Below are positions 1 through 64,000 of a DNA stretch of 64,000 bases, one piece after another. The position numbers were made by a program, and so were the translations under genes. The stretch covers positions 1 through 64,000 of the forward strand of contig CAVUUR010000011.1 of NCBI GenBank assembly GCA_963744715.1. Reading direction: 5' to 3'. The DNA is from an uncultured bacterium (lineage in GTDB: Bacteria > Babelota > Babeliae > Babelales > JACPOV01). Position 1 is the stretch's first letter; every line of letters begins with the position of its first letter. The notes under the pieces were generated by a model. That model saw only the letters and a program-made list of their open reading frames with translations. It ran no database searches and was not told the origin of the DNA.

Positions 1-30
1 CCAGTACAGAACTTTTTTTGCTTGCATCAT
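1..30 (-). CDS. 5' end of a CDS running off the window (MMQAKKVLYW...)
   Basis: ATGATG preceded by AGGTGA RBS on the minus strand; open to the window edge; product unknown. Confidence 0.45.
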   Translation of the reverse strand, partial: MMQAKKVLYW

Positions 31-209
31 TGCTTCACCTATTATTTTTAATCTAGTAATCCTTTTATTTTTTACTATTTTTGTACTACAATAGTCAATA
101 ATTTACTATTAAAAAATAAAAAAATTAATTATTAGGAGAGTGTTTTTCGCAAAAGAAGATACATGAGGGAATAATCTACAAAATGTATAGAATCACGCTT
201 GCTTAACTA

Positions 210-940
210 TTATATTTTTTTACATTGATGCGCAACAAGAAATAACAAAATTCCTGCGGCAACTGAAGCATTATAGGAGCTCGTATCTTTTTGTGGCAAC
301 GTGATGCAGGCGCCTTGAGATCTAATATCTTGAGAAATACCAACTCCTTCACTGCCAATTACTAAGCATAACGGTAAGGAATATTTGGTAGTAAGAGCAT
401 CGGTACCATGATTAACAACGGCCAAATAAAGATTGTACCCAGCAGATTTTAATAAACTTGCGGCATGTTGTGCAGAAGGTACAAACATAATATCTAAATG
501 TTCTGCAAGTCCAGCGGATGCTTTGAGTGTACTAGCATTAATGGGGGCACCGACCTTTTTTGATAATAATAACACCATCAACGTTAGTGCAATAAGCAGA
601 ACGTAAAATTGCTCCTAAATTGCGCGTATCTTGAACGCCATCAATCATAATCAACAACGGTTGCTTTTTAGGATCAAACATTTTTTTACGCTCAACAAAT
701 GGCAACGCCAATAACACCTTGATGATCGGAACTGTTTGCGATTTTATGCAAAACATCCCGTGTTACGTATTGTATGGTGGTCGATTTTTGTAATAATGGG
801 GTAAGCAGATTCCATGCTTTTGGCACCGGTTTAGTGGTGTAAATCATCGTCAAGCGACGTTTTTTTGCTTTAAGCAGTTCAACAATCGGATGGATGCCAA
901 AAACCAGGTCAGTATTGTGATTAAGTTCTTTTTTATTCAT
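210..940 (-). CDS. rlmB: 23S rRNA 2'-O-methyltransferase RlmB (TrmH/SpoU family), split by two frameshifts
   Basis: Three consecutive ORFs carry VFGIHPIVELL, HQGV, DGVQDTRNLGAILRSA, LVIGSEGVG and SYNASVAAGILL motifs in order. Confidence 0.9.
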
Positions 941-974
941 GCATAACAGTATAGCAGGGCTGGAAAAAAAGATA

Positions 975-1478
975 TCAATCTTCTTCATCATGATACGGAG
1001 ATTCATAATGTTCAACAAATAATCCCATATTTTCTATTGTCTGAATGGTAGATTTACAGGGTTTTGCGCTTCCTATATACATATAATAATCCCATCCAAA
1101 ATGAACATACATAGTTGGTGTCTCAAACTTACACCATAGTTCATTCCTTAATGCAACCTAACTATAGAAGGAATGAATTCTTTGTTTATATATTCCTCGT
1201 TGATTATTTCTTCGTTTGTATCAAAAAAATCTTTTTTGGGCGCATGCCATGTTGTTCTAAATGAGTAATTTTTAATGAATCAACGGCTAGACAGTCCATA
1301 AATAACATAACTGCTTGAATATAAGCGTTTTCTATTTTATCGATATTATAGGTTAATTGTTCACCTTCAAAAAAATTTTCCTATTTCGATATAACAAGTC
1401 CATCGAATAATTCTTTGTGTAAGATCCATTACTAGCACGGTATTGAGGATCATATTTTGTGATGCGCCAACAAAACAT
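975..1478 (-). CDS. Hypothetical protein not resolved by the ORF track (frameshifted): MFCWRITKYDPQYR...ENAYIQAVMLFM...LRNELWCKFETPTMYVHFGWDYYMYIG...GLFVEHYESPY
   Basis: GGAG RBS before ATG at 1478; manual translation across frames gives a coherent ~165 aa protein ending at TGA 975. Confidence 0.7.
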
Positions 1479-3661
1479 ATTAATCTCCAGATACGTACAA
1501 ACGATGCCGGCTGCTAATAATCCACAATATAAGCCGAAAATTTTATTGCCGTGACGTTCATACCACGGTGTTTTGCTGAGAATAAGATTTTCGATGGGTC
1601 TTAAATCTTTAATATGTTTTATTGTTATAGGGGTACAGTTACCACGGCAGCAGTCATAATCAGAAAATCGAAGGCCATTATATAAGCTAAAATAGGGTGA
1701 ATTGTAGTGGTTTGCCGTATTAAGGGGTTTGCAGTTTAACAAGGCTGATTGCATAGCATTATAATATTCATTTTTTTCAACATCGTTACTAAAATGTAGT
1801 GATGAAATAAACTTTTTATTAGGTTCTTCTTGGCGGTTATTAGTATTATTTTTTGTACGTGCAAAGTAAGATGATACTTTATTATGTAATAATGAAATCA
1901 CTTTGCCCATACCAAAGAGTAAAGCATTGCCATACTGTTGAGAATAATATGATCGTTGTTCCAATATTTTTTTTTCAAGTTTTTGTAGATCAATGCTGGT
2001 TTTCTCATCATCTGCTAGATCAATTTGGCATTGCACTAGGTGTTTATAATAATCCGACACTGGTTTTGTTTCTTCCTCAAAAAGCGGAATGAATGGAAGT
2101 GAACGTTTCAAATTGGTAGAGAGTAATCCATGAGTATGTTGTTTTAATAATTGTGGAATTTTTTCTTTTGCTATTATTCCTTTTTTGGCTGCAAGGAGTG
2201 CAATAAAGGGATTGCCATGTTGCACTAGTGTTTTGATATTTTGTTCATCATCTGGTGCTGGGAACTGTAGTTTATCTGATAGTGGTTGTAAATCGGATTG
2301 ATCAAGTGCACTAATATGATCTTTGCTGAGCATCTCAACCACATTGATTCTTGGATATTCTAGTAGTAGTGTACGCATATCATCTTGAGTGCCATGTTTT
2401 ATTAGTATTGGAATAAATGGCATTCGATTTTCCATCTTTGCAATGGCGCTGCATATACTAGGGGATAGTGTAGGATATTTTGTTAGTAGTATATGTAAAT
2501 CTTCAAGCTCGTTTTCAAAAAGGTTCTCAATAGTTTTGTAGTTTGGTTTTATTTGCTGCTGAATTAATGTTTTAAGGTATTGTAATTCTTTATCAGTAAA
2601 TGATTTTGAGTTAAGGTCTACTGCCTTGTATGTGTTTGATGTATTATCACGGTATGTAGGAAGGCCGCTACCTATATACTGGGCAAAAATTATGCAAAAG
2701 GGATCATAAACATTAGGTTTAAGTAAATCATATTGCAATAAAAGTTCTAACAGTTCACCGTTTGCATTGTTTGTGGGTGTTGTGAAAGAGATGTTTCTCC
2801 CGGAAGGCGTCTTAAATTATTCATCCATGGTTGCATAGATTTAAGAGATAATATGTCCTCCAATATTTTGTAATTGGAAGAGTCATGCGATGCATGCTTA
2901 GCTAGTGCTTGTATGGTAAATATTGGATTGATGCCATATAGTAGGGCAGCATCCATAATTTGTTTATAACTGGAGGTTTGCTCTAGTTCTAATACGTTAA
3001 ATATTTTTTCTCTAGATTTAGGATCGGAATTATTGCTCAGAATAACATTCTCCAAATCTTCGGGTGCCTCGATAAATATATACTTATAATTCTCCCACGC
3101 TTCCCGGCCACAAAGTTTTTTTTGGGTATCGCTTTTTTCTATATTCTGTACTAAATAAGCACGATGATCACGGTGATTCAGGAGACCACTGTAATGAAGA
3201 TATTCTCGATTGCTCTCGGAAGAAGGATGTTTCACATGAATTTCAATCATCTGTAATAATTCTTTGCTGCTTATATTTTTTTGTCGTAAAAGACATTCCA
3301 CATGGTTATCAAAAGAATAAGTCATACATGCTTTATATACAGCATTAGGATAAAAGGGTTTTTCCTTGATCCATTTTTCAAAATTTTTCTTTAGTTCCTT
3401 AGGAATTATTTCGATGTGTTTGTCCAATGCTTGGCTAAAATCAGCTAAAATGCCATTTTTTTTATAATGTTGTTGAGCAAAAAAGCCAAAACATAAATGT
3501 TTTAAGGTATCGGGAGTATTTCCTTGTTGAATAATAGCTTTTTGATCCATTGCATAGTGATAATGAAATGAAGTACATAAATCAAGAAATAAAATACTCA
3601 GTATGCATGTTTTTAGTGTTGCCAAGCGTAACCCTAGTTGATGGTTTCTATTTGAAAACAA
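1353..3661 (-). CDS. Exported hypothetical protein with an ankyrin-like repeat and C-terminal TM helix; probably one gene split into ORFs 2747..3661 and 1353..2738
   Basis: Removing two single bases at ~2776-2787 yields GETSLHNTTNNANGELLELLLQY (ankyrin-like); N-terminal hydrophobic stretch ends HYA-MDQ; true stop probably near 1480. Confidence 0.55.
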
Positions 3662-3823
3662 GAAAATAATAACCCTTAGTTAAGAGTATAATATATTATA
3701 CTTCAGTGGTATATATGAAAAAATAGTTTTTTTCTACGGTGATAGGGAGTTGAGATGAATGTATTTTTTTGGTATAATTTTTTAGAAAATGTTTCTATAA
3801 AAAAATAATCTAACGGAGGATAT

Positions 3824-4453
3824 ATGAATATATTTTCTTTTGCTCAACATAGCGCCATTGCAATGCTTGCTATTTGCTTGTTAGGTAATAATAGTGCTTT
3901 TGGCGCCAGTGCAGTAGGTGATGAGCAACCCGTTGAGCAAAAAGTCATTGAGGCAGAAGATTCTTTGGATACGTTATTTGATCAATGGTTTACCTTAAGT
4001 AAAACTATTGGCACCAAAATGTATGAAGAGCTATGTGCTGATTTTGAAGATCCAGAAAATCCTGTTAATCAAAAAGATAATAATAAATCTCCGTGGCATA
4101 TTGATAGTGATGACAGTTCGGTAACTATTTCAATAACAATGCCCGTAGTTAATCGTGATAGTATTACTATTATTCCGGCGGGTGGTTATATTAAAGGAAC
4201 CGTGCAAGAGAACGGATATTATTGTAATTTTATTATTTCAAATTCTGATTTTCGTGTAACCATTCAACAAGAAAATACGGTTACCAAAGATGATAATAAA
4301 ACACATGCATACTCATCGAGCTCATTGCAGCAAGCGGTATTGTTACCAGCAGAGGTTGAAATTACTTCCAATGTAAAAGCAGAATATAAAGACAATATGT
4401 TAAAAATTACATTGTCGAAAAAACAAGCTCCTGCAAAAATTCCTGTTTTATAA
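3824..4453 (+). CDS. Hsp20/alpha-crystallin-like protein with N-terminal signal peptide
   Basis: C-terminal LPAEV...VKAEYKDNMLKITLSK...KIPV matches the Hsp20 consensus; hydrophobic N-terminus ending AFG. Confidence 0.7.
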   Translation: MNIFSFAQHSAIAMLAICLLGNNSAFGASAVGDEQPVEQKVIEAEDSLDTLFDQWFTLSKTIGTKMYEELCADFEDPENPVNQKDNNKSPWHIDSDDSSVTISITMPVVNRDSITIIPAGGYIKGTVQENGYYCNFIISNSDFRVTIQQENTVTKDDNKTHAYSSSSLQQAVLLPAEVEITSNVKAEYKDNMLKITLSKKQAPAKIPVL

Positions 4454-4475
4454 CTAAGATAAAAACAAATGTAGC

Positions 4476-4504
4476 AAAAAGGCCTGGTTTTTCCGGGCCT
4501 TTTT
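4476..4504 (+). terminator. Rho-independent terminator
   Basis: AAAAAGGCCTGG-TTTTT-CCGGGCCTTTTT hairpin with U tract. Confidence 0.75.
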
Positions 4505-4519
4505 AATAGGCAATCAAGC

Positions 4520-5653
4520 ATGAATCCATTGACATGGGTAGAAATTAGCAAGCGTGCATTACGTGACAATATTTATCAGTATGCAAACATTATTTCGCAA
4601 TGTGCATTGTTAGCGCCGGTTATAAAAAGCAATGCGTATGGGCATGGCTTATTGCCCGTTGCATCATTACTTGATGGCAATACATTGGTAACGTGGTTAT
4701 GTGTTGTTTCGCTCAGTGAGGCGTTAATGCTTCGCGCTCATGGCATACAAAAAACAATTTTGGTACTGAGTATCATTGATGATGAGCTTGAAAGGGCCGT
4801 TAGTAATAATATTGATTTGGTTGCCTATGATCTAAAAACAATCTTAAAACTTGATGCTATTGCTCAGCAACAAAAGAAAATGGCGCGTATTCATATTAAA
4901 ATTGATACGGGTCTTTCTCGTGCTGGCATATGGCATGAAGAGGCATTTTCTTTTATTGAACACATTGCATCATTGCCGGCTATTACTATACAAGGAATCT
5001 TTACCCATTTTGCCAATAGTGAAAGTGATGATCCTACCTTTGTTTCTTTGCAATTATTGCGATTTCATTACCTGATACATCAACTTGAATCCCGTGGAAT
5101 ATATATTCCGTATAAACATACAACATGCTCGGCGGCTATCACAGCCTATAATAATGCTCATTATAACGCAGTTCGTTTAGGAATAGGCACCTATGGATTA
5201 TGGCCTTCAGCTGAAAATAAATATATAACACAAAAAAAATATCCGGCGTTTGAACTTAAGCCAGTTTTAACCTGGAAAACGCGCATTATTCAAATAAAAA
5301 CAGTTCCTTGCGATAGCTATGTGGGCTATGATTTAACGTATAAAACTACGCAGTCAACAACCATTGCATTATTGCCGGTCGGTTATTGGGATGGTTATGA
5401 TCGGGGGTTATCTAATAAGGGAACGGTTCTGATACATAACAAATACGCACCGGTGATTGGCCGTATTGCCATGAATCTGACAATGGTTGATATTACGGCT
5501 ATTCCGGAAGTGCAGATTGATGATGAAGTGATATTATTGGGTAATTATGATAAGCTCAATGCTCATGCTATCGCCCAGCATCTTGATACCATCAATTATG
5601 AAATAGTTACAAAAATTAATCCATTATTGCCACGCGTGATTGTTGATTCGTGA
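4520..5653 (+). CDS. alr: Alanine racemase
   Basis: VIKSNAYGHG PLP-lysine motif, HIKIDTGLSRAG, VGYWDG, GRIAMN, TINYE. Confidence 0.96.
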   Translation: MNPLTWVEISKRALRDNIYQYANIISQCALLAPVIKSNAYGHGLLPVASLLDGNTLVTWLCVVSLSEALMLRAHGIQKTILVLSIIDDELERAVSNNIDLVAYDLKTILKLDAIAQQQKKMARIHIKIDTGLSRAGIWHEEAFSFIEHIASLPAITIQGIFTHFANSESDDPTFVSLQLLRFHYLIHQLESRGIYIPYKHTTCSAAITAYNNAHYNAVRLGIGTYGLWPSAENKYITQKKYPAFELKPVLTWKTRIIQIKTVPCDSYVGYDLTYKTTQSTTIALLPVGYWDGYDRGLSNKGTVLIHNKYAPVIGRIAMNLTMVDITAIPEVQIDDEVILLGNYDKLNAHAIAQHLDTINYEIVTKINPLLPRVIVDS

Positions 5654-5690
5654 TTGTTGATTAATAATTTTTTTTAGCATAAGGAACATC

Positions 5691-6389
5691 ATGTATATTG
5701 TCGAAGGTAATATTGGTGCAGGAAAATCTACTTTTTTAAACTTAGTTGGTAAACATCTGCCTCATATAAAAATCGCGTTAGAGCCTGTGAATAATTGGCA
5801 AAAAAATGTATATGGGCAATCATTACTGGCCAATTTTTACGAAAATCCTGAGCGATGGTCATATACTTTAGAAACATTTGCTATGATTTGTCGTGTTCGA
5901 GAACATTTGCAAGATCAAATGGATCCTTCAGTTAATCGTTTGATCGAGCGATCAATTTATTCCGGGCATTATTGCTTTGTGTTAACCGGATACCAAAATG
6001 GATTTATGAATGATATTGAATGGACATTGTATAACGATTGGTTCAATGCTCTTATTCCACAAAAATGTTTACCGCCTCGTGGTTTTATCTATTTACGGAC
6101 GACGCCAGATATTGCTTATCAACGAATAAAAAAACGTAACAGGCTTGCTGAGAAAAATATTACCTTTGCGTATTTAAAACAGATTCATAATTACCATGAA
6201 AAATTTTTGTGTACGCATGAAGGAATTTTACCCGAGCTAAAAAATGTTCCGGTACTTATTCTTGATGCAAACCAAGAATTTCAACATGATTCGCAGCGAT
6301 TGCAAGAACATTTAGAGCAATTGACTAATTTTATTGCACAAACATCAATAGAATCCCAACGTGCTATTAGTAACATGAATTTGATCTGA
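5691..6389 (+). CDS. Deoxynucleoside kinase
   Basis: VEGNIGAGKST P-loop, EPV, ERSIYS, RIKKRNR lid. Confidence 0.93.
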   Translation: MYIVEGNIGAGKSTFLNLVGKHLPHIKIALEPVNNWQKNVYGQSLLANFYENPERWSYTLETFAMICRVREHLQDQMDPSVNRLIERSIYSGHYCFVLTGYQNGFMNDIEWTLYNDWFNALIPQKCLPPRGFIYLRTTPDIAYQRIKKRNRLAEKNITFAYLKQIHNYHEKFLCTHEGILPELKNVPVLILDANQEFQHDSQRLQEHLEQLTNFIAQTSIESQRAISNMNLI

Positions 6390-6469
6390 AGCAACGTGAA
6401 CTTTTTTTGCTTCCTCGCCATAAAAATTTATGATTTTTATGGACGAATAGTAAATCCAAGACCAATGCT

Positions 6470-6854
6470 TTAGATTGCTTTGCAAGCAAACGTGAAATTT
6501 TTGCCATCATAGGTAATAAGAACTTCTTGTGGTTTTGGATTTTGCATGGAAATCCTTTCCCATTCATCAAGAAGTTTAACAAACTCTGGTTGTTCGATAG
6601 GAAAGTAAGGACCACCATCTAGTTCTTCAGAATCTTGATCACTCACTATGATATAATTATCTTTTTTCTCAAGATGTGTTATATTGCCTCCGTAACTACT
6701 TAAATCATTTTTATCGACAGCCCATTCTTTAAACAGTGAACGTCGGCAACCAATATCGGATAAAAAACATGCAAGTATGGCCATTTCTTGGATCTGCATC
6801 TTTGTAACTGTAAAAGCCATCTTCCATAACAATTTTTAAATAATTTTTTTTCAT
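6470..6854 (-). CDS. Second immunity protein of the EndoU toxin locus (one frameshift near 6791)
   Basis: Paralog of 7082..7465; N-terminus MKKNYLKIVMEDGFYSYKDAD from ATG 6854 lies in another frame and aligns with MNNYAKIALRDIDYYLCSDSD. Confidence 0.75.
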
Positions 6855-6864
6855 CACATTATCC

Positions 6865-7080
6865 TTATTCTAATACCGGGTAAGCGGTTGTTATCTGGCC
6901 TTTTTTAGTAATATACATTTCTATTTTTATACCTTCATCCGTAAATCCTGTCACCAAATATTTGCCGCTAGGTTTCAACTCATAATTTTTTGCACCAGTT
7001 TTAATGAAATGGTCATAGGCTTCTAGGATTTTACTAATTACCTTTTCTCGCGGCCAGAGTTGAGGGAACAAAGTTTTATG
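6865..7080 (-). pseudogene. Orphan EndoU toxin C-terminal cassette with no start codon
   Basis: KTLFPQLWPREKVISKILEAYDHFIKTGAKNYEL...TTAYPVLE is near-identical to the C-terminus of the toxin at 7507..9525. Confidence 0.85.
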
Positions 7081-7081
7081 A

Positions 7082-7465
7082 TTATTTGCAAGCAAACGTG
7101 AAATTTTTTCCATCATAGGTAATGAGAATTTCTTGCGGTTTTGGATTTTGTTTGCAAATGCTTTCCCATTCATCAAGAAGCTTAACAAATTCTCGTTGTT
7201 CGATAGAAAAATACGGACCACCATCGGGTTCTTCAGAAACTTGATCACTAAGAATGACATAGCCATCTTTTTTTTCAAGGAAGGTTATATTGCCTCCACA
7301 CTTAGTACATCCGGAATCAAAAAGAGCCCATCCTCGATACCATAAGCGATTGCAACCAACGTCAGAGGCTAAAAAACGACCTAAGATATACATTTCTACG
7401 GTGTCTGAATCGCTACATAAATAATAGTCGATATCCCTTAGCGCTATTTTAGCGTAATTGTTCAT
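7082..7465 (-). CDS. Putative immunity protein for the EndoU toxin
   Basis: Small acidic ORF immediately downstream of the toxin with GAGG RBS; duplicated after the orphan cassette. Confidence 0.8.
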   Translation of the reverse strand: MNNYAKIALRDIDYYLCSDSDTVEMYILGRFLASDVGCNRLWYRGWALFDSGCTKCGGNITFLEKKDGYVILSDQVSEEPDGGPYFSIEQREFVKLLDEWESICKQNPKPQEILITYDGKNFTFACK

Positions 7466-7506
7466 AATTTCCTCATTTATATTAACACTGGATAAGCTGA
7501 CGTCAT

Positions 7507-9525
7507 TCAGCCATTTTTGGTAATATACATTTGAATTTTTACGCCTTCATCAATAAATCCCGTTACAGTATAGGTACCATTACGATTTAACTCATAATTT
7601 TTTGCACCAGTTTTAATGAAATGATCGTAGGCTTCAAGAATTTTACTAATAACTTTTTCTCGTGACCAATGTTGAGGAAAAAAAGTTTTATCCCACGAAA
7701 TACCATTAATAATTACTTTCGCACGATAAAACCCATTACTATCTACCATCTTGTCGACGAATTGAATAAGTCCACTTTTTTCAATACGTCCCCAAAGATC
7801 ATGATGAAACCCGAACCACTTGAGTATGTCTTTTGCAGGTGCAAACCAATCAATACCTAAAATATGATTATAGGGAATTTTAATATATTTAGTAGCAAAT
7901 TCGCCAAATCCTTTACGTGCATTATCAAACATTTTTTTTAACTGAGGCAGTTCTTGTTTCACCTCTTCCAGTATGGCTGTGAGTTCTGTAACCAGATCTT
8001 GCCCTGCCGGTACAATAGTAACTAATGATTCAACGGCTTTTTCTTCTCGAACAATGTTGTGTATTACATTTTCTACGGCAACACATTCTTCTTGTAATGC
8101 AGCTGGTGTAATAATTTCAGTTGTTTGGAGTGCAACAGCAACGTGAACTTCTTGTGCGGTGAGAGCCCTAGTGCCTTGTTTTATTTTTTCAACGTAGGAG
8201 GGAATTTTCTGATACGCAGCCGTAAAAATTTTATTCAAACAATGGGCTGTCGCGGGCAACAGAACGGTTTGTGTAACCAAACGCGAACCCTGTTTGAGCG
8301 CATCATACGGATTATTAACACAATACAACTGTAATGCCTGTGCGGTTCGGCCCACTTCTTGGATGAGGGTTAATGCTTGTTTTCTATAATTCTCTTGTAG
8401 AATCGAAATGAGCGGTTGATGTTGTTTAATGAAACGAACTAAACAATGTGCAGTATTGTTTATGCTTTGTGCAAATGCCAGAGGAGGACTTTTGTAATTA
8501 TTAAGGGTAGGTTGTGTCGATGCTATTATTCCTAATAATTCTTCAGAATTATTAATAGAATAGTGTCGAAAAGAATTTCCCAAGTTAACTAATTCACCTG
8601 CAGCAAGTAATGGTTCATGGCCTGGTAGTACTACAACAGAAAATAATGCTGGATATTTTTTAATAGCATGCATTAATCCGTAAGTAGTATTTTTTGCACT
8701 GGTTACTAATTCAATCACAGCACCTTGTGGATTAGTAATTGCGTTGCTTATTGCAGTTTTAGTAGCATTGATTTCTTCCAAAATACCTTCGCCGATGGCG
8801 AGCGCAGTCGATCGCATAAAAGACCAACACACATCAAGGAGGTTAAGTGCATCGGTAACCATGCCGGCATAATTATGTTGTCTGCTCAGTTCAACGAACG
8901 GCATAAGTATATGCCCAGTTTGTTTTGCTACGCTTGTGCCCACAATACTATCAATAACCTGCAAGCATTCCGTATGAATAATATGTTGTAACGTTGATCC
9001 TCGCAATGTTTGGTATGCATTGACTGGAAGATTATGTTCACATAATAATTGTTGTATCGGTGCGGATAAGGCAAAAACTTTTGTACTGATTTCATACGTA
9101 GCATGATTATTAGTATGCACTATTAAACTATTCAATCGCTGCTTGATTACATGAGGGGGTACGCTATCATAGTTAGATGTATGAGCAAGTGCAAGCAGCT
9201 TAGGATATTCTTGCTCTAACCGATTGCGCAGTTCTTTATCATAATTCCGATCTTTTTTATACGGATCTTTTAATTCTTTTTCTCCCTTCCACCATTCGTA
9301 TGCACAGCATACTAAAAAAGCTAGAACAGCTGCGGGCTCTGCTATTTTTTTAAGAGCTTGTAAAAGAACATTGCCATTATTTTTTTGATTGTGCGTAGAA
9401 GTATGTGCCGTTATTTGTGGAACATCATTATTATTATACTTCGGTATATAATCGGTACTGGAATACGCAAAAGATCTGAATGGTGTAAAAAGTATCACGC
9501 ATACAAAAAAAAATTTCTTCATCAC
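7507..9525 (-). CDS. Signal-peptide polymorphic toxin with C-terminal bacterial EndoU ribonuclease domain
   Basis: NHILG, GFHHD, NGFYRAKV, KTFFPQHWSREKV motifs (His-His-Lys triad); reading through TGA 7507 adds MTSAYPVLI to 7477. Confidence 0.85.
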   Translation of the reverse strand: MMKKFFFVCVILFTPFRSFAYSSTDYIPKYNNNDVPQITAHTSTHNQKNNGNVLLQALKKIAEPAAVLAFLVCCAYEWWKGEKELKDPYKKDRNYDKELRNRLEQEYPKLLALAHTSNYDSVPPHVIKQRLNSLIVHTNNHATYEISTKVFALSAPIQQLLCEHNLPVNAYQTLRGSTLQHIIHTECLQVIDSIVGTSVAKQTGHILMPFVELSRQHNYAGMVTDALNLLDVCWSFMRSTALAIGEGILEEINATKTAISNAITNPQGAVIELVTSAKNTTYGLMHAIKKYPALFSVVVLPGHEPLLAAGELVNLGNSFRHYSINNSEELLGIIASTQPTLNNYKSPPLAFAQSINNTAHCLVRFIKQHQPLISILQENYRKQALTLIQEVGRTAQALQLYCVNNPYDALKQGSRLVTQTVLLPATAHCLNKIFTAAYQKIPSYVEKIKQGTRALTAQEVHVAVALQTTEIITPAALQEECVAVENVIHNIVREEKAVESLVTIVPAGQDLVTELTAILEEVKQELPQLKKMFDNARKGFGEFATKYIKIPYNHILGIDWFAPAKDILKWFGFHHDLWGRIEKSGLIQFVDKMVDSNGFYRAKVIINGISWDKTFFPQHWSREKVISKILEAYDHFIKTGAKNYELNRNGTYTVTGFIDEGVKIQMYITKNG

Positions 9526-9675
9526 TACTCACTCTCTTTTTTTACTAAACATTGTGCTTCATTTTATTTTTTTAAAACGTAGCATAATAAGAGAGTAAAT
9601 CAAGGGAAGGTTAGTCGCGTAGAGCCTTTTTCGAATTCACTTATATCAGATCATTGTACCGGTAATGAAAACGTT

Positions 9676-10323
9676 CTATGGAGTAGTTCGTATGCATAGA
9701 ATATTCCCCCAAGTGCCTTGGTACAAAGCTTCTGCAACAATAGTAAAACCTTGGCTTTCAATCCACTGTTTTATTTCTGGGTAGAGTGGATTTTGTTCGT
9801 AGCGATACGTTAAACTTACCTCCATATGAATTGCTTTGACCGTTTTGAGTATCGTAGGTGATGCTTGCAACATGAGTAATTCAAATCCTTGCATATCAAG
9901 CCATAAAAAATCGATAGCATGAATGTTATGGGCAACGGCCCAATCATCAAGTGTCATCGTTGCAATCTGGTACTGCTTAAAAGTAACCGGAGGATTTCTG
10001 TGGAGAAACTCTTTTGGTTTTAATAATGAGCTTACGGCACCCAAATGCTCATTGCTTTCGTAAAATAATGCCCAACCAGTTTTATCGGCGAGAGCATAAG
10101 GATGACAATGTATACCGTTAATTTGTTTGGTAGCAATAACTAATCGCTCAAAAAGATATGATATGGGCTCGAAGGCATGAATAGTTGCCCGAGGCCATGT
10201 TTTTTTCATAAGTAACGTATCACGGCCGCAATGTGATCCAGCTTCAATAATAATAGGATTATCAGGGAGCCATTGTTGGATGTAGTTTTTGCTAATATAA
10301 CGAAGCTTTTCAGGAACACTCAT
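9676..10323 (-). CDS. FkbM family SAM-dependent methyltransferase
   Basis: IIEAGSHCG, HAFEP, TLDDW, IDFLWLDMQGFEL. Confidence 0.9.
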   Translation of the reverse strand: MSVPEKLRYISKNYIQQWLPDNPIIIEAGSHCGRDTLLMKKTWPRATIHAFEPISYLFERLVIATKQINGIHCHPYALADKTGWALFYESNEHLGAVSSLLKPKEFLHRNPPVTFKQYQIATMTLDDWAVAHNIHAIDFLWLDMQGFELLMLQASPTILKTVKAIHMEVSLTYRYEQNPLYPEIKQWIESQGFTIVAEALYQGTWGNILCIRTTP

Positions 10324-12569
10324 GATTTATTGGTATAGCCACATTCTTTATTGGAGCAGATGAGCGTAATATTTCCTTGTTTATCGAACTTTTTTATTAA
10401 GAAAGGTAAATGGCATTGTGGACATGGTGTTTCTTCAATGTCACCAAAAACAGTAAACTTGCATTTTGGGTAGTTAGAGCATCCCCAGAAAATTTTTCCT
10501 TGCCATTGTTTTTTTACGACGTCCCCTTGATCTAATGGACATTTAAATCCGGCTTTAGTTTGTTGTATGTACTTGCATTCAGGATATCCAGAGCAAGCCA
10601 CAAAGGGGCCAAACCTTCCAACTACTTGGCGCAATGGTTTGCCGCATTGAGGACAGGCATCTTCTAATAATTTAGTTGGTTCCGTTGTTATTAATTCTAT
10701 CGAACCATCTTCTGCTCGTTTGAAATTGCTAGTAAAAGTACATTCAGGATAGCCCAGGCAACCAAGAAAAGAACCCGATTTGCCAAAACGAATAGCAAGC
10801 TTATGCTTTTTACATGAAGGACAGGTTATTGTTGTTTGTTCGGCCTGTTTTTTGCCTGATTGTTCTTTAAAATGCGCTACATCTTTTTCGAAATTGGTAT
10901 AAAATTCTCGTAACAGAACGTCGCGGTCAAGGCCTCCTTTGGCTATCTTATCAAGATCTTCTTCCATGAGCGCCGTAAAATGAATATTCATGATATTTGG
11001 CAGATTCTGTGTTAGTAATTTAGTAACGGTCATCCCCAATTCTGATGGTAAAAACCGTTTTTTCTGATCGAGCGTTGTATAGGCCCGCGCTCGAATAGTA
11101 TTTAAAATGGTTGCATAGGTACTTGGTCTGCCTATACCTTCTTTTTCCATTACTTTTATTAATGAAGCTTCGGTAAACCGTGGTGGTGGCTGCGTGAAAT
11201 GTTGTTTAGGCGTTATGGTGGTTAAGATAACCGTATCTTTTTCTTGTATATCGCTTGGAATAAATGTTTTTTTAGAATCTTCTTCGCCTTCTTCTTCTTC
11301 CAAATATACTTTTAAAAATCCATCAAATAAGAGCGTTGACCCAACAACTTTAAACGTATATTTGCCACCTTGAATAACTACGGTGCGTTGTGCATAAATA
11401 GCTGGTTTCATTTGACAGGCAACAAATCGTTTCCAAATAAGTTCATAGAGCGCAGCAACATCTGATGGTACATATCTTTTTACATAGTCAGGGGTTACAT
11501 TGATATCAATAGGCCTAATTGCTTCGTGAGCATCTTGTGCCTTATCTTTACCTTTGGTAAAAGCGTTCGCTTTTGTCGGTAAATATTCCCTACCCGATGA
11601 ATTTTCTATATAGGTACGTACTTGTTTTATAGCGGTATCAGAAATACGCAACGAATCGGTTCGCATGTAGGTAATTAGGGCAACCGGTGTTTGCGAATCT
11701 TCCAGAGGGATACCTTCATATAACTGCTGTGCAACTTGCATTGTTTTTTTTACGGAAAACCCAAGGCGGTTGTAGGCTGCTTGTTGCACTGTACTGGTCA
11801 TAAAAGGTGGTAATGGTTGGCGTATTCGCTCTTTATCAGTAATCGAATCAATACTATATGAAGCTTTTTTTAATTGCTCTACGGTAGTATTGGCATCTTC
11901 TGCATTGGTAATTTCAATCTTTTTTTTACTGATATGTGTTAAAGAGGCGTTAAAAGATGATGAATTGTGGCCGAATAATCCATCAATTGACCAATATTCT
12001 TCTGATTTGAAACCTCTTATTTCTTCTTCGCGATCACAAATAAGTTTTAGGGCAACCGACTGCACGCGTCCGGCTGATAATCCTTTGGCAACTTTTACCC
12101 ATAAAATGGGGGAAACTTCGTAGCCGACCCAACGATCTAACACCCGGCGTGCTTGTTGTGCAGCAACTTTTTTCAGATCAACCGTTGAAGGATGGTCGAG
12201 CGCTTCCGTGATTGCGGGTTTAGTTATTTCATTGAAGGTAATGCGATAAATCTTAGCTTTATCCTTAACAACTTTTTTTATTTCCTGTTCTATATGCCAG
12301 GCTATAATTTCGCCTTCGCGATCAGGGTCGGGAGCCAAATAAATCTCATCAGATTTTTGGGCTTCTTTGCAAATATCGGCAATTATTTTATCTTTATTTT
12401 CAATAACGACATAGTCAATAGTAATGGTACCATTAATGGTAACACCAAGCTTTTTAGTAGGAAGATCCTTAATATGCCCTACGGTGGACATGATTTTAAA
12501 ATCTTTGCCTAAAAATTTGGCAATGGTCTTAATTTTTGCCGGTGATTCAACAATTAATAGCTTTTTCAT
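10320..12569 (-). CDS. topA: DNA topoisomerase I
   Basis: LLIVESPAK, DPDREGE, SAGRVQS, ITYMRTDS, C-terminal zinc ribbons. Confidence 0.98.
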   Translation of the reverse strand: MKKLLIVESPAKIKTIAKFLGKDFKIMSTVGHIKDLPTKKLGVTINGTITIDYVVIENKDKIIADICKEAQKSDEIYLAPDPDREGEIIAWHIEQEIKKVVKDKAKIYRITFNEITKPAITEALDHPSTVDLKKVAAQQARRVLDRWVGYEVSPILWVKVAKGLSAGRVQSVALKLICDREEEIRGFKSEEYWSIDGLFGHNSSSFNASLTHISKKKIEITNAEDANTTVEQLKKASYSIDSITDKERIRQPLPPFMTSTVQQAAYNRLGFSVKKTMQVAQQLYEGIPLEDSQTPVALITYMRTDSLRISDTAIKQVRTYIENSSGREYLPTKANAFTKGKDKAQDAHEAIRPIDINVTPDYVKRYVPSDVAALYELIWKRFVACQMKPAIYAQRTVVIQGGKYTFKVVGSTLLFDGFLKVYLEEEEGEEDSKKTFIPSDIQEKDTVILTTITPKQHFTQPPPRFTEASLIKVMEKEGIGRPSTYATILNTIRARAYTTLDQKKRFLPSELGMTVTKLLTQNLPNIMNIHFTALMEEDLDKIAKGGLDRDVLLREFYTNFEKDVAHFKEQSGKKQAEQTTITCPSCKKHKLAIRFGKSGSFLGCLGYPECTFTSNFKRAEDGSIELITTEPTKLLEDACPQCGKPLRQVVGRFGPFVACSGYPECKYIQQTKAGFKCPLDQGDVVKKQWQGKIFWGCSNYPKCKFTVFGDIEETPCPQCHLPFLIKKFDKQGNITLICSNKECGYTNKS

Positions 12570-12878
12570 GCTCTATACCATTAAAAATATCTAAAAAACA
12601 CCTGGTTATAACCACAATTTGTTACTAAGTTTTAAATCCAAAACGCTTTCATTTTCAGTTTGTTCTTTATTTATAATAAATTAACTATTTACTAAAAGTC
12701 AAATAATACCTAAAATTTTATTATTGAATATTTGTTTCACCTGATCACGGTCGTTATAGTAACCATTAATCTATATTGTTAATTTTTTTTTAATAGAGGG
12801 AGTATATAGTTGAGAAATTATATGTCAAATTATACATCAGTTCAACTATATTATAATGGATCAAAGAGTATTTTTTTG

Positions 12879-12903
12879 TTAAATAACCTTTAAGGTTATT
12901 TAA
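12879..12903. promoter_or_regulatory. Perfect 25-bp palindrome, candidate operator
   Basis: TTAAATAACCTT-T-AAGGTTATTTAA in the divergent intergenic region. Confidence 0.45.
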
Positions 12904-12986
12904 TCTGAGATTATTTGCCAGAATAATCCAATGGGGATAAGCTTTAAATAATAATTATTAATGCATTGATTTGAAAAGGAAAAAAA

Positions 12987-13793
12987 ATGTTACCTCAAAT
13001 TTTACGCGCCATTGCGCAGTCATGGCGAGATTCTTTAGCTCTATTTTTGCCCAAAAACCTTAAACTTTTTTGTTTAGTAACGCTGAATGCATGCATTCAG
13101 ACAGCAACAGTTTTTTTTAAATACTGGTCATGGCTGATTGCTATTGATATTGTGTTATATCTTTTTTTTGTGTGGATGGGGCCTCTTATTGATAACCATT
13201 TGGGAAATTTTGGAGAACGGTTTTTTCTTATATGGATTTTTTGTGTAGTACCGTTATGTTTATATTTTTTTTTGATGCTCTCGCTGCGCCCTTCAATTAT
13301 GCATAAAGATTATGACTATTTTTTTTCGTATCTGCGGGTGTTCCCTCAATTCTTACTCTTTAACATAATATCGGTAGCTCTTTTAACAGTTGGGTTTATG
13401 ATTCAAGGTATTCCTTATGTATGGGTCGTACTACCGGCATTACTTATTAATTTTTATTCTTTTTTTATTACCGGAGTTTTTTTTCTTCTGGATTCCGATG
13501 GATCGATGATTAGTTTTTTTAAAAGTTTTAGCAATGCATTTAAAATGATTATCTATAATTATCCTTTTTATTGCATTTCATACGCCATTTTTTCATTTAT
13601 TTTTTATATAAGCAATTATATTTTTTCGCCAGTTAATCCTTTCGTTGCATACTCTGAATCGACGACATCAGTTATTGGATTAATGGGAATATTGTTATTG
13701 TTGTATTATTTTATTTTTTCATTGATATATCTTTGTTGGTTTAATAATTTTTATATAAAACGAGTGCATGACCAATTTAACCTGTATATATGA
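12987..13793 (+). CDS. Hypothetical polytopic membrane protein
   Basis: About six hydrophobic segments; AAGG RBS. Confidence 0.8.
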   Translation: MLPQILRAIAQSWRDSLALFLPKNLKLFCLVTLNACIQTATVFFKYWSWLIAIDIVLYLFFVWMGPLIDNHLGNFGERFFLIWIFCVVPLCLYFFLMLSLRPSIMHKDYDYFFSYLRVFPQFLLFNIISVALLTVGFMIQGIPYVWVVLPALLINFYSFFITGVFFLLDSDGSMISFFKSFSNAFKMIIYNYPFYCISYAIFSFIFYISNYIFSPVNPFVAYSESTTSVIGLMGILLLLYYFIFSLIYLCWFNNFYIKRVHDQFNLYI

Positions 13794-13862
13794 GCTATTT
13801 GCCATAATAATGCAATACCAGTAAGCTGATACTATTACGATTTATGATAGTAAGGATTATTA

Positions 13863-14600
13863 ATGAACACAGCATTATTATTCATACGAGCTCTTGTTGG
13901 TTATGTTATTATCGGTATTTTAGGTATTATCTGCTTTATTCCTTGTGTTGTTGTTGCCGCATTGCCAGAGCGTTGGCGCTATGATAATCGAGTGTATTAC
14001 TGGTTTACCAATCTTTTTTATAAAGGTGCTGTTTTTGCTACCTTTTTACCAATTAAGATTGTTGGGTTGCAAAATATTTCGCATGACTCTGCTATTATTA
14101 TAGCTAATCATCAATCAGCATTTGATATACCACTCGTCGGTTCATTACTTAATGGTGTTCCCCATGTATGGCTCTTTTTAAAAAGATATACGCATTATCC
14201 AATATTTGGATTTGTTATGAAGCGCATGAATATTGTGGTTGATCACGCAGGCTTACGCAGATTAACTGGTTCGATTTATCAAGCAGCTGATGTATTAAAA
14301 AAAAGATCGGCTCATATTGTACTTTTTCCTGAAGGAGGAAGGTTTATTGATGGTTCGGTACATAAATTTTTTAGTGGATTTGCATTGTTAGCAGAAGAAA
14401 CACAAAGACCAGTTATTCCCATTATAATGCTTCAAGTAAATAAAATTTATCCGCCGGGAAGTTTTTTATTACATCCGTATCCTATTACCATTATTGTTGG
14501 TAAGCCTTTTGTATTTGAACAAGGGGAGACTAGAGAGGATTTTGTACAAAGAGTGTACGCATGGTATGAACAACAGGTTGAGCAACATAGGGGTTCATAA
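13863..14600 (+). CDS. plsC: 1-acyl-sn-glycerol-3-phosphate acyltransferase
   Basis: ANHQSAFD and FPEGGR motifs. Confidence 0.9.
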   Translation: MNTALLFIRALVGYVIIGILGIICFIPCVVVAALPERWRYDNRVYYWFTNLFYKGAVFATFLPIKIVGLQNISHDSAIIIANHQSAFDIPLVGSLLNGVPHVWLFLKRYTHYPIFGFVMKRMNIVVDHAGLRRLTGSIYQAADVLKKRSAHIVLFPEGGRFIDGSVHKFFSGFALLAEETQRPVIPIIMLQVNKIYPPGSFLLHPYPITIIVGKPFVFEQGETREDFVQRVYAWYEQQVEQHRGS

Positions 14601-14605
14601 ATTAT

Positions 14606-15586
14606 ATGTTTACTATTGTGCATCCTTGGATATTGTTCTTTATTAGTTGCGCAATTGGCGTTTTTGGTTATTATCGTTGGTTTTATTATACGCCAACCCG
14701 TTATTCTTATTCACTAGTTGAAGTTTGTAAACAATATGGATATCAGGTTAGTATTCTGTATTCATTATTGCCATTTATATTACGTTGTTTGGTATTGTTA
14801 TTATTAGGATTACTAATTTCAAAAATACGCTTGATAGATGTAACATCAAAAGTTCCCGTAGAAGGTATTGATATTATGATAGCACTTGATGCATCACGAA
14901 GCATGATCTGTTTTGATGAGTTGCATGACGAGAGATCGCGTTTCTTGATTGCAAAAACTGAAGCAATTAATTTTATTGAAAAACGGGAAAATGACCAAAT
15001 TGGTTTAGTGTTGTTCGGTAGAGATGCGGTTTCTCGCTGCCCACTAACCTTAGATAAATCACTGCTCAAAGAAATATTATATAATTTTAATCTGGGTGAC
15101 ATTAATCCGGACGGTACCGTGATTAATGTTGCACTTGCCATGGCAGCACGACGGCTTAAAGATTCAAAATCAAAAAGCAAAATTATTATTTTATTAACTG
15201 ATGGAGAATCTACGCCAAATCTTGATATTAATGTATCAGTGGCGCTTGATCTTTTGAAAAAATTAGATGTTAAAATTTATACCATCGGTGTCGGGGGCGA
15301 TTACGGTGGATTGATTAGAGAGCCTTTTGGTGTTGTCGCCCTGAACCTTAACTATAATAAAGATGTATTAAAGATGTTAGCCCAGGAAACCGGCGGAAAA
15401 TTTTTTGAATCACGTAATGCCGAAGATATGAAACAAATTTATAAAACAATTGATGCATTAGAGAAAGTAGAATACGAATCAGATATTTTTGCTCGCTATG
15501 TTGATATAGTAACGCCATTAATAGTGATAATTGGGTTATTATTGTTATGTGAACTTTTATGTGCATGGATATGGTTTACGTTATGA
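14606..15586 (+). CDS. batA: BatA-like VWA membrane protein
   Basis: GIDIMIALDASRSM MIDAS, PLTLD, ILLTDGE, KIYTIGVG. Confidence 0.88.
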   Translation: MFTIVHPWILFFISCAIGVFGYYRWFYYTPTRYSYSLVEVCKQYGYQVSILYSLLPFILRCLVLLLLGLLISKIRLIDVTSKVPVEGIDIMIALDASRSMICFDELHDERSRFLIAKTEAINFIEKRENDQIGLVLFGRDAVSRCPLTLDKSLLKEILYNFNLGDINPDGTVINVALAMAARRLKDSKSKSKIIILLTDGESTPNLDINVSVALDLLKKLDVKIYTIGVGGDYGGLIREPFGVVALNLNYNKDVLKMLAQETGGKFFESRNAEDMKQIYKTIDALEKVEYESDIFARYVDIVTPLIVIIGLLLLCELLCAWIWFTL

Positions 15587-16590
15587 TTACACAATGGTTA
15601 GGAATATCGTGGGGAGCTTTTGACTATTGGATCTATGCACTTCCGGCATTGATAATAGTGGGTATTATTAATACAGGCATTTTTAGGAAGCGGGCTATTA
15701 TTGCAAAAAAACTTTCAATGCCATCTTCGTCATACACCGTGCTCACCTTTTCCAGAAATAAAAATATTATTAAAATGATCATATATTTTTTGGGATTAAT
15801 TTTTTTGTGTATTACGTTATTGCGACCTTTATGGGGTAAAAAAGAAGAAATAATTAATCAGGAAAAAAGAGAAATTTTTATTCTTTTAGATATTTCGCGC
15901 AGTATGTTAGCGCAGGATAAAAAACCAAGTCGATTAGAATTTGCCAAAGAAAAAATTAAGCGTTTAGTAAAAAAACTTGGATGCGAACGTTGTGGATTAA
16001 TTATTTTTTCGGGCTCAACAGTTGTTCAGTGTCCATTAACCGCAGATTCTAGTGCATTTTTTATGTTTTTACAGCAGTTAGATGCTGAAACCATTTCATC
16101 AGGAACGACGGCTCTTGATCAAGCAATAAAAAAAGCGATGAGCGTATTTAGTACTATGCCTGCCAAAAAAAATAAACTTGTAGTTTTATGTACAGACGGT
16201 GAAGATTTTTCAAGTAATTTACGTGAAATTAAGCAAGAAGTAGCTGCTATGAACATGTCCATATTTACCATTGGCGTGGGAACGCAAGAAGGAGCGCCGA
16301 TACCCGTAGTAAATAATCTAGGAAAATCAATCGATCATCAACGAGATGCAAAAGGATCCATTGTAATGTCATGCTTAAATGAAGGAATTTTGCAATCATT
16401 AGCAAATGATTGTGGCGGCATGTATTTACGAGCGACGGATAATGATCAAGATATTAATAGCATTGTGACAGAAGTTCAACGATTTGAAAAAGAGCAGGGT
16501 GAAGATAAAAAGTTAGATATATACGATGAAGGATATCCTTACGCTGCGGCAGCAGCTTTATTATGTTTTTTAATTGAGTGGCTATTATGA
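15583..16590 (+). CDS. batB: BatB-like VWA membrane protein
   Basis: LDISRSMLAQDKKPSRLE, PLTAD, TDGED, GAPIP; ATGA overlap with batA. Confidence 0.88.
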   Translation: MITQWLGISWGAFDYWIYALPALIIVGIINTGIFRKRAIIAKKLSMPSSSYTVLTFSRNKNIIKMIIYFLGLIFLCITLLRPLWGKKEEIINQEKREIFILLDISRSMLAQDKKPSRLEFAKEKIKRLVKKLGCERCGLIIFSGSTVVQCPLTADSSAFFMFLQQLDAETISSGTTALDQAIKKAMSVFSTMPAKKNKLVVLCTDGEDFSSNLREIKQEVAAMNMSIFTIGVGTQEGAPIPVVNNLGKSIDHQRDAKGSIVMSCLNEGILQSLANDCGGMYLRATDNDQDINSIVTEVQRFEKEQGEDKKLDIYDEGYPYAAAAALLCFLIEWLL

Positions 16591-17849
16591 TAAGAATACT
16601 ATGGATTGTTATAGTAATGCTCATGATAACGTTTGAAAGCTCTCCTCTTGGATTATTCAAACATTATAAAGCAGCGCAGGCATATCGATGCAACGACAAT
16701 GCACAAGCTCAAAGAATATATGAAGAACTTATAACGGAAGATATTAAAGATTATCAAGCGCTTTATAATGCCGGCAAAGCAGCATATCAACAAAAAGATT
16801 TTGTAAAAGCCGAATCATATTTTAATCATACAGCTCTTAGTCAAACAGCACCAACATTGTTGCGTAAACAGGCGTGGTTTGATCAAGGCAATACACAAAT
16901 TCATCAAAATAAATTGCAAGAAGCGCTTGATAGTTTTAAAAAAGTTTTATCTCTCGATGAACATCATAAAGAAGCGCAGGAAATGATAGAAGCGATTACC
17001 AAACATATCCAACAAGAAAAACAAGCGCAAGAAGAACAAAAACAGGATGAACAGAATAATCAAAAAGAACATAATCAAAAGCCTTCTCAATCTAATCAAT
17101 CATCCAACAAAGACAATCAATCATCAGGAAAAGGTGATAAAAAAGATTCCCCCGAAAATCAAGATATGAAAGATGATCAGCCAGGAAAAGGTTCTGAGCA
17201 AGGTGATAATGAAGGGGATAACCAGCATTCAGGATCTGATAAACAGAATCAACAGGGCGAGCAGCAATCAAATAAAAAAAATGGTTCTGAGCAGCAGAGT
17301 GATCAAGATAAAACATCCAAACGTGATGAACAAAAACAATCTTCAGATGATGCCAATAATCCAAATCAAGAAGAGAATAAGACCGATAATGAACAGGGGG
17401 AAGATAATAATTTTGATAATCAAGAAGGAAAAAAAGAGGGTGACGCACAAAGGAATAGAAATGAAGAACGTGGTGATAATGCCGAGCGGAATAAAAATGG
17501 CACCCCGAGTGATAAGCTTGATGGTGAACAGGGAGATAAAAAGCATCAGGATAGACAAGAGCATAACGCATCTCCATCTCAGGGGAGTACTAATGATCAT
17601 GATTTGCCATTAAATAATAGCGCAGATAAAGCAAAAGAACAAGATGATTCTCAGTTAGGCAATCAATTGCAAAGTGCAGAAAAAAATGATGGAGAAATGC
17701 CGAGTGGTACCAATGACGAATTGTTTTCTGAACAAGAACGATTATTATTACAAATGATTGACGATCATGATGCGCAGATTTCAAAGATGCTTTTAAAGGA
17801 AGAGATTAAGAAAGGAATGCCGGCTCAACATGGTTACAAAAATTGGTAG
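16587..17849 (+). CDS. batC: BatC-like TPR protein with a long low-complexity Q/N/D/K region
   Basis: TPRs (ALYNAGKAAY, AWFDQGN), acidic/polar linker, terminal KNW. Confidence 0.75.
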   Translation: MIRILWIVIVMLMITFESSPLGLFKHYKAAQAYRCNDNAQAQRIYEELITEDIKDYQALYNAGKAAYQQKDFVKAESYFNHTALSQTAPTLLRKQAWFDQGNTQIHQNKLQEALDSFKKVLSLDEHHKEAQEMIEAITKHIQQEKQAQEEQKQDEQNNQKEHNQKPSQSNQSSNKDNQSSGKGDKKDSPENQDMKDDQPGKGSEQGDNEGDNQHSGSDKQNQQGEQQSNKKNGSEQQSDQDKTSKRDEQKQSSDDANNPNQEENKTDNEQGEDNNFDNQEGKKEGDAQRNRNEERGDNAERNKNGTPSDKLDGEQGDKKHQDRQEHNASPSQGSTNDHDLPLNNSADKAKEQDDSQLGNQLQSAEKNDGEMPSGTNDELFSEQERLLLQMIDDHDAQISKMLLKEEIKKGMPAQHGYKNW

Positions 17850-19530
17850 TATACTACTATTATTTTTTTCTTTGACGGTAATGGCGCAAGACACTACAAT
17901 TGCCATGCGTATAACTGATATGCAGGGTTCTCCCATTGGCAATGCAACGGTAGGAGTTCCTTTTTTGCTAGAAACTACCATTAATGGAAAGGTTTCTGCA
18001 CAAGCTCCCGTTATTAAAGGATTAAAAAAATTACATATTGAGCATCAAGGGGTTAGTACCATTAGTAGTATCATTAATGGTGTTCAATCAGAAAAAAAAA
18101 TGTATCGTTATGTTGTTCGTGCCGATAAAGAGGGTTCAATAATTATAGGACCGGCTCGCATTGTTGTTGATAATGCAACGATATCTTCTTCTGCCTTAAC
18201 GATTCACGTTGGTAAAGAGATGCAAACAAACAATCTCGATGAAGCGTATTTGCATATAAATGCCGATAAACAACAGGTTATTATTGGTGAGGAAATAGAA
18301 ATAGTAATCCGTTTTTATTATAACAAATCAGTAAGTTTTCTTGGTATTTCAGAACCAGTATTTACAACGTTTGCTAAGCAACCACTTAAAGGGCCTTTTT
18401 CCGGATCTGAACAGTATAAAGGGCGGGACGTTCCATACCTTGAATGGCGAACTACTATTATGCCCGAAAAAGAGGGTGTGTTTACGATTCCATCTATATA
18501 TGCGCTTTATAGAGTTGAAAATAATCGTCGCACTATGCAGGGATTTGATATGATCGCTGCTTTTTTCAATAGTGCTCAACAAAAATCAGTTCATTCAAAT
18601 GCTCTCACCATTAAGGTAGATTCATTACCCGAATATAAAGGAACCGTACACGGTGTCGGCACCTTTGATTCGTTGAAAGCTTTTATTGATCAATCGAGTG
18701 CTCGGTTGGGAGAAGGTATAGTTTTTCGCCTTGAGCTGGAAGGAACGGGTAACATGCAATCAATACAATCGCCAGCGCTAGTGATGCCAGAAACATTTAC
18801 TTATTATGATTCAAAAAGCATTGTGGAAGAAAAAAAAGTTAAAGCGGGGAGCAGAAAAAAAATATTTGAATATATAGTACAAGCTAGAAAGCCGGGGATG
18901 TGGGTTATTCCTGAACAATCTTTTACCTATTTTGATCCCACCGGTAAGTCCTATGTAACGCTTACCAGTAATCCCGTTGAAGTGACTATCGTCGAAGAAA
19001 AAAATAATGCTACTGATAGCAAAAAAGATATTGTAATACAAAAGTCTGATGCTACGATACTATCTACTAATATTCCATTGCATCAGAGATCGTGGCAAAA
19101 AATTGTTGAACGACAAATACCGCTCGATATTTTTTTATGGTTATTGCTAGTGCCATTAATGGTAATTGGTGGTTATTATTGTTGCGTTTATATTGGTTCA
19201 AGAAAAAAAATAATAAAAAAATATGCTTTTATCTGCGCCGGTAAATATATTAGAAATGAATGCCAACAAGGTTCTTGTGCGCAACTCTATGATATTTTTG
19301 TTAGACTTTTTGCTCAATTGTTTGATGTTCCTACAACTGATATAACGGTAGATTTTATGAATTCCGCTCTACAAAATGCAGGCTCTCCACAATTATCGGA
19401 AGAATGGAATATCTTTTTTACCAAGATTATGGCCTGTCGATTTTCTAGCAATATACATCATAAACAACATTGCAAAGAACTGTGTAACGAAAGCTCAAAA
19501 TGGTTGAAGCGATTGGAAAAAGTATTATGA
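17830..19530 (+). CDS. batD: BatD-like protein
   Basis: SIINGVQS, GVGTF, LEGTGN, FTYFDP motifs; operon position. Confidence 0.8.
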   Translation: MVTKIGSILLLFFSLTVMAQDTTIAMRITDMQGSPIGNATVGVPFLLETTINGKVSAQAPVIKGLKKLHIEHQGVSTISSIINGVQSEKKMYRYVVRADKEGSIIIGPARIVVDNATISSSALTIHVGKEMQTNNLDEAYLHINADKQQVIIGEEIEIVIRFYYNKSVSFLGISEPVFTTFAKQPLKGPFSGSEQYKGRDVPYLEWRTTIMPEKEGVFTIPSIYALYRVENNRRTMQGFDMIAAFFNSAQQKSVHSNALTIKVDSLPEYKGTVHGVGTFDSLKAFIDQSSARLGEGIVFRLELEGTGNMQSIQSPALVMPETFTYYDSKSIVEEKKVKAGSRKKIFEYIVQARKPGMWVIPEQSFTYFDPTGKSYVTLTSNPVEVTIVEEKNNATDSKKDIVIQKSDATILSTNIPLHQRSWQKIVERQIPLDIFLWLLLVPLMVIGGYYCCVYIGSRKKIIKKYAFICAGKYIRNECQQGSCAQLYDIFVRLFAQLFDVPTTDITVDFMNSALQNAGSPQLSEEWNIFFTKIMACRFSSNIHHKQHCKELCNESSKWLKRLEKVL

Positions 19531-20261
19531 TGAATGGTTATTTCTATCTTAAGATGTTTATTGCATTAATGATGCAGATAACTTATTGCCAGCATACGGA
19601 AGAACGTTTTTTGCAAGCGAATCAGGCGTATGAACAACATGATTTAAAAACAGCATCTGATTTATACGAATCCATTATGAACAAAGGGCAATCAATTTGT
19701 TACAACCTTGGCCTTTGCTATTATCAGCAAGAACGCTTTGTTGATGCCCTTTGTTGTTTTTTACAAGCAGAACGGCAAACTTCCTGGGAAAGTTTTTCCG
19801 ATATTCAAGAACAGTTATATAATACAAGAAATAAGCTTGGTTATTTTTCCTCCCATAGTATACTTGAAAAAACTATGTTTTTTTTAAAGAAAATAACAAC
19901 GTTATTTTCTTTTTTTGGATGGCAAATAATATTTTTTATCGTTTGGATTTTCATGATACTTAGTTTTATGGTATTGTATAGATCAAAACGTTATGCATTC
20001 TTTGTTATTTCTTTTTGTTTAGTGCTCGTGGTGGGGGGGCTATTAGTGATAAAATATCAGTTGCGGTATGGACAGCGCGCTATTGTTAGGGAGCCTAATG
20101 TACATTTATTGATAGGGCCTGATAAATGTTTTTCTCACATAGCAACGTTTGGTCAAGGAGAAGAGCTATCAATTTTGGAAAAACAAAATGAGTGGTATAA
20201 AGTTAAGGGCAATGTTGGTTGTGGGTGGCTTATGGCCGATAGTATTAATGTTATTGTATAA
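19527..20261 (+). CDS. batE: BatE-like TPR + SH3 protein
   Basis: FLQANQAY, YNLGLCYY, TM pair, C-terminal SH3 (WYKV...GWL). Confidence 0.8.
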   Translation: MMNGYFYLKMFIALMMQITYCQHTEERFLQANQAYEQHDLKTASDLYESIMNKGQSICYNLGLCYYQQERFVDALCCFLQAERQTSWESFSDIQEQLYNTRNKLGYFSSHSILEKTMFFLKKITTLFSFFGWQIIFFIVWIFMILSFMVLYRSKRYAFFVISFCLVLVVGGLLVIKYQLRYGQRAIVREPNVHLLIGPDKCFSHIATFGQGEELSILEKQNEWYKVKGNVGCGWLMADSINVIV

Positions 20262-20269
20262 GATATCAT

Positions 20270-21142
20270 ATGATTATTAAATCTGGTTTTTCTAATATAA
20301 TTTCTATTATTATGCTTATTCTTTTTTTATGTATGAGCATGGTTGCTGTATTGCTGGTTATGGAATATCGTTTTTTTGCCGATAAAACGAGGCAGATTCT
20401 TGCATTAAGACAAACATATGAAGATTATATAACCTGTTATAAAAATCTTATCCATGAGTATCATGTTCTTAAAGATCAAAAAAAAGAACCGACCGATCAG
20501 CGTATAGGCCAAGAAATGTTACCTGCAACTTCATGGTACGTTAATCGCGATTATACGTATTTAACATCATCTGCATTATTATATGCAAAAGACTATAATC
20601 TTGAGCACGCTTTAAAAAAGTTATATGAATTTTCTGATGGAGCCGATTACTCTATAGAACATTTATTAACTAAACAAAATCAGAGAAGAATAGTTAGTAA
20701 AGATTTAGTTTCTAAATTGCCGGTTATTTCGCATGTGCCAGTAAAAAGTTCTTTTTTAAAGTGGCCAATTGACCGAGCTCTTTTTTGGATAAGCTCTAAA
20801 TTTGGGCCTCGTGGCTCTAAATTTCATTATGGTATTGATATGGCTGCATTTACGGGAACTCCTGTCAAAGCATCGGCGGACGGTATTGTTGCTGAAGTTT
20901 CCGATTCAAAAAAAGGTTATGGCAAAACCATTGTTATTGCCCACAAAAATAATTTAAGAACGAGATATGCACATTTATCGGCAATTGTTGTTCGGTATAT
21001 TGGTCAACGTGTTTGCGAAGGGGAAATAATAGGGCATGTGGGTAACACGGGCCTTGTTAAGGGAAAATATGATGCTTCGCATTTACATTTTGAAGTAAAA
21101 GAATTAGGTAAACACATCAATCCATTATTAGTATTAACGTAA
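20270..21142 (+). CDS. M23 family metallopeptidase
   Basis: HYGID, TRYAHL, HLHFE motifs. Confidence 0.92.
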   Translation: MIIKSGFSNIISIIMLILFLCMSMVAVLLVMEYRFFADKTRQILALRQTYEDYITCYKNLIHEYHVLKDQKKEPTDQRIGQEMLPATSWYVNRDYTYLTSSALLYAKDYNLEHALKKLYEFSDGADYSIEHLLTKQNQRRIVSKDLVSKLPVISHVPVKSSFLKWPIDRALFWISSKFGPRGSKFHYGIDMAAFTGTPVKASADGIVAEVSDSKKGYGKTIVIAHKNNLRTRYAHLSAIVVRYIGQRVCEGEIIGHVGNTGLVKGKYDASHLHFEVKELGKHINPLLVLT

Positions 21143-21156
21143 TACAAAGGACTTAT

Positions 21157-22032
21157 ATGAATGTTATACAAAACATTAGGGCATGGGTGAATCGACCAAA
21201 TAAATCGACCATTGCTCAATACGTTGAAACATTAGTTGTTATTTTGCCGTTGGCATTTGTTATTAGAACGTTTTTTTATGGGTTATATCAAGTGCCGACT
21301 GGTTCTATGGAAGTTACCATGTTAACGGGGGAGCGTTTTTTTGCCGACAAATTTAGTATCTGGTTTTATCCGCCACAACGGGGTGATATTATAGCATTTA
21401 ATGCACCAACGTTTTCGTATTCAGATAACACAATTAAGCGGTTAATTGAACAGTATGTATGGGGACCTGAAAATTGGACAAAACGCGTTATTGCTATTCC
21501 CGGTGATCATATTAAAGGTGTTATCGAAGACGGTAAACCGGTGGTATATCTTAATGGAGAAAAATTGGAAGAACCATATATTAATCAGTATCCGCTCATT
21601 TCGGTATATCGTGAAGGAATAATGCCTCCATGGGTTCCACGTTCTTATGATCCACAAATTTCGTATGAACAGCAACCATTTTATAGCATGAGTGAACATG
21701 ATGTTGAACGGGCAAAAAGAATTTTGCGCTATTACGGCGAACAATCAATCCGTTATCCATATACGCCCGTACAATGTCAAGGGCGTACGGTCGATGAATA
21801 TGATATTACCTTAGGAGAACATCAATATTGGGTAATGGGAGATAATCGTCAGGGAAGTAATGACTCTCGTTTTTGGGGAGCTTTAGATGGTTCACTTATT
21901 CATGGCAAAATAACATTTAGGTTAATTTCTATCGATAGTAATGATTCGTGGTTAGTATTAGATATTATTAAACATCCTATTAGTTTCTGGAGTCGTGTGC
22001 GTTGGAGTCGTTTTTTTCAACGAGTTTATTAA
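21157..22032 (+). CDS. lepB: Signal peptidase I
   Basis: PTGSM, RGDII, KRVIAIPGD, GDNRQGSNDSRFWG. Confidence 0.95.
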   Translation: MNVIQNIRAWVNRPNKSTIAQYVETLVVILPLAFVIRTFFYGLYQVPTGSMEVTMLTGERFFADKFSIWFYPPQRGDIIAFNAPTFSYSDNTIKRLIEQYVWGPENWTKRVIAIPGDHIKGVIEDGKPVVYLNGEKLEEPYINQYPLISVYREGIMPPWVPRSYDPQISYEQQPFYSMSEHDVERAKRILRYYGEQSIRYPYTPVQCQGRTVDEYDITLGEHQYWVMGDNRQGSNDSRFWGALDGSLIHGKITFRLISIDSNDSWLVLDIIKHPISFWSRVRWSRFFQRVY

Positions 22033-22112
22033 GAAATAGTTGCATCATTGGCAAATTTTGGTACATTTAATGTTACTTGTGCTGAATTAAAAAAAGAATG
22101 TGTAAAGGAGTC

Positions 22113-22652
22113 ATGATGATTGAGTATAAATATGAAAAGTTAGTTTTAATTACACTCACCTTGGGAATGGTTATTCTAAGCGGGTGTAATTGGTTAGGTC
22201 CAAAAAAAGAAGAGCGAGAACTTGTTCTTGTCAATGTTCTTGATAAAGAATATTTTGATGATTGCCATATTGATATTCATCATGATGCAATGAGTGATAG
22301 TAAAACCGTTGAATCCATTAATGTTCCTTTTGAGCAATTGGAAAATTATGCTCAAGAACATTGGAATAAAGAATCAACGAACATTGTAATATATTGCGCA
22401 AATTATAAATGTTTGGCAAGTTCAGAAGGAGCGCGCAATTTAAAGAAGCTTGGATTTGCTCATGTGTGGGCTTATGAGGGCGGAACTGCAGAATGGAAGC
22501 ACATGGGATATCCGGTTAAAGGTGCTTGTACAAAAAGTTATTTAACCGATTTTGAAAAACCTGCGCAGGAAAAAACAGTAGAAGGGGTTAATGTATTGTC
22601 AGCAGAAGAGTTGAAAAAAATGATTGAGGAATACACGGCAACGTGCTGTTAA
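22113..22652 (+). CDS. Rhodanese-like lipoprotein
   Basis: Lipobox LSGC; VIYC active-site loop; YEGGTAEW. Confidence 0.8.
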   Translation: MMIEYKYEKLVLITLTLGMVILSGCNWLGPKKEERELVLVNVLDKEYFDDCHIDIHHDAMSDSKTVESINVPFEQLENYAQEHWNKESTNIVIYCANYKCLASSEGARNLKKLGFAHVWAYEGGTAEWKHMGYPVKGACTKSYLTDFEKPAQEKTVEGVNVLSAEELKKMIEEYTATCC

Positions 22653-22688
22653 TAACATTGCTTGGATAATTAAAAACAAGTAATTTAT

Positions 22689-22762
22689 GGCGGCATAGCC
22701 AAGTGGTAAGGCAAGGGTCTGCAAAACCCTGATCCCCGGTTCGAATCCGGGTGCCGCCTCCA
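22689..22762 (+). tRNA. tRNA-Cys(GCA)
   Basis: GGCGGCA/TGCCGCC acceptor stem, anticodon loop CTGCAAA, GGTTCGAATCC, encoded CCA. Confidence 0.97.
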
Positions 22763-22794
22763 AAAATGTAAAAAAGTTTAGTAGTTAGGTAGTG

Positions 22795-22882
22795 GCCGGG
22801 ATGGCGAAATTGGTAGACGCAAAGGACTTAAAATCCTTCGGGGTTAATCCCCGTGCCGGTTCGAGTCCGGCTCTCGGCACCA
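22795..22882 (+). tRNA. tRNA-Leu(TAA)
   Basis: Anticodon loop CTTAAAA, long variable arm, GGTTCGAGTCC, encoded CCA. Confidence 0.97.
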
Positions 22883-23051
22883 ATCTTTGAAAGGTTAGGA
22901 AGTTTGATAGCATTTTTTTCGTTTAATTATTTAGAGGGAAAAAATAAAAAAGTTCTTGACAAAACTTATTTACATATTATTGTACGATGTAGTACTAGTT
23001 TTGTTTGCCGTTATATTATTTAAATAAAGCCTATTAGTAAAAGGAAGGCAA

Positions 23052-23324
23052 ATGAATAAAGCGATGGTTGTTGAACATATGTCTAAAGTGACTAAGGAAT
23101 CAAAAGCAACATGCAAAAGATGTTTAGAAGCAGTTATGGATGTAGTCAGCGAAGCGCTGAAAAAAAACAAACCAGTAGTGTTTACTGGATTTGGTACATT
23201 CTCTGTTTTGAAAAGGAAAGCTCGCGTAGGGGTTAATCCTGCTACCGGTGAGAAAATGCAAATTTCCGCTAAAAAAGTTCCTAAATTCAAAGCAGGAAAA
23301 GCTCTTAAGGAAAAAGTTTCTTAA
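23052..23324 (+). CDS. hup: DNA-binding protein HU
   Basis: MNK..., GFGTF, RVGVNPATGE, PKFKAGKALKE. Confidence 0.95.
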   Translation: MNKAMVVEHMSKVTKESKATCKRCLEAVMDVVSEALKKNKPVVFTGFGTFSVLKRKARVGVNPATGEKMQISAKKVPKFKAGKALKEKVS

Positions 23325-23345
23325 GATAGCATCTTTATGTAAATC

Positions 23346-23380
23346 AAAGGAGATACTCATTTTTGAGTATCTCCTTTTTT
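23346..23380 (+). terminator. Rho-independent terminator
   Basis: AAAGGAGATACTC-ATTTTT-GAGTATCTCCTTTTTT. Confidence 0.88.
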
Positions 23381-23460
23381 ATTAATACAAATTATTGAAA
23401 ATAATATAAAAAAAATACTATAGTTAAGATATATACAAAGATATATGGTAGGAGATAACA

Positions 23461-23847
23461 ATGTTTATGGCTGCTGAGCAAGCTCAAAATTGGTTCGAAA
23501 AAGCAAAAGTTAAAGTAGAAGAAACCTTTAATCAACTTAATCTTTCTAATTCGTCTATGACCGAATTAGGAATTGCGTTAGGTATAGGTTTTGTTGTTGG
23601 TTTTTTTCTAAAAAAAATGGGCAGACCAGTTATTATTCTTTTACTTGTGATGGCATTGGGGTTAATTGCATTGCAATATGCGGGTGTTATAACTATTGAC
23701 TGGTTAAAGATACGAACTGTTTTCGGCATGACTGCAACGGAACAGTTAAATGAGATTGCACAATCTTGGTATGCCTGGGGAAAAGTTCATCTTATGATGG
23801 TTATTTCTGGTGTTGTAGGGTTTTTGATTGGTTATAATATTGGATAA
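23461..23847 (+). CDS. FUN14-family membrane protein
   Basis: LGIGFVVGFFLKK, LQYAGVITIDW, GFLIG. Confidence 0.8.
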   Translation: MFMAAEQAQNWFEKAKVKVEETFNQLNLSNSSMTELGIALGIGFVVGFFLKKMGRPVIILLLVMALGLIALQYAGVITIDWLKIRTVFGMTATEQLNEIAQSWYAWGKVHLMMVISGVVGFLIGYNIG

Positions 23848-24095
23848 TTCTGATCCAAGAATATTATGTTAATGGTGTTATCTAATAGTCTATAATTGCT
23901 AATGTAATAAAGAGTTTTTGACAGCGAACTTAATCCTCTCGGCATAAGAATGCATTTTTGATGTTAAACTATGTTGAGATTCTCGCGTGATACGTTGATT
24001 GCATAGTTGTTTTTTGACTTGTGAAAGACAATCAACTAGTATTGATGCTAGCGTGTAGTAGTAAGATTTAATTGGCTATGGTAGAAAGACTTTTT

Positions 24096-24632
24096 ATGAA
24101 AAAAACGGAGACATTTGTAGAAGCATTAGCAACTATTCTGCATAAACAAAATGTAATTAGTACTGATGAAGCGCAGGCAATTAAAAAAGTTTTTTATGAA
24201 CGATCACAAGAAGCGTTTGATGATTTTTTATTGAGTGAGGGATTATTAACCCGTCCAGTTTTATTGAATGCATTAAGCGAATATTATCATGTTCCAGCAT
24301 TCGATGTTGAAGGTTATTTTTTTGACCACCATTTATTACGTGAATTTCCAAAAGATTTTTTGTTGCGCAATGAAATAATTCCGTTAGAACGTGATGAAAA
24401 TACATTAATTATGATTGCCAGCCATCCCAATGATGACGATTTGTTGCCAGAAATAGGTAAAATTGTTTCCTATGACATTGAATATATGGTTGGTATTTCG
24501 CAAGATATTACCGATGCGGTTGAAGAATTTTATGATAAATCACCGAGTGAAGTATCCGAAGATGATGATTTGGATCGTGAGCATGAAGAAGCTGAACAAG
24601 CAGAAGAGTTAATTGAAGAAAAAGAAGATTGA
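24096..24632 (+). CDS. Stand-alone GspE/PilB N-terminal domain protein
   Basis: Degenerate MshEN-like helices, ALSEYYHVP, IIPL, ASHPND; acidic tail; directly upstream of the ATPase. Confidence 0.75.
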   Translation: MKKTETFVEALATILHKQNVISTDEAQAIKKVFYERSQEAFDDFLLSEGLLTRPVLLNALSEYYHVPAFDVEGYFFDHHLLREFPKDFLLRNEIIPLERDENTLIMIASHPNDDDLLPEIGKIVSYDIEYMVGISQDITDAVEEFYDKSPSEVSEDDDLDREHEEAEQAEELIEEKED

Positions 24633-24639
24633 GTTTGGT

Positions 24640-25809
24640 ATGGCAGAACTTGAACACGAATTATCGGTCATAGAACTCGTTGACACTATTATTGCTAAAG
24701 CTATAACCTGTAACGCTTCCGATATACATTTAGAGCCAACACCGTATGAATTGCGATTGCGCTATCGCATCGATGGAGTTTTATATGAACAAAAACCGAT
24801 TATTGTAGCTCTTTTGCCGCAAGTTATATCCCGTATAAAAATTATTGCACAATGTGATATTGCAGAAAAAAGAGTTCCGCAAGATGGCAAACTTGTTGTT
24901 ACCATGGGCAGCAAAAATATTGATTTGCGTGTTTCTACCTTTCCTACCATCTATGGACAAAAAATTGTTATTCGTATTTTGGATCGTTCTCACACCATGA
25001 TGTCCCTTGATCATCTGGGATTATCAGCAACCTTATACAATACCTGTAAACAATTGTTGCGCAAACAACAAGGATTTTTTTTGGTTACCGGGCCAACGGG
25101 ATCCGGAAAAACAACAACCTTATACGCAGCGCTTTGTTTAATTAATACTCCTGAAAAAAATATTATCACGCTGGAAGATCCGGTAGAATATAATGTAACC
25201 GGTATTACGCAAGGGCAAATTCATGCCGATGCTGGATTTACGTTTGCTCGCGGTGTGCGTGCGATGTTACGGCAAGATCCTGATGTGATTATGATTGGTG
25301 AAATTCGTGATAAAGAAACGGCAGGCATTGCCATTGAATCGGCATTGACCGGACATTTAGTATTAAGCACCTTGCATACTAATAACGCCCCGGGAGCGAT
25401 CATGCGGCTTATGGATATGGGTATTGAACCATTTTTATTAAATGCTGCCATTACTGGCGTTATTGCGCAGCGCCTCGTGCGTAAAATTTGCCAGCATTGC
25501 CGTATTGAAGATCTGCCAACCGCATTGGAACAAGAATTTTTAGAACAAATTGATTTGCCGCTCGCCCGTATTATACGCAATAAAGGATGCGAGCATTGTT
25601 TTAATCTTGGGTATAAAGGTAGAATTGGTATTTTTGAACTGATTGTTATGAGTAGTGAGTTGCGAGCACTTATTGTGCAACAACCGATCTTTGATGATAT
25701 TTATGCACAAGCACTTGATGATGGCATGCATACGTTGCTTGATGATGCTAAAGAAAAAGTTATCAGCGGTATTATTTCGCTGGAAGAACTCATGCGTGTT
25801 TTGGTATAA
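24640..25809 (+). CDS. GspE/PilB family secretion/pilus ATPase
   Basis: ASDIHLEP, PQDG, GPTGSGKTTTLY, LEDPVE, RQDPDVIMIGEIRD, TGHLVLSTLH, CxxC...CxxC. Confidence 0.95.
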   Translation: MAELEHELSVIELVDTIIAKAITCNASDIHLEPTPYELRLRYRIDGVLYEQKPIIVALLPQVISRIKIIAQCDIAEKRVPQDGKLVVTMGSKNIDLRVSTFPTIYGQKIVIRILDRSHTMMSLDHLGLSATLYNTCKQLLRKQQGFFLVTGPTGSGKTTTLYAALCLINTPEKNIITLEDPVEYNVTGITQGQIHADAGFTFARGVRAMLRQDPDVIMIGEIRDKETAGIAIESALTGHLVLSTLHTNNAPGAIMRLMDMGIEPFLLNAAITGVIAQRLVRKICQHCRIEDLPTALEQEFLEQIDLPLARIIRNKGCEHCFNLGYKGRIGIFELIVMSSELRALIVQQPIFDDIYAQALDDGMHTLLDDAKEKVISGIISLEELMRVLV

Positions 25810-25812
25810 AAT

Positions 25813-25842
25813 AAAAATGCCAGCGAATGTGCCGGCATTTTT
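25813..25842. terminator. Bidirectional terminator between convergent genes
   Basis: AAAAATGCC...GGCATTTTT hairpin. Confidence 0.65.
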
Positions 25843-25888
25843 GAATTTCGTAAAAACTTATTGTTTTATTTAGGCATATTTTTTTGTA

Positions 25889-26968
25889 CTACTGTTTCGT
25901 TGTTGCTTGAGTAACAATATTTTGAGCAGATGGTGAACTAGCAAATGCCACACTGAGTTTAGTTAAAAAATCAGCTACTGGTTGTTTAATCCATGCGCCA
26001 AATCCTGTTCCAATACAAGCCCCTGAAAAGAAAATGATGCCGATTCCTGTGAAAGTTTTTGGAAGAAACCATCTATTTTTTGTGACTCCGAGGTCATTTT
26101 CAGTAGTACTACCACCACCAGTAGCTCTTTCGGTTTGAATTTTATCTTTCATATATTTAATCATTTCTGGTTTATATTCTTCATAGATAGATTGTCTTAT
26201 AACCTGAATTCCAGTAATTTTTTTAATTTGTTCTTTTGTAAGTCTATCTTTTTCTTCTTTTGATTCAGCAGATGTTATCAAAAAGTCTATAAATCCAGGT
26301 GTATAATAAGCATATCCATTATGTTGTTTTAATATCGGATCTATAAGGTCATTAAGATCTAATTTATTATTACCGCATTGTTGACGACCTGTTTTGAGGC
26401 TAATGGCCCATGAGCACATTAAGTTTTTTATCGTATCTCGATTATTGGTATCATATTGATGGGTTCCAAGTGATATATCTGCTACGCTGGCTAATTCGGT
26501 GCTATTTATTATACCAGTCATTTCGGTTGATACACTTTTAAATTGTGCCGGTGAACTTGAGTAAATAGAGGTAGCCATGATGTTGCTCATGCCCATTTCT
26601 ATCGTATTTAAGGCGCTGGGGTTCTTTTGAAAAATTTCTTGGGAACTTCTATGTTGTAGCGTTGTCCCTGAGCCGCTTAACTTTGTTTTTTGATTTGGTG
26701 CTGGCTGTTCCTTGCCCATGAAATCTGTGTAGCCAGAGTGATTTATTAGTGGCTGTTGAAATTGATTACTCCCACTTGGTGTTATTGAATTAAAATTTTG
26801 CTTAGCTGGGACGCTTAACGTTGTTTGTTCTTCCGTAAAATCTGTGTAACCAGAGCTTAGCGGTATTAGTTGTTTTTGCTGCTGATCAACGGTTGCTAGT
26901 TGTTGTTCCATCGCCTTTATTTCTATAGCCGTAATAACAATAAAAGTTATCAATATCTTTCTATTCAC
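25889..26968 (-). CDS. Exported hypothetical protein with a repeated SGYTDF motif and C-terminal TM segment
   Basis: GTG start with AAGGTG RBS; signal peptide ends IKA-MEQ; Gly-rich hydrophobic C-terminal helix. Confidence 0.75.
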   Translation of the reverse strand: MNRKILITFIVITAIEIKAMEQQLATVDQQQKQLIPLSSGYTDFTEEQTTLSVPAKQNFNSITPSGSNQFQQPLINHSGYTDFMGKEQPAPNQKTKLSGSGTTLQHRSSQEIFQKNPSALNTIEMGMSNIMATSIYSSSPAQFKSVSTEMTGIINSTELASVADISLGTHQYDTNNRDTIKNLMCSWAISLKTGRQQCGNNKLDLNDLIDPILKQHNGYAYYTPGFIDFLITSAESKEEKDRLTKEQIKKITGIQVIRQSIYEEYKPEMIKYMKDKIQTERATGGGSTTENDLGVTKNRWFLPKTFTGIGIIFFSGACIGTGFGAWIKQPVADFLTKLSVAFASSPSAQNIVTQATTKQ

Positions 26969-27017
26969 AGTTACACCTTTCAATGTGTACTTATTTTTTA
27001 AATTCTCTGTTTTGTTG

Positions 27018-27200
27018 CCACTGTTTCATTTTAGTTTTTCTTGTTCTTTTGTCAAACTTATGCGATTATCATAATAGCATTGTCATTGATATAGCAATAA
27101 AAAACATCGTTATTTTGCTAGAAATTATGTAATAATACCTAATGGGAAAATATTTAAAAGTTTTTTTGAGGATGTATGATTATGAATATGATACTAGTGA
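27018..27200 (+). repeat. Duplicated upstream/5' region, copy 1 (copy 2 at ~28560-28746; partial copy at ~29940-30035)
   Basis: Shared TTTAGTTTTTCTTGTTCTTTTGTCAAA...TGTCATTGAT...TTATTTTGCTA...AGGATGTATGAT(T/C)ATGAATATG. Confidence 0.85.
27028..27055 (-). promoter_or_regulatory. Sigma70-like promoter
   Basis: TTGACA-N16-TAAAAT upstream of the gene starting at 26968. Confidence 0.5.
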
Positions 27201-28336
27201 TAGTGGCAACTATAATGTGCATGAGTGATGTGTATAGTATGGAACAAGGATATCTACCTACAGAAAAACATATAACAAAGCGAGATTATGCTGAAGCCCA
27301 AACTACTGATAGGCAAAAAAAACATAAGAATGTGAAAAAGAATACTAATTCGCTCCATTATAAAGTGGCCTGTGATCATGCAGATTGTGATGAAGTTATG
27401 TATGCAAGGAAAGCGTCCAGTAATAGCCTAAAAGCGTTAGAAGGTTTATATGGATTATTTCGTGTGCATAACCGTGAAGATCATGATTTAGCCATTGAAG
27501 ATAATAAAAAAGAGTATGTATATCAAAGCCACTGGACAGTTTCTGAGGAGCAAATTAAAGAAAAGTATGCGTATATGCAATGTGAAGGTTGCTCCGAAAT
27601 ATTTTGTTGTCTTGATTCGTGTAATGTGGACAATAAAAAAGAAAATAATTTAATAATGAGATTTAAAACACATCTTAATACATGTAAAAACAAGAATACT
27701 AATCAGCAAGAGAAATTACGCAATCAAAGCAAGGGTGAGGCATTCAAGGACATAATACCGATAAACAATATAAAAAACGAAGTGCCTACATTTGAATCAA
27801 CGTGTTCTGCTGACAATTGTGATTTTTCTTTTGATTCAATTGAGTCTGAACATGTAGAAAACATAATGAAAAAACATATACGGTTCGCGCATGGCAATAT
27901 TATAGAAAAGCCAGTAATTACAGAGGCTAGAAAAAAAATAGCCGAATTAGTAGATAAGATGTGTCTAGTAATGTGCATAGAGCCACGATGCAATTTTATA
28001 ATGAATTCAGAAAAAAATGATACAAACAACCTGCGCAGGTTGTTTTATCAACATATAAAGGCAGAGCACTTTTTTGTCGGATTAGATGGTATTGATACGT
28101 ATATTAGAACAAGAATAGTAAGAAAACCTTATGAACAATATGAGAAGGATATAAAAAATATACAGAGTTCTGCGTTACAGTGCGAAAAATGTCGTCTGGC
28201 GATTACAAAACCAAGTAATGTGCACAAAGAACTATTTGACAAAAAACACATATTTTTACATAAGAAAAAAAATCAACTTGTTGGCGATGATCTAGCCATT
28301 ATTGCTGCAGAAGTCTTGGGTTGCCAATTTGAATGA
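27176..28336 (+). CDS. Exported multi-zinc-finger protein, paralog 1
   Basis: Signal peptide, basic patch RQKKHKNVKK, five Cx2-4C...Hx3-4(H/C) motifs. Confidence 0.75.
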   Translation: MIMNMILVIVATIMCMSDVYSMEQGYLPTEKHITKRDYAEAQTTDRQKKHKNVKKNTNSLHYKVACDHADCDEVMYARKASSNSLKALEGLYGLFRVHNREDHDLAIEDNKKEYVYQSHWTVSEEQIKEKYAYMQCEGCSEIFCCLDSCNVDNKKENNLIMRFKTHLNTCKNKNTNQQEKLRNQSKGEAFKDIIPINNIKNEVPTFESTCSADNCDFSFDSIESEHVENIMKKHIRFAHGNIIEKPVITEARKKIAELVDKMCLVMCIEPRCNFIMNSEKNDTNNLRRLFYQHIKAEHFFVGLDGIDTYIRTRIVRKPYEQYEKDIKNIQSSALQCEKCRLAITKPSNVHKELFDKKHIFLHKKKNQLVGDDLAIIAAEVLGCQFE

Positions 28337-28721
28337 GCCTAAGCTGGGCAAACATAGTTTGTGCGTACCGCCACAGAAATTGTTTTAGCGCTTGTCTTAA
28401 AATTAATCAATTTTTGCATAACAACGTGGAATGCAATCTAATTTCCGTAATCATTTAGGACGTTTTCAAGAAAAATGATTAGATCAATCGAAAGAATTAA
28501 TGAATATAGGTAACCCATTACTAACGTTTGAATCGGGGTGCACCATTTGTGATTCTTGTCGTACTGTTTCCATTTAGTTTTTCTTGTTCTTTTGTCAAAT
28601 GTTACACTGGGCCTGCGGTAAAATTGTCATTGATCTATTGCTAAAAAAATGTTGTTATTTTGCTAAAAATTATATAATAATGCGTAATGCGAAAAAATAT
28701 TTAGAATTTTTTTAAGGATGT

Positions 28722-29882
28722 ATGATCATGAATATGCTGATAGTGCTGGTGGCAAGTATATTGTGCATGAGCGATATGTATGGTATGGAGCAAGGATATT
28801 TACCCACAGAAAAACGTACAATGAAGCGAGATCAAACTACTGATAAGTCAAAAAAACATAAAAAAGAAGAAGTAGCTGTGGCGATTAGTTATAGTGAGCC
28901 GTGCTATCATAAAGTTCTCTGTGATCAGAAAAATTGTGATCACGTTGTATTTTCACACAAAAAATCAAATAATAAGGAAAAAGGATTAAAAGGTTTATCT
29001 AAATTATTTAATAAGCATATTAAGAGTATTCACCACTTGCCCACGGCAGATGATAAAGAAAAGTATATAAACCAAACCCACTGGACGGTTTCTGGGCAGG
29101 AAATTAAAGAAAAGTATATGTATCTGCAATGTCAAGGTTGCTTCTCAGTATTCTGTTGTATCGATTCTTATAATATGAGTAATAAAAAACAAGGTGAGTT
29201 AATGAATAGATTTAAAACACATCTTAGTAATTGCGAAAATAAGGATACAGATCAGCAGAATAAATTATCAAAGAGAGGCAGATATGATGGATTGGGAGAT
29301 GTAATAACGCTAAACAATATAGAAAATGCGGTAAATGCATTTCAATCAAAGTGTACTGCTGCTGATTGTGGTTTTTCCTTTGATTCAATTGAGCGTGAGC
29401 ATGTAGAAAATATGATGGAAAAACATATACAGTTCGATCATAAAGGCGGTATTGAAATGCCTATTATCAAGGATGTGAAAAAAAAATTAATAGAATTATC
29501 AGATAAGGTACTTCTATTAATGTGTATGGTGCCGAAATGCAATAATATAACGATAGCAGGGAAAAATAATACGAAACAACTTCAGAATTTATTTGAAAGA
29601 CATATTAAAGACGATCACGTTGCCATATCGGCTGATATTACAAGTTATATTAGAACAAATACCGTAAAAAAAACTTATGGACAATATGAAATAGATCTTG
29701 CAGAAAAACTGAATTCCCCATTACAATGCCAAATATGTCAAGTGGGGCTTAAAGGGGAAACCAATAAAGTGCATAAAGAAATATTTGAAAAGAAGCATGC
29801 ATTTCTACATACTAGCGGGGATAAGACTCCTCTTGATGATCTTGTTACAGCCATCACACTTGCCGGATTGAGTGGGCTCTAA
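28722..29882 (+). CDS. Exported multi-zinc-finger protein, paralog 2
   Basis: Same length and Cys/His pattern as paralog 1; KSKKHKK patch. Confidence 0.75.
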   Translation: MIMNMLIVLVASILCMSDMYGMEQGYLPTEKRTMKRDQTTDKSKKHKKEEVAVAISYSEPCYHKVLCDQKNCDHVVFSHKKSNNKEKGLKGLSKLFNKHIKSIHHLPTADDKEKYINQTHWTVSGQEIKEKYMYLQCQGCFSVFCCIDSYNMSNKKQGELMNRFKTHLSNCENKDTDQQNKLSKRGRYDGLGDVITLNNIENAVNAFQSKCTAADCGFSFDSIEREHVENMMEKHIQFDHKGGIEMPIIKDVKKKLIELSDKVLLLMCMVPKCNNITIAGKNNTKQLQNLFERHIKDDHVAISADITSYIRTNTVKKTYGQYEIDLAEKLNSPLQCQICQVGLKGETNKVHKEIFEKKHAFLHTSGDKTPLDDLVTAITLAGLSGL

Positions 29883-29999
29883 TTTATATAGTACTTTTGC
29901 TCTTTGGTAAATGGTACTCCTTACTTGTGATAGTTAGTGTTTATTATTTTGAAAATTATTATACAATGTTCCACGTATAATAATTTTTTTTAAGGATGA

Positions 30000-31064
30000 A
30001 TGACTATGAACAGGATGATAGTGATAGTGGCAAGCATATGGTGCATGAACAATGTGTATGGTATGGAACAAGAAGAATATGTTCTTACAAAAAAGCGTAA
30101 AATAGATAGAGTACCTGCAACAATTAATAATGATCAGAAACCATATTATTATAAAGTTCTCTGCCCTCAGGAAGATTGTAATGAAGTTGTATCCGTAAAA
30201 AAAACGCAGAAAGAATTAAACGTGTTAAGAATGTCATTAGATAAGCACTTTGTATTGAGTCATGCGTTAAATAATGAGCAAATAAAGCAAAAAGGAGATT
30301 ATGTAGGTGATAATCACTGGGTTGTAACGAGAGAACAGATTAAAAAAAGCTATATACATGCGGAGTGTAAACACTGTGATAAATTATTTTGTTCTGATAA
30401 TAATTTCAATAACAATCGCGATATAAAAGATTTTTTTACCAGGCATTTAAAGACGTGTACTAAAAAAAAACGAGCGGTTGATCAAGAAGTAACATTAATT
30501 AATAAAAATAAGCAGGTAAAGACATATGGATTAGCTTGTACAGCTGCTCATTGTATTTTTTCCTGTCGATCAGTCGATCTTGAATATATAAAAAGGATAA
30601 TGATAAAACATAGTCAGATTAAACATAAAGAGAGCGATTTTAAAATGGGAGATATTAAAGAGGAACTTGAAAATATAGACACCTTATACGGTAAAACTTT
30701 TCTTATAATGTGTCTCGAACCATTATGTAGTACAATAATATATGATAAAAGCCATAAAAAATCGTTACGAGAATCTTTTGTGAGGCATTTAAAATTTAAG
30801 CATAAGATTAAATCTGTAAAAGTGATTAATAACGAGATTTTGAACTATTGTAATAATGTTATGATTGAAAAACCTCTCAGCTATAATGCAGATGAAAAAA
30901 AAATAAAGTCTTTAACGTGTATTGCTTGTAAGGAATCTACTAAAGCAGATTGCGAAGCATTTTTAAGTAAACATAATTATTTACATCATAGAAAAGATGA
31001 GATTTGTGTTATTGATAATTTTTTAATACGAACTGCAGTTGCTTCCATGCGTGAAATTATTTAA
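30000..31064 (+). CDS. Exported multi-zinc-finger protein, paralog 3
   Basis: Conserved Cys/His pattern; KKRKI and KKKR patches. Confidence 0.75.
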   Translation: MTMNRMIVIVASIWCMNNVYGMEQEEYVLTKKRKIDRVPATINNDQKPYYYKVLCPQEDCNEVVSVKKTQKELNVLRMSLDKHFVLSHALNNEQIKQKGDYVGDNHWVVTREQIKKSYIHAECKHCDKLFCSDNNFNNNRDIKDFFTRHLKTCTKKKRAVDQEVTLINKNKQVKTYGLACTAAHCIFSCRSVDLEYIKRIMIKHSQIKHKESDFKMGDIKEELENIDTLYGKTFLIMCLEPLCSTIIYDKSHKKSLRESFVRHLKFKHKIKSVKVINNEILNYCNNVMIEKPLSYNADEKKIKSLTCIACKESTKADCEAFLSKHNYLHHRKDEICVIDNFLIRTAVASMREII

Positions 31065-31141
31065 AAATAATACTAAAATAATTTTTTTTTGCTACACTGA
31101 TATACGTATTAATTATTGTCATTGCTACAGAGTTTATTGTT

Positions 31142-31902
31142 ATGAGTCAGTTATCCATCAGTGATCTTGTTGTTTGTATAGAAGAAAAAAAATACTAAAA
31201 GGTATTAATCTTACCGTACAACCTGGGCAGGTTCATGCCGTAATGGGGCCAAACGGTTCGGGAAAAAGCACCCTGGCACATACCCTCATTGGATATCCTA
31301 AGTATCAGGTAAAACAGGGAACAATCTTCTTTAATGGAACAAATATAACGGAACTCCCCTTGGATCAACGTGCACGGTTGGGATTATTACTCTCATTTCA
31401 GCATCCTCAAGAAATTCCAGGTATTGGTGTTTTTGCCTTTTTAAAAGAAGCGTATAGGGCATTAACCGGGAATGATAGTAACGTTAGTGAATTTCAAAAG
31501 CACGTATTTGCTATGATGGATATATTGGCGATGGATCATGCATTGTTGTATCGGAAATTGCATGATGGTTTTTCAGGTGGAGAGAAAAAAAGATTTGAAA
31601 TGCTGCAAATGTTGTTATTTAATCCTAACATGGTGATTTTTGATGAAATTGATTCGGGCCTGGATATTGATGCCTTAAAAACCGTTGCTCATGCAATTGT
31701 TTATGCTCGTCAAAAAAATCCAGCCATGAGCGTACTGTTAATAACTCATTATCAGCGGATTTTAAACTATATTGAACCGGATACTGTTCATGTATTGATT
31801 GATGGCATCATTGCCAAATCGGGGGATAAACGGTTACTTGAATCGTTAGAGCGGGATGGTTATGAACAGTTTGGTCAACAAGTTTCCGGTTGTTTTGTAT
31901 GA
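31142..31902 (+). CDS. sufC: Fe-S cluster assembly ATPase SufC (frameshift in the A8 run at ~31185-31192)
   Basis: [39 protein letters not shown] 31142 needs one extra A to be in frame. Confidence 0.93.
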
Positions 31903-33274
31903 TCAGTAAAAACAATGACGATGTTCCCTACTATTTCAAAAGCGATAAAGGTCTTAACCGTGCAACGGTTATTCAGATTTCTGAGCAAAAAAATGAGCCG
32001 GGCTGGATGACTGAATTTCGTTTGAATGCCTTAGAAATTTTTGAGAAAAAACCAATGCCTTCATGGGGTGCTGATTTATCAGGGCTCGACCCTCATGATA
32101 TTCATTATTACGTCAAGCCCTATTGAACATTCGCAAAAATCATGGGATGCGGTGCCACTGAGACTATTAAACAAACCTTTGAGCAATTAGGAATTCCACA
32201 AGCTGAGCAAAGTATGCTTGCTGGCGTTGGCGCGCAATATGAATCGGAAATGATTTATAAACAGCTTAAACAAGAATGGTCTGATAAAGGTGTTATTTTT
32301 TCCGATATGAGTGATGCATTAGTTACTAATCCCGAACTGGTGAAAAAATATTTTTCTACCATTATTCCTGCGCATGATAATAAATTTGCAGCACTTAATT
32401 CTGCGGTGTGGAGTGGGGGAAGTTTTGTATATGTTCCTCATGGCGTGCATATTGATATGCCGTTGCAAGCATATTTTAGAATTAATATGATGAGCATGGG
32501 GCAGTTTGAGCGAACATTAATTATTGCAGAGCCGGGAAGCTTTGTGCATTACGTGGAAGGATGCAGTGCTCCGGTGTATCGTAATAATTCATTGCATAGC
32601 GCCGTTGTGGAAATTAGTTGCTCATGAAAGATCTCATGTCAGGTATACTACGATTCAGAATTGGTCAAATAATGTTTATAATTTAGTTACCAAACGTGCG
32701 GTTGCATACAGAAACGCCAAAGTTGAATGGGTTGATGGTAATTTTGGTAGTAAAGTTACGATGAAATATCCGTGCTATCATTTTAAAAGAACCGGGTGCA
32801 AAGGGCGAAATTATTTCTATAGCTGTTGCCGGCAATGGCCAACATCAAGATGCGGGAGGAAAAATTATTCATCTAGCCCCTAATACTACTTCGACTATTA
32901 TTTCAAAATCGATCAGTAAAGATGGTGGAAGAACAAGTTATCGTGGATTATTAAAATTAATAAAAGGAGCACACGGTTCATCATTCTCGTGTGCAGTGCG
33001 AAGCATTAATTCTTGATGAACATTCTCGTTCTGATACCTATCCAACGGTTGACGTAAATAGAGCATGATGTTGATGTTGGCCACGAAGCATCGGTGAGTA
33101 CTATTAATGATGAGCAACTTTATTATTTAATGAGTCGGGGCTTTTCCGCAGCACAGGCGCAAGCAATGATTGTTAATGGGTTTATTGATTCTTTTGTGCA
33201 AGTAACTTCCGATGGAATATGCGGTTGAAATTAATCGGCTTATTGCTCATGAAATGGAAGGCTCTATCGGATGA
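31899..33274 (+). CDS. sufB: Fe-S cluster assembly protein SufB, interrupted by about seven frameshifts
   Basis: [69 protein letters not shown] recovered across frames. Confidence 0.93.
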
Positions 33275-34467
33275 ATACCGTGACATTGCCGCATCCGGAT
33301 ATCATTAATAATCTTATTGAACCAAATGAAATTTTGGAGATTGCCTGCAAACGGCAGCGGCGGATTGCTTTTGGTCGTTACGTGCAGCTTTATACCATGA
33401 GTTATGATTATGAACGTTTTATAACGTATCCAGTAATTGATTGGAAGCAGCTAGCATTGCAACGCAAAAAAAATATATATCAATCATTGGGACACGGTGC
33501 TTTCATAGCTGACATCGAATATTTTTTTGTGCACTATCCTGAAAAAGCGGATATTTTTTTTTCAAAAATAGATGGTGTTGAATATTCAACAATGTCTGCA
33601 TTGGTAAACAGTATATGGAATAGTGGTATAGTAGTTTTCATTCCTGAAAACGTAATACGAGAAGAACCAATCAATCTTGATACTATTTTTGATCAAGATG
33701 TGAGTATTGAGCAATTATTTGTTATTATTGAGCCACATGCTCAAGCAACTATTATTGATGGCATAAAAACCGCTCGCGGTATAAAACAAACGCTATTTCG
33801 TTCAGTAATTGCATTGGTTGACCATCATGCACATCTTTCATGGATGTACGATCATAATCTTTCAAATAATAGTTCCGAACAAAGTTCATATGCTTTTTTA
33901 TTATATAAAGAAAGTAATCTCCATAGTGCAATAGGTATAACCTCGGGCAGTCAGGTTAATGTTTCCATTGATATACTATTGCAAGAAGAAGGTGCTCGCG
34001 CGCAGTGTGTTGGATATTATCTTGTACATGAGAACAAAAAATATGCTCTAATTACGCAGCAAAAGCACATGGCAGCGCACACAGAGAGCCTTATTGTGAT
34101 CAATGGTGTTTTGCAAGAACAGGCTTATTCTTTGTATACGGGTACCATAAAAATTAATCAACATGCTGATTACGCCAATGCGCGACAAGTTAATAAAAAT
34201 CTTATTATTGGGCAATCTGCGCATGCAATTTCAATACCAAATTTAGAAGTACATGCAAATAAGGTACAATGTTACCATGGAAGTGCCGTAGGCAAAATTT
34301 TATCTGATCATCTTGCCTATTTACAGGCACGCGGTATTAGCGCCGATGTAGCACAAAAAATGCTTGTTAAAGGTTTTTTGGAAGAATCACTTTCATCTTT
34401 GCCCTCAACATTATCTGAACTTATACATGAAAATCTTACTCTAAAACTCCCATCATTTTTTACGTAA
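33271..34467 (+). CDS. sufD: SufD family protein
   Basis: PNLEVHANKVQCYHGSAVG, YLQARGI; ATGA overlap with sufB. Confidence 0.88.
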   Translation: MNTVTLPHPDIINNLIEPNEILEIACKRQRRIAFGRYVQLYTMSYDYERFITYPVIDWKQLALQRKKNIYQSLGHGAFIADIEYFFVHYPEKADIFFSKIDGVEYSTMSALVNSIWNSGIVVFIPENVIREEPINLDTIFDQDVSIEQLFVIIEPHAQATIIDGIKTARGIKQTLFRSVIALVDHHAHLSWMYDHNLSNNSSEQSSYAFLLYKESNLHSAIGITSGSQVNVSIDILLQEEGARAQCVGYYLVHENKKYALITQQKHMAAHTESLIVINGVLQEQAYSLYTGTIKINQHADYANARQVNKNLIIGQSAHAISIPNLEVHANKVQCYHGSAVGKILSDHLAYLQARGISADVAQKMLVKGFLEESLSSLPSTLSELIHENLTLKLPSFFT

Positions 34468-34539
34468 TTTTATTTTTATTTATTTTGTGCTATCGTATAG
34501 ATCATTTTATACGAACATTTAAAATAAGAGATAGATGGT

Positions 34540-37500
34540 ATGAAATATCAAAAAAATTCTTTATTCTCAGGTCTTTTTCTAGCGTTGATAGCTATGCAAT
34601 GCGCAGTAAAACCAATGGAGATAACAGAGATTCCAGCCGAAGCCTGGTATGGATTTGCAAAATTCTATGAACAAAATAATAACACTGAACGTGCTGTTGA
34701 ATGTTTAGAAATATCTGCAGAACTTGATTATCCTAAAGGTTTATTCGCTTTGGGAAAATATTATTTAGGAGATACTTCTACCTATTCTCAAGGTTTAGGA
34801 AATATTCGGAAGGCGATAACACAAGATGCATCATTATCTGGACGTGCGGTTGATATTTCTACAAGAAGGACTATTGATACACAACGTGATTTGGCAAAAA
34901 TTTTATTAGAATGTTCTGATGAAAAAGTAAAAAAAGATGGCGTACAGATAACTGAAAACATACTGAAGAAAGTTTTAGAAAACAATAAGCTCCATAAAAA
35001 TACGATGCGCCAAAGTGTGCTTAGTAAAGTTTATAATTCCCCCTGCTATGCACAAGCAAAAGAAATACTGGGTCATACTGATAGTTTTAAAGAGTATGCT
35101 GGATTATTGGAATATCGAGCTTTTTGTTCAAATATAACTCATGACGCACATACAGCAATTAACTATTTATCCCCTATTGGCAATTCTAGGGCATATAGTT
35201 GTTTAGCGGATTTATTTTTGCGTGACCATGATCATAAAATGGCTTATGAGTATTGCAAAAAAATATTAGAAGATCCTAAAAAGAATGAATATGAACAAAT
35301 AGCACGGCACCATTTAAAAACGCTCGAAGAGCGTGGGTGGGTAGAGGCTCGTATTTATTTGCTTGGTCAATATGCGCAAATTAAGGATAAAACCAAAGAT
35401 GATCATGCAGCTATAAAAATATTGCTGAAAAAACTAACAGTGGCGGATGGCCAACTATTACGAGAAAATGACAAGGCTTATCGGGTATTGAAAAAATACG
35501 CTTATGAAAGCACTGCTCCAGTATTGCAAAAATATTTTGCTCAGTATGTAATGAACGGTATAGATGATCGATGGGAGCAGCAAGAGGCCATTAGTCAGTT
35601 AGAAAAGTTAGCTCAACGTAGGGATAATGAAGCAAGCTTTTTATTAATTAAAAAATATCTCAACGATAGTAAAATGTTGGCGAGTGCCACAAGGTTAATA
35701 CTAAATAATGAAATACCAGAACATTCACAAAAAGAATTTGAAACCCTTTTCAGGGGAAAGTTTCAAGATTTTCTTGCCTTAGCGAAAGAAGGCGATCCCT
35801 GCGTCTCATGGTTATGTGGTTACGGATATTGTCATGAATTTGGGCAATTAAAAAGTGCCGAATCTACTACTAAGGCACTCGATTATTTTGCTCGATCATG
35901 TTTGCAGCAAGATTGTCCACTAGAAATATTTGAAAGTTGTTTAGGTTACCTACAGCGTATGGCTATTGGGATAGAAAAATCATGTGATGAACATAGCATA
36001 AGAGCATGGGGATATCTTTGTGGCATATATATTCATACCGATGCTCCATCCTATTTGATAGAGGAATCTTGTAATAAAATCAATGAACTTATACTTAGTA
36101 ACCAAAAAGACAAAGCAATTGCTCTACATTTTTTAATGATATTGAAAGAAATAAAAGTATTTGACGCATTAAAAAAAAATATTAGTGGAAAATCACCAAA
36201 CTCAGCTGTGCTCTTAGCACGTTGTTATGCATTGAGTGCCGCGATCAAAAAAAGTGTTATTGATGGTGATAACAATACGGTACTTGAACAATTATTACAT
36301 AGTGAAGAATATTTAGCAGAAGCACAGCACCTTGGCGCTGACGTAGCTGATATTATGCGTCGAACAAAAAGTTTAATTGGCATAGAGTATCAAAAATTGA
36401 AGCGGTATGATAAGGCAATAGAATATTTTAAACAAGGGTCTGAGGAAGTTTTTCTTAATTTAGCCAAAATATATATAGAGCATAAAAATAATCTCAAAGA
36501 TGGCGCTAGTTGGTTAAAAAAAGCTATGGAAAATGAAAAACCTGAAGCAGCAGTATTATACGCAAATTTTATGGCCACTCCCAAATTGGCAGAGCACGGG
36601 GTTACTAAAGAACTATTAACCAAGTATGCAGATATTATCAGTAATTTTGTTACTAAAGAAGAAATTTCGATACTCGATAAGTGCGGCTTTGAGTGTCCGG
36701 TTGAGGCATTAGCGCAAATAAAAGAAGATGACAAGGTTGATGTAACTAATCCCTCAATTATCTATTTACAGGGTGTCGATGCATTCTATCATGATAACTA
36801 TAGTGATGCACTGGCATATTTTAAACAAGTGGAAGAGAGTATTTTTTTGGCTAAGGGATACAAAGCCTTGATTTTGCGCAAGAGTGATGCAACGGTAAAC
36901 GAATCGTTAGAGGTTGCAACAGAATTTTTACAGGGATGTAGCAATCATTCTATAGTTTCCGCCCAATTTTTTTTACAAAAATCAGTATGGATTATGATTA
37001 ACAGAATGGCTCATGATGGAAATATTTCTGCACAGTGTGTATTCATTAAAGAATCTGTTAATCAGTATCTAAGCCCAGCCATTAAAGATGATAAGCATAA
37101 GCATGGAAAATTGATCGATGATTGGCTAATTAGTTTTAAAGAAAAATTGGATTCATTATCATTACAAGAATTTGGTAGCACACAAGAAACGCTCAGAAAG
37201 CAGAAGGTTTACTTATCTCTGAAAAAATTTTTTCAATCGAGTAGATCTTGTTCTTGGGTTAATTTGTTAATGGAAATTATTAAGAAGAATCTTAATATTT
37301 TCGATATGCCAGACTCTTGTTATATAGAAGATATCATAAGCTATTACACCGGGGTTAAAGATAAAAAAGAAGAACATAACAGAATAGGTGAATTTCTTAG
37401 TGGATTATATACAAAAAAAGCTAGAGACGCTGCAAATTTGAAGAATATGGCTAATTCACGTACGTTATATGAAAAAGCATTAGAGTATGACAAAAATAAT

Positions 37501-38763
37501 CAAGAAGCGCATATTGCATTGGGTATGTTGTTGTTCGGTACTGAGTCAGATCAAGATTCTACTAAAAAGGCATTAAATCACTTTCATGAAGCCGCAGATG
37601 TAGGTAATAACGCTATTGCTCAGGGTTATTTGGGGCATATATATTGCGGACTCTATGACCTGAATATTAAAAAAGATGTTGATAAAGGCCTTTCTTATAT
37701 GGAAAAAGTGGCGAAGGCGGGACAAGGTGTGGTGTACGTTACGATAGCTTCTCTGTATTTGGTAGAAAAAAATAATAGGAAAAAAGCAGAAGAGTATCTT
37801 AAACTTGCGGAAGAGAATGATTGCGCATTAGAAGCAAAGTTTTACAGAGGACATATCGCATACACGGAAAAAAAATATAAAGATGCAAAGGAGCATTTTT
37901 CTGATCTACTTTCGACGGATGATTCAAGAGTCATGTGTTATTTATTATTAATAGAATTGGAGCAATCATCCAAGGTGAGCGATAACGTTACCCAGCTTCT
38001 TAAAAATATTGTTGATAAAATGCGAACCGATGAAGTCGCCATTAAAAGTGTTCTATCATTAGAGGTTGTACAAAAATTAACAAAATTTATTTCCAGTGAT
38101 CCTAAGAATCAATTTAATATATATTATAAGCAAATGGGTGAGATTATCATCGAGGATTGGCGTATGCATAAGACGGCTTATTTAGATAAGCTTGAGGAGA
38201 TGCTAAAAAAATTCAAAGTTACTGACGAAAGCTGTATAGCTGAGATTGAGCAATTTATCATCGATAAAAAGATAGCAGAGGATGCTAAAGGTGGTGATGG
38301 TCGTGCTGCATACTGTATGGCATATTTTGCATTGAAAAAAAGAAATCTCAATACTCAGCAAGCAGAAACGGATGAAGATATTGAACAATGGTTGAATACT
38401 GCTAAAAGTGATAAAGGTTATAGAGCGCGAGCCAGTATGCTTTTATTATCTCGGTATTTAGTGAAGGTTGAAGAGGAAGTTAATATCATCGATAAAATTA
38501 AATTATTAACGCATGGAGCATGCCTCATAATTGATACTGTAGCTCAAAAAGATCTTACGGTTTCACAACGGATATACGAAGATCTTAAACATAAGATTGC
38601 AACGGTAAAAGAGAGTATGGTAACAATACAAAACAATTTAGAAGACGCTGAAAAGATAAAAATGATTGGTTCATTTATAGAAAAATTAAATGAATGTGAA
38701 GAAAAAATAGATGGTTTTTTGAGCCAAGTAGCACAACAATCTTTATCAGATAATAATAAATGA
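34540..38763 (+). CDS. Large exported SEL1/TPR-repeat protein (1407 aa)
   Basis: Signal peptide; SEL1-like repeats such as AQGYLGHIYCG...KDVDKGLSYMEKVAKAG. Confidence 0.8.
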   Translation: MKYQKNSLFSGLFLALIAMQCAVKPMEITEIPAEAWYGFAKFYEQNNNTERAVECLEISAELDYPKGLFALGKYYLGDTSTYSQGLGNIRKAITQDASLSGRAVDISTRRTIDTQRDLAKILLECSDEKVKKDGVQITENILKKVLENNKLHKNTMRQSVLSKVYNSPCYAQAKEILGHTDSFKEYAGLLEYRAFCSNITHDAHTAINYLSPIGNSRAYSCLADLFLRDHDHKMAYEYCKKILEDPKKNEYEQIARHHLKTLEERGWVEARIYLLGQYAQIKDKTKDDHAAIKILLKKLTVADGQLLRENDKAYRVLKKYAYESTAPVLQKYFAQYVMNGIDDRWEQQEAISQLEKLAQRRDNEASFLLIKKYLNDSKMLASATRLILNNEIPEHSQKEFETLFRGKFQDFLALAKEGDPCVSWLCGYGYCHEFGQLKSAESTTKALDYFARSCLQQDCPLEIFESCLGYLQRMAIGIEKSCDEHSIRAWGYLCGIYIHTDAPSYLIEESCNKINELILSNQKDKAIALHFLMILKEIKVFDALKKNISGKSPNSAVLLARCYALSAAIKKSVIDGDNNTVLEQLLHSEEYLAEAQHLGADVADIMRRTKSLIGIEYQKLKRYDKAIEYFKQGSEEVFLNLAKIYIEHKNNLKDGASWLKKAMENEKPEAAVLYANFMATPKLAEHGVTKELLTKYADIISNFVTKEEISILDKCGFECPVEALAQIKEDDKVDVTNPSIIYLQGVDAFYHDNYSDALAYFKQVEESIFLAKGYKALILRKSDATVNESLEVATEFLQGCSNHSIVSAQFFLQKSVWIMINRMAHDGNISAQCVFIKESVNQYLSPAIKDDKHKHGKLIDDWLISFKEKLDSLSLQEFGSTQETLRKQKVYLSLKKFFQSSRSCSWVNLLMEIIKKNLNIFDMPDSCYIEDIISYYTGVKDKKEEHNRIGEFLSGLYTKKARDAANLKNMANSRTLYEKALEYDKNNQEAHIALGMLLFGTESDQDSTKKALNHFHEAADVGNNAIAQGYLGHIYCGLYDLNIKKDVDKGLSYMEKVAKAGQGVVYVTIASLYLVEKNNRKKAEEYLKLAEENDCALEAKFYRGHIAYTEKKYKDAKEHFSDLLSTDDSRVMCYLLLIELEQSSKVSDNVTQLLKNIVDKMRTDEVAIKSVLSLEVVQKLTKFISSDPKNQFNIYYKQMGEIIIEDWRMHKTAYLDKLEEMLKKFKVTDESCIAEIEQFIIDKKIAEDAKGGDGRAAYCMAYFALKKRNLNTQQAETDEDIEQWLNTAKSDKGYRARASMLLLSRYLVKVEEEVNIIDKIKLLTHGACLIIDTVAQKDLTVSQRIYEDLKHKIATVKESMVTIQNNLEDAEKIKMIGSFIEKLNECEEKIDGFLSQVAQQSLSDNNK

Positions 38764-38797
38764 TGTAAGAGAACCTTCCTGAAAAAATTGGGTGATA

Positions 38798-41700
38798 ATG
38801 AATAAAAATTTTATGATTGGCCTGATACTCCATGGGATAATACCCAATGGGTTATGTATGGATAATCAGCTTGCTAATACCAGTGAACAAAAATATACAG
38901 TTGTTTCATCTATTGATTTTTATGAAAACAGAATATATCCAAATAACTGCGATTTCTTATCATTCGAATCAGCCAAAAATAAGATTCTATCTGATGACGT
39001 TACAAAAAAGGAAAATGCAAGCGGCGAAATGATAAAATTAATCAATAAGAGCTATCCACCAGCATTGGTTTATGCAGGAATGTCTGCATTGACAGCCAAA
39101 AAAGATTTGGATGCAGAATATTATTTTAAAATGCTGTCTGATTTAGGACATCCGGTGGGACAAGAACAACTAGGTATGCTCTATAAAAATGCAGTTAATC
39201 CTGAAATGAAGGCTTGTTGGCTTCCGTACGTTGCCCAAGCTGCATTGCCACGGTTTTTAGGTCAACAATATAATAATGGAGAAATGAATAATACTGTTTA
39301 CCATCATACTTCTGCAATAAGAACGCTTGCTGATCATTATGCTAACGTCGATACAACACGTTATGATTTGCGATATCATTATACAGAGATTGCGGCATTA
39401 CAAGAAAAAAAAGGGGGCAAGTGGCTTGAGGCGTTAATGAATATGCACATAAGTAATAATAATTTTTCAAATGCATATACGTTTTTAAAGAACGTTATAA
39501 GTAATAACGCTGAATCGGCGGATCGTAAAAAAATTGCATATACACATTTAAAAGAGCTGGCAATTGTGCATGAATATGGAGATGCGCAATTTTTTTTAAT
39601 TACCAAAATGCTTAATACAAAAAATAATGAATCTGATATTACATTGTCCCCTGAGGATTTAATAACGATAGGTAGTTGTATAGTACAAAGTGCGGACAAA
39701 GAAATTATAGCAAATTTTTTTAAGCCCGGTTTATTAGGAGCGTTGGCGCATTTTGATAAGAACATAAGGAATTCTTCAGCCGAACAGAAACAGGACCTCT
39801 TAACCGTGCGCGGATTATTAGCCCATAAAAGCTTTGAGTATCGATTAGTTAAAGATGATCAATTGGCTACGGTTATTGATTTTTTAAAGCAAGCAGATCA
39901 AAAAAAGCCACAAGTGTTGTTAGGGTTATCCGACATTTATAGATACACTATGCAAATAAAAGAAGCATGTACTACTCTAATAGGTTTTGTGGAAAAAAAT
40001 GATATCACCAATGCAGAACGGCAATGGTATGATAAAATAATAGTAAATTTATTTGATGCAATTGTAACAGAAAAGAAATCCACGGAAGCCGCCTGTTTTC
40101 TAAAAACTATCGCACATAATAAAGATAATTTTTTTACGCAAGAGGATATTAGAATATTAGTAACTATTATTGGTGCTAAAGATTATAAAAAATTGCATGC
40201 GTATTTTAATGAGCAGCAAGATCCAGAGTTGTGGTTTATCGTAGGTAGAACATTATATGAATTTGAAAAAAATAAGCTTTTAGCACAAAAAGGAAATAAA
40301 CAACTACCAAAAAAACCAACAAAAAATATAAAGGTTACCGGTATTGAGTACTTACAAAAATCGTGTGCAGAAAATAACCCCAAAGCACTGCTCTATTGTC
40401 TTATTAATGATATAGCAGAAAAAAATAATGGTACATCAAAGGATGCTGCACATAGTAGGATGGTACTTTTTAATAAAGCATTACACATCATAGAACAGGA
40501 AAATACTTACAGATCGCAAGAGTTGTTTTTGCTAGAGCAAGCAGCAGAATCTTTAGAAAAAGATGCTTTTGATAATGCCGATATTGCTTACAAACTTTCC
40601 GTATTTTATGGCAAAGAGCACGGCGATCTGGCAATTAATGAAGCAAAAAGTAAAAAATATTTTACCCGAGCACGGAAATTAGGAAATGGGCATGCGTTAT
40701 GGCAAGAGTATAAATCAAAAAATGAAAAATGGATTCCGGGTGAAGAAGTTGCTCTATTGTGGGATATAATCAAAAAAATTAATGGTACTGATACGGGTGA
40801 TTTAGAAATACGAAGTACCATAACAGAGCGTTTGAGCTATTTAGCTACTGTTGTTCCTAGTGCCTGCTATGTTCTTGCGCATGAATTGCTAAAAGATTCT
40901 GGTAAAAAAATTAGTGAGGGTAACGCTGAGGCTGTTGTTAACTATATTAATCAGGCGGAAGCTCATATTAGTGCTATGCAATGTCCTTCATTGGCAACAC
41001 TTAATAGCATTAAAAAGACCGGTATTATTGATCAGGCAGTAAAACTAAATAATGGCACCATATTATTTACATTGGGCAAACTATATTCTTCTCGATTTTT
41101 AAAAGATCAAGCATCATTGGATGATACATTCCGTGCAGAAACTTGGTTATCTGAGAATATAGGTATTTTTGGAAATGAATCTGATAGAAAATTGTTAATG
41201 AATATACAACAAACACTTGGAGCCATATTATTTAATAAAAAACGCCAAGGTGAAGCGGAAAAAATGTGGTTGAAGGCAATCGAAAATAATATTGCGAGTG
41301 ATAATATTTATACGCCTATTTTGCTGGCATACAGCTATTTAAAAAATGGAGAAAACGATATCGAAAAAATACAAAGAGGTATTGATCTATTAGTTTCAAA
41401 GCTAGACAACATTGATGATGCTTCTATTTACTTGGGAAATTTTTTGATTGACAGGCCAGATCTTGTTGAAAAAGTTAAGTTTCCAACAGAACGTATTATT
41501 GAGCGGCTTAGTTACTTAGCAAGTTGTTATAATCAAGAAGCAGGAGAATTGCTAAAAAAACTCGAAAAAGAATATACATTGCTCCCCATTGAAGAATTTA
41601 AACGTGAAATAGGATATTCCGAAGATACTGCCGATGCCAAGATTATCCATAAATTAGCAGTGGCACATTTTTTTAATGAGAATTCTGAAGCTGCATTTAC

Positions 41701-43084
41701 ATTATTTAAACAAGCTCAAACGTTAGGAAATTTTTTGGCTGAGGGCTATCTTGGAATTATGTATTTGTATAGCAAGGACATACCGGTAGTGGAAAAAGAA
41801 TCGCGACGGCAATATGCGTTAACATCATTTATATCGTTCTTTGATTATCCTATTCTCGAGGAAAGTAGCATAGAAGTCACGGCTTTATTGAATTATTCAT
41901 TACATGGATTAAAAGAAATATGTGGCGATACTTCCGATAATAATAACATTGTGATCAATTATATTGCTCAATATAACTTAATAAATAATTTAATTAAATT
42001 ATATCAATATACCCTATTAAAAGAGTATTTAGACGAGGCAGTTCCTTGGTTTGTTAATTTACAAAAATGTATTGATGACAAAGATTTGATGAGTATGATT
42101 AAAGCAGATGAAAGGGGAAAAAAAGCAATTGAAATGTTGAATATTTGTTTTGAAAATGACCCTTCTAGCGCGGGATGTTTGTATATGGAGCTAGTTAGAA
42201 ATAAACTCGCTAAAAAAGAAGCGCCAATAAAAGAAGATATTGAGCGTTATATAACTATTGCAGATGACTATTTAAAAAAAGCTTTGCATGCAAACAATGA
42301 TCCCGAAGTTGGACAGCATTTAACGTTGCTTGCGTTAGTAAAAGCCGAGGCGTTATCGAAATATGATAATCCTAATTATAAAGAAGCAGATAGATTATTT
42401 GAGGAAGTTTTAAACAGTATGCCTTCGTGTGGAGCGGCCGCTATCGAACGTGCTAAACTATATTTTGATAATAAAATAGGTATGAAAAAAGAAGTTGCTG
42501 TAAAAAAAGGCTTGGAGATTTTGCTTAAAGGTTATGAAGCTGGATGCCGTGAAATATTAATGGCTTTAGGAAATATATACAGGCATGGAACTTGTTTTGG
42601 CTGCTCAATCTCCGTAGCAAAGGATAATAAAAAAGCTCGTGAGTATTATGAAAAGGCATTGTCGGAAAGTAGGTTATCTCCACAAAGTAAGCGATTGGAA
42701 AAAGAAGCTGCTAAAGCACTGATACCTATGTATATTGAAGCAGGAACCATCGATGAGGTTTTCAAGGGAATTAAGGACAAAGAAAAAAGGCTACTAAATT
42801 TGGGAAGGATATGCTTTGATGTGCAGAATTATTCGGAAGCGTTAAAATATTTTCTTAGTAACGATATGCCATTAAAATATCGCAATAAAGCATTAGTTTA
42901 TATAGCAAAAATTTACTCAATAAACAATAATATTACATTGGCAGAAAAGACTCTTGCTAAGATTGAATTTAAAGATGATGATATTGTAATGAATAAAAAA
43001 ATTATAAACCAAATTATATCCTTTAATCTCTGGGAATTATTGAATAAAGTCCAAGAGGAGAAAAAAGCAATCAACAATGCATAG
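38798..43084 (+). CDS. Large exported SEL1/TPR-repeat protein (~1430 aa)
   Basis: Signal-like N-terminus; SEL1-like repeats such as ALGNIYRHG...KDNKKAREYYEKA and AEGYLGIMY. Confidence 0.8.
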   Translation: MNKNFMIGLILHGIIPNGLCMDNQLANTSEQKYTVVSSIDFYENRIYPNNCDFLSFESAKNKILSDDVTKKENASGEMIKLINKSYPPALVYAGMSALTAKKDLDAEYYFKMLSDLGHPVGQEQLGMLYKNAVNPEMKACWLPYVAQAALPRFLGQQYNNGEMNNTVYHHTSAIRTLADHYANVDTTRYDLRYHYTEIAALQEKKGGKWLEALMNMHISNNNFSNAYTFLKNVISNNAESADRKKIAYTHLKELAIVHEYGDAQFFLITKMLNTKNNESDITLSPEDLITIGSCIVQSADKEIIANFFKPGLLGALAHFDKNIRNSSAEQKQDLLTVRGLLAHKSFEYRLVKDDQLATVIDFLKQADQKKPQVLLGLSDIYRYTMQIKEACTTLIGFVEKNDITNAERQWYDKIIVNLFDAIVTEKKSTEAACFLKTIAHNKDNFFTQEDIRILVTIIGAKDYKKLHAYFNEQQDPELWFIVGRTLYEFEKNKLLAQKGNKQLPKKPTKNIKVTGIEYLQKSCAENNPKALLYCLINDIAEKNNGTSKDAAHSRMVLFNKALHIIEQENTYRSQELFLLEQAAESLEKDAFDNADIAYKLSVFYGKEHGDLAINEAKSKKYFTRARKLGNGHALWQEYKSKNEKWIPGEEVALLWDIIKKINGTDTGDLEIRSTITERLSYLATVVPSACYVLAHELLKDSGKKISEGNAEAVVNYINQAEAHISAMQCPSLATLNSIKKTGIIDQAVKLNNGTILFTLGKLYSSRFLKDQASLDDTFRAETWLSENIGIFGNESDRKLLMNIQQTLGAILFNKKRQGEAEKMWLKAIENNIASDNIYTPILLAYSYLKNGENDIEKIQRGIDLLVSKLDNIDDASIYLGNFLIDRPDLVEKVKFPTERIIERLSYLASCYNQEAGELLKKLEKEYTLLPIEEFKREIGYSEDTADAKIIHKLAVAHFFNENSEAAFTLFKQAQTLGNFLAEGYLGIMYLYSKDIPVVEKESRRQYALTSFISFFDYPILEESSIEVTALLNYSLHGLKEICGDTSDNNNIVINYIAQYNLINNLIKLYQYTLLKEYLDEAVPWFVNLQKCIDDKDLMSMIKADERGKKAIEMLNICFENDPSSAGCLYMELVRNKLAKKEAPIKEDIERYITIADDYLKKALHANNDPEVGQHLTLLALVKAEALSKYDNPNYKEADRLFEEVLNSMPSCGAAAIERAKLYFDNKIGMKKEVAVKKGLEILLKGYEAGCREILMALGNIYRHGTCFGCSISVAKDNKKAREYYEKALSESRLSPQSKRLEKEAAKALIPMYIEAGTIDEVFKGIKDKEKRLLNLGRICFDVQNYSEALKYFLSNDMPLKYRNKALVYIAKIYSINNNITLAEKTLAKIEFKDDDIVMNKKIINQIISFNLWELLNKVQEEKKAINNA

Positions 43085-44279
43085 ATATAAGAAAGATTTT
43101 CCGTTATTAAGCAATCGTGAAAATTTTGTTTATTTTGACAACGCATCAACAACGCAAAAACCATACGAGGTTATTGATGCAATTACTGGTTATTATCAGA
43201 ATTACTGCGCTACGGTCCATCGCGGTATTTATTCTTTGGCCGAAGATGCAACAACTCTTTATGAGAATGCACGTAACACCATTGCACTGCATGTAGGTGC
43301 CGATCCTGATGAAATAATTTTTACTAAAGGCGCAACCGAAGGTATTAATTTTATAGCGCAGACATGGGCGCTCGATCATCTTACTGCAGGTGATGAAATT
43401 TTATTGAGCCAATTAGAACATCATTCCAATCTTTTACCGTGGCAGCGCCTTGTGGAGCAACGGGGTGTTCGTTTAGTTTTTATTCCTGTTTTGCCTAATG
43501 GATTATTAGATCTCTCGCAACTTAACAATCTTATTAGTGAGCGAACCAAATTAGTTTCAATTATTCATGTTTCAAATGCCGTCGGTACGCATGTAGATAT
43601 TGTGTCAATTATTAAAGCGGTACAACAGTATGGCGCAAAAGTTTTGATCGATGCATGCCAATCTATTCCCCATCAAAAAATTAATATACATGAGCTGGGA
43701 GCAGATTTTTTGGTTTTTTCAGGTCACAAAGTACTCGGTCCGACGGGTATTGGCGTTCTTTATATAAAAAAAGAGTTGCATAAAGAAGTTAAGCCATACC
43801 AGTTAGGGGGAGGAATGGTTTTTGAAGCGTCATATGGAGCAGCATCTTGGCTTGAATCACCGCAACGATATGAAGCAGGAACGCCGCCCATTGCGCAAGC
43901 TATAGGGCTTGGTGTGGCTTTTCAGTATTTAACAAAAATTAATTTTGATGAATTACAAAAACATGAAGCAGCATTGTGTAGTACACTCATTGAAGGCTTG
44001 CAGGCATTACCAGGATTTATCATCCTGGGTCCCCTTGAACAACTTAAAAAGCAGGGTTCTTTAGTAAGTTTTTATCACAAAACTATTCATGCACATGATG
44101 TTGCGGCATACCTTAATAAGTACTCTATTTGCGTTAGATCTGGTCATTATTGTGCACAACCTCTGGCCAGCACATTAGGTATTGATGCCTCCATACGCGC
44201 TAGTTTTTATCTGTACAATAGCTTAGAGGAAGTTGATTATTTTCTATCAGTATTAAAAAAAATCAACAGCCATGGTTGA
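43077..44279 (+). CDS. sufS: Cysteine desulfurase SufS
   Basis: YFDNASTTQKP, EHHSN, FSGHKVLGPTGIG, EAGTP, RSGHYCAQP. Confidence 0.96.
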   Translation: MHRYKKDFPLLSNRENFVYFDNASTTQKPYEVIDAITGYYQNYCATVHRGIYSLAEDATTLYENARNTIALHVGADPDEIIFTKGATEGINFIAQTWALDHLTAGDEILLSQLEHHSNLLPWQRLVEQRGVRLVFIPVLPNGLLDLSQLNNLISERTKLVSIIHVSNAVGTHVDIVSIIKAVQQYGAKVLIDACQSIPHQKINIHELGADFLVFSGHKVLGPTGIGVLYIKKELHKEVKPYQLGGGMVFEASYGAASWLESPQRYEAGTPPIAQAIGLGVAFQYLTKINFDELQKHEAALCSTLIEGLQALPGFIILGPLEQLKKQGSLVSFYHKTIHAHDVAAYLNKYSICVRSGHYCAQPLASTLGIDASIRASFYLYNSLEEVDYFLSVLKKINSHG

Positions 44280-44451
44280 TGAAATGTATCCGGTGAAGAA
44301 ATATGGTATTGTAAAATATCTAGCCTGTTTTTAAACTTATTTGGCATACTTAAAAAATAAGGTATAGTTATAAAGCGCCATAAGGTGATTAAAAACTGAT
44401 AAAAAATCATGAAAATAGCGATTTTAATGATGGTTGAAAGCAGGTTATGAT

Positions 44452-45147
44452 ATGAAAACAATATATAAGCGCTTATTAATAGGCTTAGTTTTAATAGGGT
44501 GTATTATTGCATTACGCATCAGTGGTATAGGGTCATCAATTAATTTGGCCTTTATACAAAGTCATAAAGAATATCTTAATCAGATGGTTCAGGCGCATTA
44601 TTTTTTTTCAGCGGCGCTCTATATTTTTTTATATGCACTTATTGTTACCTGTTCCATTCCCATTACTATTGTTTTAACCATAGCAAGTGGCTTTTTTTTC
44701 GGTGCTTTACCGGGCGCATTATATTCGGTATGTGGTAGCACTGCTGGTGCAACGGCCTCTTTCATAATATTTCGTTATTTTTTGCGTGGTTTTGTTAAAG
44801 AACGTTACGGAAAATCATTACAAAAATTTAATAATGAATTGAGGAAGAACGGAGCTTCTTATGTTTTGTCACTAGTATTATTACCCATTACACCGTTTGG
44901 TGTCATTACTATTTTATCCGGTTTATCAGATATTTCGGTTATTTCCTTTATAGTTGCAATAGCAGTGGGAACAATACCAGGATGTTTAATTTATGCTTTT
45001 GCTGGAAAGCAATTAATGAATTTGAAAACAGTATCTGATATATGGTCCCTACCGTTTATTCTTTCACTATTATTTTTGGTAATTCTTTCATTACTTCCTG
45101 TTATTATTAGATTTTTTAAACCGAAAAAAACTAGTGCCCTTCACTAA
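44452..45147 (+). CDS. TVP38/TMEM64 (DedA/VTT) membrane protein
   Basis: LTIASGFFFG, GATASFIIFRY, GTIPG. Confidence 0.88.
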   Translation: MKTIYKRLLIGLVLIGCIIALRISGIGSSINLAFIQSHKEYLNQMVQAHYFFSAALYIFLYALIVTCSIPITIVLTIASGFFFGALPGALYSVCGSTAGATASFIIFRYFLRGFVKERYGKSLQKFNNELRKNGASYVLSLVLLPITPFGVITILSGLSDISVISFIVAIAVGTIPGCLIYAFAGKQLMNLKTVSDIWSLPFILSLLFLVILSLLPVIIRFFKPKKTSALH

Positions 45148-45152
45148 GGAAA

Positions 45153-45869
45153 ATGCTGATGAAATGGATTTTTAATCGTCACATGATCGGTGTTTTTATT
45201 GTGGGAGTAGTTATAACATTGAGTGTATATCTTAATGTTATGCAATATCTGAGTATTTCATATATTGTTAATAACATGAATATGCTTAAATCATTAGTAA
45301 CTGATTACTACAGTTGGTCAGTTGGTTGTTACATTATCTGTTTTATCCTGGCTAGTATTTGTTGTTTGCCAGGTTCTTCCATTTTTACCATCATAGCAGG
45401 TCTTTTGTTTGGGGTAATTCCCGGTGTTTTTTATGCTATTATTGCATCAATAATTGGTTCAAGTATTCTTTTTTTAAGTGCGCGATATCTTATTGGTGAT
45501 TGGATTCAAGAACGGTATAAAGACAGGCTTGATGTGATTAATAATGATATTGCATGGTATGGGTATTATTACTTATCAATTATTCGCCTCGTTGCCTTGT
45601 TGCCGTTCAGTTTGGTTACTATATTAAGCAGTTTAACGCTGTTGCCCTTTGGCATTTTTATGCGATCAACGTTGCTGGGAATGATCCCAATGTCATTGTT
45701 ATATACCTTTTTTGGTAGTCAACTTGCACATGTGCAATCGGGTGAAGATATTGTTTCCGGATCTCTTCTGTTTATTATTATTAAAATTATTATTTTACCG
45801 CTATTAATTAAAGCAATGAGAAGAGTGAAGACTCGCTCTGTAGGCCGACAGCCTATGATAATTAATTAA
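45153..45869 (+). CDS. TVP38/TMEM64 (DedA/VTT) membrane protein, tandem paralog
   Basis: LPGSSIFTIIAGLLFG, FLSARY, IRLVALLPF. Confidence 0.88.
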   Translation: MLMKWIFNRHMIGVFIVGVVITLSVYLNVMQYLSISYIVNNMNMLKSLVTDYYSWSVGCYIICFILASICCLPGSSIFTIIAGLLFGVIPGVFYAIIASIIGSSILFLSARYLIGDWIQERYKDRLDVINNDIAWYGYYYLSIIRLVALLPFSLVTILSSLTLLPFGIFMRSTLLGMIPMSLLYTFFGSQLAHVQSGEDIVSGSLLFIIIKIIILPLLIKAMRRVKTRSVGRQPMIIN

Positions 45870-45990
45870 CTACTGTTTTTTGCTTTAATTATCGTATTAT
45901 GAATTGATATACTACATTACAATTAGTTTATTATGTTATTTTTACACTATTGCATGAGATTACTGATATCCTAAAAAAGGAAAAATTAGT

Positions 45991-47709
45991 ATGAAGGTAT
46001 ATAGTTTACTATTGATGACCATGTATTCGTATGTAGCATTAGGCATGGAGAATCCTTATGAAAAAGAATTCGGCACTATAACTACGTATGCCAACTGCGG
46101 AGAAGATGCAGAATTCGCTATAACATATAAAGATATGGTTTTATTACGAGAATCAAAAACTATTGCAGAAATAGTTGATAGTGTAAACGATTTTGGTATC
46201 GATAAACCAAATATTGTCCTTCCTATAGTTTCAGCACAGGAATATCAAAATACGTTTATTCCTTATTTGAGAAAAATACATAATGTCGGCGATGATAATC
46301 AAAAAAAAATCGATCTTAAATTGGAGCTCGTTGAAACTGACTATTCATTGTTATTAAAAATTGCCGGCTATGCGCATTATTTTGATATTTCAGATTTAGA
46401 ACGCTATGCAGTATGTGCACTATCAAAAAAATTAACTAATGAGAAAGGTATGTCTTTATTTTTTAATAATAAAGCTCATTGCCAACAGATATCCAATATC
46501 GTTCCACATCTTAGCCAGAGTTTAGTTTCGCATATAGTTGAGGATGAGCAAGCAGTATTACAAGATTTGTTTTTTCAACCATCTTTTAACTCAATTTTAC
46601 AAAAAACCTTAGAAAATAAAAGAGAAACGTTTGACCTAGTTTTTGGGCCAGATGATTCTTTAGCATGTATGCCACCCGAAAAAACTAGATCTTGTCTTAC
46701 AAAAAGTTTCTTCGTGTGGGAAGGTCAATATACTAATCCGCAAGCAATACAGTCAAATGAAAGACACGGTGTGGAAATTTCATTTTTGTCGAGCATTGCG
46801 CCCATTGCTAGTAGAAATGGTATAATATTGTTAAATGAAAAATTTAAACCATCAAAAATATTTTATTTGTCCAATTTTTGTACGATGTATAGAAATGCGG
46901 AAAGTAATAAAACGCATTTTTTAAAAGATAATTCTAAGGCTGCCATGAACTCCTTAGCAATAAGTCCTTCGAAAGAACTTATTGCTAGTTCAAATGTAAA
47001 TAAGGAAATTTTTGTATGGCGTTATGATGGAACATTAGTTCGATCATGGTTAAAAGATACCGATTCATTTGAAGGGGGTAGATTATCTTTAGCATTTCAT
47101 CCGTATGAACATTTATTAGCAACGGGACGTTGTCAATTGCGTTTATTAGATATTGATGACGGCACTTGGCGAACGGGTGATAAAAGTATACACGGTATTA
47201 GCGGGTTACTTTTTAGTCCTGATGGAAAAATGCTGGTTGCTAGTAGTTCAAATAAAATCTATGTAAATAAGGTTAAGACGTTGCAGAAAAAACGCGAATT
47301 AACCGATGTCAAGCCCCCTATCTGCATAGCATTTAGTAATGATTCATCATTATTGGCTAGTGGTAATTACAATACAATAAAGCTTTGGAACCCAAAAAAA
47401 GGTTACTGTATAAAAACTATTACCTTTACAACTAATATTTCTACATCTGCCCTTGCCTTTAATGCGAATGATACGTTGTTAGCAGCAGGATTTTCTGACA
47501 GCCACAAAATACATGTGTATACCTTAGATAAATTCAAAAAATTTTTAGATGAATCTCGGCGTTTGACGTTGCCACAAATTCTCTTACTGTTAGGCTCGAA
47601 AAAAGCAGGTTCCTCTTTTGATCCGAACGATGAGAAATATGCACACTTCAAAGATTGCTATACCAGTTTAAATCGCATCCGGCGGTTCTTAGGGAAAAAA
47701 AGTAATTAA
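45991..47709 (+). CDS. Exported WD40-repeat protein with a Skp1/BTB-like N-terminal domain
   Basis: Signal ends ALG-MEN; SKTIAEIV...IVLPIVS...AHYFDISDL Skp1-like pattern; WD repeats (FSPDGKMLVAS, LASGNYNTIKLWN). Confidence 0.8.
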   Translation: MKVYSLLLMTMYSYVALGMENPYEKEFGTITTYANCGEDAEFAITYKDMVLLRESKTIAEIVDSVNDFGIDKPNIVLPIVSAQEYQNTFIPYLRKIHNVGDDNQKKIDLKLELVETDYSLLLKIAGYAHYFDISDLERYAVCALSKKLTNEKGMSLFFNNKAHCQQISNIVPHLSQSLVSHIVEDEQAVLQDLFFQPSFNSILQKTLENKRETFDLVFGPDDSLACMPPEKTRSCLTKSFFVWEGQYTNPQAIQSNERHGVEISFLSSIAPIASRNGIILLNEKFKPSKIFYLSNFCTMYRNAESNKTHFLKDNSKAAMNSLAISPSKELIASSNVNKEIFVWRYDGTLVRSWLKDTDSFEGGRLSLAFHPYEHLLATGRCQLRLLDIDDGTWRTGDKSIHGISGLLFSPDGKMLVASSSNKIYVNKVKTLQKKRELTDVKPPICIAFSNDSSLLASGNYNTIKLWNPKKGYCIKTITFTTNISTSALAFNANDTLLAAGFSDSHKIHVYTLDKFKKFLDESRRLTLPQILLLLGSKKAGSSFDPNDEKYAHFKDCYTSLNRIRRFLGKKSN

Positions 47710-47846
47710 TTTTTTTAAGCAAATCTTCCCCTGTATTTATAGAATCTTTCCAAAGAGACAAAATTATTGATTTTTAGGTATAATTTAAATTATAATTACA
47801 ATTAGAGTGTATTTTCTTAACATTAACCTAAAAAAAGGGAATATGT

Positions 47847-48074
47847 ATGTCACATGATAAAAAACATGGAAAATCAGAGCATTCACAAGAAAAAACATCA
47901 AATCAAGAAAAATCATCCGGTCATGAACACGGAAAAAAACATAACCAACATGATCACCATGGTAATAAAGAAAAATCATTTGGCCACGAGCAGAATAAAA
48001 AACAGTCTGGTCAAGGCCAAGGTAGCCAAGAAAAGTTTGGCAATAAAAAAGGTGATGAAGAAGGCGAGTGGTAA
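47847..48074 (+). CDS. Small hydrophilic His/Lys/Gln/Gly-rich protein
   Basis: AAGGGA RBS, 75-aa ORF, followed immediately by a terminator. Confidence 0.75.
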   Translation: MSHDKKHGKSEHSQEKTSNQEKSSGHEHGKKHNQHDHHGNKEKSFGHEQNKKQSGQGQGSQEKFGNKKGDEEGEW

Positions 48075-48076
48075 AT

Positions 48077-48104
48077 AAAAAGGCGGATTTTACATCCGCC
48101 TTTT
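48077..48104 (+). terminator. Rho-independent terminator
   Basis: AAAAAGGCGGAT-TTTAC-ATCCGCCTTTT. Confidence 0.85.
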
Positions 48105-48195
48105 CCTTTTTTGATTACTCTTTTTTGCCTAATATTTTTTTTTGTTTTATCTTTAAGGTATATGTTCTAGTTATGGTACCATTAAAGATAAAAAT

Positions 48196-50121
48196 ATGGC
48201 TGAAGAAAAAAATAAGTTTTATGTAACAACCCCTATTTATTATGTAACGGCCAAACCGCATTTAGGTTCGCTGTATTCTACCTTATTGGCCGATGTTGCT
48301 GCACGTTGGCATATACTGCAGGGGAAAAAAACTTTTTTTTTAACCGGTACCGATGAACATGGTCAAAAAATAGCACAAGCTGCCCAAGCCGCAGGAAAAG
48401 ATCCCAAGGCATTTGTTGATAGCTTTATTGATACCTATAAAAATGTATGGGCTGCGTATAATCTCGATTATACGCATTTTATAAGAACTACGGATCCTGA
48501 ACACATCCATGCGGTTCAAGAATGGATTAGAAAACTTAAGAAACAAGGGGATATTTACAAATCATTCTATAGCGGTTGGTATTGTGTTCCTTGCGAAACA
48601 TTTGTAACGGAAAAAGAAAAACACACTGAGGCTCAAGGGCCATTGTGTCCAACGTGTGGTAGACAAACAAATTTTGTTTCGGAAGAATGTTATTTTTTTA
48701 AATTATCAGCATATCAAGATAAATTATTAGAATTTTATGCACGTAATCCTAATTTTATTACGCCAAAAGAGCGTTTGCATGAAGTGCTTAGTTTTGTCCA
48801 AGCGGGATTGAATGATTTAAGCATTTCCCGTACTACGGTTAAATGGGGAATTCCATTTCCCGATGACCCGGATCATGTTGTTTACGTTTGGGCAGATGCA
48901 TTAAATAATTATATTACGGCCATTGGTTATGGGCAAGAAACCAAGCAGAAAGAATTTGATTTTTGGTGGCCTGCCGATCTGCAGGTGTTGGGAAAAGATA
49001 TCGTTCGTTTTCATGCAGTATATTGGCCGGCATTTTTGATGGCAACCGGACTGGAAATGCCTAAAAAATTATTAGTGCATGGTTGGATAAAAATTGGTGA
49101 ACAAAAAATGTCTAAATCATTAGGCAATGTTGTTGATCCGGAAGTATTGTATCATGACTATGGTGCTGATCCGATACGTTATTATCTGATGCGTCATATA
49201 GCTATTAATCAAGATTCCTCATTTAGCATTGAAGATTTAGAACATCGTATTTCGGCTGATCTAGCTAACGATTTGGGTAATTTACTAAACCGCGTTGTTA
49301 CCTTAGCGCATAAGTATACTATGTATGAAGTGCCAACAAAAACTATATGGTCAGAACAGGCGGTGGCTTTGCGGGGTAATTGCTGGACCATGATCGATGA
49401 ATATAGTACGGCAATGAATGAATATCTGTTTCATCATGCATTGGCAAGTGTGTGGAAATTTATTCATCAAGTGAATAGTTATTTTCATACTAATGAGCCT
49501 TGGAAACTAGCACAATCTGATCCGGAGCGATTTAAGGAAATTATTTCTGCATCATGTAATAGTTTGCGCACCATTGCTGTACTATTGTGGCCAATAATGC
49601 CCACCAAAATGGAAGAATTATTAAAAACAATCGGTAGCGAGAGTTCCTGGCATGGCAATGTTATTGATGCATTAAAAATAAATCGTTGGGATCATCATTT
49701 TGTATTACATCTTGCAAAAAATCTATTTGAAAAACCAGAAAAAAAAGTTCCTATGGAAGAAACAAAAGTAACAGAAAAAGTAGTTAATACTATACCAGAA
49801 ATTTCTATTGAAGATGTTACCAAACTACATATTGTTATTGGTACTATTGAAGAATGTGATATAGTGCCACAGTCAGATAAATTATATCGCATGAAAGTCA
49901 ATTGCGGTGAGTATGGCGTTCGCACTATTTTAGCCGGTATTCGTGCAACGTTTTCTCCCTCCGATCTTATTAATAAACAAGCACCATTTATTGTAAATTT
50001 AAAGCCACGTATGATGATGGGAATTGAATCACAGGGAATGATGTTAGTTGCTCCTCATGACGAAAAGCAAGTTTTGCTAACCGTCGAGCGCCCTGTAAAA
50101 AACGGAACACGATTACGTTAA
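48196..50121 (+). CDS. metG: Methionine--tRNA ligase
   Basis: TTPIYY, HLGS, GTDEHG, YVWADAL, KMSKS, C-terminal tRNA-binding domain (ESQGM). Confidence 0.98.
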   Translation: MAEEKNKFYVTTPIYYVTAKPHLGSLYSTLLADVAARWHILQGKKTFFLTGTDEHGQKIAQAAQAAGKDPKAFVDSFIDTYKNVWAAYNLDYTHFIRTTDPEHIHAVQEWIRKLKKQGDIYKSFYSGWYCVPCETFVTEKEKHTEAQGPLCPTCGRQTNFVSEECYFFKLSAYQDKLLEFYARNPNFITPKERLHEVLSFVQAGLNDLSISRTTVKWGIPFPDDPDHVVYVWADALNNYITAIGYGQETKQKEFDFWWPADLQVLGKDIVRFHAVYWPAFLMATGLEMPKKLLVHGWIKIGEQKMSKSLGNVVDPEVLYHDYGADPIRYYLMRHIAINQDSSFSIEDLEHRISADLANDLGNLLNRVVTLAHKYTMYEVPTKTIWSEQAVALRGNCWTMIDEYSTAMNEYLFHHALASVWKFIHQVNSYFHTNEPWKLAQSDPERFKEIISASCNSLRTIAVLLWPIMPTKMEELLKTIGSESSWHGNVIDALKINRWDHHFVLHLAKNLFEKPEKKVPMEETKVTEKVVNTIPEISIEDVTKLHIVIGTIEECDIVPQSDKLYRMKVNCGEYGVRTILAGIRATFSPSDLINKQAPFIVNLKPRMMMGIESQGMMLVAPHDEKQVLLTVERPVKNGTRLR

Positions 50122-50146
50122 TTACGCAGGTGAAAAAAGGTAGAGA

Positions 50147-52042
50147 ATGCAAAAGCTGCAACAATATATAAAAAAAAGCATTGCATTAGGTCCACAAAAA
50201 ACAGTAAAAGTTATCCATAACAAAATTGCAACCCGTGTAACAGGTTGGTATTGGCGTAACCGTGCTTTACAAAAAAAAGCACATTGTTCTTGGGTGTGGT
50301 TGCAAAAAAAATATGCTCTTCCGGATATCTATTCTTTTTGTGCGCTGTTACGTCAACAGCCTATACCTCCTTTTTCATCAACGTTTTTTAAAACTCATGG
50401 TGATGATGCCGCATTAATAGAGCAAGCAGAATCATTAAAAAATTCTTGTTTTGAGCTGTTAGGTTCTGGAAAACAATGTTTTACCGAGATACCATGGCAT
50501 ACTGACTTTCGCCTTTCTCAGGGCATTAATGCACACTTTAATCCTGAATTATATTATAAAGAGTATATAATTACGCCGGGGTTAACCGAAGAATGTGTTA
50601 AGGATATTAAAATTCCATGGGAATTATCGAGATTTAATCATTTTTTTGTTCTAGGCAATGCTTTTCGAATAACTAATAATCCGGATTACGCACAAACATT
50701 TATGAAGCATAGTACTGATTGGATGGAAAAAAACCAATTTTTATTAGGGCCCAATTGGGTATGTCCGATGGATGTGGCAATCCGTGCACTTAATTGGATA
50801 TGGGGATTTTATTTTTTTAAAGATAGCTTAGAGGTTCCATCAGAATTTTGGCAGCCGTATATTTGTATGCTCTATGATCATATGATTTATTTGGAAAACA
50901 ATTGGGAAATTTATGATTCGCGCACTTCAAATCATTATCTTTCAGATTTGATTGGTTATTTTTATCTTTGTTATTTTTTTCAGAACCTTGCGGGCATGCA
51001 AAAAAAAGCATGGTGGTGTTATCAAGAGTTATTAAAAGAGTTTTATCATCAAATTTTTGCAGAAGGGACGAGTTATGAAGGTTCAACGGCCTATCATGGT
51101 TTGGTAACAGAAATTTTCTATCATTTTTCTATTCTTTGTACGGCATTTAATTATCCGCTTGATGAAGATTTTATGAATCGATTTAAAAGAATGATAGTGT
51201 TCATTAATGCGTGCACTACGCAACAAGGAATGCTGATTTGCATCGGGGATAATGATTCGGGAAAGATTTGTTATCCGGGCATTAAGCCAATGCTTGAGGA
51301 TAAATCTGTTAATAAAGAAATGATGCATTATTATGCCGAATTTGGGCTTTCAATTATTAAAACATCAATGTTTCATGTTACACTGCGCCATCATGCATAT
51401 ACTGAGAGGCAACCATCAGGACATTTTCATAGTGATATTGGTAGTGTTACGCTGGCCATTGATGGCATTGATGTTTTGGTTGATCCGGGTAGTTATGTGT
51501 ATACGCCTTCCGCCGTGTGGCGTAATCGATTCCGTTCAGTCACGATGCACAATACTTTTTTTCTTACCGATTGCCAACCGGTGCCATTAGATAATAATCT
51601 TTTTACCATGGCCTTACCGGCAGCAAAACCTGTAGCTTTCAATAGGGTATATGACGATAGGTATTATGCACAGGCAGAACATCGGTTGTATGAAAAAAGT
51701 CATGGCCTTATAGCATCGCGTGCTGTTGAGTGCAGTCAAAAAGAAAAAAAAGTCATAGTATCGGATTGGTGGCAATCAACAAGGCGTAATCAATGGATGA
51801 ATACGGTTCCAACATCATGGAACTTTATGCTAGGGCAATTGATTGAGCCGATTTATGATAATGGAAACATACTATTATTATACAATCAAAAGCCATTAGC
51901 CTTAATTGAATCAAGGTACGCTTTAAAAATTTGTGATAGTTTTGTTTCGTATTCCTACGGGACTAAAGTTGCCTGCAAAAAATTACACGCAAATCAATTA
52001 GCAGAAAAAGAAGTATATAGCAGTACCTTTACCGTATTATAA
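50147..52042 (+). CDS. Heparinase II/III family (alginate lyase-like) protein
   Basis: DIKIPWELSR, SNHYLSD, EGSTAYH, GDNDSG, GHFHSD, LVDPGSYVY. Confidence 0.88.
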   Translation: MQKLQQYIKKSIALGPQKTVKVIHNKIATRVTGWYWRNRALQKKAHCSWVWLQKKYALPDIYSFCALLRQQPIPPFSSTFFKTHGDDAALIEQAESLKNSCFELLGSGKQCFTEIPWHTDFRLSQGINAHFNPELYYKEYIITPGLTEECVKDIKIPWELSRFNHFFVLGNAFRITNNPDYAQTFMKHSTDWMEKNQFLLGPNWVCPMDVAIRALNWIWGFYFFKDSLEVPSEFWQPYICMLYDHMIYLENNWEIYDSRTSNHYLSDLIGYFYLCYFFQNLAGMQKKAWWCYQELLKEFYHQIFAEGTSYEGSTAYHGLVTEIFYHFSILCTAFNYPLDEDFMNRFKRMIVFINACTTQQGMLICIGDNDSGKICYPGIKPMLEDKSVNKEMMHYYAEFGLSIIKTSMFHVTLRHHAYTERQPSGHFHSDIGSVTLAIDGIDVLVDPGSYVYTPSAVWRNRFRSVTMHNTFFLTDCQPVPLDNNLFTMALPAAKPVAFNRVYDDRYYAQAEHRLYEKSHGLIASRAVECSQKEKKVIVSDWWQSTRRNQWMNTVPTSWNFMLGQLIEPIYDNGNILLLYNQKPLALIESRYALKICDSFVSYSYGTKVACKKLHANQLAEKEVYSSTFTVL

Positions 52043-52062
52043 AAGAAAGCAGATATCAGATA

Positions 52063-52914
52063 TTAATTGTCGGCCAGAATGCCGAGTTCATTGAGTGCTT
52101 TTTCGATCGGTTTATAATCTAAATTTCTGCATAACATGGGATACAGTCTTTGTTTGCGTAAATTTCTAGCCGATTCGATATTTGATTTCTGATCATCAAT
52201 GAATACCGTAACTTCCTCATCAGGATTTATATTATACTGTGAAAAAAGATGATTAAATATTGCATGATCAGGTTTCATACAATGAACATGGCCTGAAATA
52301 ACCATACCATCACATAATGAAAATATTTTTTTTAGTTTTTTATTAGTGCGTAAATATTCAAACGTTTCCGGGTCAAAATTGGAAAGAATAAAAATTTTAT
52401 GTACGCGGTTGCCGAATTCATCAACCTCTTTATAGCATTTTTTCAATAATTTTATACCAGCTTTAACAGGAATAATAGCTCTAGAAAATTTTTCTGGAGA
52501 GAAAATAATTGACGTACTTGCTTCAATTATGTTTAATTGCCAGCGCGTGCTAAAAAAATCCGCTTTTTGTATAAAGGCATCGGCTAAAATAGCCCGAATT
52601 TCTGCCGATGTTTTTAAGCCGCATTGCCAGTCGCACATAAGTTTAGGAAATATTAGTTTGTTGTTGAGAACAAAATAAGGAGTATCAAAACGGTGTGGTT
52701 CTATAAGATCGAGGAATTGAAATAACGTTTGATCGAGGCCGAATGGATTATAAAAGCCAATTATTTTAGATAATCCCAATTGCCACATAAAAGAAAGGCT
52801 GCTTCTTTGAAGTAATACCCCATCAAGATCAAAGATAATATTCGCAGATTGAGTTAATCCCTGAAAGGTCAAAAGAAAGAACAATGACAACGATGTTATG
52901 TGACGTTTAATCAT
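52063..52914 (-). CDS. HAD-superfamily hydrolase with signal peptide
   Basis: IIFDLDGVL, ILSN, KPD, FIDD. Confidence 0.88.
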   Translation of the reverse strand: MIKRHITSLSLFFLLTFQGLTQSANIIFDLDGVLLQRSSLSFMWQLGLSKIIGFYNPFGLDQTLFQFLDLIEPHRFDTPYFVLNNKLIFPKLMCDWQCGLKTSAEIRAILADAFIQKADFFSTRWQLNIIEASTSIIFSPEKFSRAIIPVKAGIKLLKKCYKEVDEFGNRVHKIFILSNFDPETFEYLRTNKKLKKIFSLCDGMVISGHVHCMKPDHAIFNHLFSQYNINPDEEVTVFIDDQKSNIESARNLRKQRLYPMLCRNLDYKPIEKALNELGILADN

Positions 52915-52967
52915 GATAACCTAATAATGTACGATTGTATAAAAACGTGTACTAATCCATCTTTAAC

Positions 52968-52996
52968 TAGTTTATCATGATGGTCGGGTATGTCAA
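52968..52996 (-). promoter_or_regulatory. Sigma70-like promoter
   Basis: TTGACA-N16-TAAACT with an extended TG upstream of the HAD gene. Confidence 0.4.
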
Positions 52997-53000
52997 AAAC

Positions 53001-53846
53001 TTATGAATTATTAGGCAGATAACCTGAGTTGCGAAGTTGTTTTTTTATGTATTTAAAGCCTTTTTTATATTCTTCTTGCTGACAAAGAATAACTTTGACA
53101 TTCTTACTGCGTTGTTTATTAAAAGTATCAATAGGATTGCAATAAATTTGTTCAGTTTCTATTACTATAGCATCGTTTAGATCAAGATTCGTAGTAGTCG
53201 TGAAGAAATGCTCATACAAGCCAGAGGTTTTTGTTTTATGAGTATCTCCCGAGATAATACAACTAGAAATATTGACAAAAATGTGGGGATACTTTGCCTT
53301 AAGTTTTTCTAACGTTTTTGGATGCCAATTTTCTACTATATAAATGGTGTGACCAGCATTTTTTAACTCTTGAAGTAATTGAATACCTGCAGGTATCTCT
53401 TCTAAAGAATCAGCATTTTTTTCAGGATCGAAAGTAATATTGGCGAGTGATAAAACGAAACTTTCATCACTTAGCTTTTGTTTTTTAATTTTTTCAGTAA
53501 TTAATGGCAGGAGGGGTTGATCACTAGGGTTGTTGATGAGATGTTTGCATATTGGCGAGGGTACTCTTTTACCATGCCAATTTAAAACAGGAGTCTGAGC
53601 TGTTGCGGGTTCAATATTATCTAAAATTTTAAAAAAACGATCTTGCATGTCCCAAGGGGCTGTTTCTGACGTAAAAAAAGATTTAACAGATTTTGAAAAT
53701 ATAGTACCTATACCTAACTCTTGTATTGCAGCAGCTTTATTTTCTTTAAAAAGAATGCCGTCGAAGCCTATAATAAAAGTTTCACCAGAAATTGATGTTC
53801 CGAGGAAGAATAGAGAAATGACAAGGTAAAACGTTTTACAATTCAT
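53001..53846 (-). CDS. Degenerate HAD-like protein with signal peptide, paralog of the neighbour
   Basis: IIGFDGILF, AGIQLLQEL, IISGD align with the neighbouring HAD; catalytic residues altered. Confidence 0.75.
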   Translation of the reverse strand: MNCKTFYLVISLFFLGTSISGETFIIGFDGILFKENKAAAIQELGIGTIFSKSVKSFFTSETAPWDMQDRFFKILDNIEPATAQTPVLNWHGKRVPSPICKHLINNPSDQPLLPLITEKIKKQKLSDESFVLSLANITFDPEKNADSLEEIPAGIQLLQELKNAGHTIYIVENWHPKTLEKLKAKYPHIFVNISSCIISGDTHKTKTSGLYEHFFTTTTNLDLNDAIVIETEQIYCNPIDTFNKQRSKNVKVILCQQEEYKKGFKYIKKQLRNSGYLPNNS

Positions 53847-53974
53847 GAAATGAGTCCTAAAAAGGGTAATAAACAATATATTCTTGATAAGAATTGTTAA
53901 GTTTAGCATAGGCATAACAAAAAGTAAAAAAAAATTAGGGAAGAATACCGTGGCGGTTACTGCTTTTTTATTAA

Positions 53975-54112
53975 TTATTGCTGGCTTGTCGTTTTTACTA
54001 TAGATTTTTGATATTTATAGGAACGTACATATACCGTATTGTGACTCACGTATATAAGAGCAGCAAGAAGCCCTAACTTTACCAATAAGGTTATTGGACG
54101 CGTTTGCTTCAT
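53975..54112 (-). CDS. Small 45-aa membrane peptide (below the ORF-track cutoff)
   Basis: GGTGAGG RBS then MKQTRPITLLVKLGLLAALIYVSHNTVYVRSYKYQKSIVKTTSQQ. Confidence 0.5.
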   Translation of the reverse strand: MKQTRPITLLVKLGLLAALIYVSHNTVYVRSYKYQKSIVKTTSQQ

Positions 54113-54300
54113 ATATTTTCCCTCACCTAATATTTCTTAAATAAATTACAGATAGATTATAATATTATTTAATGCTATTTGTATAGAGTTTGTTAATAAA
54201 TACGTTATTTTGGCATTTCTTATTATTTTTTTTAGTATCAGGAATCATTTTTTATTGAAATACCTATCTAGGTGCTATAAACTAACGCATAAGGTTAGCT

Positions 54301-54672
54301 ATGAATATATATCAAGAATTACTTATGGATCATTATCGACATCCACGCAATTGTGGCAAGCTTGAAAATCCTGATTTTTCAAGTGGAGATTATAGCCCCT
54401 CATGCGGGGATAGTGTTACTTTACAGGGCACTATTGCCGATCAGATCATAAAAAAGGTTGTTTTTACGGGAAAAGGCTGCGTAATAAGCCAAGCAACCGC
54501 CTCGCTGTTAACTGAATGGTGTATTGAAAAAAGTATTGGGCAAATAGTGGATCTTACCAAAGAAGATATTCAGAAAATAGTTGGAATGCCTCTTGGTATT
54601 ATGCGTATTAAATGTGCATTATTACCCTTAATAGCTTTGCAAAAAGGATTGTTAACGTACACCATGAAATAA
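54301..54672 (+). CDS. sufU: SufU/IscU-type Fe-S scaffold
   Basis: YQELLMDHYRHPRN, PSCGD, GCVISQA, RIKCA. Confidence 0.9.
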   Translation: MNIYQELLMDHYRHPRNCGKLENPDFSSGDYSPSCGDSVTLQGTIADQIIKKVVFTGKGCVISQATASLLTEWCIEKSIGQIVDLTKEDIQKIVGMPLGIMRIKCALLPLIALQKGLLTYTMK

Positions 54673-54697
54673 ATAATAGATAAAAAAGGGAGTTGCC

Positions 54698-55810
54698 GTG
54701 CTTGATCATGGTAAAGTTATACATGAATTGCAAAAACTTTCTGATAAACTTTTCATAAATATTAATAATGAATTAATGCATGCGGAATTATTATGGAGCC
54801 GCATTATTAATGACCCTCTTTTTGTTACTATAGCCAAAACTAAAAATGTGCCATTACTTATACCAACCTGGCAGGAAAAACTTGATACAATACACACTAT
54901 TAATAGGGATATAAAAAATTATTCCATTGTTGGTATTGATGGTTCTCAAATTTATCCAGATCGGCATCAAGGAACTGCGTGCTCATTAATTAACATTGGT
55001 TCAGTTTCATTATCGTATGGCAATGCTACTAAGGTAAAATTTTTATCAGAGCCATTTGTTTTGGTGCCCCATGAAGATGATGGCATTGTTTGGTCAATTG
55101 ATACCATTAATTGTCGGCGTCAAGAGCTTGAACTGAAAAAAGGGGTTGAATTAGCTGTTAATGGTGAGATTTCGATGCCAGTATTAATGTTATTTGATGG
55201 TTCATTAATTTTTTGGCATTTAGATCCCTATGATGATCAGGCCGATTATTATTTTTTATCATTATATTTGCAATCATTAGAATTATTTTTTCAACATAAT
55301 GCATTAGTTGCTTGGTATATTAGTTTGCCGCGTAGTAAAGAATTGGTGAATCTTTTAAAATTATCATTAATGATGGAACATAATCAAACAACGCCGCTTA
55401 AAGGAATTATTGATCACGTTTTAGATTGTCATGTTGCACGATTTTTTTTGGAGCACGGTACTCGTTCAACGGTATTTGCGCACCATGGTGCAATAACTAA
55501 ATATTATCCAGAGTATCTGAAACCATATTTTTTTTATATTCATGCAGGCCAAGAAATTGGACGCGTTGAAATTCCTGCATGGATAGCCTCTGATGAGAAA
55601 AAAATTGAATTAGTGGCAATGATTATCATGGATCAATTACTCAAAGGCAAAGGTTATCCGGTTGCATTGGCAGAAGCGCATGAACAAGCAGTAGTGAAAG
55701 GCCCTGATAGAGATTTTTTTTATCATCTTATTTATAAATGTGGATTCGAACGCAATGAAAAAATTGCTATTTCTCAAAAAAATGCAAAAAAAAGGAGAAT
55801 AGGAATATGA
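54698..55810 (+). CDS. nurA: NurA-family nuclease
   Basis: GIDGSQIYPDRH, FDGSLIFW, RVEIP, GYPVALAEAHEQAVV. Confidence 0.85.
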   Translation: MLDHGKVIHELQKLSDKLFININNELMHAELLWSRIINDPLFVTIAKTKNVPLLIPTWQEKLDTIHTINRDIKNYSIVGIDGSQIYPDRHQGTACSLINIGSVSLSYGNATKVKFLSEPFVLVPHEDDGIVWSIDTINCRRQELELKKGVELAVNGEISMPVLMLFDGSLIFWHLDPYDDQADYYFLSLYLQSLELFFQHNALVAWYISLPRSKELVNLLKLSLMMEHNQTTPLKGIIDHVLDCHVARFFLEHGTRSTVFAHHGAITKYYPEYLKPYFFYIHAGQEIGRVEIPAWIASDEKKIELVAMIIMDQLLKGKGYPVALAEAHEQAVVKGPDRDFFYHLIYKCGFERNEKIAISQKNAKKRRIGI

Positions 55811-55910
55811 TGTTCTAAATATTTTTTTTGACTATTGTGCGTATTTTTGTCATCATAAGAAAACAAAAAAAAGAGCGGTTATTTACATATTTTTATCAGG
55901 TAAAGTTACT

Positions 55911-56744
55911 ATGAATAAAATTAAATTTAATTTAATAGTTATGATTTTTACATCGCTTTTTATTAGTGATATTAATGCAAATTTTTTTTCGAGTTGGTTT
56001 ATACGTACACCTAAAGCATTTGTTGGATTTGTTTTTACCTATATTCGTAAAAAATGGTCCCCCGTAATTTGGCGTGAAGAATTTGAGGCATCGGAAATAA
56101 AATTTAATTCCGCGCAAGCTTTCATGAAAGAAGAATTAAAGCAACAAGTTGTTTCGGGCTTTGTATTATTAAATGGACAAATTGGAGAACAAAATAAAAA
56201 TATAGATGATGTTCGAATAAATCTTGAAATGCTTCAAAAAACTATGTTCTTAGGTCACAAGGCAATTAAGGAAAAAATTCAAGAATTAGGTGAAGATTCC
56301 ACAAAAAAAATCAAAGTTTTGATAGAACACAATACAAGAGAAACAAAAGCCCAACTTACGCATGAAAAAAGAATATTTAGAAAAAGACTTCATGCAATAA
56401 TAGCTCTAAAAAGGAATATATTGAAAGCACAACAAGATACACAGCAACAATACACTACGATAATGAGCCAATTGAAGCAAAAACAAGGTGAAAGCAACGA
56501 CCTTAAAGCAATTGTTCAGGGACAATTACAGGGCATGCGTAAAATAGAAGAAGAACTCAATCAGTTGCAAAGCTATTTTAATGTGAATAGTCGAGATTCT
56601 ATATTTGATAAGCCACAAGTAGTTCAAATTTGTTCTAGCGAAGGTCAAATAAGAACAAGTAGTAGTAACATGACAAAAATTTTAAATACAAATCATTCAA
56701 TATGCCCTCAATTAAAGAACAATCAAGGATATGGTTATGCATAA
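55911..56744 (+). CDS. Exported or membrane coiled-coil hypothetical protein
   Basis: Signal ends INA, short hydrophobic patch, heptad-rich body. Confidence 0.7.
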   Translation: MNKIKFNLIVMIFTSLFISDINANFFSSWFIRTPKAFVGFVFTYIRKKWSPVIWREEFEASEIKFNSAQAFMKEELKQQVVSGFVLLNGQIGEQNKNIDDVRINLEMLQKTMFLGHKAIKEKIQELGEDSTKKIKVLIEHNTRETKAQLTHEKRIFRKRLHAIIALKRNILKAQQDTQQQYTTIMSQLKQKQGESNDLKAIVQGQLQGMRKIEEELNQLQSYFNVNSRDSIFDKPQVVQICSSEGQIRTSSSNMTKILNTNHSICPQLKNNQGYGYA

Positions 56745-57642
56745 GGTATGCTACAAGCTTTTTTTTGTTTTCGTTATTGTAACAAATTTGCGCATTAATG
56801 CAGGTGGTGAACCGCTGCCTATAACTAGTGAGCAAGTAGTAGAAATATTTCATGAAGAATTAAAAAAATCACAGCAAGTGAGTTTGTGGCAAAGGATTAT
56901 TAATTTAAAAGTAATTATGGGAGTAAGTGGATTAGGAGTTGCTTTTTATATATGGTACAAACATCCTTTCAGTACGGCTCATGATCTAGAAGAAATGGAT
57001 AAAAGAAAAGAGCAAAAACTTAGTGACGGTGCTCAGTTCATTAAGGGCATTCTTGATGAAGAACTTGGTAACAGCCAGAGAAAAAATTTGGAAATTACTG
57101 GAAAGTTACAAGGTTTGAACGAAAATATTGAGACCTTGCAGCAAGATTACGATGCTCAGTGTCTTGACACTGAAAAGATGATTAAAGATGTTTCGCAAGG
57201 TATCGAAGCGGGTTACGAGCAACTTACCAGTACATTAGAAATTAATGATTTGAGCTTGAAGGTAAATAGTATTCGACACAATCGGGCATTGAATAAAGTC
57301 ATCACATCTTTAACCAGGTTGATTAATAAGAATCAGCAGGATAATAAAAGTTTACTTGAAGATCTCAAAACTAAATCTGAATTAATACTGGATGATGAAG
57401 TAACTAAGCTTATAAAAGAAACTGAGGGAACAAAAGAGCGGATATTAGAAAAGACAAATGGATTAAAAGGAAAATTTAATTTATTAAAAAATCAAACAAT
57501 AACTACCACTACAAAAAAAAATAAAGTTAAAAAAACCTTGGCGATGGTTGAAAAAATGAAGACTGATCATTTTAATTCTTTTGCAAATCAAGCTTCAGTT
57601 AACTTTTCTACTGGGACCATCAAAAAGTTAACTGATAAATAA
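56731..57642 (+). CDS. Exported or membrane coiled-coil hypothetical protein
   Basis: Signal ends INA, TM VIMGVSGLGVAFYIWY, heptad-rich body. Confidence 0.7.
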   Translation: MVMHKVCYKLFFVFVIVTNLRINAGGEPLPITSEQVVEIFHEELKKSQQVSLWQRIINLKVIMGVSGLGVAFYIWYKHPFSTAHDLEEMDKRKEQKLSDGAQFIKGILDEELGNSQRKNLEITGKLQGLNENIETLQQDYDAQCLDTEKMIKDVSQGIEAGYEQLTSTLEINDLSLKVNSIRHNRALNKVITSLTRLINKNQQDNKSLLEDLKTKSELILDDEVTKLIKETEGTKERILEKTNGLKGKFNLLKNQTITTTTKKNKVKKTLAMVEKMKTDHFNSFANQASVNFSTGTIKKLTDK

Positions 57643-57668
57643 TATAGAATTTTTCATAATACAGTAAT

Positions 57669-57701
57669 AAAAAAGCCCAGAAAAAAATTCTGGGCTTTTT
57701 T
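57669..57701. terminator. Bidirectional Rho-independent terminator
   Basis: AAAAAAGCCCAGAA-AAAAA-TTCTGGGCTTTTTT between convergent genes. Confidence 0.88.
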
Positions 57702-57744
57702 GTTTACTAAGAAGTTACTTTGGAGATAATGAGCTTATTTTATA

Positions 57745-58881
57745 TTATCCCAAAAATTTTTTGAAAAAACCTTTGAGAGTTCCTTCATTATCATTAGTTG
57801 CGGTACCAATGAATTCAGAATACTTTTTAAGAGTTTCGGTTGCTTCCGGTGATAATTTGTTTGGAATGTGGCATTGCGTAATAATTACCCAATCACCAGT
57901 TTTTTTGGTGGCCAGATTATAAAAACCTTTTCCCGATAATACAATGCGGTGGCCAACGGCACAACCTTTTGGAACTTTAATAGTTTCCTTGGTGCCATCG
58001 ATACTTTCAATATCCAATTGTGCACCAAAAACTAATTGTGGGTAGGTTAGCATAACCGTACATTCTAAATTATTATCAACGCGTTTGAATGTTTTATCGG
58101 GGGTAATGTGAATTTTGACATAAAGATCACCCGAGCCTCCACCAAAAACACCAGCGTCACCTTGTTTGCTAATGCGCAAATCTGCCCCATCAAATATTCC
58201 TTTAGGAATAGTTGGGGTAATTTTTTCAAATTTTTGAACACGAGATTGTCCGCCGCATGTTTTGCAGGGTGATGGGATGATAAAGCCCTCACCGGCACAC
58301 GTTCCGCAGGTTTGGCTGAAGGTGAAAAAACCTTGTTTGAATTGTTGCTCACCGGAACCATGGCAGGTTGGGCACATTTCATAGTTAGTGCTTGGTTGCA
58401 ATCCTTTTCCATGGCAGGTATCACAGGTTACAAAATGGTAATAACTTATTTCTTTTTTAACACCCAAAAAAGCTTCTTTAAGGGTAATGGTTATTTCTTT
58501 AGAAAGGTCATGCCCTTGTTTTGGTTGTGGACCGGTTGCTTTTCGTTTGCGGCGTGATCGTTGGCCTTCCCCAAAAATTGAACCAAAAATATCCCCAAAT
58601 TGCCCAAAAATATCTTCCATGTTAACATCGTGGCTAAACCCACCCATATCTTGGGTTCCGGCGTCACCAAATTGATCGTAACGTTGGCGCTTTTCTTTAT
58701 CAGAAAGAACTTCATAGGCCTGGGTCGCTTCTTTGAATTTATCTTCAGCTTGTTTGTCACCTGGATTGCGATCCGGATGATATTTTAATGCTAATTTTCG
58801 ATAAGCAGCTTTAATATCTTGTTCGCTTGCGGTACGGGGAACGTCAAGAATTTCATAATAGTCTTTTTTGTTATTATTCAT
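57745..58881 (-). CDS. dnaJ: Chaperone DnaJ
   Basis: J-domain HPD, G/F region, four CxxCxGxG-type repeats. Confidence 0.97.
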
Positions 58882-59008
58882 ATGCACATTCTTTGTTTTA
58901 TTTGTATGATAAACGAGATGTTTAAACTAAATTACCTATTTGTAGTAATATTATAGCATGAAATTTAATAAGCAGAAAGATGGAGGGTATAAAGAGTTTT
59001 TGGGCTAG

Positions 59009-59935
59009 CTACGCTATTTCCTGTGTTTCTTGTAGGAGCATTGGATATTGTGTAAGAACTTTGTGCCATTTTGAGCAATCTGCTGATGAGTACATAATAT
59101 CACCGGATCGTGCAGGTTGAAAAATAATGCCGGCAGTAAAATGGGGGAACCCTTCCTTTAATTGATCAACCAATTGTAATAAGGTAATACTATTGCCGGT
59201 AGCAATATTGAAAATTTCACCTTGTGTGGATAATAAACCGGTTACCATATTAGCAAAAACAATATCACTAACATGAACAAAATCACGTTTTTGTAAGCCA
59301 TCGCCATAAATAGTAATGGGGTTATTTAATGCCATATTTTCTCTAAAACGGGGAATAACTGCCGCATATGATCCATGAGAACTTTGCCGTTCTCCATATA
59401 CATTAAAGTAACGCAAAATGACGGTTGATAAAGCATGCGTCGTTGCGTAATGTTGGCATAGGAGTTCACCTATGCGTTTGGAATGGCCATAAGGAGAGGT
59501 TGGCATGCAGGGCATTTGCTCTGAGCAAGAAGTTTCCTGAAAACCATATACGGCAGATGAAGATGAAAACACGACATTATGTACCATATTTTTTTGTGCT
59601 GCTTGTAAGATATTAAGAGTTCCTATGACGTTTGTTTTATAACAATCATCTGGATTTTGCATTGATTGTGCCACAGAAATACGTGCAGCCACATGAAAAA
59701 TAATCTGTTGATTTTTAGTGGCGGAAAGACAGGTATTGGGATCATGTATAGATCCGTGAATAAAGGTTATTGATTTTTTTACGCGTTCAAGATTATTTAA
59801 AGAGCCGGTTGAAAGATCATCAAGGACGGTAACCTGCGCGCCGAGATCTACTAATTTTTCTGTTAGATGGGACCCAATAAATCCAGCTCCGCCAGTAACT
59901 AAAATCGGTTTTTTTGTATAAAATGCTTCCATCAT
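59009..59935 (-). CDS. NAD-dependent sugar epimerase/dehydratase
   Basis: TGGAGFIGSH, SSSAVYG, YGHSK, RYFNVYG, GDGLQKRDF. Confidence 0.93.
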   Translation of the reverse strand: MMEAFYTKKPILVTGGAGFIGSHLTEKLVDLGAQVTVLDDLSTGSLNNLERVKKSITFIHGSIHDPNTCLSATKNQQIIFHVAARISVAQSMQNPDDCYKTNVIGTLNILQAAQKNMVHNVVFSSSSAVYGFQETSCSEQMPCMPTSPYGHSKRIGELLCQHYATTHALSTVILRYFNVYGERQSSHGSYAAVIPRFRENMALNNPITIYGDGLQKRDFVHVSDIVFANMVTGLLSTQGEIFNIATGNSITLLQLVDQLKEGFPHFTAGIIFQPARSGDIMYSSADCSKWHKVLTQYPMLLQETQEIA

Positions 59936-59961
59936 GTACCCCTTTTTTATTTTTTAATACG

Positions 59962-61326
59962 TTACATTTCTTTGTGTTTATCCTTAGATAAAGGTTTTAT
60001 TGAAGGATGATAAAAAGTTTTGGTCGCTGGAATAAAGGTTATCGTTTCAGCTATTTTTTTCCCATCGAGTACCGCTTCTTGCATGCTCGAATATTTCCAT
60101 CCTCCATATCTTCCTATCGAATAAACATCATGTTCTTGCAACTGAGCAAGAAGAGAGGGTAAATGTTTTTCTCGCCAAAAATTATAAATAACGTAGGCGT
60201 GGGCAATAGAAATAACTTTTTCTGTGATGATGTGTTTGTCTTCGATGGATAATAATTTTTTTACTGCGGTTAATGATTGCGCAAGCAAGTTAGAACATTC
60301 TTCTTTTGTTTTATTGATATAAGAAAATTCTCCGTATAAAGAGCTTGTTCCTTTCGGTACCATGCTCGTAGCAAAATTATGAGGAAACCCTATGCGATAG
60401 AAAGGGAATTGCTGCTCTGGAAAATAAATCCAATGTTTATCGGAAAGATTTTGATCGACTACGCCAAGGTTAAAGTTGATAACGGAGTTACATACCAAAT
60501 GTTTCAATGCATGATTGAAGGTGGTAGAGGGTTTTTCTTTAAGGCATTTGATTAATATATCAAGCGGCATCGTTGTAATGAGATAATCAAACTGTTCTGC
60601 ATGACCGTTATCAAAATGAACAATTTTTTCTACTAGATCAACTTGTTTTACCGCATGACCAGTATGTATGGGATTATGGAGTGCATTACGAATAGCATTA
60701 ATCCAATATTGAATGCCTCCTGATTTTGGATAAAAAAATTGAGCATTATACCCTATAGTACTAAGATTATCCTTTATTGCTCCTGCGATCATTTGGTTTA
60801 ATGATGTTTGTGGCACAAAACGGCTCATCCATGTAGGAGATACTTTTTTCAAATCATAATCAAAAATTTTACGCTGAAATGGGAAGAAAAAATTGCGAGC
60901 GATGCCAGCGCCAAAATTTTGTAATACCCATTCGTAAAATGAAACGGGCGGCTTGCGTGATTTTTTTCGTTGAGCAAATCCTTCAATGCATTCAACGATA
61001 ATATCGTCAGGCAAACCAAAAAGATTAATTTGATACGGATAACGAGTGTAACGTTCATGCGAGTAAATAAAGGATTTTCTATCAATGATGTTGAGTTGCT
61101 GCATACCTATAAGATTGGCCAAAAAAGATTGAAAATAAGGATCACTGGCATGTAATAAATGTCCAGTAAAATCAAAAGTAAAACCATCCTGGTTGATTGA
61201 ACGGCATAAACCGCCCACAGCTGACTCTTTTTCAAATAAAACGTAGTCAAAAAAACCTTGTTTTTCCAAATGATATGCGGTTGAAAGTCCGGTTAGTCCA
61301 GCTCCAATAATAACTAATTTAGCCAT
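59962..61326 (-). CDS. FAD-dependent oxidoreductase (amine oxidase / UDP-galactopyranose mutase-like)
   Basis: IIGAGLTGL, GGLCRS, FDFTGH, FFYPKSGG, IGRYGGWKY. Confidence 0.85.
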   Translation of the reverse strand: MAKLVIIGAGLTGLSTAYHLEKQGFFDYVLFEKESAVGGLCRSINQDGFTFDFTGHLLHASDPYFQSFLANLIGMQQLNIIDRKSFIYSHERYTRYPYQINLFGLPDDIIVECIEGFAQRKKSRKPPVSFYEWVLQNFGAGIARNFFFPFQRKIFDYDLKKVSPTWMSRFVPQTSLNQMIAGAIKDNLSTIGYNAQFFYPKSGGIQYWINAIRNALHNPIHTGHAVKQVDLVEKIVHFDNGHAEQFDYLITTMPLDILIKCLKEKPSTTFNHALKHLVCNSVINFNLGVVDQNLSDKHWIYFPEQQFPFYRIGFPHNFATSMVPKGTSSLYGEFSYINKTKEECSNLLAQSLTAVKKLLSIEDKHIITEKVISIAHAYVIYNFWREKHLPSLLAQLQEHDVYSIGRYGGWKYSSMQEAVLDGKKIAETITFIPATKTFYHPSIKPLSKDKHKEM

Positions 61327-61450
61327 GCACTTCCTTTTTTTTGTTCGGTGATTGCTGGTTTTGGGATAGTTATAAAACTAAGAAGGGTAAATGTCCAGTT
61401 TTTAGAATAAAAATTCTGAAAGTTTTTTTGTATAAAAAAAATATCAACTA

Positions 61451-62014
61451 TTATGAGGCTATTTTTGATGATGATAATGAGGGTATACGATCAAAGGTAA
61501 GCATGAAGGAGTTTTTAGTGGTAGTTCGTTGAAAGATTTCTGGCAAATTACAGTGTTCAAGCTGAAAGTAGCCACTTTTAATAATGTGTTCATGCTGAAT
61601 TGGTAACGTTAATACTAAACACAAGGTCATCAGTGATTCAAGCATAAGATTTTTATCGAAAGTAAGAATAAGTTCTTGTGTTTTTTTGTTCCAAGAGCTA
61701 TCGCATACTAAATATTCTTCAAGAGGTAAAAAATCTTTATCGAGTGGCTTTTTATATAATGATGCCGTTAAATTTTCTAGAAATGAACCTTTCCATTTCA
61801 AGATCAATCGGTTAAGAATAACGGTTTGTTTAGAGCGTTTTTTTACTTTGAGCATCCCGGCTAAAATCCATTTTCCCCCATATTGTTTGATAGTAATCGG
61901 ATTATTATCAAGTTCTTGCCATTGTGGCTCAATGATGAATTCAAATGAATTATATGCGTGGATATGAAAAAAAGAGATAAGAATTATAAATCGTATGATC
62001 GATGTTCGCATCAT
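61451..62014 (-). CDS. Hypothetical exported protein
   Basis: GAGGG RBS, signal peptide, 187 aa. Confidence 0.7.
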   Translation of the reverse strand: MMRTSIIRFIILISFFHIHAYNSFEFIIEPQWQELDNNPITIKQYGGKWILAGMLKVKKRSKQTVILNRLILKWKGSFLENLTASLYKKPLDKDFLPLEEYLVCDSSWNKKTQELILTFDKNLMLESLMTLCLVLTLPIQHEHIIKSGYFQLEHCNLPEIFQRTTTKNSFMLTFDRIPSLSSSKIAS

Positions 62015-62131
62015 ATCGCCCTCTCTTATAGTTAATTCTTATGTATTTTATCATAGTTAGTAACCGATAACAAAGAGTTTAATGTAATAAATTGCTAATT
62101 GTTTTATAAAAAGGCATGTTCCATAGTTTGT

Positions 62132-63009
62132 TTATAGTAGAGTAATTTTTCCCTTATAGTTTTTTGGTACACAAACAACGGTAAGATGTAATGTTAAATC
62201 AGAATGTTGCAGCCGTTCAGGTAATGGTGGAAATGGTGCTACTTTTCTAATTTTGTGCATCAAATGATTATCCAATTCTGTAATACCTGTTGAATTTAAG
62301 GGAGCAATATGTTTGAGATTACCATCGGGAGATATTGTTAAGGTTATTGTGAAATTTAAAGGGTCTATAACCGGTTGATGATATTCTGATAAATCAATAA
62401 TATCTCTATCAAGCTCCTGTTGGATGTACCACATGATATTATTTTGATAACTTAAATATTTTAAGCTAGATTCATCAGTTTCTTTATTTGGATTACCGGT
62501 GCAAATGAAAGGATTAGATGGGGCACCTTGGTTGCTAAGGGCACTTTGAAAACCTTGTGCAATATCGGCAAAGGTAATTTTTCTTGCAATCGGCTTTTTT
62601 TGAATAGTTCTTTTTTTTCGTTTCTGTGTAGGTTTTTTTATAGGATCTTTTTTTTCTGTGATGTTGTTTGATAGTGCTTCTGGAATTGGAGCAAGAGGAT
62701 TAGATACTGTTTCAATTTCTGGCGGTAGCGTATCTTGTGTATCATTTTCTTGTTCAGGTAATTGTTCTTTCGAGATATCAAGGGGAACGCTATATTACTA
62801 TCTGGTTCAGTTACTATAGTAATTTGGTCATCGTCGTAAGGAAAAGGTGGTGCCATGGCGGGTAGTTCTGGAAGTTGATCTTGCAAAGAATTATGATCAA
62901 CGACATTTTGGTGTACGATAATTACTGAAAGCATACCAATGATGGCATGGATACAAAATGAAATAATAAGAAATTGATGTTTCTTAATATCCTGTTCATA
63001 TGCTATCAT
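62132..63009 (-). CDS. TonB/TolA C-terminal domain protein (frameshift near 62785)
   Basis: TM anchor ISFCIHA, Pro/Lys-rich linker, C-terminal ISPDG...STGITELD...APFPPLP; the second frame is open from ~62785 to 62132. Confidence 0.75.
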
Positions 63010-63091
63010 CAACAAAACCTTTAATATTTACCTACAACCTACATGTCCTTTACTTATAGAATACTGTATAAGCATTATGGAGTAAACAAAA

Positions 63092-63481
63092 CTAGAATGG
63101 ATTATTGTTATCAGTATTTTGAATGTTGAGTAATATTGTTGCTGCTTCAAATTCATTATCAGTTAATTGGCTACAGATATATTGCCCGTTTTGTTTTGCG
63201 ATGGCATAACGAGGATAATCGGATTCTAGAGTTGTTAGGGAACTCTTTGCAATCTCTAATTGGGTAATTTTGTGAGGGGCCCTTGTTGATATTTGTAAAG
63301 AATGGTTTGGATTAATAGAATGGTCTTTTATTGAAGATTGTTTATTACTTTTATCATGTACACTTATTTTAATGTGAACTGTTTCGGGGGTAGCGTTAAA
63401 AATAATATAATCGTTCGTAGAATGCATGGAATAACTGGAAAAAAGTGTAACAAACAACAACAGAAAAAATGCTTTTTTCAT
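63092..63481 (-). CDS. Hypothetical exported protein
   Basis: MKKAFFLLLF signal peptide, 129 aa. Confidence 0.7.
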   Translation of the reverse strand: MKKAFFLLLFVTLFSSYSMHSTNDYIIFNATPETVHIKISVHDKSNKQSSIKDHSINPNHSLQISTRAPHKITQLEIAKSSLTTLESDYPRYAIAKQNGQYICSQLTDNEFEAATILLNIQNTDNNNPF

Positions 63482-63667
63482 ATAAAAAACCTTTTAATTA
63501 AAAATAATCATCGGAATTACTATTTTTATGACGATTGTAATAATAACAGTACTTTATTTTTTTGCCATATTTTTTATATCGTATTCTTGCGTTATTGTTA
63601 AGACGTACTTACAATACAAAATTGAGATCTATAGAATTGTTAACATTATCTAGGTGTGAATTGTCAC

Positions 63668-64000
63668 ATGCGTATATTGCCAAGAAAATTTTATAATCGA
63701 GATCCTCTTATTGTTGCACCTGATTTATTAGGTAAGGTGATCGTTCATCGGTATCATGATCAGACATTGAGTGGCATTATCGTTGAAACAGAAGCATATC
63801 GGAATGATGATCCGGCAAGCCATTCATATCGGGGGAAAACTAAGCGCAATGAAGTAATGTTTGGAAAATCGGGTGTGGCCTACGTATATTTTATTTATGG
63901 AAATCATTTTTGCTTAAATTTCGTTTCGAGAACCCCATCCATACTAGCAGGCGGTGTGCTTATTCGTGCATTAGAACCGTCGCAGGGTATTGATGTGATG
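63668..64000 (+). CDS. mpg: DNA-3-methyladenine glycosylase (MPG/AAG family), truncated by the window edge
   Basis: Manual translation: MRILPRKFYNRDPLIVAPDLLGK...IVETEAY..DPASHS...MFG..G.AYVYFIYG.HFCLN...VLIRALEP. Confidence 0.93.
   Translation, partial: MRILPRKFYNRDPLIVAPDLLGKVIVHRYHDQTLSGIIVETEAYRNDDPASHSYRGKTKRNEVMFGKSGVAYVYFIYGNHFCLNFVSRTPSILAGGVLIRALEPSQGIDVM

Follow-up and report, generated by a model that had tools for sequence, protein, structure and literature searches.

What does a bacterium gain by placing Met-Glu or Met-Asp directly behind an export-type leader? The question is raised by a 64,000-nucleotide stretch of contig CAVUUR010000011.1 (positions 1 to 64,000, hereafter the window) from an uncultured small bacterium of the Babeliales, likely a parasite of protists. 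An earlier note on this DNA had described eight such junctions, and all eight are confirmed. The proteins that carry them, along with neighbouring genes of the export machinery, are the following.

2747..3661, minus strand: orphan protein; hydrophobic leader from a TTG start at 3661 or 3625; HYA, then M-D at 3550
21157..22032, plus strand: signal peptidase I (LepB); PF10502, E 1e-36; named relatives in Ca. Babeliales, 59-70%
24072..25809, plus strand: MshEN-domain protein and GspE/PilB ATPase (type II secretion/type IV pilus set); PF05157, PF00437
25889..26968, minus strand: orphan protein; 19-aa leader from GTG 26968; IKA, then M-E at 26911
27176..28336, plus strand: Cys/His-rich (C2H2-like) paralog 1; leader; VYS, then M-E at 27239
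28722..29882, plus strand: Cys/His-rich paralog 2, 51% identity to paralog 1; leader; MYG, then M-E at 28785
30000..31064, plus strand: Cys/His-rich paralog 3, 35% identity to paralog 1; leader; VYG, then M-E at 30063
34540..38763, plus strand: TPR/Sel1 protein of 1407 aa (Pfam); 25-aa leader; VKP (Pro at −1), then M-E at 34615
38798..43084 (ORF also given from 38792), plus strand: TPR/Sel1 protein of ~1430 aa (Pfam); 20-aa leader from ATG 38798; GLC, then M-D at 38858
45991..47709, plus strand: WD40 protein (Pfam WD40); 18-aa leader with AAGGA upstream; ALG, then M-E at 46045

The junctions stand, while some of the earlier descriptions change. Position 26968, given as the Met of the IKA junction, is the GTG start, and the Met lies at 26911; a search with this one query across 150 further genomes from the order returned no homolog. 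The 2747..3661 protein had been called ankyrin-like, a label unsupported by Pfam (no match at E<=0.01), PDB sequence search (no match at E<=10) or Atlas (top score 0.80, no more than a lead), and no Ank_2 match lies on the contig. None of the other seven leaders is as weak as its own, which has TTG starts only and His at −3. Pfam confirms the assignment of both SEL1 proteins. The label Skp1-WD40 survives in its second half, where the homolog search returned generic WD40 matches only; the N-terminal part of 45991..47709 has no Skp1/BTB support in Pfam or PDB sequence comparison, though it may have a distant Skp1/BTB fold. The zinc-finger trio shares four invariant C..C..H..H sets and an invariant M-E-Q, although no Pfam match rises above threshold. 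The protein at 63092-63481 reads S-M-H-S with the Met best taken as the −3 residue, so that, as already noted for it, the motif is absent. The M-E of an M23 protein (20270), with its long anchor and Val at −1, is treated as chance.

Leader and start codon

Any Met could initiate translation, and the leader of the 2747-3661 protein offers TTG starts only. The inner ATG might thus be the true or a second start, with the leader untranslated or two proteoforms made. This is extremely improbable, since a Shine-Dalgarno match (score at least 4) precedes 46-71 of 112 outer starts and none of the 112 inner ATGs, against 81/182 ordinary starts and 124/2535 random internal Met codons, and in all 112 cases the inner Met is preceded by 19 or more open codons. 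The outer start codons are ATG in 86, TTG in 18 and GTG in 8. Translation does not begin at the inner Met, and the leader is translated from a normal ribosome-binding site, which removes the earlier note's concern that these Mets could be the real starts.

The leader has a basic n-region and a hydrophobic h-region (NTN codons 64-81% at −14 to −8), the latter partly built in because hydrophobicity formed part of leader selection. Counted without a −1 filter, 119 of 126 junctions have A/G/S/C/P/T at −1 before the Met, and none has Leu. The −3 residue is mostly L/I/V/C/M (n=112), and Pro at −1 (7/112) is atypical for signal peptidase I.

Extent and sequence of the motif

The pattern is far larger than the window. 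Met-Glu or Met-Asp (M[ED]) directly follows an export-type leader in about 110 proteins of the genome, most of them mutually unrelated: 108 proteins in 67 families, 50 of which are singletons. A site rule that uses the −3/−1 residues only, and is blind to +1/+2, was applied genome-wide to signal-peptide-like, TM-free proteins. It places Met at +1 in 100 of 423, where 8 are expected from a background Met frequency of 1.9%; the other offsets from −8 to +11, except −1, have Met in 5-21 of the same proteins each. M[ED] stands at the blind site in 66/423 against 0.9 expected. In family-grouped cross-validation on positions −16..−1 only, the Met site was chosen in 83/108. The cut sites are predictions of home-made predictors, and they fall directly before the Met, as the earlier note had supposed.

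The second residue is equally constrained. After Met (n=100), position +2 is E/D in 66 and E/D/Q/N in 79, with small residues in 8, hydrophobic in 5 and basic in 8; after a non-Met +1 (n=323), it is E/D in 48, small in 110 and hydrophobic in 87. Both E and D occur, all four of their codons are in use and Q and N come next, which indicates selection on the protein level. A nucleotide-level cause, the SD-like GGAG within ATG-GAG, is rejected, as GAG makes up only 18/112 codons.

These numbers bear on whether the Met is the functionless relic start of a captured host or viral ORF to which a leader was added in front. Such an ORF would begin with exactly Met, the carriers are fast-evolving and lineage-specific (the 50 singletons and the orphan 25889..26968 among them), and one paralog (G000:C12:70866) has I-E where its sister proteins have M-D/M-E. 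A relic would not be expected to have E/D second in 66/100 when true start codons of this genome do so in 13/182, nor would the WD40 family be expected to keep M[ED] in 13 of 14 members while the leaders vary and so do the residues beyond +2. Together with the protein-level selection on +2, this makes a relic rather improbable. Grafting may account for the origin of the Met, not for its retention.

Proteins that carry the motif

The motif follows protein class: it belongs to eukaryote-like proteins, not to envelope enzymes. The enrichment that the earlier note had proposed for effector-like proteins is found: in this genome M[ED] occurs in 27 of the 50 proteins with ankyrin, WD40, LRR, Sel1 or C2H2 domains and in none of the 58 classed as envelope proteins or enzymes, a split for which the predictor was trained on those very sites and in which the 50 mostly represent three BLAST families, so that p-values overstate it. 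Met at +1 divides the same classes 33/50 versus 3/58, and an Arg/N-degron-type first residue without Pro at +2 divides them 5/50 versus 40/58. By eye, Met is absent from 14 of the 50 eukaryote-like exported proteins, and it is also absent from some plausible host-acting enzymes (EndoU, GH18, DOT1-like). BC-box-like motifs, which we take to be Elongin-binding, occur in 8/108 M[ED] proteins and 0/230 non-Met proteins, which indicates work in the host cytosol.

A rule for the residue bared by signal peptidase I has a lineage-level counterpart in the Q-rule of Bacteroidetes, where signal peptidase I exposes a Gln that periplasmic glutaminyl cyclase cyclises on most SPI substrates (PMC5837995), stabilising exported proteins (PMC10653852). 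The motif described here differs: it combines Met with an acidic residue, and roughly one in four leader-bearing proteins carries it, host-like ones only, with none among envelope enzymes. Gln stands at +1 in 33 of the 423 signal-peptide proteins genome-wide, against 100 for Met, and thus not on most substrates. The +1 precedent would suit processing for the bacterium's own ends, in which signal peptidase I or a paralog prefers Met-acidic P1'/P2' residues or the new terminus is modified in the periplasm; so would the 2-4 S26 matches of many relatives, often in tandem, and the non-standard c-regions that Pro at −1 reveals. We consider such processing very unlikely, as envelope-resident proteins are spared, the opposite of the Q-rule, and the single LepB must cut non-Met envelope proteins too. 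LepB is the one S26 match in this genome, which is 86% complete, and a signal peptidase dedicated to Met sites is rejected on that count; LepB is predicted to make the cut before Met. Confinement to host-like proteins and absence from envelope enzymes suggest that the reader of the motif is probably in the host.

Export route

The genome encodes a type II secretion set comprising GspE in the window and, elsewhere, GspD (two secretins), GspF at two loci, a prepilin peptidase and pseudopilin-like genes, whose N_methyl matches lie at or just below cut-off. Of type III/IV secretion markers, neither VirB4 nor FlhA/SctV has a match in the 86% complete genome. Sec leaders on host-like proteins and a type II set are likewise features of the Babela massiliensis and Chromulinavorax destructans secretomes, for which the accessible parts of PMC4378268, PMC6561590 and PMC4776705 describe signal peptides on most ankyrin proteins (79/126; 78%), and type II as the sole secretion system detected, with two gspD copies. 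Signal peptides occur on up to 44% of Babeliales proteins (PMC6561590), and Babela is described within a vacuole early in infection (PMC4378268). The same parts of the three papers note neither a +1/+2 rule nor a division of effectors from envelope proteins by mature N-terminus. No earlier description of such a Met-acidic rule was found in the literature searched.

The earlier note had also proposed a sorting tag for a second export step, citing the GspE/PilB ATPase and LepB, both of which are in the window. Such a tag would direct effectors to the host, much as the processed PEXEL terminus of Plasmodium does. It would be read either in the bacterium, by a periplasmic chaperone, by one of the two secretins or when vesicles are loaded, or else at the membrane of the vacuole. 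It would account for Met rather than Ala/Ser, and it agrees with a narrow two-residue consensus across 67 unrelated families, a clean divide from envelope proteins and the presence of two secretins and two GspF loci beside no VirB4 or FlhA/SctV match. We nonetheless regard it as unlikely. Type II systems probably recognise their substrates by folded features, 14 of 50 eukaryote-like exported proteins do without Met, and a DNA proxy for the motif stays at background level in many families of the phylum. The ankyrin proteins of two relatives, G040 and G041, are mostly without Met, though the type II set is reported as conserved across TM6 genomes (PMC4776705). These observations leave the sorting tag weaker than the other half of the earlier proposal, a host-like, stabilising N-terminus.

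A proposed host-safe N-terminus

That reading is the best supported. Judged from the sequences, it has a somewhat better than even chance: the terminus that signal peptidase I bares would be safe in the host and, once type II export is complete, would evade the N-degron pathways of eukaryotes. A Sec-type leader would be cut by signal peptidase I directly before Met-Glu/Met-Asp, Sec export would be followed by type II export across the outer membrane, and the effector would reach the protist host cytosol, although the vacuole in which Babela is described early in infection counts against this. The exported protein would then start like a host cytosolic protein and likely evade host N-degron degradation. 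An ordinary leader cut would bare an arbitrary residue, for which M[ED] would substitute a safe start. Most envelope proteins here would start with residues of the UBR-ligase/arginyl-transferase type, and from this we infer that the purpose of M[ED] is degron avoidance.

Met followed by an acidic residue would be left untrimmed by methionine aminopeptidase, would present no basic, bulky-hydrophobic or D/E/N/Q degron and would avoid the Met-hydrophobic/Met-basic degron. UBR ligases recognise unacetylated Met-hydrophobic N-termini (PMC11735805) and MetAP exposes small second residues (PMC8037982). The +2 preference for E/D/Q/N avoids both and fits the NatB substrate class, given there as M-D, M-E, M-N and M-Q (PMC11735805); given the predicted cut, 79/100 Met sites have these residues. 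The NatB part of the earlier proposal is nevertheless doubtful, because NatB is described as modifying the initiator Met during translation, at the ribosome (PMC11735805), whereas the Met here is internal and would be bared by a bacterial protease. Since bacterial ribosomes make these proteins, any acetylation would have to follow translation. Acetylation by host NatB, if it occurred, would be unnecessary for degron escape, and in flies and mice UBR1/UBR4 may recognise termini of the NatB type that lack the acetyl group (PMC11735805). Ala and Ser are equally safe from the Arg/N-degron pathway, and degron avoidance alone leaves the preference for Met plus an acidic residue unexplained.

Relatives and other lineages

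Scored with a predictor trained on this genome alone, the WD40 proteins of relatives have Met at +1 in 19/28, with Ala/Ser in most others, and clostripains have Met in 0/21 and a degron-type start in 10/21. With relatives pooled, degron-type starts occur in 26/113 ankyrin/WD40/LRR proteins versus 175/369 other exported proteins (p 4e-6); against envelope homologs the split is 26/113 versus 8/18 (p 0.08). It is not significant inside G040 (10/33 versus 33/74, p 0.20) or G041 (9/55 versus 12/34, p 0.07), whose ankyrin proteins start with Ser/Ala in 16/33 and mainly with Ala (21/55), respectively. In a third relative, G019, 4/4 scored ankyrin proteins have a degron-type start. Orthologs are too few for an ortholog-level look at selection (five distant matches), and the only sets in which +1/+2 are conserved far above their flanks consist of paralogs or of distant members of a family. 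The DNA proxy is high in 39/151 phylum genomes, with a patchy distribution over 7/18 families sampled.

Beyond the phylum, the motif is found in 3/122 Chlamydiae-titled loci. The proxy gives 482 matches versus 254 in the backward control over 61 genomes of an alphaproteobacterial order (including a Finniella-titled genome), 6 of them with at least 15; 15 Chlamydiae-type genomes give 110 versus 55, none with at least 15, at the same ratio. One outgroup genome, G121, has 22 matches versus 2 in the control, and direct reading of the alphaproteobacterial outgroup finds 3/33 in G124, 0/15 in G123 and 0/11 in G122.

Two further known systems are comparable. The Plasmodium PEXEL yields a mature terminus x-E/Q/D, and this processed terminus routes proteins to the host. 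As there, the cut here would leave an acidic position 2 on host-targeted proteins; unlike there, no RxL precedes the cut (no Leu at −1, 0/126) and no plasmepsin is involved, PEXEL being from a eukaryotic parasite. In our own reading of supplement 5 of PMC8026896, SAP54 homologs of phytoplasmas have M-N/M-D after the leader in 23/25 and SAP11 homologs have A/S/T, of the A/S/T-P type, in 24/24; the surface protein Amp, also in our own reading, mostly starts D-D. SAP54/PHYL1 and SAP11 thus share with the present proteins a Sec leader followed by a particular terminus, and they act in eukaryotic cells. The SVM effectors differ in having a single family of leaders, in a bacterium without a wall, whereas here leaders are diverse, families number 67 and an outer-membrane secretin is present. 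The SVM leader (PF12113) has no match in this genome (best 13.8 bits, E 0.12, cut-off 22.4; control genomes alike), and the accessible part of PMC8026896 leaves the methionine of SVM effectors unmentioned. With the same kind of junction in SAP54 and a patchy distribution in the phylum, the earlier term "lineage-specific code" is overstated.

It is conceivable, though we would put it at somewhat under an even chance, that bacteria whose effectors leave by Sec, and are thereby deprived of the initiator Met, have arrived convergently at a host N-terminus code. In Babeliales and phytoplasmas alike, Met-acidic or Ala/Ser/x-Pro would stand after the signal peptidase site, and the N-terminal machinery of the host would treat the effector as self, possibly acetylating it post-translationally.

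Implications

Most exported proteins of Babeliales are without a known family, and nothing so far divides effectors from envelope proteins. The two-residue rule flags 108 candidate host-targeted proteins here, most without a Pfam match, and a rough extrapolation from the DNA proxy suggests a few thousand candidates phylum-wide. It also opens a testable question, whether the N-termini of bacterial effectors exported by Sec have been moulded by the N-degron pathways of eukaryotes. If the host N-terminus code is real, residues 1 and 2 of the mature protein would allow a prediction, among hundreds of unknown exported proteins in these uncultured parasites of protists, of those that work in the host cytosol.

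Methionine-first junctions

Met-Glu or Met-Asp directly behind a signal-type leader (M[ED], with Met at +1 and the acidic residue at +2) had been claimed in the earlier note for eight proteins of the window, which spans G000:C11:1-64000, and all eight junctions are there at the sequence level.

Window 3550, 26911, 27239, 28785, 30063, 34615, 38858, 46045: Met codons of the eight junctions

A first scan of this Babeliales genome (G000) required only M[ED] preceded by a hydrophobic stretch, whatever the residue before the Met, and gave 126 genes; by our own count, that residue is A, G, S, C, P or T in 119 of them. A blind rule, scoring the h-region and the −3/−1 residues alone, was applied to the 436 proteins (out of 1098 genes) that have a leader and no additional TM segment, and assigned a site in 423. 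Met occupies +1 in 100 of these (8 expected) and M[ED] follows in 66 (0.9 expected), while other offsets from the site hold 5–21 Mets. The merged set contains M[ED] in 108 of 462 leader-bearing proteins, which form 67 BLAST families, 50 of them singletons. Given only residues −16 to −1, a logistic model cross-validated by family chose the exact Met site in 83/108; it scored 262 of the 354 proteins without M[ED] confidently, and their top +1 residue is still Met (32/262). All cut sites come from our own predictors and are thus predicted sites; the Met-first pattern is real. Contigs C1 and C8 were excluded from the counts. Their GC is 61% and 46%, versus about 35% elsewhere, possibly through contamination, rRNA or a mobile element.

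The residue after a blind-site Met (n = 100) is E in 41 proteins, D in 25, Q in 8, N in 5, basic in 8, small in 8 and hydrophobic in 5. After non-Met residues (n = 323), E/D account for 48, small residues for 110 and hydrophobic ones for 87. All four E/D codons are in use at +2, so the constraint acts on the protein. The WD40 family keeps M[ED] in 13/14 members although leaders and later residues differ, and M-E-Q is invariant in the Cys/His trio of the window at 35–51% identity. Among four adjacent look-alike leaders ending C-K-P, three are followed by M-D or M-E and one by I-E, possibly a loss of the motif.

G000:C12:70866 (compared with C12:69777, 71985, 73087): C-K-P leaders

Translation of the leader

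None of 112 inner ATGs, the codons of the junction Met, has a Shine-Dalgarno score of at least 4. Outer starts reach it in 46/112 (last candidate) to 71/112 (best candidate), ordinary first ATGs in 81/182 and random internal Met codons in 124/2535. In all 112 cases the reading frame stays open for at least 19 codons upstream of the inner ATG. The leader is translated. The refuting case named in the earlier note, an inner Met that is the real start, did not occur, and use of the inner ATG as a second start is scarcely credible. E or D comes next after only 13/182 true start codons of the genome; that the Met is a relic start codon is improbable.

Protein classes carrying the motif

Of 486 candidates with a leader, 362 were searched against Pfam, namely 168 of the 193 with a small-residue–Met junction and 194 others within sampled loci above the site score; most of these 362 matched no family. 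The eukaryote-like class (n = 50), putatively host-acting, holds ankyrin, WD40, LRR, Sel1 and C2H2 proteins, eight of which entered from separate window/Ank_2 profile matches. The envelope/enzyme class (n = 58) includes solute-binding proteins, OmpA, OmpH, amidases, glycosidases, proteases, thioredoxins, HADs, fasciclins, BatD, Hsp20, EndoU, one TPR protein and others. Ahead of the count we discarded by hand the cytoplasmic false positives and membrane-anchored matches, among them UvrB, HflX, EF-Tu-like, FtsK, TamB, SurA, MreC, PBP, M23 and a TPR protein with a Met junction.

Met is at +1 in 33/50 eukaryote-like proteins (36/50 judged by eye) versus 3/58 envelope/enzyme proteins. The proposed enrichment of M[ED] in the former over periplasmic proteins holds at 27/50 versus 0/58, with p-values (about 1e-11) that overstate it because the predictor was trained on M[ED] rows and the 50 lie mostly in three families. 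That M[ED] is a bacterial processing preference is very unlikely. Pro at +2 shields an N-terminal residue; an Arg/N-degron-type first residue without Pro next occurs in 5/50 versus 40/58. The few non-Met effectors of the genome begin mostly with Ala, Gly or x-Pro. One ankyrin subfamily has a predicted mature start of Y-P or L-P, a bulky residue and then Pro.

G000:C9:65558, C7:33892, C6:143171, C6:126421, C6:145691: Y-P/L-P ankyrin subfamily

An exported DOT1-like methyltransferase (G000:C12:94184, L011:1-651; PF08123, E 6e-23) lacks the Met motif and is possibly a host-chromatin effector. Motifs that we take to be BC boxes occur in 8/108 M[ED], 1/32 other-Met and 0/230 non-Met proteins; F-box-like matches run in the opposite direction (1 versus 4). 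In eight loci the BC-box-like motif lies about 30 residues or less from the mature start, mostly before WD40 repeats, making these proteins candidate Elongin/Cullin substrate adaptors.

G000:C12:112165, 113446, 110909, 21395; C4:37721, 16373; C7:68623; C6:159627: BC-box-like loci

Other loci of the window

The make-up of the EndoU locus suggests a polymorphic toxin accompanied by immunity genes, and leaders near-identical to its own occur at G000:C7:143326 and C9:77060. Two giant Sel1 genes interrupt the suf genes, labelled from ORF reading.

Window 6470-9525 (−): exported EndoU nuclease, then two similar small ORFs (7082-7465, 6470-6832)
Window 6865-7278: second EndoU-like C-terminal fragment
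Window 31174-34467, 43077-44279, 54301-54672: sufC-, sufB-, sufD-, sufS- and sufU-like iron-sulfur genes
Window 32142-32883: sufB-like region, short ORFs in different frames

Relatives and phylum range

For an independent test, relatives' WD40 and clostripain proteins were picked by family, not by motif, from genomes mostly chosen as motif-rich. Of 35 WD40 loci, 32 are distinct and include the 5' end, and 28 of these are leader-like; the clostripain set has 30 loci, 26 of them distinct and 21 leader-like. A predicted +1 Met is found in 19/28 WD40 proteins (10 M[ED]) versus 0/21 clostripains; WD40 proteins without it are mostly Ala/Ser or near misses.

A DNA proxy for the motif, which recovers 26/108 known sites, gives 1641 matches in 151 phylum genomes versus 645 with the Met shifted one codon, and 39/151 genomes versus 1/151 reach at least 15 matches. 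By family these are f1 7/8, f2 21/55, f7 2/7, f8 6/20, f13 1/3, f17 1/1 and f18 1/1; no genome of the 11 other families sampled does so. Direct reading of 36–80 kb per genome agrees: small-residue M[ED] junctions follow 8/38 leaders in G001, 6/21 in G079 and 2/35 in G005, and number 0–1 in eight other genomes.

In motif-poor genomes the ankyrin proteins are mainly Ala-first (G041, 21/55; Met 8) or Ser/Ala-first (G040, 16/33). Pooled relatives show a degron-type start in 26/113 eukaryote-like versus 175/369 other exported proteins, a split that is not significant inside single genomes and is contradicted by G019, where all 4 scored ankyrin proteins have such a start. Chlamydiae-titled loci give 3/122. 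At G041:C1:1388000-1432000 (L241, L242), over 40 short genes for exported ankyrin proteins form an array; Pro frequently occupies −1 or −2 of their leaders, and the mature start is mostly Ala. Of 15 genomes searched, G098 (1.7 Mb) has the top WD40-propeller expansion, with 141 matches.

Export and the proposed host-facing N-terminus

The LepB of the window has Ca. Babeliales as its named relatives (59–70% identity). Signal peptidase I matches number 2–4 in many Babeliales, often as tandem pairs (G041, G039, G048, G007), and one in G000. ATP/ADP translocases, 56 Ank_2 matches and two secretins are present, traits known from TM6/Dependentiae (excerpts of PMC4776705, PMC4378268, PMC6561590); a protist host seems probable from these relatives.

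This 1.26-Mb genome (86% complete, GC about 35%) has no match for VirB4 or FlhA/SctV and carries a type II set: GspE in the window, two GspD, two GspF loci, a prepilin peptidase and pseudopilin-like genes. In Babela, type II is the sole secretion system reported in the portions of PMC4378268 consulted. One GspF is in two ORFs beside four pseudopilin-like genes (G000:C10:529-5921, L033), the second is intact (C2:90205-91185), and the two secretins, each >800 aa, stand in tandem on C3. That M[ED] is a sorting tag is possible, if rather unlikely.

An effector exported through Sec would lose its initiator Met when the leader is cut, so that the residue behind the leader would be the N-terminus met by the host. 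The Arg/N-degrons of eukaryotes comprise R, K, H, F, W, Y, L and I at the N-terminus, joined by D, E, N, Q and C once modified; Met ahead of a hydrophobic or basic residue is a further target when unacetylated, and NatB substrates are M-D/E/N/Q (PMC11735805, in part). A small second residue leads to Met removal by MetAP (PMC8037982, in part). An M-E or M-D start would evade all three: Arg/N-degrons, recognition of Met-hydrophobic or Met-basic termini, and MetAP trimming. We lean slightly towards the Met-first start as an escape from host N-degron recognition after Sec export, presuming that these proteins would arrive in the host cytosol. The earlier idea of a host-like Met N-terminus survives in so far as a degron-safe start fits the class split; its NatB part is doubtful, since NatB is co-translational. 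UBR ligases may also recognise NatB-type termini that lack acetylation (PMC11735805, in part). Degron escape alone leaves the preference for Met over Ala/Ser without explanation.

Comparison with known systems

Like the Bacteroidetes Q-rule, which stabilises exported proteins (excerpts of PMC5837995, PMC10653852), the Babeliales rule concerns the residue exposed by signal peptidase I. In contrast, Gln is at +1 in just 33/423 proteins here, and envelope proteins are exempt from the Met rule, which is not a Q-rule member. PEXEL provides no more than an analogy with the Babeliales motif. In function, the phytoplasma SVM effectors come closest, although the PF12113 (SVM) profile shows no homology in G000. 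By our reading of the cut sites in supplement 5 of PMC8026896, M-N or M-D stands behind the leader in 23/25 SAP54 homologs, and A, S or T in 24/24 SAP11 homologs, followed by Pro in 23.

Open-licence PMC and bioRxiv full text, a scope outside which subscription papers and the Babela/Chromulinavorax supplements fall, yielded neither a Met-first rule in Dependentiae nor any account of Sec-exported effectors being shaped by N-degrons. The excerpts of related work cited, PMC13515050 included, do not mention such a rule. The present analysis contributes the replicated split between effector and envelope proteins, the logic of the second residue, the use of Ala/Ser instead in other families, and the parallel with phytoplasmas.

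Follow-up and report, generated by a model that had tools for sequence, protein, structure and literature searches.

The locus at positions 6,470 to 9,525 of the window (the whole stretch of 64,000 nucleotides that was analysed) is, judged from its sequence, a member cassette of a family of polymorphic toxins found widely in the Babelota. The cassettes of this family combine a shared trunk with swappable tips of nuclease type and predicted immunity genes, and they probably serve to kill non-immune bacteria, for the most part other Babelota, within a shared protist. The source bacterium belongs to the Babelota (Dependentiae), whose members live inside protists and are obligately intracellular (PMC12172432), which agrees with the probable intracellular parasite of a preliminary description of this DNA. 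No earlier description of the Babelota toxin family was found in the literature.

Layout and condition of the locus

The order of toxin, first immunity gene, orphan toxin tail and second immunity gene given in the preliminary description was confirmed on the minus strand (Table 1). Positions 6460-7079 form a duplicate of about 610 nt of 7066-7691, the repeats being 232 nt (84%) and 215 nt (79%) long. A promoter scan found no site upstream of the toxin, and sites were fewer than in shuffles.

Table 1. Features of the toxin locus, with positions in the window
Feature	Position	Strand	Remarks
Polymorphic toxin gene, 672 aa	7507..9525	-	Stop 10 codons before that of two paralogues
Putative Sec signal peptide, aa ~1-20	9466..9525	-	Called by a hydropathy heuristic alone; lipobox absent
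Conserved unnamed helical core domain, aa ~88-253	8767..9264	-	Family alignment and predicted structure
Helical middle region, aa ~254-460, Gly-rich amphipathic helices	8146..8766	-	Low-confidence model
Variable linker, aa ~461-530	7936..8145	-	Divergence among three paralogues jumps here
EndoU nuclease tip, terminal strand missing	7510..7935	-	H554, H574, K613 at conserved positions
Remnant in-frame codons past stop	7477..7506	-	Homologous to paralogues' terminal strand
Predicted immunity protein 1, 127 aa	7082..7465	-	N-terminus not signal-like
Half-tip cassette: C-terminal ~70 aa of EndoU variant	6865..7079	-	Without catalytic histidines
Predicted immunity protein 2	6470..6854	-	Immunity 1 paralogue; frameshift near 6790 in assembly
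Whole cassette and ~80 nt upstream	6479..9608	-	Two further genomic copies, contigs C7 and C9

The proposed C-terminal EndoU domain was recovered by the Pfam family EndoU_bacteria (PF14436) above its cut-off (aa 593-670, E 3.6e-8, 34.3 bits against 25.3), while a PDB sequence search with the tip returned nothing meaningful. Both conserved histidines are in place, as is K613, which we take to be the catalytic lysine of EndoU. The match breaks off at position 119 of the 129 in the profile: the toxin ends 10 codons early at the TGA of 7507-7509, and the window tip therefore lacks the terminal strand that is kept in the other 34 of the 35 aligned tips. Recoding of TGA was considered and rejected, as intact neighbours such as the kinase at 6389 use it as a stop.

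With 69% identity over 104 aa, the small ORFs are paralogues of each other; the homologous start of the second lies near 6854. For the orphan tail the homology to EndoU held (EndoU_bacteria above cut-off, E 1.7e-9), but its extent did not: the mechanically called ORF of 137 aa overlaps immunity 1 in another frame, and only the last ~70 aa of a tip, with neither conserved histidine, are encoded. By language-model features only, immunity 1 appears DUF5376-like (Atlas 0.91-0.93, 211-219 features shared with DUF5376 clusters, the Pfam model PF17346 itself remaining unmatched). A word-index search with the immunity protein gave 23 relatives, almost all unnamed, and a PDB sequence search nothing meaningful. 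The genome as a whole holds nine EndoU-type immunity genes, one of them with no adjoining tip, against three whole and one broken EndoU toxins. Half-tip cassettes accompany all three own EndoU loci, with one of 123 aa on C7, and these half-tips all belong, as variants, to one tip family; further orphan tip-immunity cassettes occur at L106, L111 and L114.

The cassette copies on C7 and C9 are 81-84% identical to that of the window at the nucleotide level, and each lies in a different neighbourhood. Divergence among the three own EndoU copies is mosaic, with synonymous values that rise from 0.02-0.30 for the trunk to 0.55-0.57 for the tip, and the linker between them is the predicted recombination zone. 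The trunk is judged to be under purifying selection, pN being 0.03-0.09 against a pS of 0.18-0.30 in its core and helical regions.

The window copy is probably impaired by its early stop and may be inactive; two full-length EndoU paralogues (L101, L102) remain in the genome. On balance we regard it as decaying or disarmed and retained as a reservoir of immunity, and not as an intact copy damaged in assembly, a reading that concerns this locus only and is compatible with the proposed role of the family. The stop that deletes the conserved strand is a substitution and not an indel, immunity 2 is frameshifted, and the half-tip on C7 carries an internal stop of its own. Against this stands the splitting of a housekeeping gene in the same assembly, a SpoU-family rRNA methylase that lies in three ORFs at 210-1018; indel errors are therefore likely to be present, and the frameshift of immunity 2 is possibly one of them. 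A single DNA run, and no RNA run, was listed as containing part of the sequence, a small share; its reads cover 9203-9439 only, a span that includes neither the early stop nor the frameshift.

The toxin family across the Babelota

The core domain was found in 107 of 261 genomes of the phylum, in 79 of the 189 of high quality and in 15 of 21 families. Before members were counted (80 and 79), open-ended, short and three frameshifted ORFs were set aside; P0018, a chitin-binding protein matched falsely, had been removed earlier. Word-index protein searches had little sensitivity (3 and 11 matches), and the full alignment A2 varied too much to be used in a locus scan. The proteins are mostly 500-900 aa long.

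Homologues with other tips, which the preliminary description had proposed to look for, are abundant: on the one core domain, the 79 full-length members carry 20 unrelated clusters of tips, among them EndoU, Ntox17, Ntox21, Ntox35, colicin D, colicin E3-type and unnamed ones. The Pfam cut-off of a toxin family was passed by 34 of 75 tips (EndoU 19, Ntox17 8, Ntox21 4, and one each of colicin D, Cytotoxic and Ntox35), and 11 of the 20 clusters have no Pfam name; NCBIfam gave no name to any of 42 tips and immunity proteins. Tips change readily, with unrelated tips in 12 of 24 pairs of trunks that are at least 80% identical and 43 changes needed to place the tip labels on the trunk tree, where the minimum would be 19. 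They still cluster on that tree above chance, as shuffled labels need 53.2 changes on average.

Tips and the genes behind them co-vary. A downstream gene starts within -45 to +28 nt of the toxin stop in 75 of 79 cases, and downstream genes cluster with the type of tip, for instance in 8 of 8 Ntox17 toxins. Four of 72 downstream proteins match CdiI families and four match DUF2247 or DUF6980, most being without a Pfam name. No conserved partner was found upstream, where 65 genes fall into 58 clusters. An AAA-ATPase considered as a dedicated partner of this trunk class was dismissed, as it was seen in only 5 of 69 cases.

The occurrence of the whole cassette, with 80 nt of upstream sequence, at three unrelated places and the patchy copy number (0 to 13 matches per genome) would also suit selfish modules of toxin-antitoxin or host-addiction type that multiply within the chromosome rather than act as weapons, and addiction has been proposed for the polymorphic toxins of a Bodo symbiont (PMC8163844). 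We hold this to be very improbable: intracellular addiction needs no trunk of 500 aa with a putative export signal under purifying selection, the gene order is toxin and then immunity, and viral contigs, plasmids and phages yielded no family member.

The trunk itself had been described as a signal peptide followed by a hydrophobic segment and about 480 aa of helical sequence without RHS, filamentous haemagglutinin, LXG or PAAR features. The N-terminus is signal-like (hydropathy 2.6 over 12 residues), but the call is heuristic: it is positive in 65 of 79 full-length members, yet also in 221 of 435 long ORFs of the same genome. The hydrophobic segment AAVLAFLVCCAYEWW is present in the window toxin but is no family trait, a comparable one occurring in 6 of 63 members tested. 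Similarly, the long helical stretch does lack known toxin-delivery families but is not featureless, as it contains the conserved core domain, for which AlphaFold gives a confident model (pLDDT 91.5). The family motif of this domain reads G-N-x-L-Q-x3-H-x-E ... N-x2-G ... D-x-C-W and is represented in the window toxin by R130, G176, Q180, H184, E186, N218, D231, C233 and W234.

No known delivery domain accounts for the N-terminal region. The core domain has no match in Pfam or NCBIfam (70 members) and nothing meaningful in the PDB by sequence; DUF1020/MafB-N is unmatched by Pfam in 70 full-length relatives and 70 core domains. RHS, haemagglutinin, PAAR and LXG families were not matched in the window toxin, as had been claimed, nor in 70 full-length relatives, and VENN gave no match either. 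By fold, the best Foldseek E value of the core domain is 0.71 and the best Z score 6.2 (rmsd 3.4, 108 residues aligned, to generic helical bundles), and the lack of a clear PDB match does not make the fold new. The full toxin model gave nothing in Foldseek at E<=0.001, with eukaryotic EndoU chains at ranks 23 and 26 only. An Atlas hint at PT-TG identity for the trunk (score 0.86, 85 shared features) was too weak to be kept. The distal part of the middle region is common to a second Babelota trunk class.

Export, targets and role

The genome encodes two secretins and two T2SS/pilus ATPases. Markers of T6SS, T4SS, T3SS and TolC were not found, an absence that is unproven because the genome is 86% complete, and TpsB (PF03865) had no match, with the controls also blank. 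Two Omp85 genes are present as well.

Kin competition is the most likely role of the system. The signal peptide would direct the toxin to Sec for export, and either the type II secretion machinery or vesicles of the outer membrane would carry it out of the cell. The core domain could then serve in recognition or anchoring, with the helical middle aiding entry, after which the tip would be cut off near a T-x-E-G motif and cleave RNA in the cytoplasm of the victim. Entry and cleavage are the weak steps, because hydrophobicity in the middle region is slight (1.6 over 19 residues is reached by 7 of 79 members) and a T-x-E-G-like motif occurs in 44 of 79 members and is degenerate in the window toxin. 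The small cytoplasmic proteins would bind and block cognate tips, and spare immunity genes may shield against the variants of relatives. Colicin D is known to cleave tRNA-Arg and E3-type domains 16S rRNA (PMC9990079), and MafB, a signal-peptide EndoU toxin of like design, is secreted independently of the Neisseria secretin and neutralised by the product of its downstream gene; this EndoU was active in vitro on human RNA, too (PMC4287609).

The nucleases could instead be host-directed effectors that degrade cytosolic or mitochondrial RNA of the protist, for shutdown and nucleotide supply, with the small genes serving solely to prevent self-poisoning before export; we think this unlikely. Babelota are lytic, nutrient-dependent parasites, and mitochondrial ribosomes are of the bacterial type, which counts for such targets. 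The endoU gene has been listed among their enzymes for the breakdown of host biopolymers, and their replication bodies are enwrapped by the mitochondrion (PMC6561590). A signal peptide with a lineage-specific domain also marks the host-directed effectors of Amoebophilus (PMC3482391 section 37), and the T2SS is the sole secretion system reported for Babela (PMC4378268). However, every tip named by Pfam is a nuclease-type domain that also occurs in interbacterial systems, and no ubiquitin-system, GTPase or ankyrin module was matched in 70 full-length relatives. The constant replacement of tips and the surplus and orphan immunity genes fit mainly foreign toxins that enter the cytoplasm of the producer.

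A more far-reaching version of bacterial killing, which we offer tentatively, is that the core domain, in which a Q-H-E-N-C cluster is invariant, forms a new module, for recognition or self-cleavage, by which toxins released by Sec and T2SS enter another bacterium. At least two trunk classes would draw on one pool of about 20 tips of nuclease type, roughly half of which are undescribed, amounting to bacterial warfare inside the hosts of a whole phylum without a contact-dependent injection machine.

The literature portrays Babelota as reduced parasites that direct their secreted proteins at the host. The present family suggests that about four in ten Babelota genomes encode putative antibacterial weapons, in many cases more than one, and thus that host cells are an object of competition. 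The compact, well-predicted and phylum-wide domain provides a new handle on target-cell entry by signal-peptide toxins of the MafB kind, and the unnamed tip clusters, together with the mostly unnamed downstream proteins, make candidates for new nucleases.

Comparison with known systems

The closest likeness is to MafB/MafI of Neisseria, which as described share a signal peptide, a lineage-restricted conserved N-terminal domain, variable nuclease tips, a downstream immunity gene, silent cassettes and an occasional HINT domain; EndoU, Ntox17, Ntox21 and Ntox35 tips are listed with MafB-N (PMC4287609; PMC3482391 section 37). The Babelota proteins differ in having neither a DUF1020/MafB-N match nor a conserved MafA-like upstream gene, and their core domain lies 50-540 aa inward, whereas that of MafB directly follows the signal peptide. 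HINT, when present, is upstream of the core domain, unlike in MafB, and the family spans a phylum with an obligately intracellular host bacterium where MafB spans a genus.

APD1/APD2 of the amoeba-associated Amoebophilus and the Microscilla-N toxins likewise join a constant lineage-specific domain to variable C-termini, but APD proteins bear a lipobox, and their ubiquitin, GTPase and lipase modules are directed at the host (PMC3482391 section 37). Going by that description, the Babelota family is set apart by the nuclease identity of its named tips, its cognate downstream genes and a lipobox-like motif in only 1 of 79 members. With CdiA/CdiI, Rhs and LXG systems it shares C-terminal displacement and a pool of tips and immunity proteins (EndoU, colicin D, E3-type, CdiI_N, CdiI_ImmP), but not their haemagglutinin, TPS, RHS, PAAR, LXG or VENN features, nor a T6SS marker in the 86% complete genome. 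Ca. Bodocaedibacter, also a protist endosymbiont, has toxin-immunity-orphan arrays, but its description gives another phylum, a T6SS and three mutually unrelated loci in place of a single phylum-wide trunk (PMC8163844).

The distinct delivery class of the preliminary description thus stands as to a trunk unlike known domains and falls as to a new principle, because a signal peptide joined to a lineage-specific domain has already been described (PMC3482391 section 37). By its domain architecture, the Babelota family appears to add a new variant, on the scale of a phylum, to the polymorphic toxins of Sec/T2SS type that carry lineage-specific N-terminal domains in a MafB-like design.

The EndoU locus and its copies in the same genome

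The contig carrying the window belongs to a 1.26-Mb genome that is 86% complete, and the toxin locus is flanked by genes for a deoxynucleoside kinase and an FkbM methyltransferase. The ORF map bears out the gene order proposed in the preliminary description (toxin, immunity 1, EndoU fragment, second small ORF) as well as the C-terminal EndoU domain. The EndoU fragment and the second small ORF are a duplicate, about 610 nt long, of the toxin 3' end and immunity 1. The fragment, first taken for an orphan tip, does match EndoU_bacteria, but its true homology covers only ~70 aa and lacks both conserved histidines. Immunity 2 is present as a duplicate of immunity 1 but with a broken reading frame, which may be an assembly error because the SpoU-family methylase of the same contig is also split over three ORFs; the split housekeeping genes in the window suggest assembly indel errors. 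The window toxin ends 10 codons earlier than its paralogues do, so that a strand retained by the other 34 of 35 tips compared is missing. The one sequencing run located spans neither this stop nor the frameshift. This copy is likely the weakest among the genome's three EndoU cassettes.

Features of the window and of other family-bearing regions (window positions unless a contig, C, of the same genome or a genomic region, L, is named)
Feature	Position	Strand	Remark
Toxin ORF	7507-9525	minus	672 aa; EndoU_bacteria match above cut-off
Immunity 1 ORF	7082-7465	minus	127 aa
EndoU fragment	homology 6865-7079	minus	also above EndoU_bacteria cut-off
Second small ORF (immunity 2)	3' of EndoU fragment	minus	frameshift near 6790
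SpoU methylase	210-1018		three ORFs; housekeeping gene seemingly split
MshEN domain	24072-25809		detached from its T2SS/pilus ATPase; gene seemingly split
Short SufB-type ORF	32142-32627		housekeeping gene seemingly split
Three successive ORFs	27176-31064		386, 386, 354 aa
WD40-repeat protein	45991-47709		
Heparinase II/III-like protein	50147-52042		
Family member, EndoU tip	C7:3-1558		three frameshifted pieces
EndoU-type immunity gene	C7:83587-83949		no tip of its own; directly behind DUF2247 gene
Two secretin genes	C3:2225-7484		near each other
Four tandem toxin genes	L041:3586-13789		
Members with two core-domain copies	L095:4853-9019; L118:3533-7456		1300-1390 aa
Members with PT-HINT near N-terminus	L066:2253-4871; L068:2025-4595		

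Elsewhere in the window, the three successive ORFs, for which a Pfam search at E<=1e-6 returned nothing, are possible lineage-specific paralogues, and the heparinase II/III-like and WD40-repeat proteins are candidate host-interaction factors.

The cassette and ~80 nt upstream of it recur on C7 and C9 with 81-84% nucleotide identity, full-length tips and neighbourhoods unlike that of the window copy. The three toxins differ at synonymous sites by 0.02-0.30 in the trunk (the shared N-terminal part) compared with 0.55-0.57 in the tip (the C-terminal toxin domain), and the closest pair switches along the gene, a pattern that would be expected for recombination at the linker. With a profile of the core domain, a helical domain at aa ~88-253, six places in the genome are hit. 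Besides the three cassettes, these include L103 and L104, whole members that pair as sisters on the trunk tree but have unrelated tips, one of them followed by a DUF2247 gene; the sixth is fragmented at the start of C7. The genome holds nine EndoU-type immunity genes.

Exchangeable tips and their downstream genes

The key check was whether homologues of the trunk (residues ~20-530) carry different tips, and they do: 105 fetched regions yielded 80 toxins with 20 tip clusters, and stricter selection, which left 79 full-length members, again gave 20. Six clusters could be named above cut-off and three weakly, with 11 left without a name. Among 75 scanned tips, 34 exceed the Pfam cut-off, namely EndoU (19, over-counted because the first loci were chosen by tip similarity), Ntox17 (8), Ntox21 (4) and colicin D, Cytotoxic and Ntox35 (one each); a barnase-type tip is seen among the protein representatives. 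Trunk segments are at least 80% identical in 24 pairs, 12 of which have unrelated tips. The four tandem genes of L041 have near-identical trunks but tips of three types, and their downstream genes differ accordingly. In a quickly built tree of the trunks, members cluster by genome and 43 tip changes are needed (minimum 19; shuffled mean 53.2), which points to swaps that are frequent but not random.

The downstream gene adjoins the toxin stop in 75/79 members, and its families follow tip type in a clustering that wrongly assigned the window toxin's own partner. Eight of 72 downstream proteins exceed the Pfam cut-off (CdiI_N, CdiI_ImmP, DUF2247 and DUF6980, two each), and judged by their position those with DUF2247 and DUF6980 would be immunity proteins. 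Atlas features liken the partner family of the EndoU tips to DUF5376, but the Pfam DUF5376 model gave no match.

The core domain and its spread across Babelota

A search of 1.84 billion proteins with toxin residues 21-540 returned 71 representatives including the query, nearly all through aa ~90-290; one, a chitin-binding false positive, was dropped. As presumed from the outset, the trunk has no clear match to a known delivery domain: no Pfam or NCBIfam family is matched by more than one of 70 members, and Foldseek found nothing for the core domain. In the full-length structure model, confidence is high at aa ~90-245 and ~510-672 but low in the stretch that separates them. Modelled in isolation (pLDDT 91.5, pTM 0.86), the core domain comes out as a bundle of helices plus a two-strand element, its best structural comparison (Z 6.2) being to generic bundles. 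Positions conserved in the alignment include R130, G176, Q180, H184, E186, N218, C233 and W234, and their polar cluster may be used for binding, metal coordination or self-cleavage. In some members (L066, L068 and the representative P0051) PT-HINT lies upstream of the core domain and not just before the tip.

Of 261 phylum genomes, 107 contain a match to the core profile, with up to 13 in one genome; they represent 72 of 145 genera and 15 of 21 families. A family-pattern scan of 185,579 species genomes gave 10 loci, five labelled Dependentiae or Babeliales and one Pseudomonadota. On the trunk tree, the Dependentiae- and Babeliales-named loci are nested within the order to which the window belongs, and the phylum is therefore called Babelota (Dependentiae, TM6). 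Taxonomy was checked for ten of the protein representatives, and one has a taxon name, Babeliales. The family was not found in viral contigs, plasmids or phages; its confinement to Babelota is tentative, the pattern scan being insensitive. Judged from sequence, this is a real, phylum-wide family of polymorphic-toxin type with an unnamed conserved domain, larger than the single locus had suggested.

A second Babelota trunk class (L105-L113, L121-L150; 800-1060 aa) occurs in 15/261 genomes and is absent from the window's own. Profile-profile comparison gives no match to the core domain (probability 0.7%), but the class shares the distal helical segment and tip pool with the window family. In 10/10 EndoU members examined, the gene directly upstream encodes an AAA-ATPase; these ATPases are homologous, and most have a signal-like N-terminus.

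Export, target and related systems

A hydrophobic N-terminus is present in 65/79 members as against 221/435 long ORFs of the window's genome. The second hydrophobic segment described earlier exists in the window toxin but is no family trait (6/63), and no upstream gene is conserved among members. The genome encodes two secretins, arranged as in TM6 genomes (PMC4776705), two T2SS/pilus ATPases and two Omp85 proteins, while VipB, VirB4, FHIPEP and TolC gave no match in its 86% complete sequence. By elimination, the toxins thus likely pass through Sec and then T2SS or vesicles. T2SS is described as common to TM6 genomes (PMC4776705) and as the sole secretion system in Babela (PMC4378268), and Chromulinavorax as shedding vesicles in the food vacuole (PMC6561590). 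Entry into the target cell is the weakest step of the proposed delivery; hydrophobicity in the helices of the middle region is only mild, and a T-x-E-G-like motif occurs in 44/79 members.

The named tip families are reported to act on bacterial tRNA, 16S rRNA or RNA generally (PMC9990079). According to PMC12172432, Babelota live strictly inside protist cells. The fast turnover of tips and the excess of immunity genes speak for attack by and on other bacteria; a host or mitochondrial target is possible. Toxins aimed at other bacteria would be the preferred reading of a function drawn from genomics alone.

Searches for polymorphic toxins in Dependentiae/TM6, for Babelota toxin-immunity and for DUF5376 found no literature, subscription papers being mostly uncovered, and Babeliales with toxin gave only unrelated titles. 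The word 'toxin' is absent from the main text of PMC4776705, PMC6561590 and PMC12172432, and the sections of PMC4378268 and a term search of its supplements mention only HicAB and MNT-HEPN, with no EndoU. Single members are already named in NCBI by tip or HINT domain. A class of Sec/T2SS toxins whose domains are specific to a lineage (MAFB-N, Microscilla-N, APD1/2) has been defined, with more expected (PMC3482391). The family works like MafB but falls outside MafB as defined, as it does outside CDI, Rhs and LXG toxins, and it differs from the APD1/2 type in that a lipobox-like motif occurs in only 1/79 members. It is a variant of Sec/T2SS polymorphic toxins, with no earlier description found in the literature covered.

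Follow-up and report, generated by a model that had tools for sequence, protein, structure and literature searches.

Organisation of the locus

The window, a 64,000-nucleotide stretch from a genome assigned to Ca. Babeliales, carries three tandem genes on the forward strand. Paralog 1 (27176–28336) and paralog 2 (28722–29882) each encode 386 aa, and paralog 3 (30000–31064) encodes 354 aa; identity to paralog 1 is 51% for paralog 2 and 35% for paralog 3, and both share its architecture, in which a leader and a basic patch are followed by one double long-finger unit, a DUF1059-like module and a second double unit. The three genes of this Babelota genome arose by tandem duplication. A preliminary description of this DNA had reported three paralogs that each combine five Cys/His modules with a signal peptide and a basic patch; the trio is real, with a hydrophobic leader at each start, and all the motifs quoted there were found.

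The region upstream of paralog 1 (27020–27175, forward strand) recurs as a near copy at 28566–28721 and as a shorter copy at 29883–29999. A T-run-AGGATG sequence precedes the start of each paralog, with AGGA lying 5′ of each ATG. Because the upstream region was copied together with the gene and this sequence stands at each start, it is likely that every paralog is transcribed from a promoter of its own and translated from its own ribosome-binding site. Outside the trio, the locus is marked on the left by a GspE/PilB-like ATPase gene (24613–25809, forward strand) with an MshEN-only ORF beside it (24072–24632), and on the right by sufC (31174–31902, forward strand). At 7 of 9 loci in relatives, the pilB–sufC gap holds one to three unrelated ORFs without finger motifs, and by this comparison the content of the slot turns over rapidly from lineage to lineage.

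Predicted export leader and basic patch

Each protein begins with a predicted Sec leader, located on the forward strand at 27176–27238 in paralog 1 (21 aa, ending in V-Y-S and followed by Met-Glu), 28722–28784 in paralog 2 and 30000–30062 in paralog 3. The call is a hydropathy heuristic: a hydrophobic 11-mer starts from residue 6 of each paralog (mean Kyte-Doolittle values 3.0, 3.1 and 2.6), and in all three a small residue and then Met-Glu follow the hydrophobic stretch. Besides the ligands, the leader is the best-conserved region of the trio (57–67% identity, pN < pS). Were it an uncleaved anchor, the fingers would stay tethered to the membrane on its cytoplasmic side and regulate genes of the bacterium itself, and the absence of a basic residue before the hydrophobic stretch in paralogs 1 and 2 would fit. 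However, the stretch is short, its best 19-mer scoring only 2.0–2.1 in paralogs 1 and 2 and 1.3 in paralog 3; the small-residue site and the Met-Glu that close it are shared with many exported proteins of this genome, and relatives have basic n-regions. We consider an anchor very unlikely.

The NLS-like basic patches, all on the forward strand, are RQKKHKNVKK in paralog 1 (27311–27340, residues 46–55), KSKKHKK in paralog 2 (28845–28865, residues 42–48) and KKRKI in paralog 3 (30090–30104, residues 31–35), the last being out of register with the other two. The KKRK-type NLS consensus K(K/R)x(K/R), invoked in the preliminary description, is present in all three, at residues 48, 44 and 31, respectively. 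As an NLS it is suggestive but not diagnostic, because within residues 23–60 the motif also occurs in 10 of 99 proteins of the genome with a leader plus M[EDQN] (the three trio members included) and in 26 of 700 without a leader-like start, and at any position in 91 of 245 ORFs of 300–450 aa.

Cys/His modules

Five Cys/His modules were found in each protein, a number reached by none of 20,000 shuffles per protein (maximum three). All 20 ligand positions are invariant across the trio at 35–51% identity, and 9 of the 20 ligands in each protein are His; four of the five modules are of C2H2 type and one is C2HC. In paralog 1, modules 1 and 2 read C-x4-C-x26-H-x4-H and C-x2-C-x26-H-x3-C, and modules 3 to 5 read C-x4-C-x18-H-x4-H, C-x4-C-x20-H-x4-H and C-x2-C-x18-H-x3-H. 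Like classical Krüppel/TFIIIA arrays (PF00096; ZNF568, PRDM9 and CTCF), the trio has serial Cys-Cys…His-His modules, a predicted hairpin plus helix, and a hydrophobic residue before the first His (three places N-terminal of it in modules 1–4). Unlike those arrays, it has spacers of 18–26 residues versus 12 in the classical C2H2 finger with its F at +4 and L at +10, inter-module linkers of 27–39 residues with extra predicted helices, and one C2HC module.

A search of the trio with PF00096 gave zero matches even at E ≤ 1. A classical C2H2 array is ruled out by the long spacers, the absent TGEKP linkers and this absent match; the eukaryotic multi-C2H2 architecture first proposed for the trio is not borne out, and equating such an array with a DNA-binding fold does not carry over to these proteins. 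The trio cannot read DNA in the manner of a Krüppel array. Sequence-specific DNA binding is only plausible, and we regard such reading by the trio as doubtful. The single finger of Ros/MucR, a bacterial Cys2His2 domain described with an extra helix and a 9-residue spacer (PMC9779718, in part), differs from the trio with its leader, and the 18–26-residue spacers and five modules rule out that type.

The modules are arranged in larger units, all on the forward strand. In paralog 1, an N-terminal double long-finger unit (27344–27709) is made up of a C2H2 finger, a helix, a strand, a helix and a C2HC finger; its equivalents by alignment lie at 28893–29258 in paralog 2 and 30141–30488 in paralog 3. 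A DUF1059-like middle module plus helix follows (27785–27955; equivalents 29334–29504 and 30519–30692), and then a C-terminal double long-finger unit (27947–28279; equivalents 29496–29828 and 30684–31004). Comparison of the C- with the N-terminal unit by hhalign gave a probability of 69% and an E value of 4e-5, a score reached by 1, 2 and 15 of 300 Cys/His-fixed shuffles. As predicted from sequence, each trio protein contains an undescribed double long-finger unit twice, once on either side of the DUF1059-like module, the C-terminal unit apparently being a diverged repeat of the N-terminal one.

The AlphaFold2 model of the N-terminal unit has two hairpin-helix fingers (pLDDT 82.7, pTM 0.65) with the invariant His; a disulfide-bonded fold, which the preliminary description had named as evidence against its reading, did not appear. 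Structural comparison returned low-Z rows that include dsRBDs and ribosomal eL20/LX proteins, with scores within chance. Fingers with long linkers are often RNA-binding (JAZ/matrin type), and the trio could be exported effectors that bind dsRNA, rRNA or nascent ribosomes in the cytoplasm or nucleolus, and not DNA. The long linkers, the pI of the mature proteins (8.1–9.1), the structural rows and a zf-C2H2_jaz cluster at 0.85 among the atlas leads, which is a lead only, would agree with this; but the cluster and structural scores all lie within chance, no RNA-binding Pfam family scored above cut-off in the trio, and we find an RNA target improbable.

Widely spaced long-helix fingers with a C2HC second finger, as in the trio, suit protein binding. 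The proteins might be exported effectors whose fingers bind host cytosolic proteins, ubiquitin or other, for example blunting ubiquitin-directed autophagy of the bacterium. Among PDB sequences, the double-unit profile matched the zinc-finger region of TAX1BP1 best (E 0.0034); however, the alignment appears off register, because it sets the His and final Cys of the query against what we take to be the second His and the next finger's first Cys of TAX1BP1. PF18112 (TAX1BP1/NDP52-type UBZ) did not match the trio even at E ≤ 1, and where UBZ fingers use an Asp two places after the His, module 2 has N, S or K. A cytosolic protein target seems rather unlikely.

Divergence among the paralogs

Identity between ligands equals that in the linkers (0.46 versus 0.45, 0.27 versus 0.31, and 0.29 versus 0.30), in a comparison of three sequences only and with contact positions undefined for the trio fold. 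Whole-gene dN/dS values are 0.64, 0.58 and 0.56. The strong divergence between ligands claimed earlier is thus not borne out, as these residues change no faster than the linkers, with dN/dS of about 0.6, and nothing between the ligands points to diversifying specificity. The high dN/dS, together with the failure to find a full-length trio homolog elsewhere, could point to decaying duplicates without present function; but three frames stay intact at dS 0.56–1.0 with 20 of 20 ligands kept, and the leaders and upstream regions are conserved, which makes decay highly improbable.

Relatives of the long-finger unit

Among 260 other Babelota genomes, the double unit was found in two (G199 and G163), and in a search of 1118 ORFs with a profile built from G199 alone, paralog 3 was the top match (E 4.6e-5). 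Homologous units were seen solely in leader-bearing Babelota proteins. All 11 long-finger proteins inspected have a leader-like start, and 7 of them carry K(K/R)x(K/R) outside the fingers. Free-living homologs without signal peptides, another finding that the preliminary description had named as evidence against its reading, did not appear. The sole outside match of the trio profile was a 55-aa DUF1059 protein (E 4.8e-4). DUF1059 (PF06348) proteins are small and stand-alone, and resemble the middle module plus helix; PF06348 matched this module at E 0.0077 with 17.3 bits, missing the 21.1-bit gathering cut-off.

Krüppel arrays across Babelota

PF00096 scored above the Pfam cut-off in 56 of 251 Babelota genomes, versus 1 of 201 and 1 of 151 genomes in two control phyla. 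An export-like leader was present in 46 of 47 of these Krüppel-class ORFs, and an NLS-like patch in 27 of 46 proteins against 11.3 expected. The arrays have up to 12 fingers with a 12-residue spacer; of 267 fingers examined, 219 have the core F and 253 the core L, and the 184 linkers with 7-residue spacing include 61 TGEKP and 19 TGERP. Entropy is maximal at helix positions −1, +3 and +6. In the fingers of genome G183, pN is 0.54 at −1/2/3/6 versus 0.14 elsewhere, and positive selection is not demonstrated, because pN is lower than the pS of 0.66; a G183 protein matched ZNF568 at E 8.7e-112, followed by PRDM9 and CTCF.

By these sequence measures, the Babelota Krüppel class is a full match to the classical C2H2 array, and its predicted sequence-specific DNA binding is well supported. 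Both Babelota classes differ from eukaryotic Krüppel arrays in being bacterial and having an export-like leader. We view the trio as a second architecture, of non-classical type, among the exported zinc-finger proteins of the phylum, with the classical Krüppel array as their main class. No published description of Babelota zinc-finger proteins was found in the literature.

Host association and possible route of export

Babelota are known inhabitants of protist cells. The present genome has matches to ATP/ADP (nucleotide) translocases at three loci and T2SS-like parts comprising two secretins and two GspF/PilC loci. The phylum has been described as strictly intracellular (PMC12172432, in part); TM6 genomes are reported to have T2SS parts with gspD in two copies (in a section of PMC4776705), and Chromulinavorax to live in the host cytoplasm, to shed vesicles and to have signal sequences on 44% of its proteins (in a section of PMC6561590). 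The idea of host-directed effectors draws support from the Babelota identity, the translocases, the T2SS-like parts, the leader-bearing relatives and the Krüppel arrays of the phylum.

A Sec leader by itself leads to the periplasm only, and the middle module resembles a prokaryotic DUF1059, as would suit proteins that stay in the periplasm or on the bacterial surface, with a structural, adhesive or metal-buffering role, and never reach the host. Such a role nevertheless leaves unexplained the leader-bearing Krüppel arrays, their variable base-contact positions, the excess of NLS-like patches and the rapid lineage-specific turnover of the pilB–sufC slot, and we think it quite improbable.

Proposed function and comparison with known systems

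Since the trio and the arrays of dozens of genomes have predicted export leaders, Babelota likely send zinc-finger proteins into the host. For the trio, we tentatively favour a role as exported effectors with zinc fingers that work in the nucleus of the protist, at a little under even confidence. Cleavage of the leader would expose a Met-Glu N-terminus, each module would fold as a hairpin plus long helix, and modules would pair into the double unit; zinc is very probably bound. Either the T2SS-like secretin machinery or vesicles would then probably carry the proteins past the outer membrane, and they would act within the host. Nuclear import, probably via the basic patch, has a slightly better than even chance. 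The least certain step is the target, where nucleic acid or chromatin would be bound and host gene expression altered. The reading of the preliminary description is supported in part: the idea of host-directed effectors gains real support, and sequence-specific DNA binding by the trio stays plausible.

The closest working model for the trio is MoHTR3 of Magnaporthe oryzae, described as a secreted C2H2 protein with a signal peptide that enters the host nucleus and alters host gene expression; unlike the trio it is fungal, small and directed at a plant host, and the likeness is one of description (PMC10189765, in part). Bacterial nucleomodulins, including SET-domain methyltransferases, are secreted and act in the host nucleus, and the sole mention of a zinc finger in the available portion of that source is of a host protein (PMC10117894). 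Kistimonas, a host-associated member of another phylum, is likened to Babelota by its richness in zinc-finger proteins alone (PMC12491435, in part).

TAL effectors are secreted, enter the host nucleus and read DNA by modular repeats. The nucleomodulins known to us use type III or IV secretion and are built of repeats or enzymes, and we know of none with zinc-finger arrays; the trio differs from them in its zinc-finger-like modules and predicted Sec leader. Tandem Krüppel arrays are regarded as a eukaryotic and giant-virus device, and in bacteria C2H2 fingers are usually exemplified by Ros/MucR, a regulator with one finger. It is an evenly balanced possibility that Babelota hold an undescribed arsenal of secreted transcription factors, combining Krüppel arrays (with leader, NLS and freely varying base-contact residues) and the new long-finger architecture of the trio, as a zinc-finger counterpart of TAL effectors that would reprogram protist genes by direct DNA reading; the Met-[EDQN] end exposed on leader cleavage may be a signal for delivery or for stabilisation in the host.

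A whole phylum of protist parasites encodes Krüppel arrays behind predicted export leaders, in at least one fifth of sampled genomes by the Pfam cut-off, and the trio is an unclassified zinc-finger architecture worth structure determination. If the predictions are true, these proteins would form a new class of DNA-reading bacterial effectors, and host takeover by Babelota would become testable, as the recognition code predicts sites for the Krüppel class and cultured isolates exist.

The trio genes and their products

ORF reading of the window placed three tandem paralogous genes on the forward strand at 27176-28336, 28722-29882 and 30000-31064, and protein comparison gave paralogs 2 and 3 identities of 51% and 35% to paralog 1. 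The preliminary description of tandem paralogs with a signal-like leader, a basic patch and five Cys/His modules was borne out: the ligand positions are invariant across the trio (20/20), five modules occurred in 0 of 20,000 shuffles per protein (maximum three), basic patches were found, and hydropathy marks a hydrophobic 11-mer from residue 6 in all three, followed by a small residue and then Met-Glu. AGGA precedes each ATG, and 120-150 bases upstream were copied together with each gene. The NLS consensus K(K/R)x(K/R) lies within residues 23-60 of 10/99 proteins of the same genome with a leader and M[EDQN] (trio counted); since it is also common among other ORFs (26/700 proteins without a leader-like start over the same residues; 305/1118 ORFs anywhere), it is modest evidence.

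The modules had also been regarded as classical multi-C2H2 fingers, which they are not. Spacers in paralog 1 are 26, 26, 18, 20 and 18 residues versus 12 in classical C2H2, its linkers span 27-39 residues, the last ligand of its module 2 is Cys, and a Pfam profile search gave no PF00096 match to the trio even at E<=1. By the family tests made, the trio does not belong to PF00096, UBZ, DUF1059 or Ros/MucR, the last as far as the part consulted of PMC9779718 describes it. A match to TAX1BP1 is the basis for an alternative in which the trio are cytosolic effectors that bind protein; the match appears to sit off register, and we consider this alternative rather unlikely.

Nor did the ligand intervals diverge more strongly than the rest, as had been proposed: identities between ligands versus linkers were 0.46 versus 0.45, 0.27 versus 0.31 and 0.29 versus 0.30 in the three comparisons. 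With dN/dS of 0.56-0.64 over whole genes, this even divergence is best read as relaxed purifying selection with no sign of diversifying specificity. Outright decay of the genes seems very improbable.

The predicted mature N-termini correspond to window positions 27239, 28785 and 30063. Small-residue-Met follows the hydrophobic stretch in 126 of 367 leader-like ORFs of the genome, and the next residue is E, D, Q or N in 84/126, compared with 258/1357 internal sites (p 5e-28). The eukaryotic NatB acetylase selects its substrates by Met-[DENQ], and the PEXEL motif of Plasmodium leaves a similar end after processing. The biased end may act as a signal for delivery or for stability. A periplasmic role for the trio is distinctly improbable and that of a membrane-tethered regulator highly doubtful.

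Organism and genomic context

The genome (1.26 Mb, 86% complete) has nucleotide-translocase matches at three loci, two secretins and two GspF/PilC loci, and its features agree with those of TM6 genomes in the portion consulted of PMC4776705. Homologs of the neighbouring signal peptidase with a named organism, among the 120 matches listed, are all Ca. Babeliales (4/4). A short contig (G000:C1, 3329 bases) with GC of 0.61 versus about 0.35 in the main contigs is a probable contaminant and was excluded from counts.

The trio is flanked by a GspE/PilB-like ATPase gene and by sufC; in 7 of 9 relative loci the interval between these two genes is occupied by one to three unrelated ORFs that lack finger motifs. 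The site is a turnover slot, not an operon of shared function. Within 24072-25809, an MshEN domain forms its own gene apart from the ATPase, a split common to the relative loci read. Divergent from the trio, an orphan leader-bearing Met-Glu protein with a C-terminal hydrophobic segment is encoded at 25889-26983 on the reverse strand and has no Pfam match. Two tandem leader-bearing TPR/Sel1 proteins of 1400 aa (34540-43084) are inserted in the suf cluster ahead of sufS.

Relatives of the long fingers

No full-length trio homolog was found in the collections searched. Module profiles run over 261 Babelota genomes led to genome G163 and then to the single-contig genome G199. The best G163 protein had a score reached by 0/300 shuffles, and two further ones failed; G199 proteins of 947, 391 and 576 aa consist of repeated double units (paired long-spacer fingers) after a leader. 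The final double-unit profile, built partly from G199 units, matched 3/261 genomes, own genome counted. A profile of five G199 units alone placed paralog 3 top of the 1118 own-genome ORFs (E 4.6e-5, covering both its units), with paralogs 1 and 2 absent among the best 20 matches; only 2/5 G199 units were clearly above shuffles against the trio profile. The kinship is probable but remote. A fourth family member lies in the own genome at C12:33923-34516 (0/300 shuffles). All 11 long-finger proteins inspected have a leader-like start, and 7/11 carry the NLS consensus outside the fingers (4/8 excluding the trio).

At two G199 loci, L177 (7705-11757) and L191, sited between uvrC and clpB, leader-bearing proteins combine two or three double units each with extended stretches that are acidic or rich in Ser/Thr/Asn. 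At G207:C1:1536799-1539897 (L160), genes in tandem encode leader-bearing proteins with long-spacer Cys/His modules; they matched an earlier profile weakly and were not recovered by the final one.

A Kruppel class across Babelota

A second tandem cluster of the own genome (L005, G000:C12:229102-232626) encodes leader-bearing proteins with 12-residue fingers, one scoring 43.5 bits on PF00096 (cut-off 25.2). Its finger motifs run on in shifted frames past two genes; together with sufB, broken across three reading frames (window 31929-33271), this suggests assembly indel errors rather than many pseudogenes.

PF00096 matched 96/251 Babelota genomes at E<=0.01 (56/251 above the cut-off), and its matches fell in 13 of 21 families; the counts were 8/201 and 12/151 in the control phyla of a Parachlamydiales and a Nitrospira genome, with one above the cut-off in each. 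C2H2 proteins are also encoded by a few chlamydial genomes (L138, L139, L146; G321, G359), and one of them has TGDKP/TGERP linkers.

The loci of the 30 best hits, read together with five longer regions as a sample skewed to strong hits, contained 52 multi-finger ORFs; the longer regions have bacterial housekeeping flanks and similar GC. A leader-like start was present in 46/47 with a closed 5′ end (44/86 neighbouring ORFs by the same lenient rule), followed by Met-[EDQN] in 29/46. K(K/R)x(K/R) occurred outside the fingers in 27/46, whereas exported proteins of the own genome, matched for length, predict 11.3 (maximum 16 in 200 shuffles), an excess whose significance is overstated because same-genome paralogs are not independent. 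The 267 canonical fingers with an F/L core have 184 seven-residue linkers (61 TGEKP, 19 TGERP) and are most diverse at helix positions -1, +3 and +6. On this sequence evidence, these proteins are classical DNA-reading arrays behind predicted export leaders, in bacteria.

Genome G183 packs seven Kruppel genes into about 8 kb. Of their 55 fingers, 53 are distinct; base-contact positions have a pN of 0.54, which is not above pS, versus 0.14 elsewhere, and the 12-finger protein matches ZNF568, PRDM9 and CTCF. This locus (L133, G183:C1:233098-241864), between rnhB and tilS/gyrB, comprises seven leader-bearing genes (5-12 fingers) and a two-finger gene, interrupted by an unrelated gene, and is a good first test system for the class. 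Comparison of the Kruppel class with the long fingers of the trio gives no demonstrated homology, and PF00096 has no match in G199 or G163.

Proposed mode of action

Cultured Babelota are described as living strictly inside protist cells (PMC12172432). According to the sections consulted of PMC6561590, the cytoplasm of the host is where Chromulinavorax replicates, it sheds vesicles, and 44% of its proteins have signal sequences. In the reading we tentatively prefer as the most likely, the leader would be cleaved from the trio protein, which would exit through T2SS-like machinery or vesicles, bind zinc, enter the protist nucleus and there bind nucleic acid or chromatin. RNA as the ligand is unlikely; sequence-specific DNA binding is far better supported for the Kruppel class than for the trio. 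By the nuclear route the trio would, by inference, be nucleomodulin-like in action, with the fungal secreted C2H2 effector MoHTR3, as outlined in the portion consulted of PMC10189765, its closest working model.

Zinc-finger enrichment in Kistimonas is mentioned, with no detail in the part consulted, in a review (PMC12491435), and we found no description of zinc-finger proteins of Babelota/Dependentiae in the openly accessible literature searched. The weight of the finding rests mainly on the phylum-wide Kruppel class, reached through the trio.
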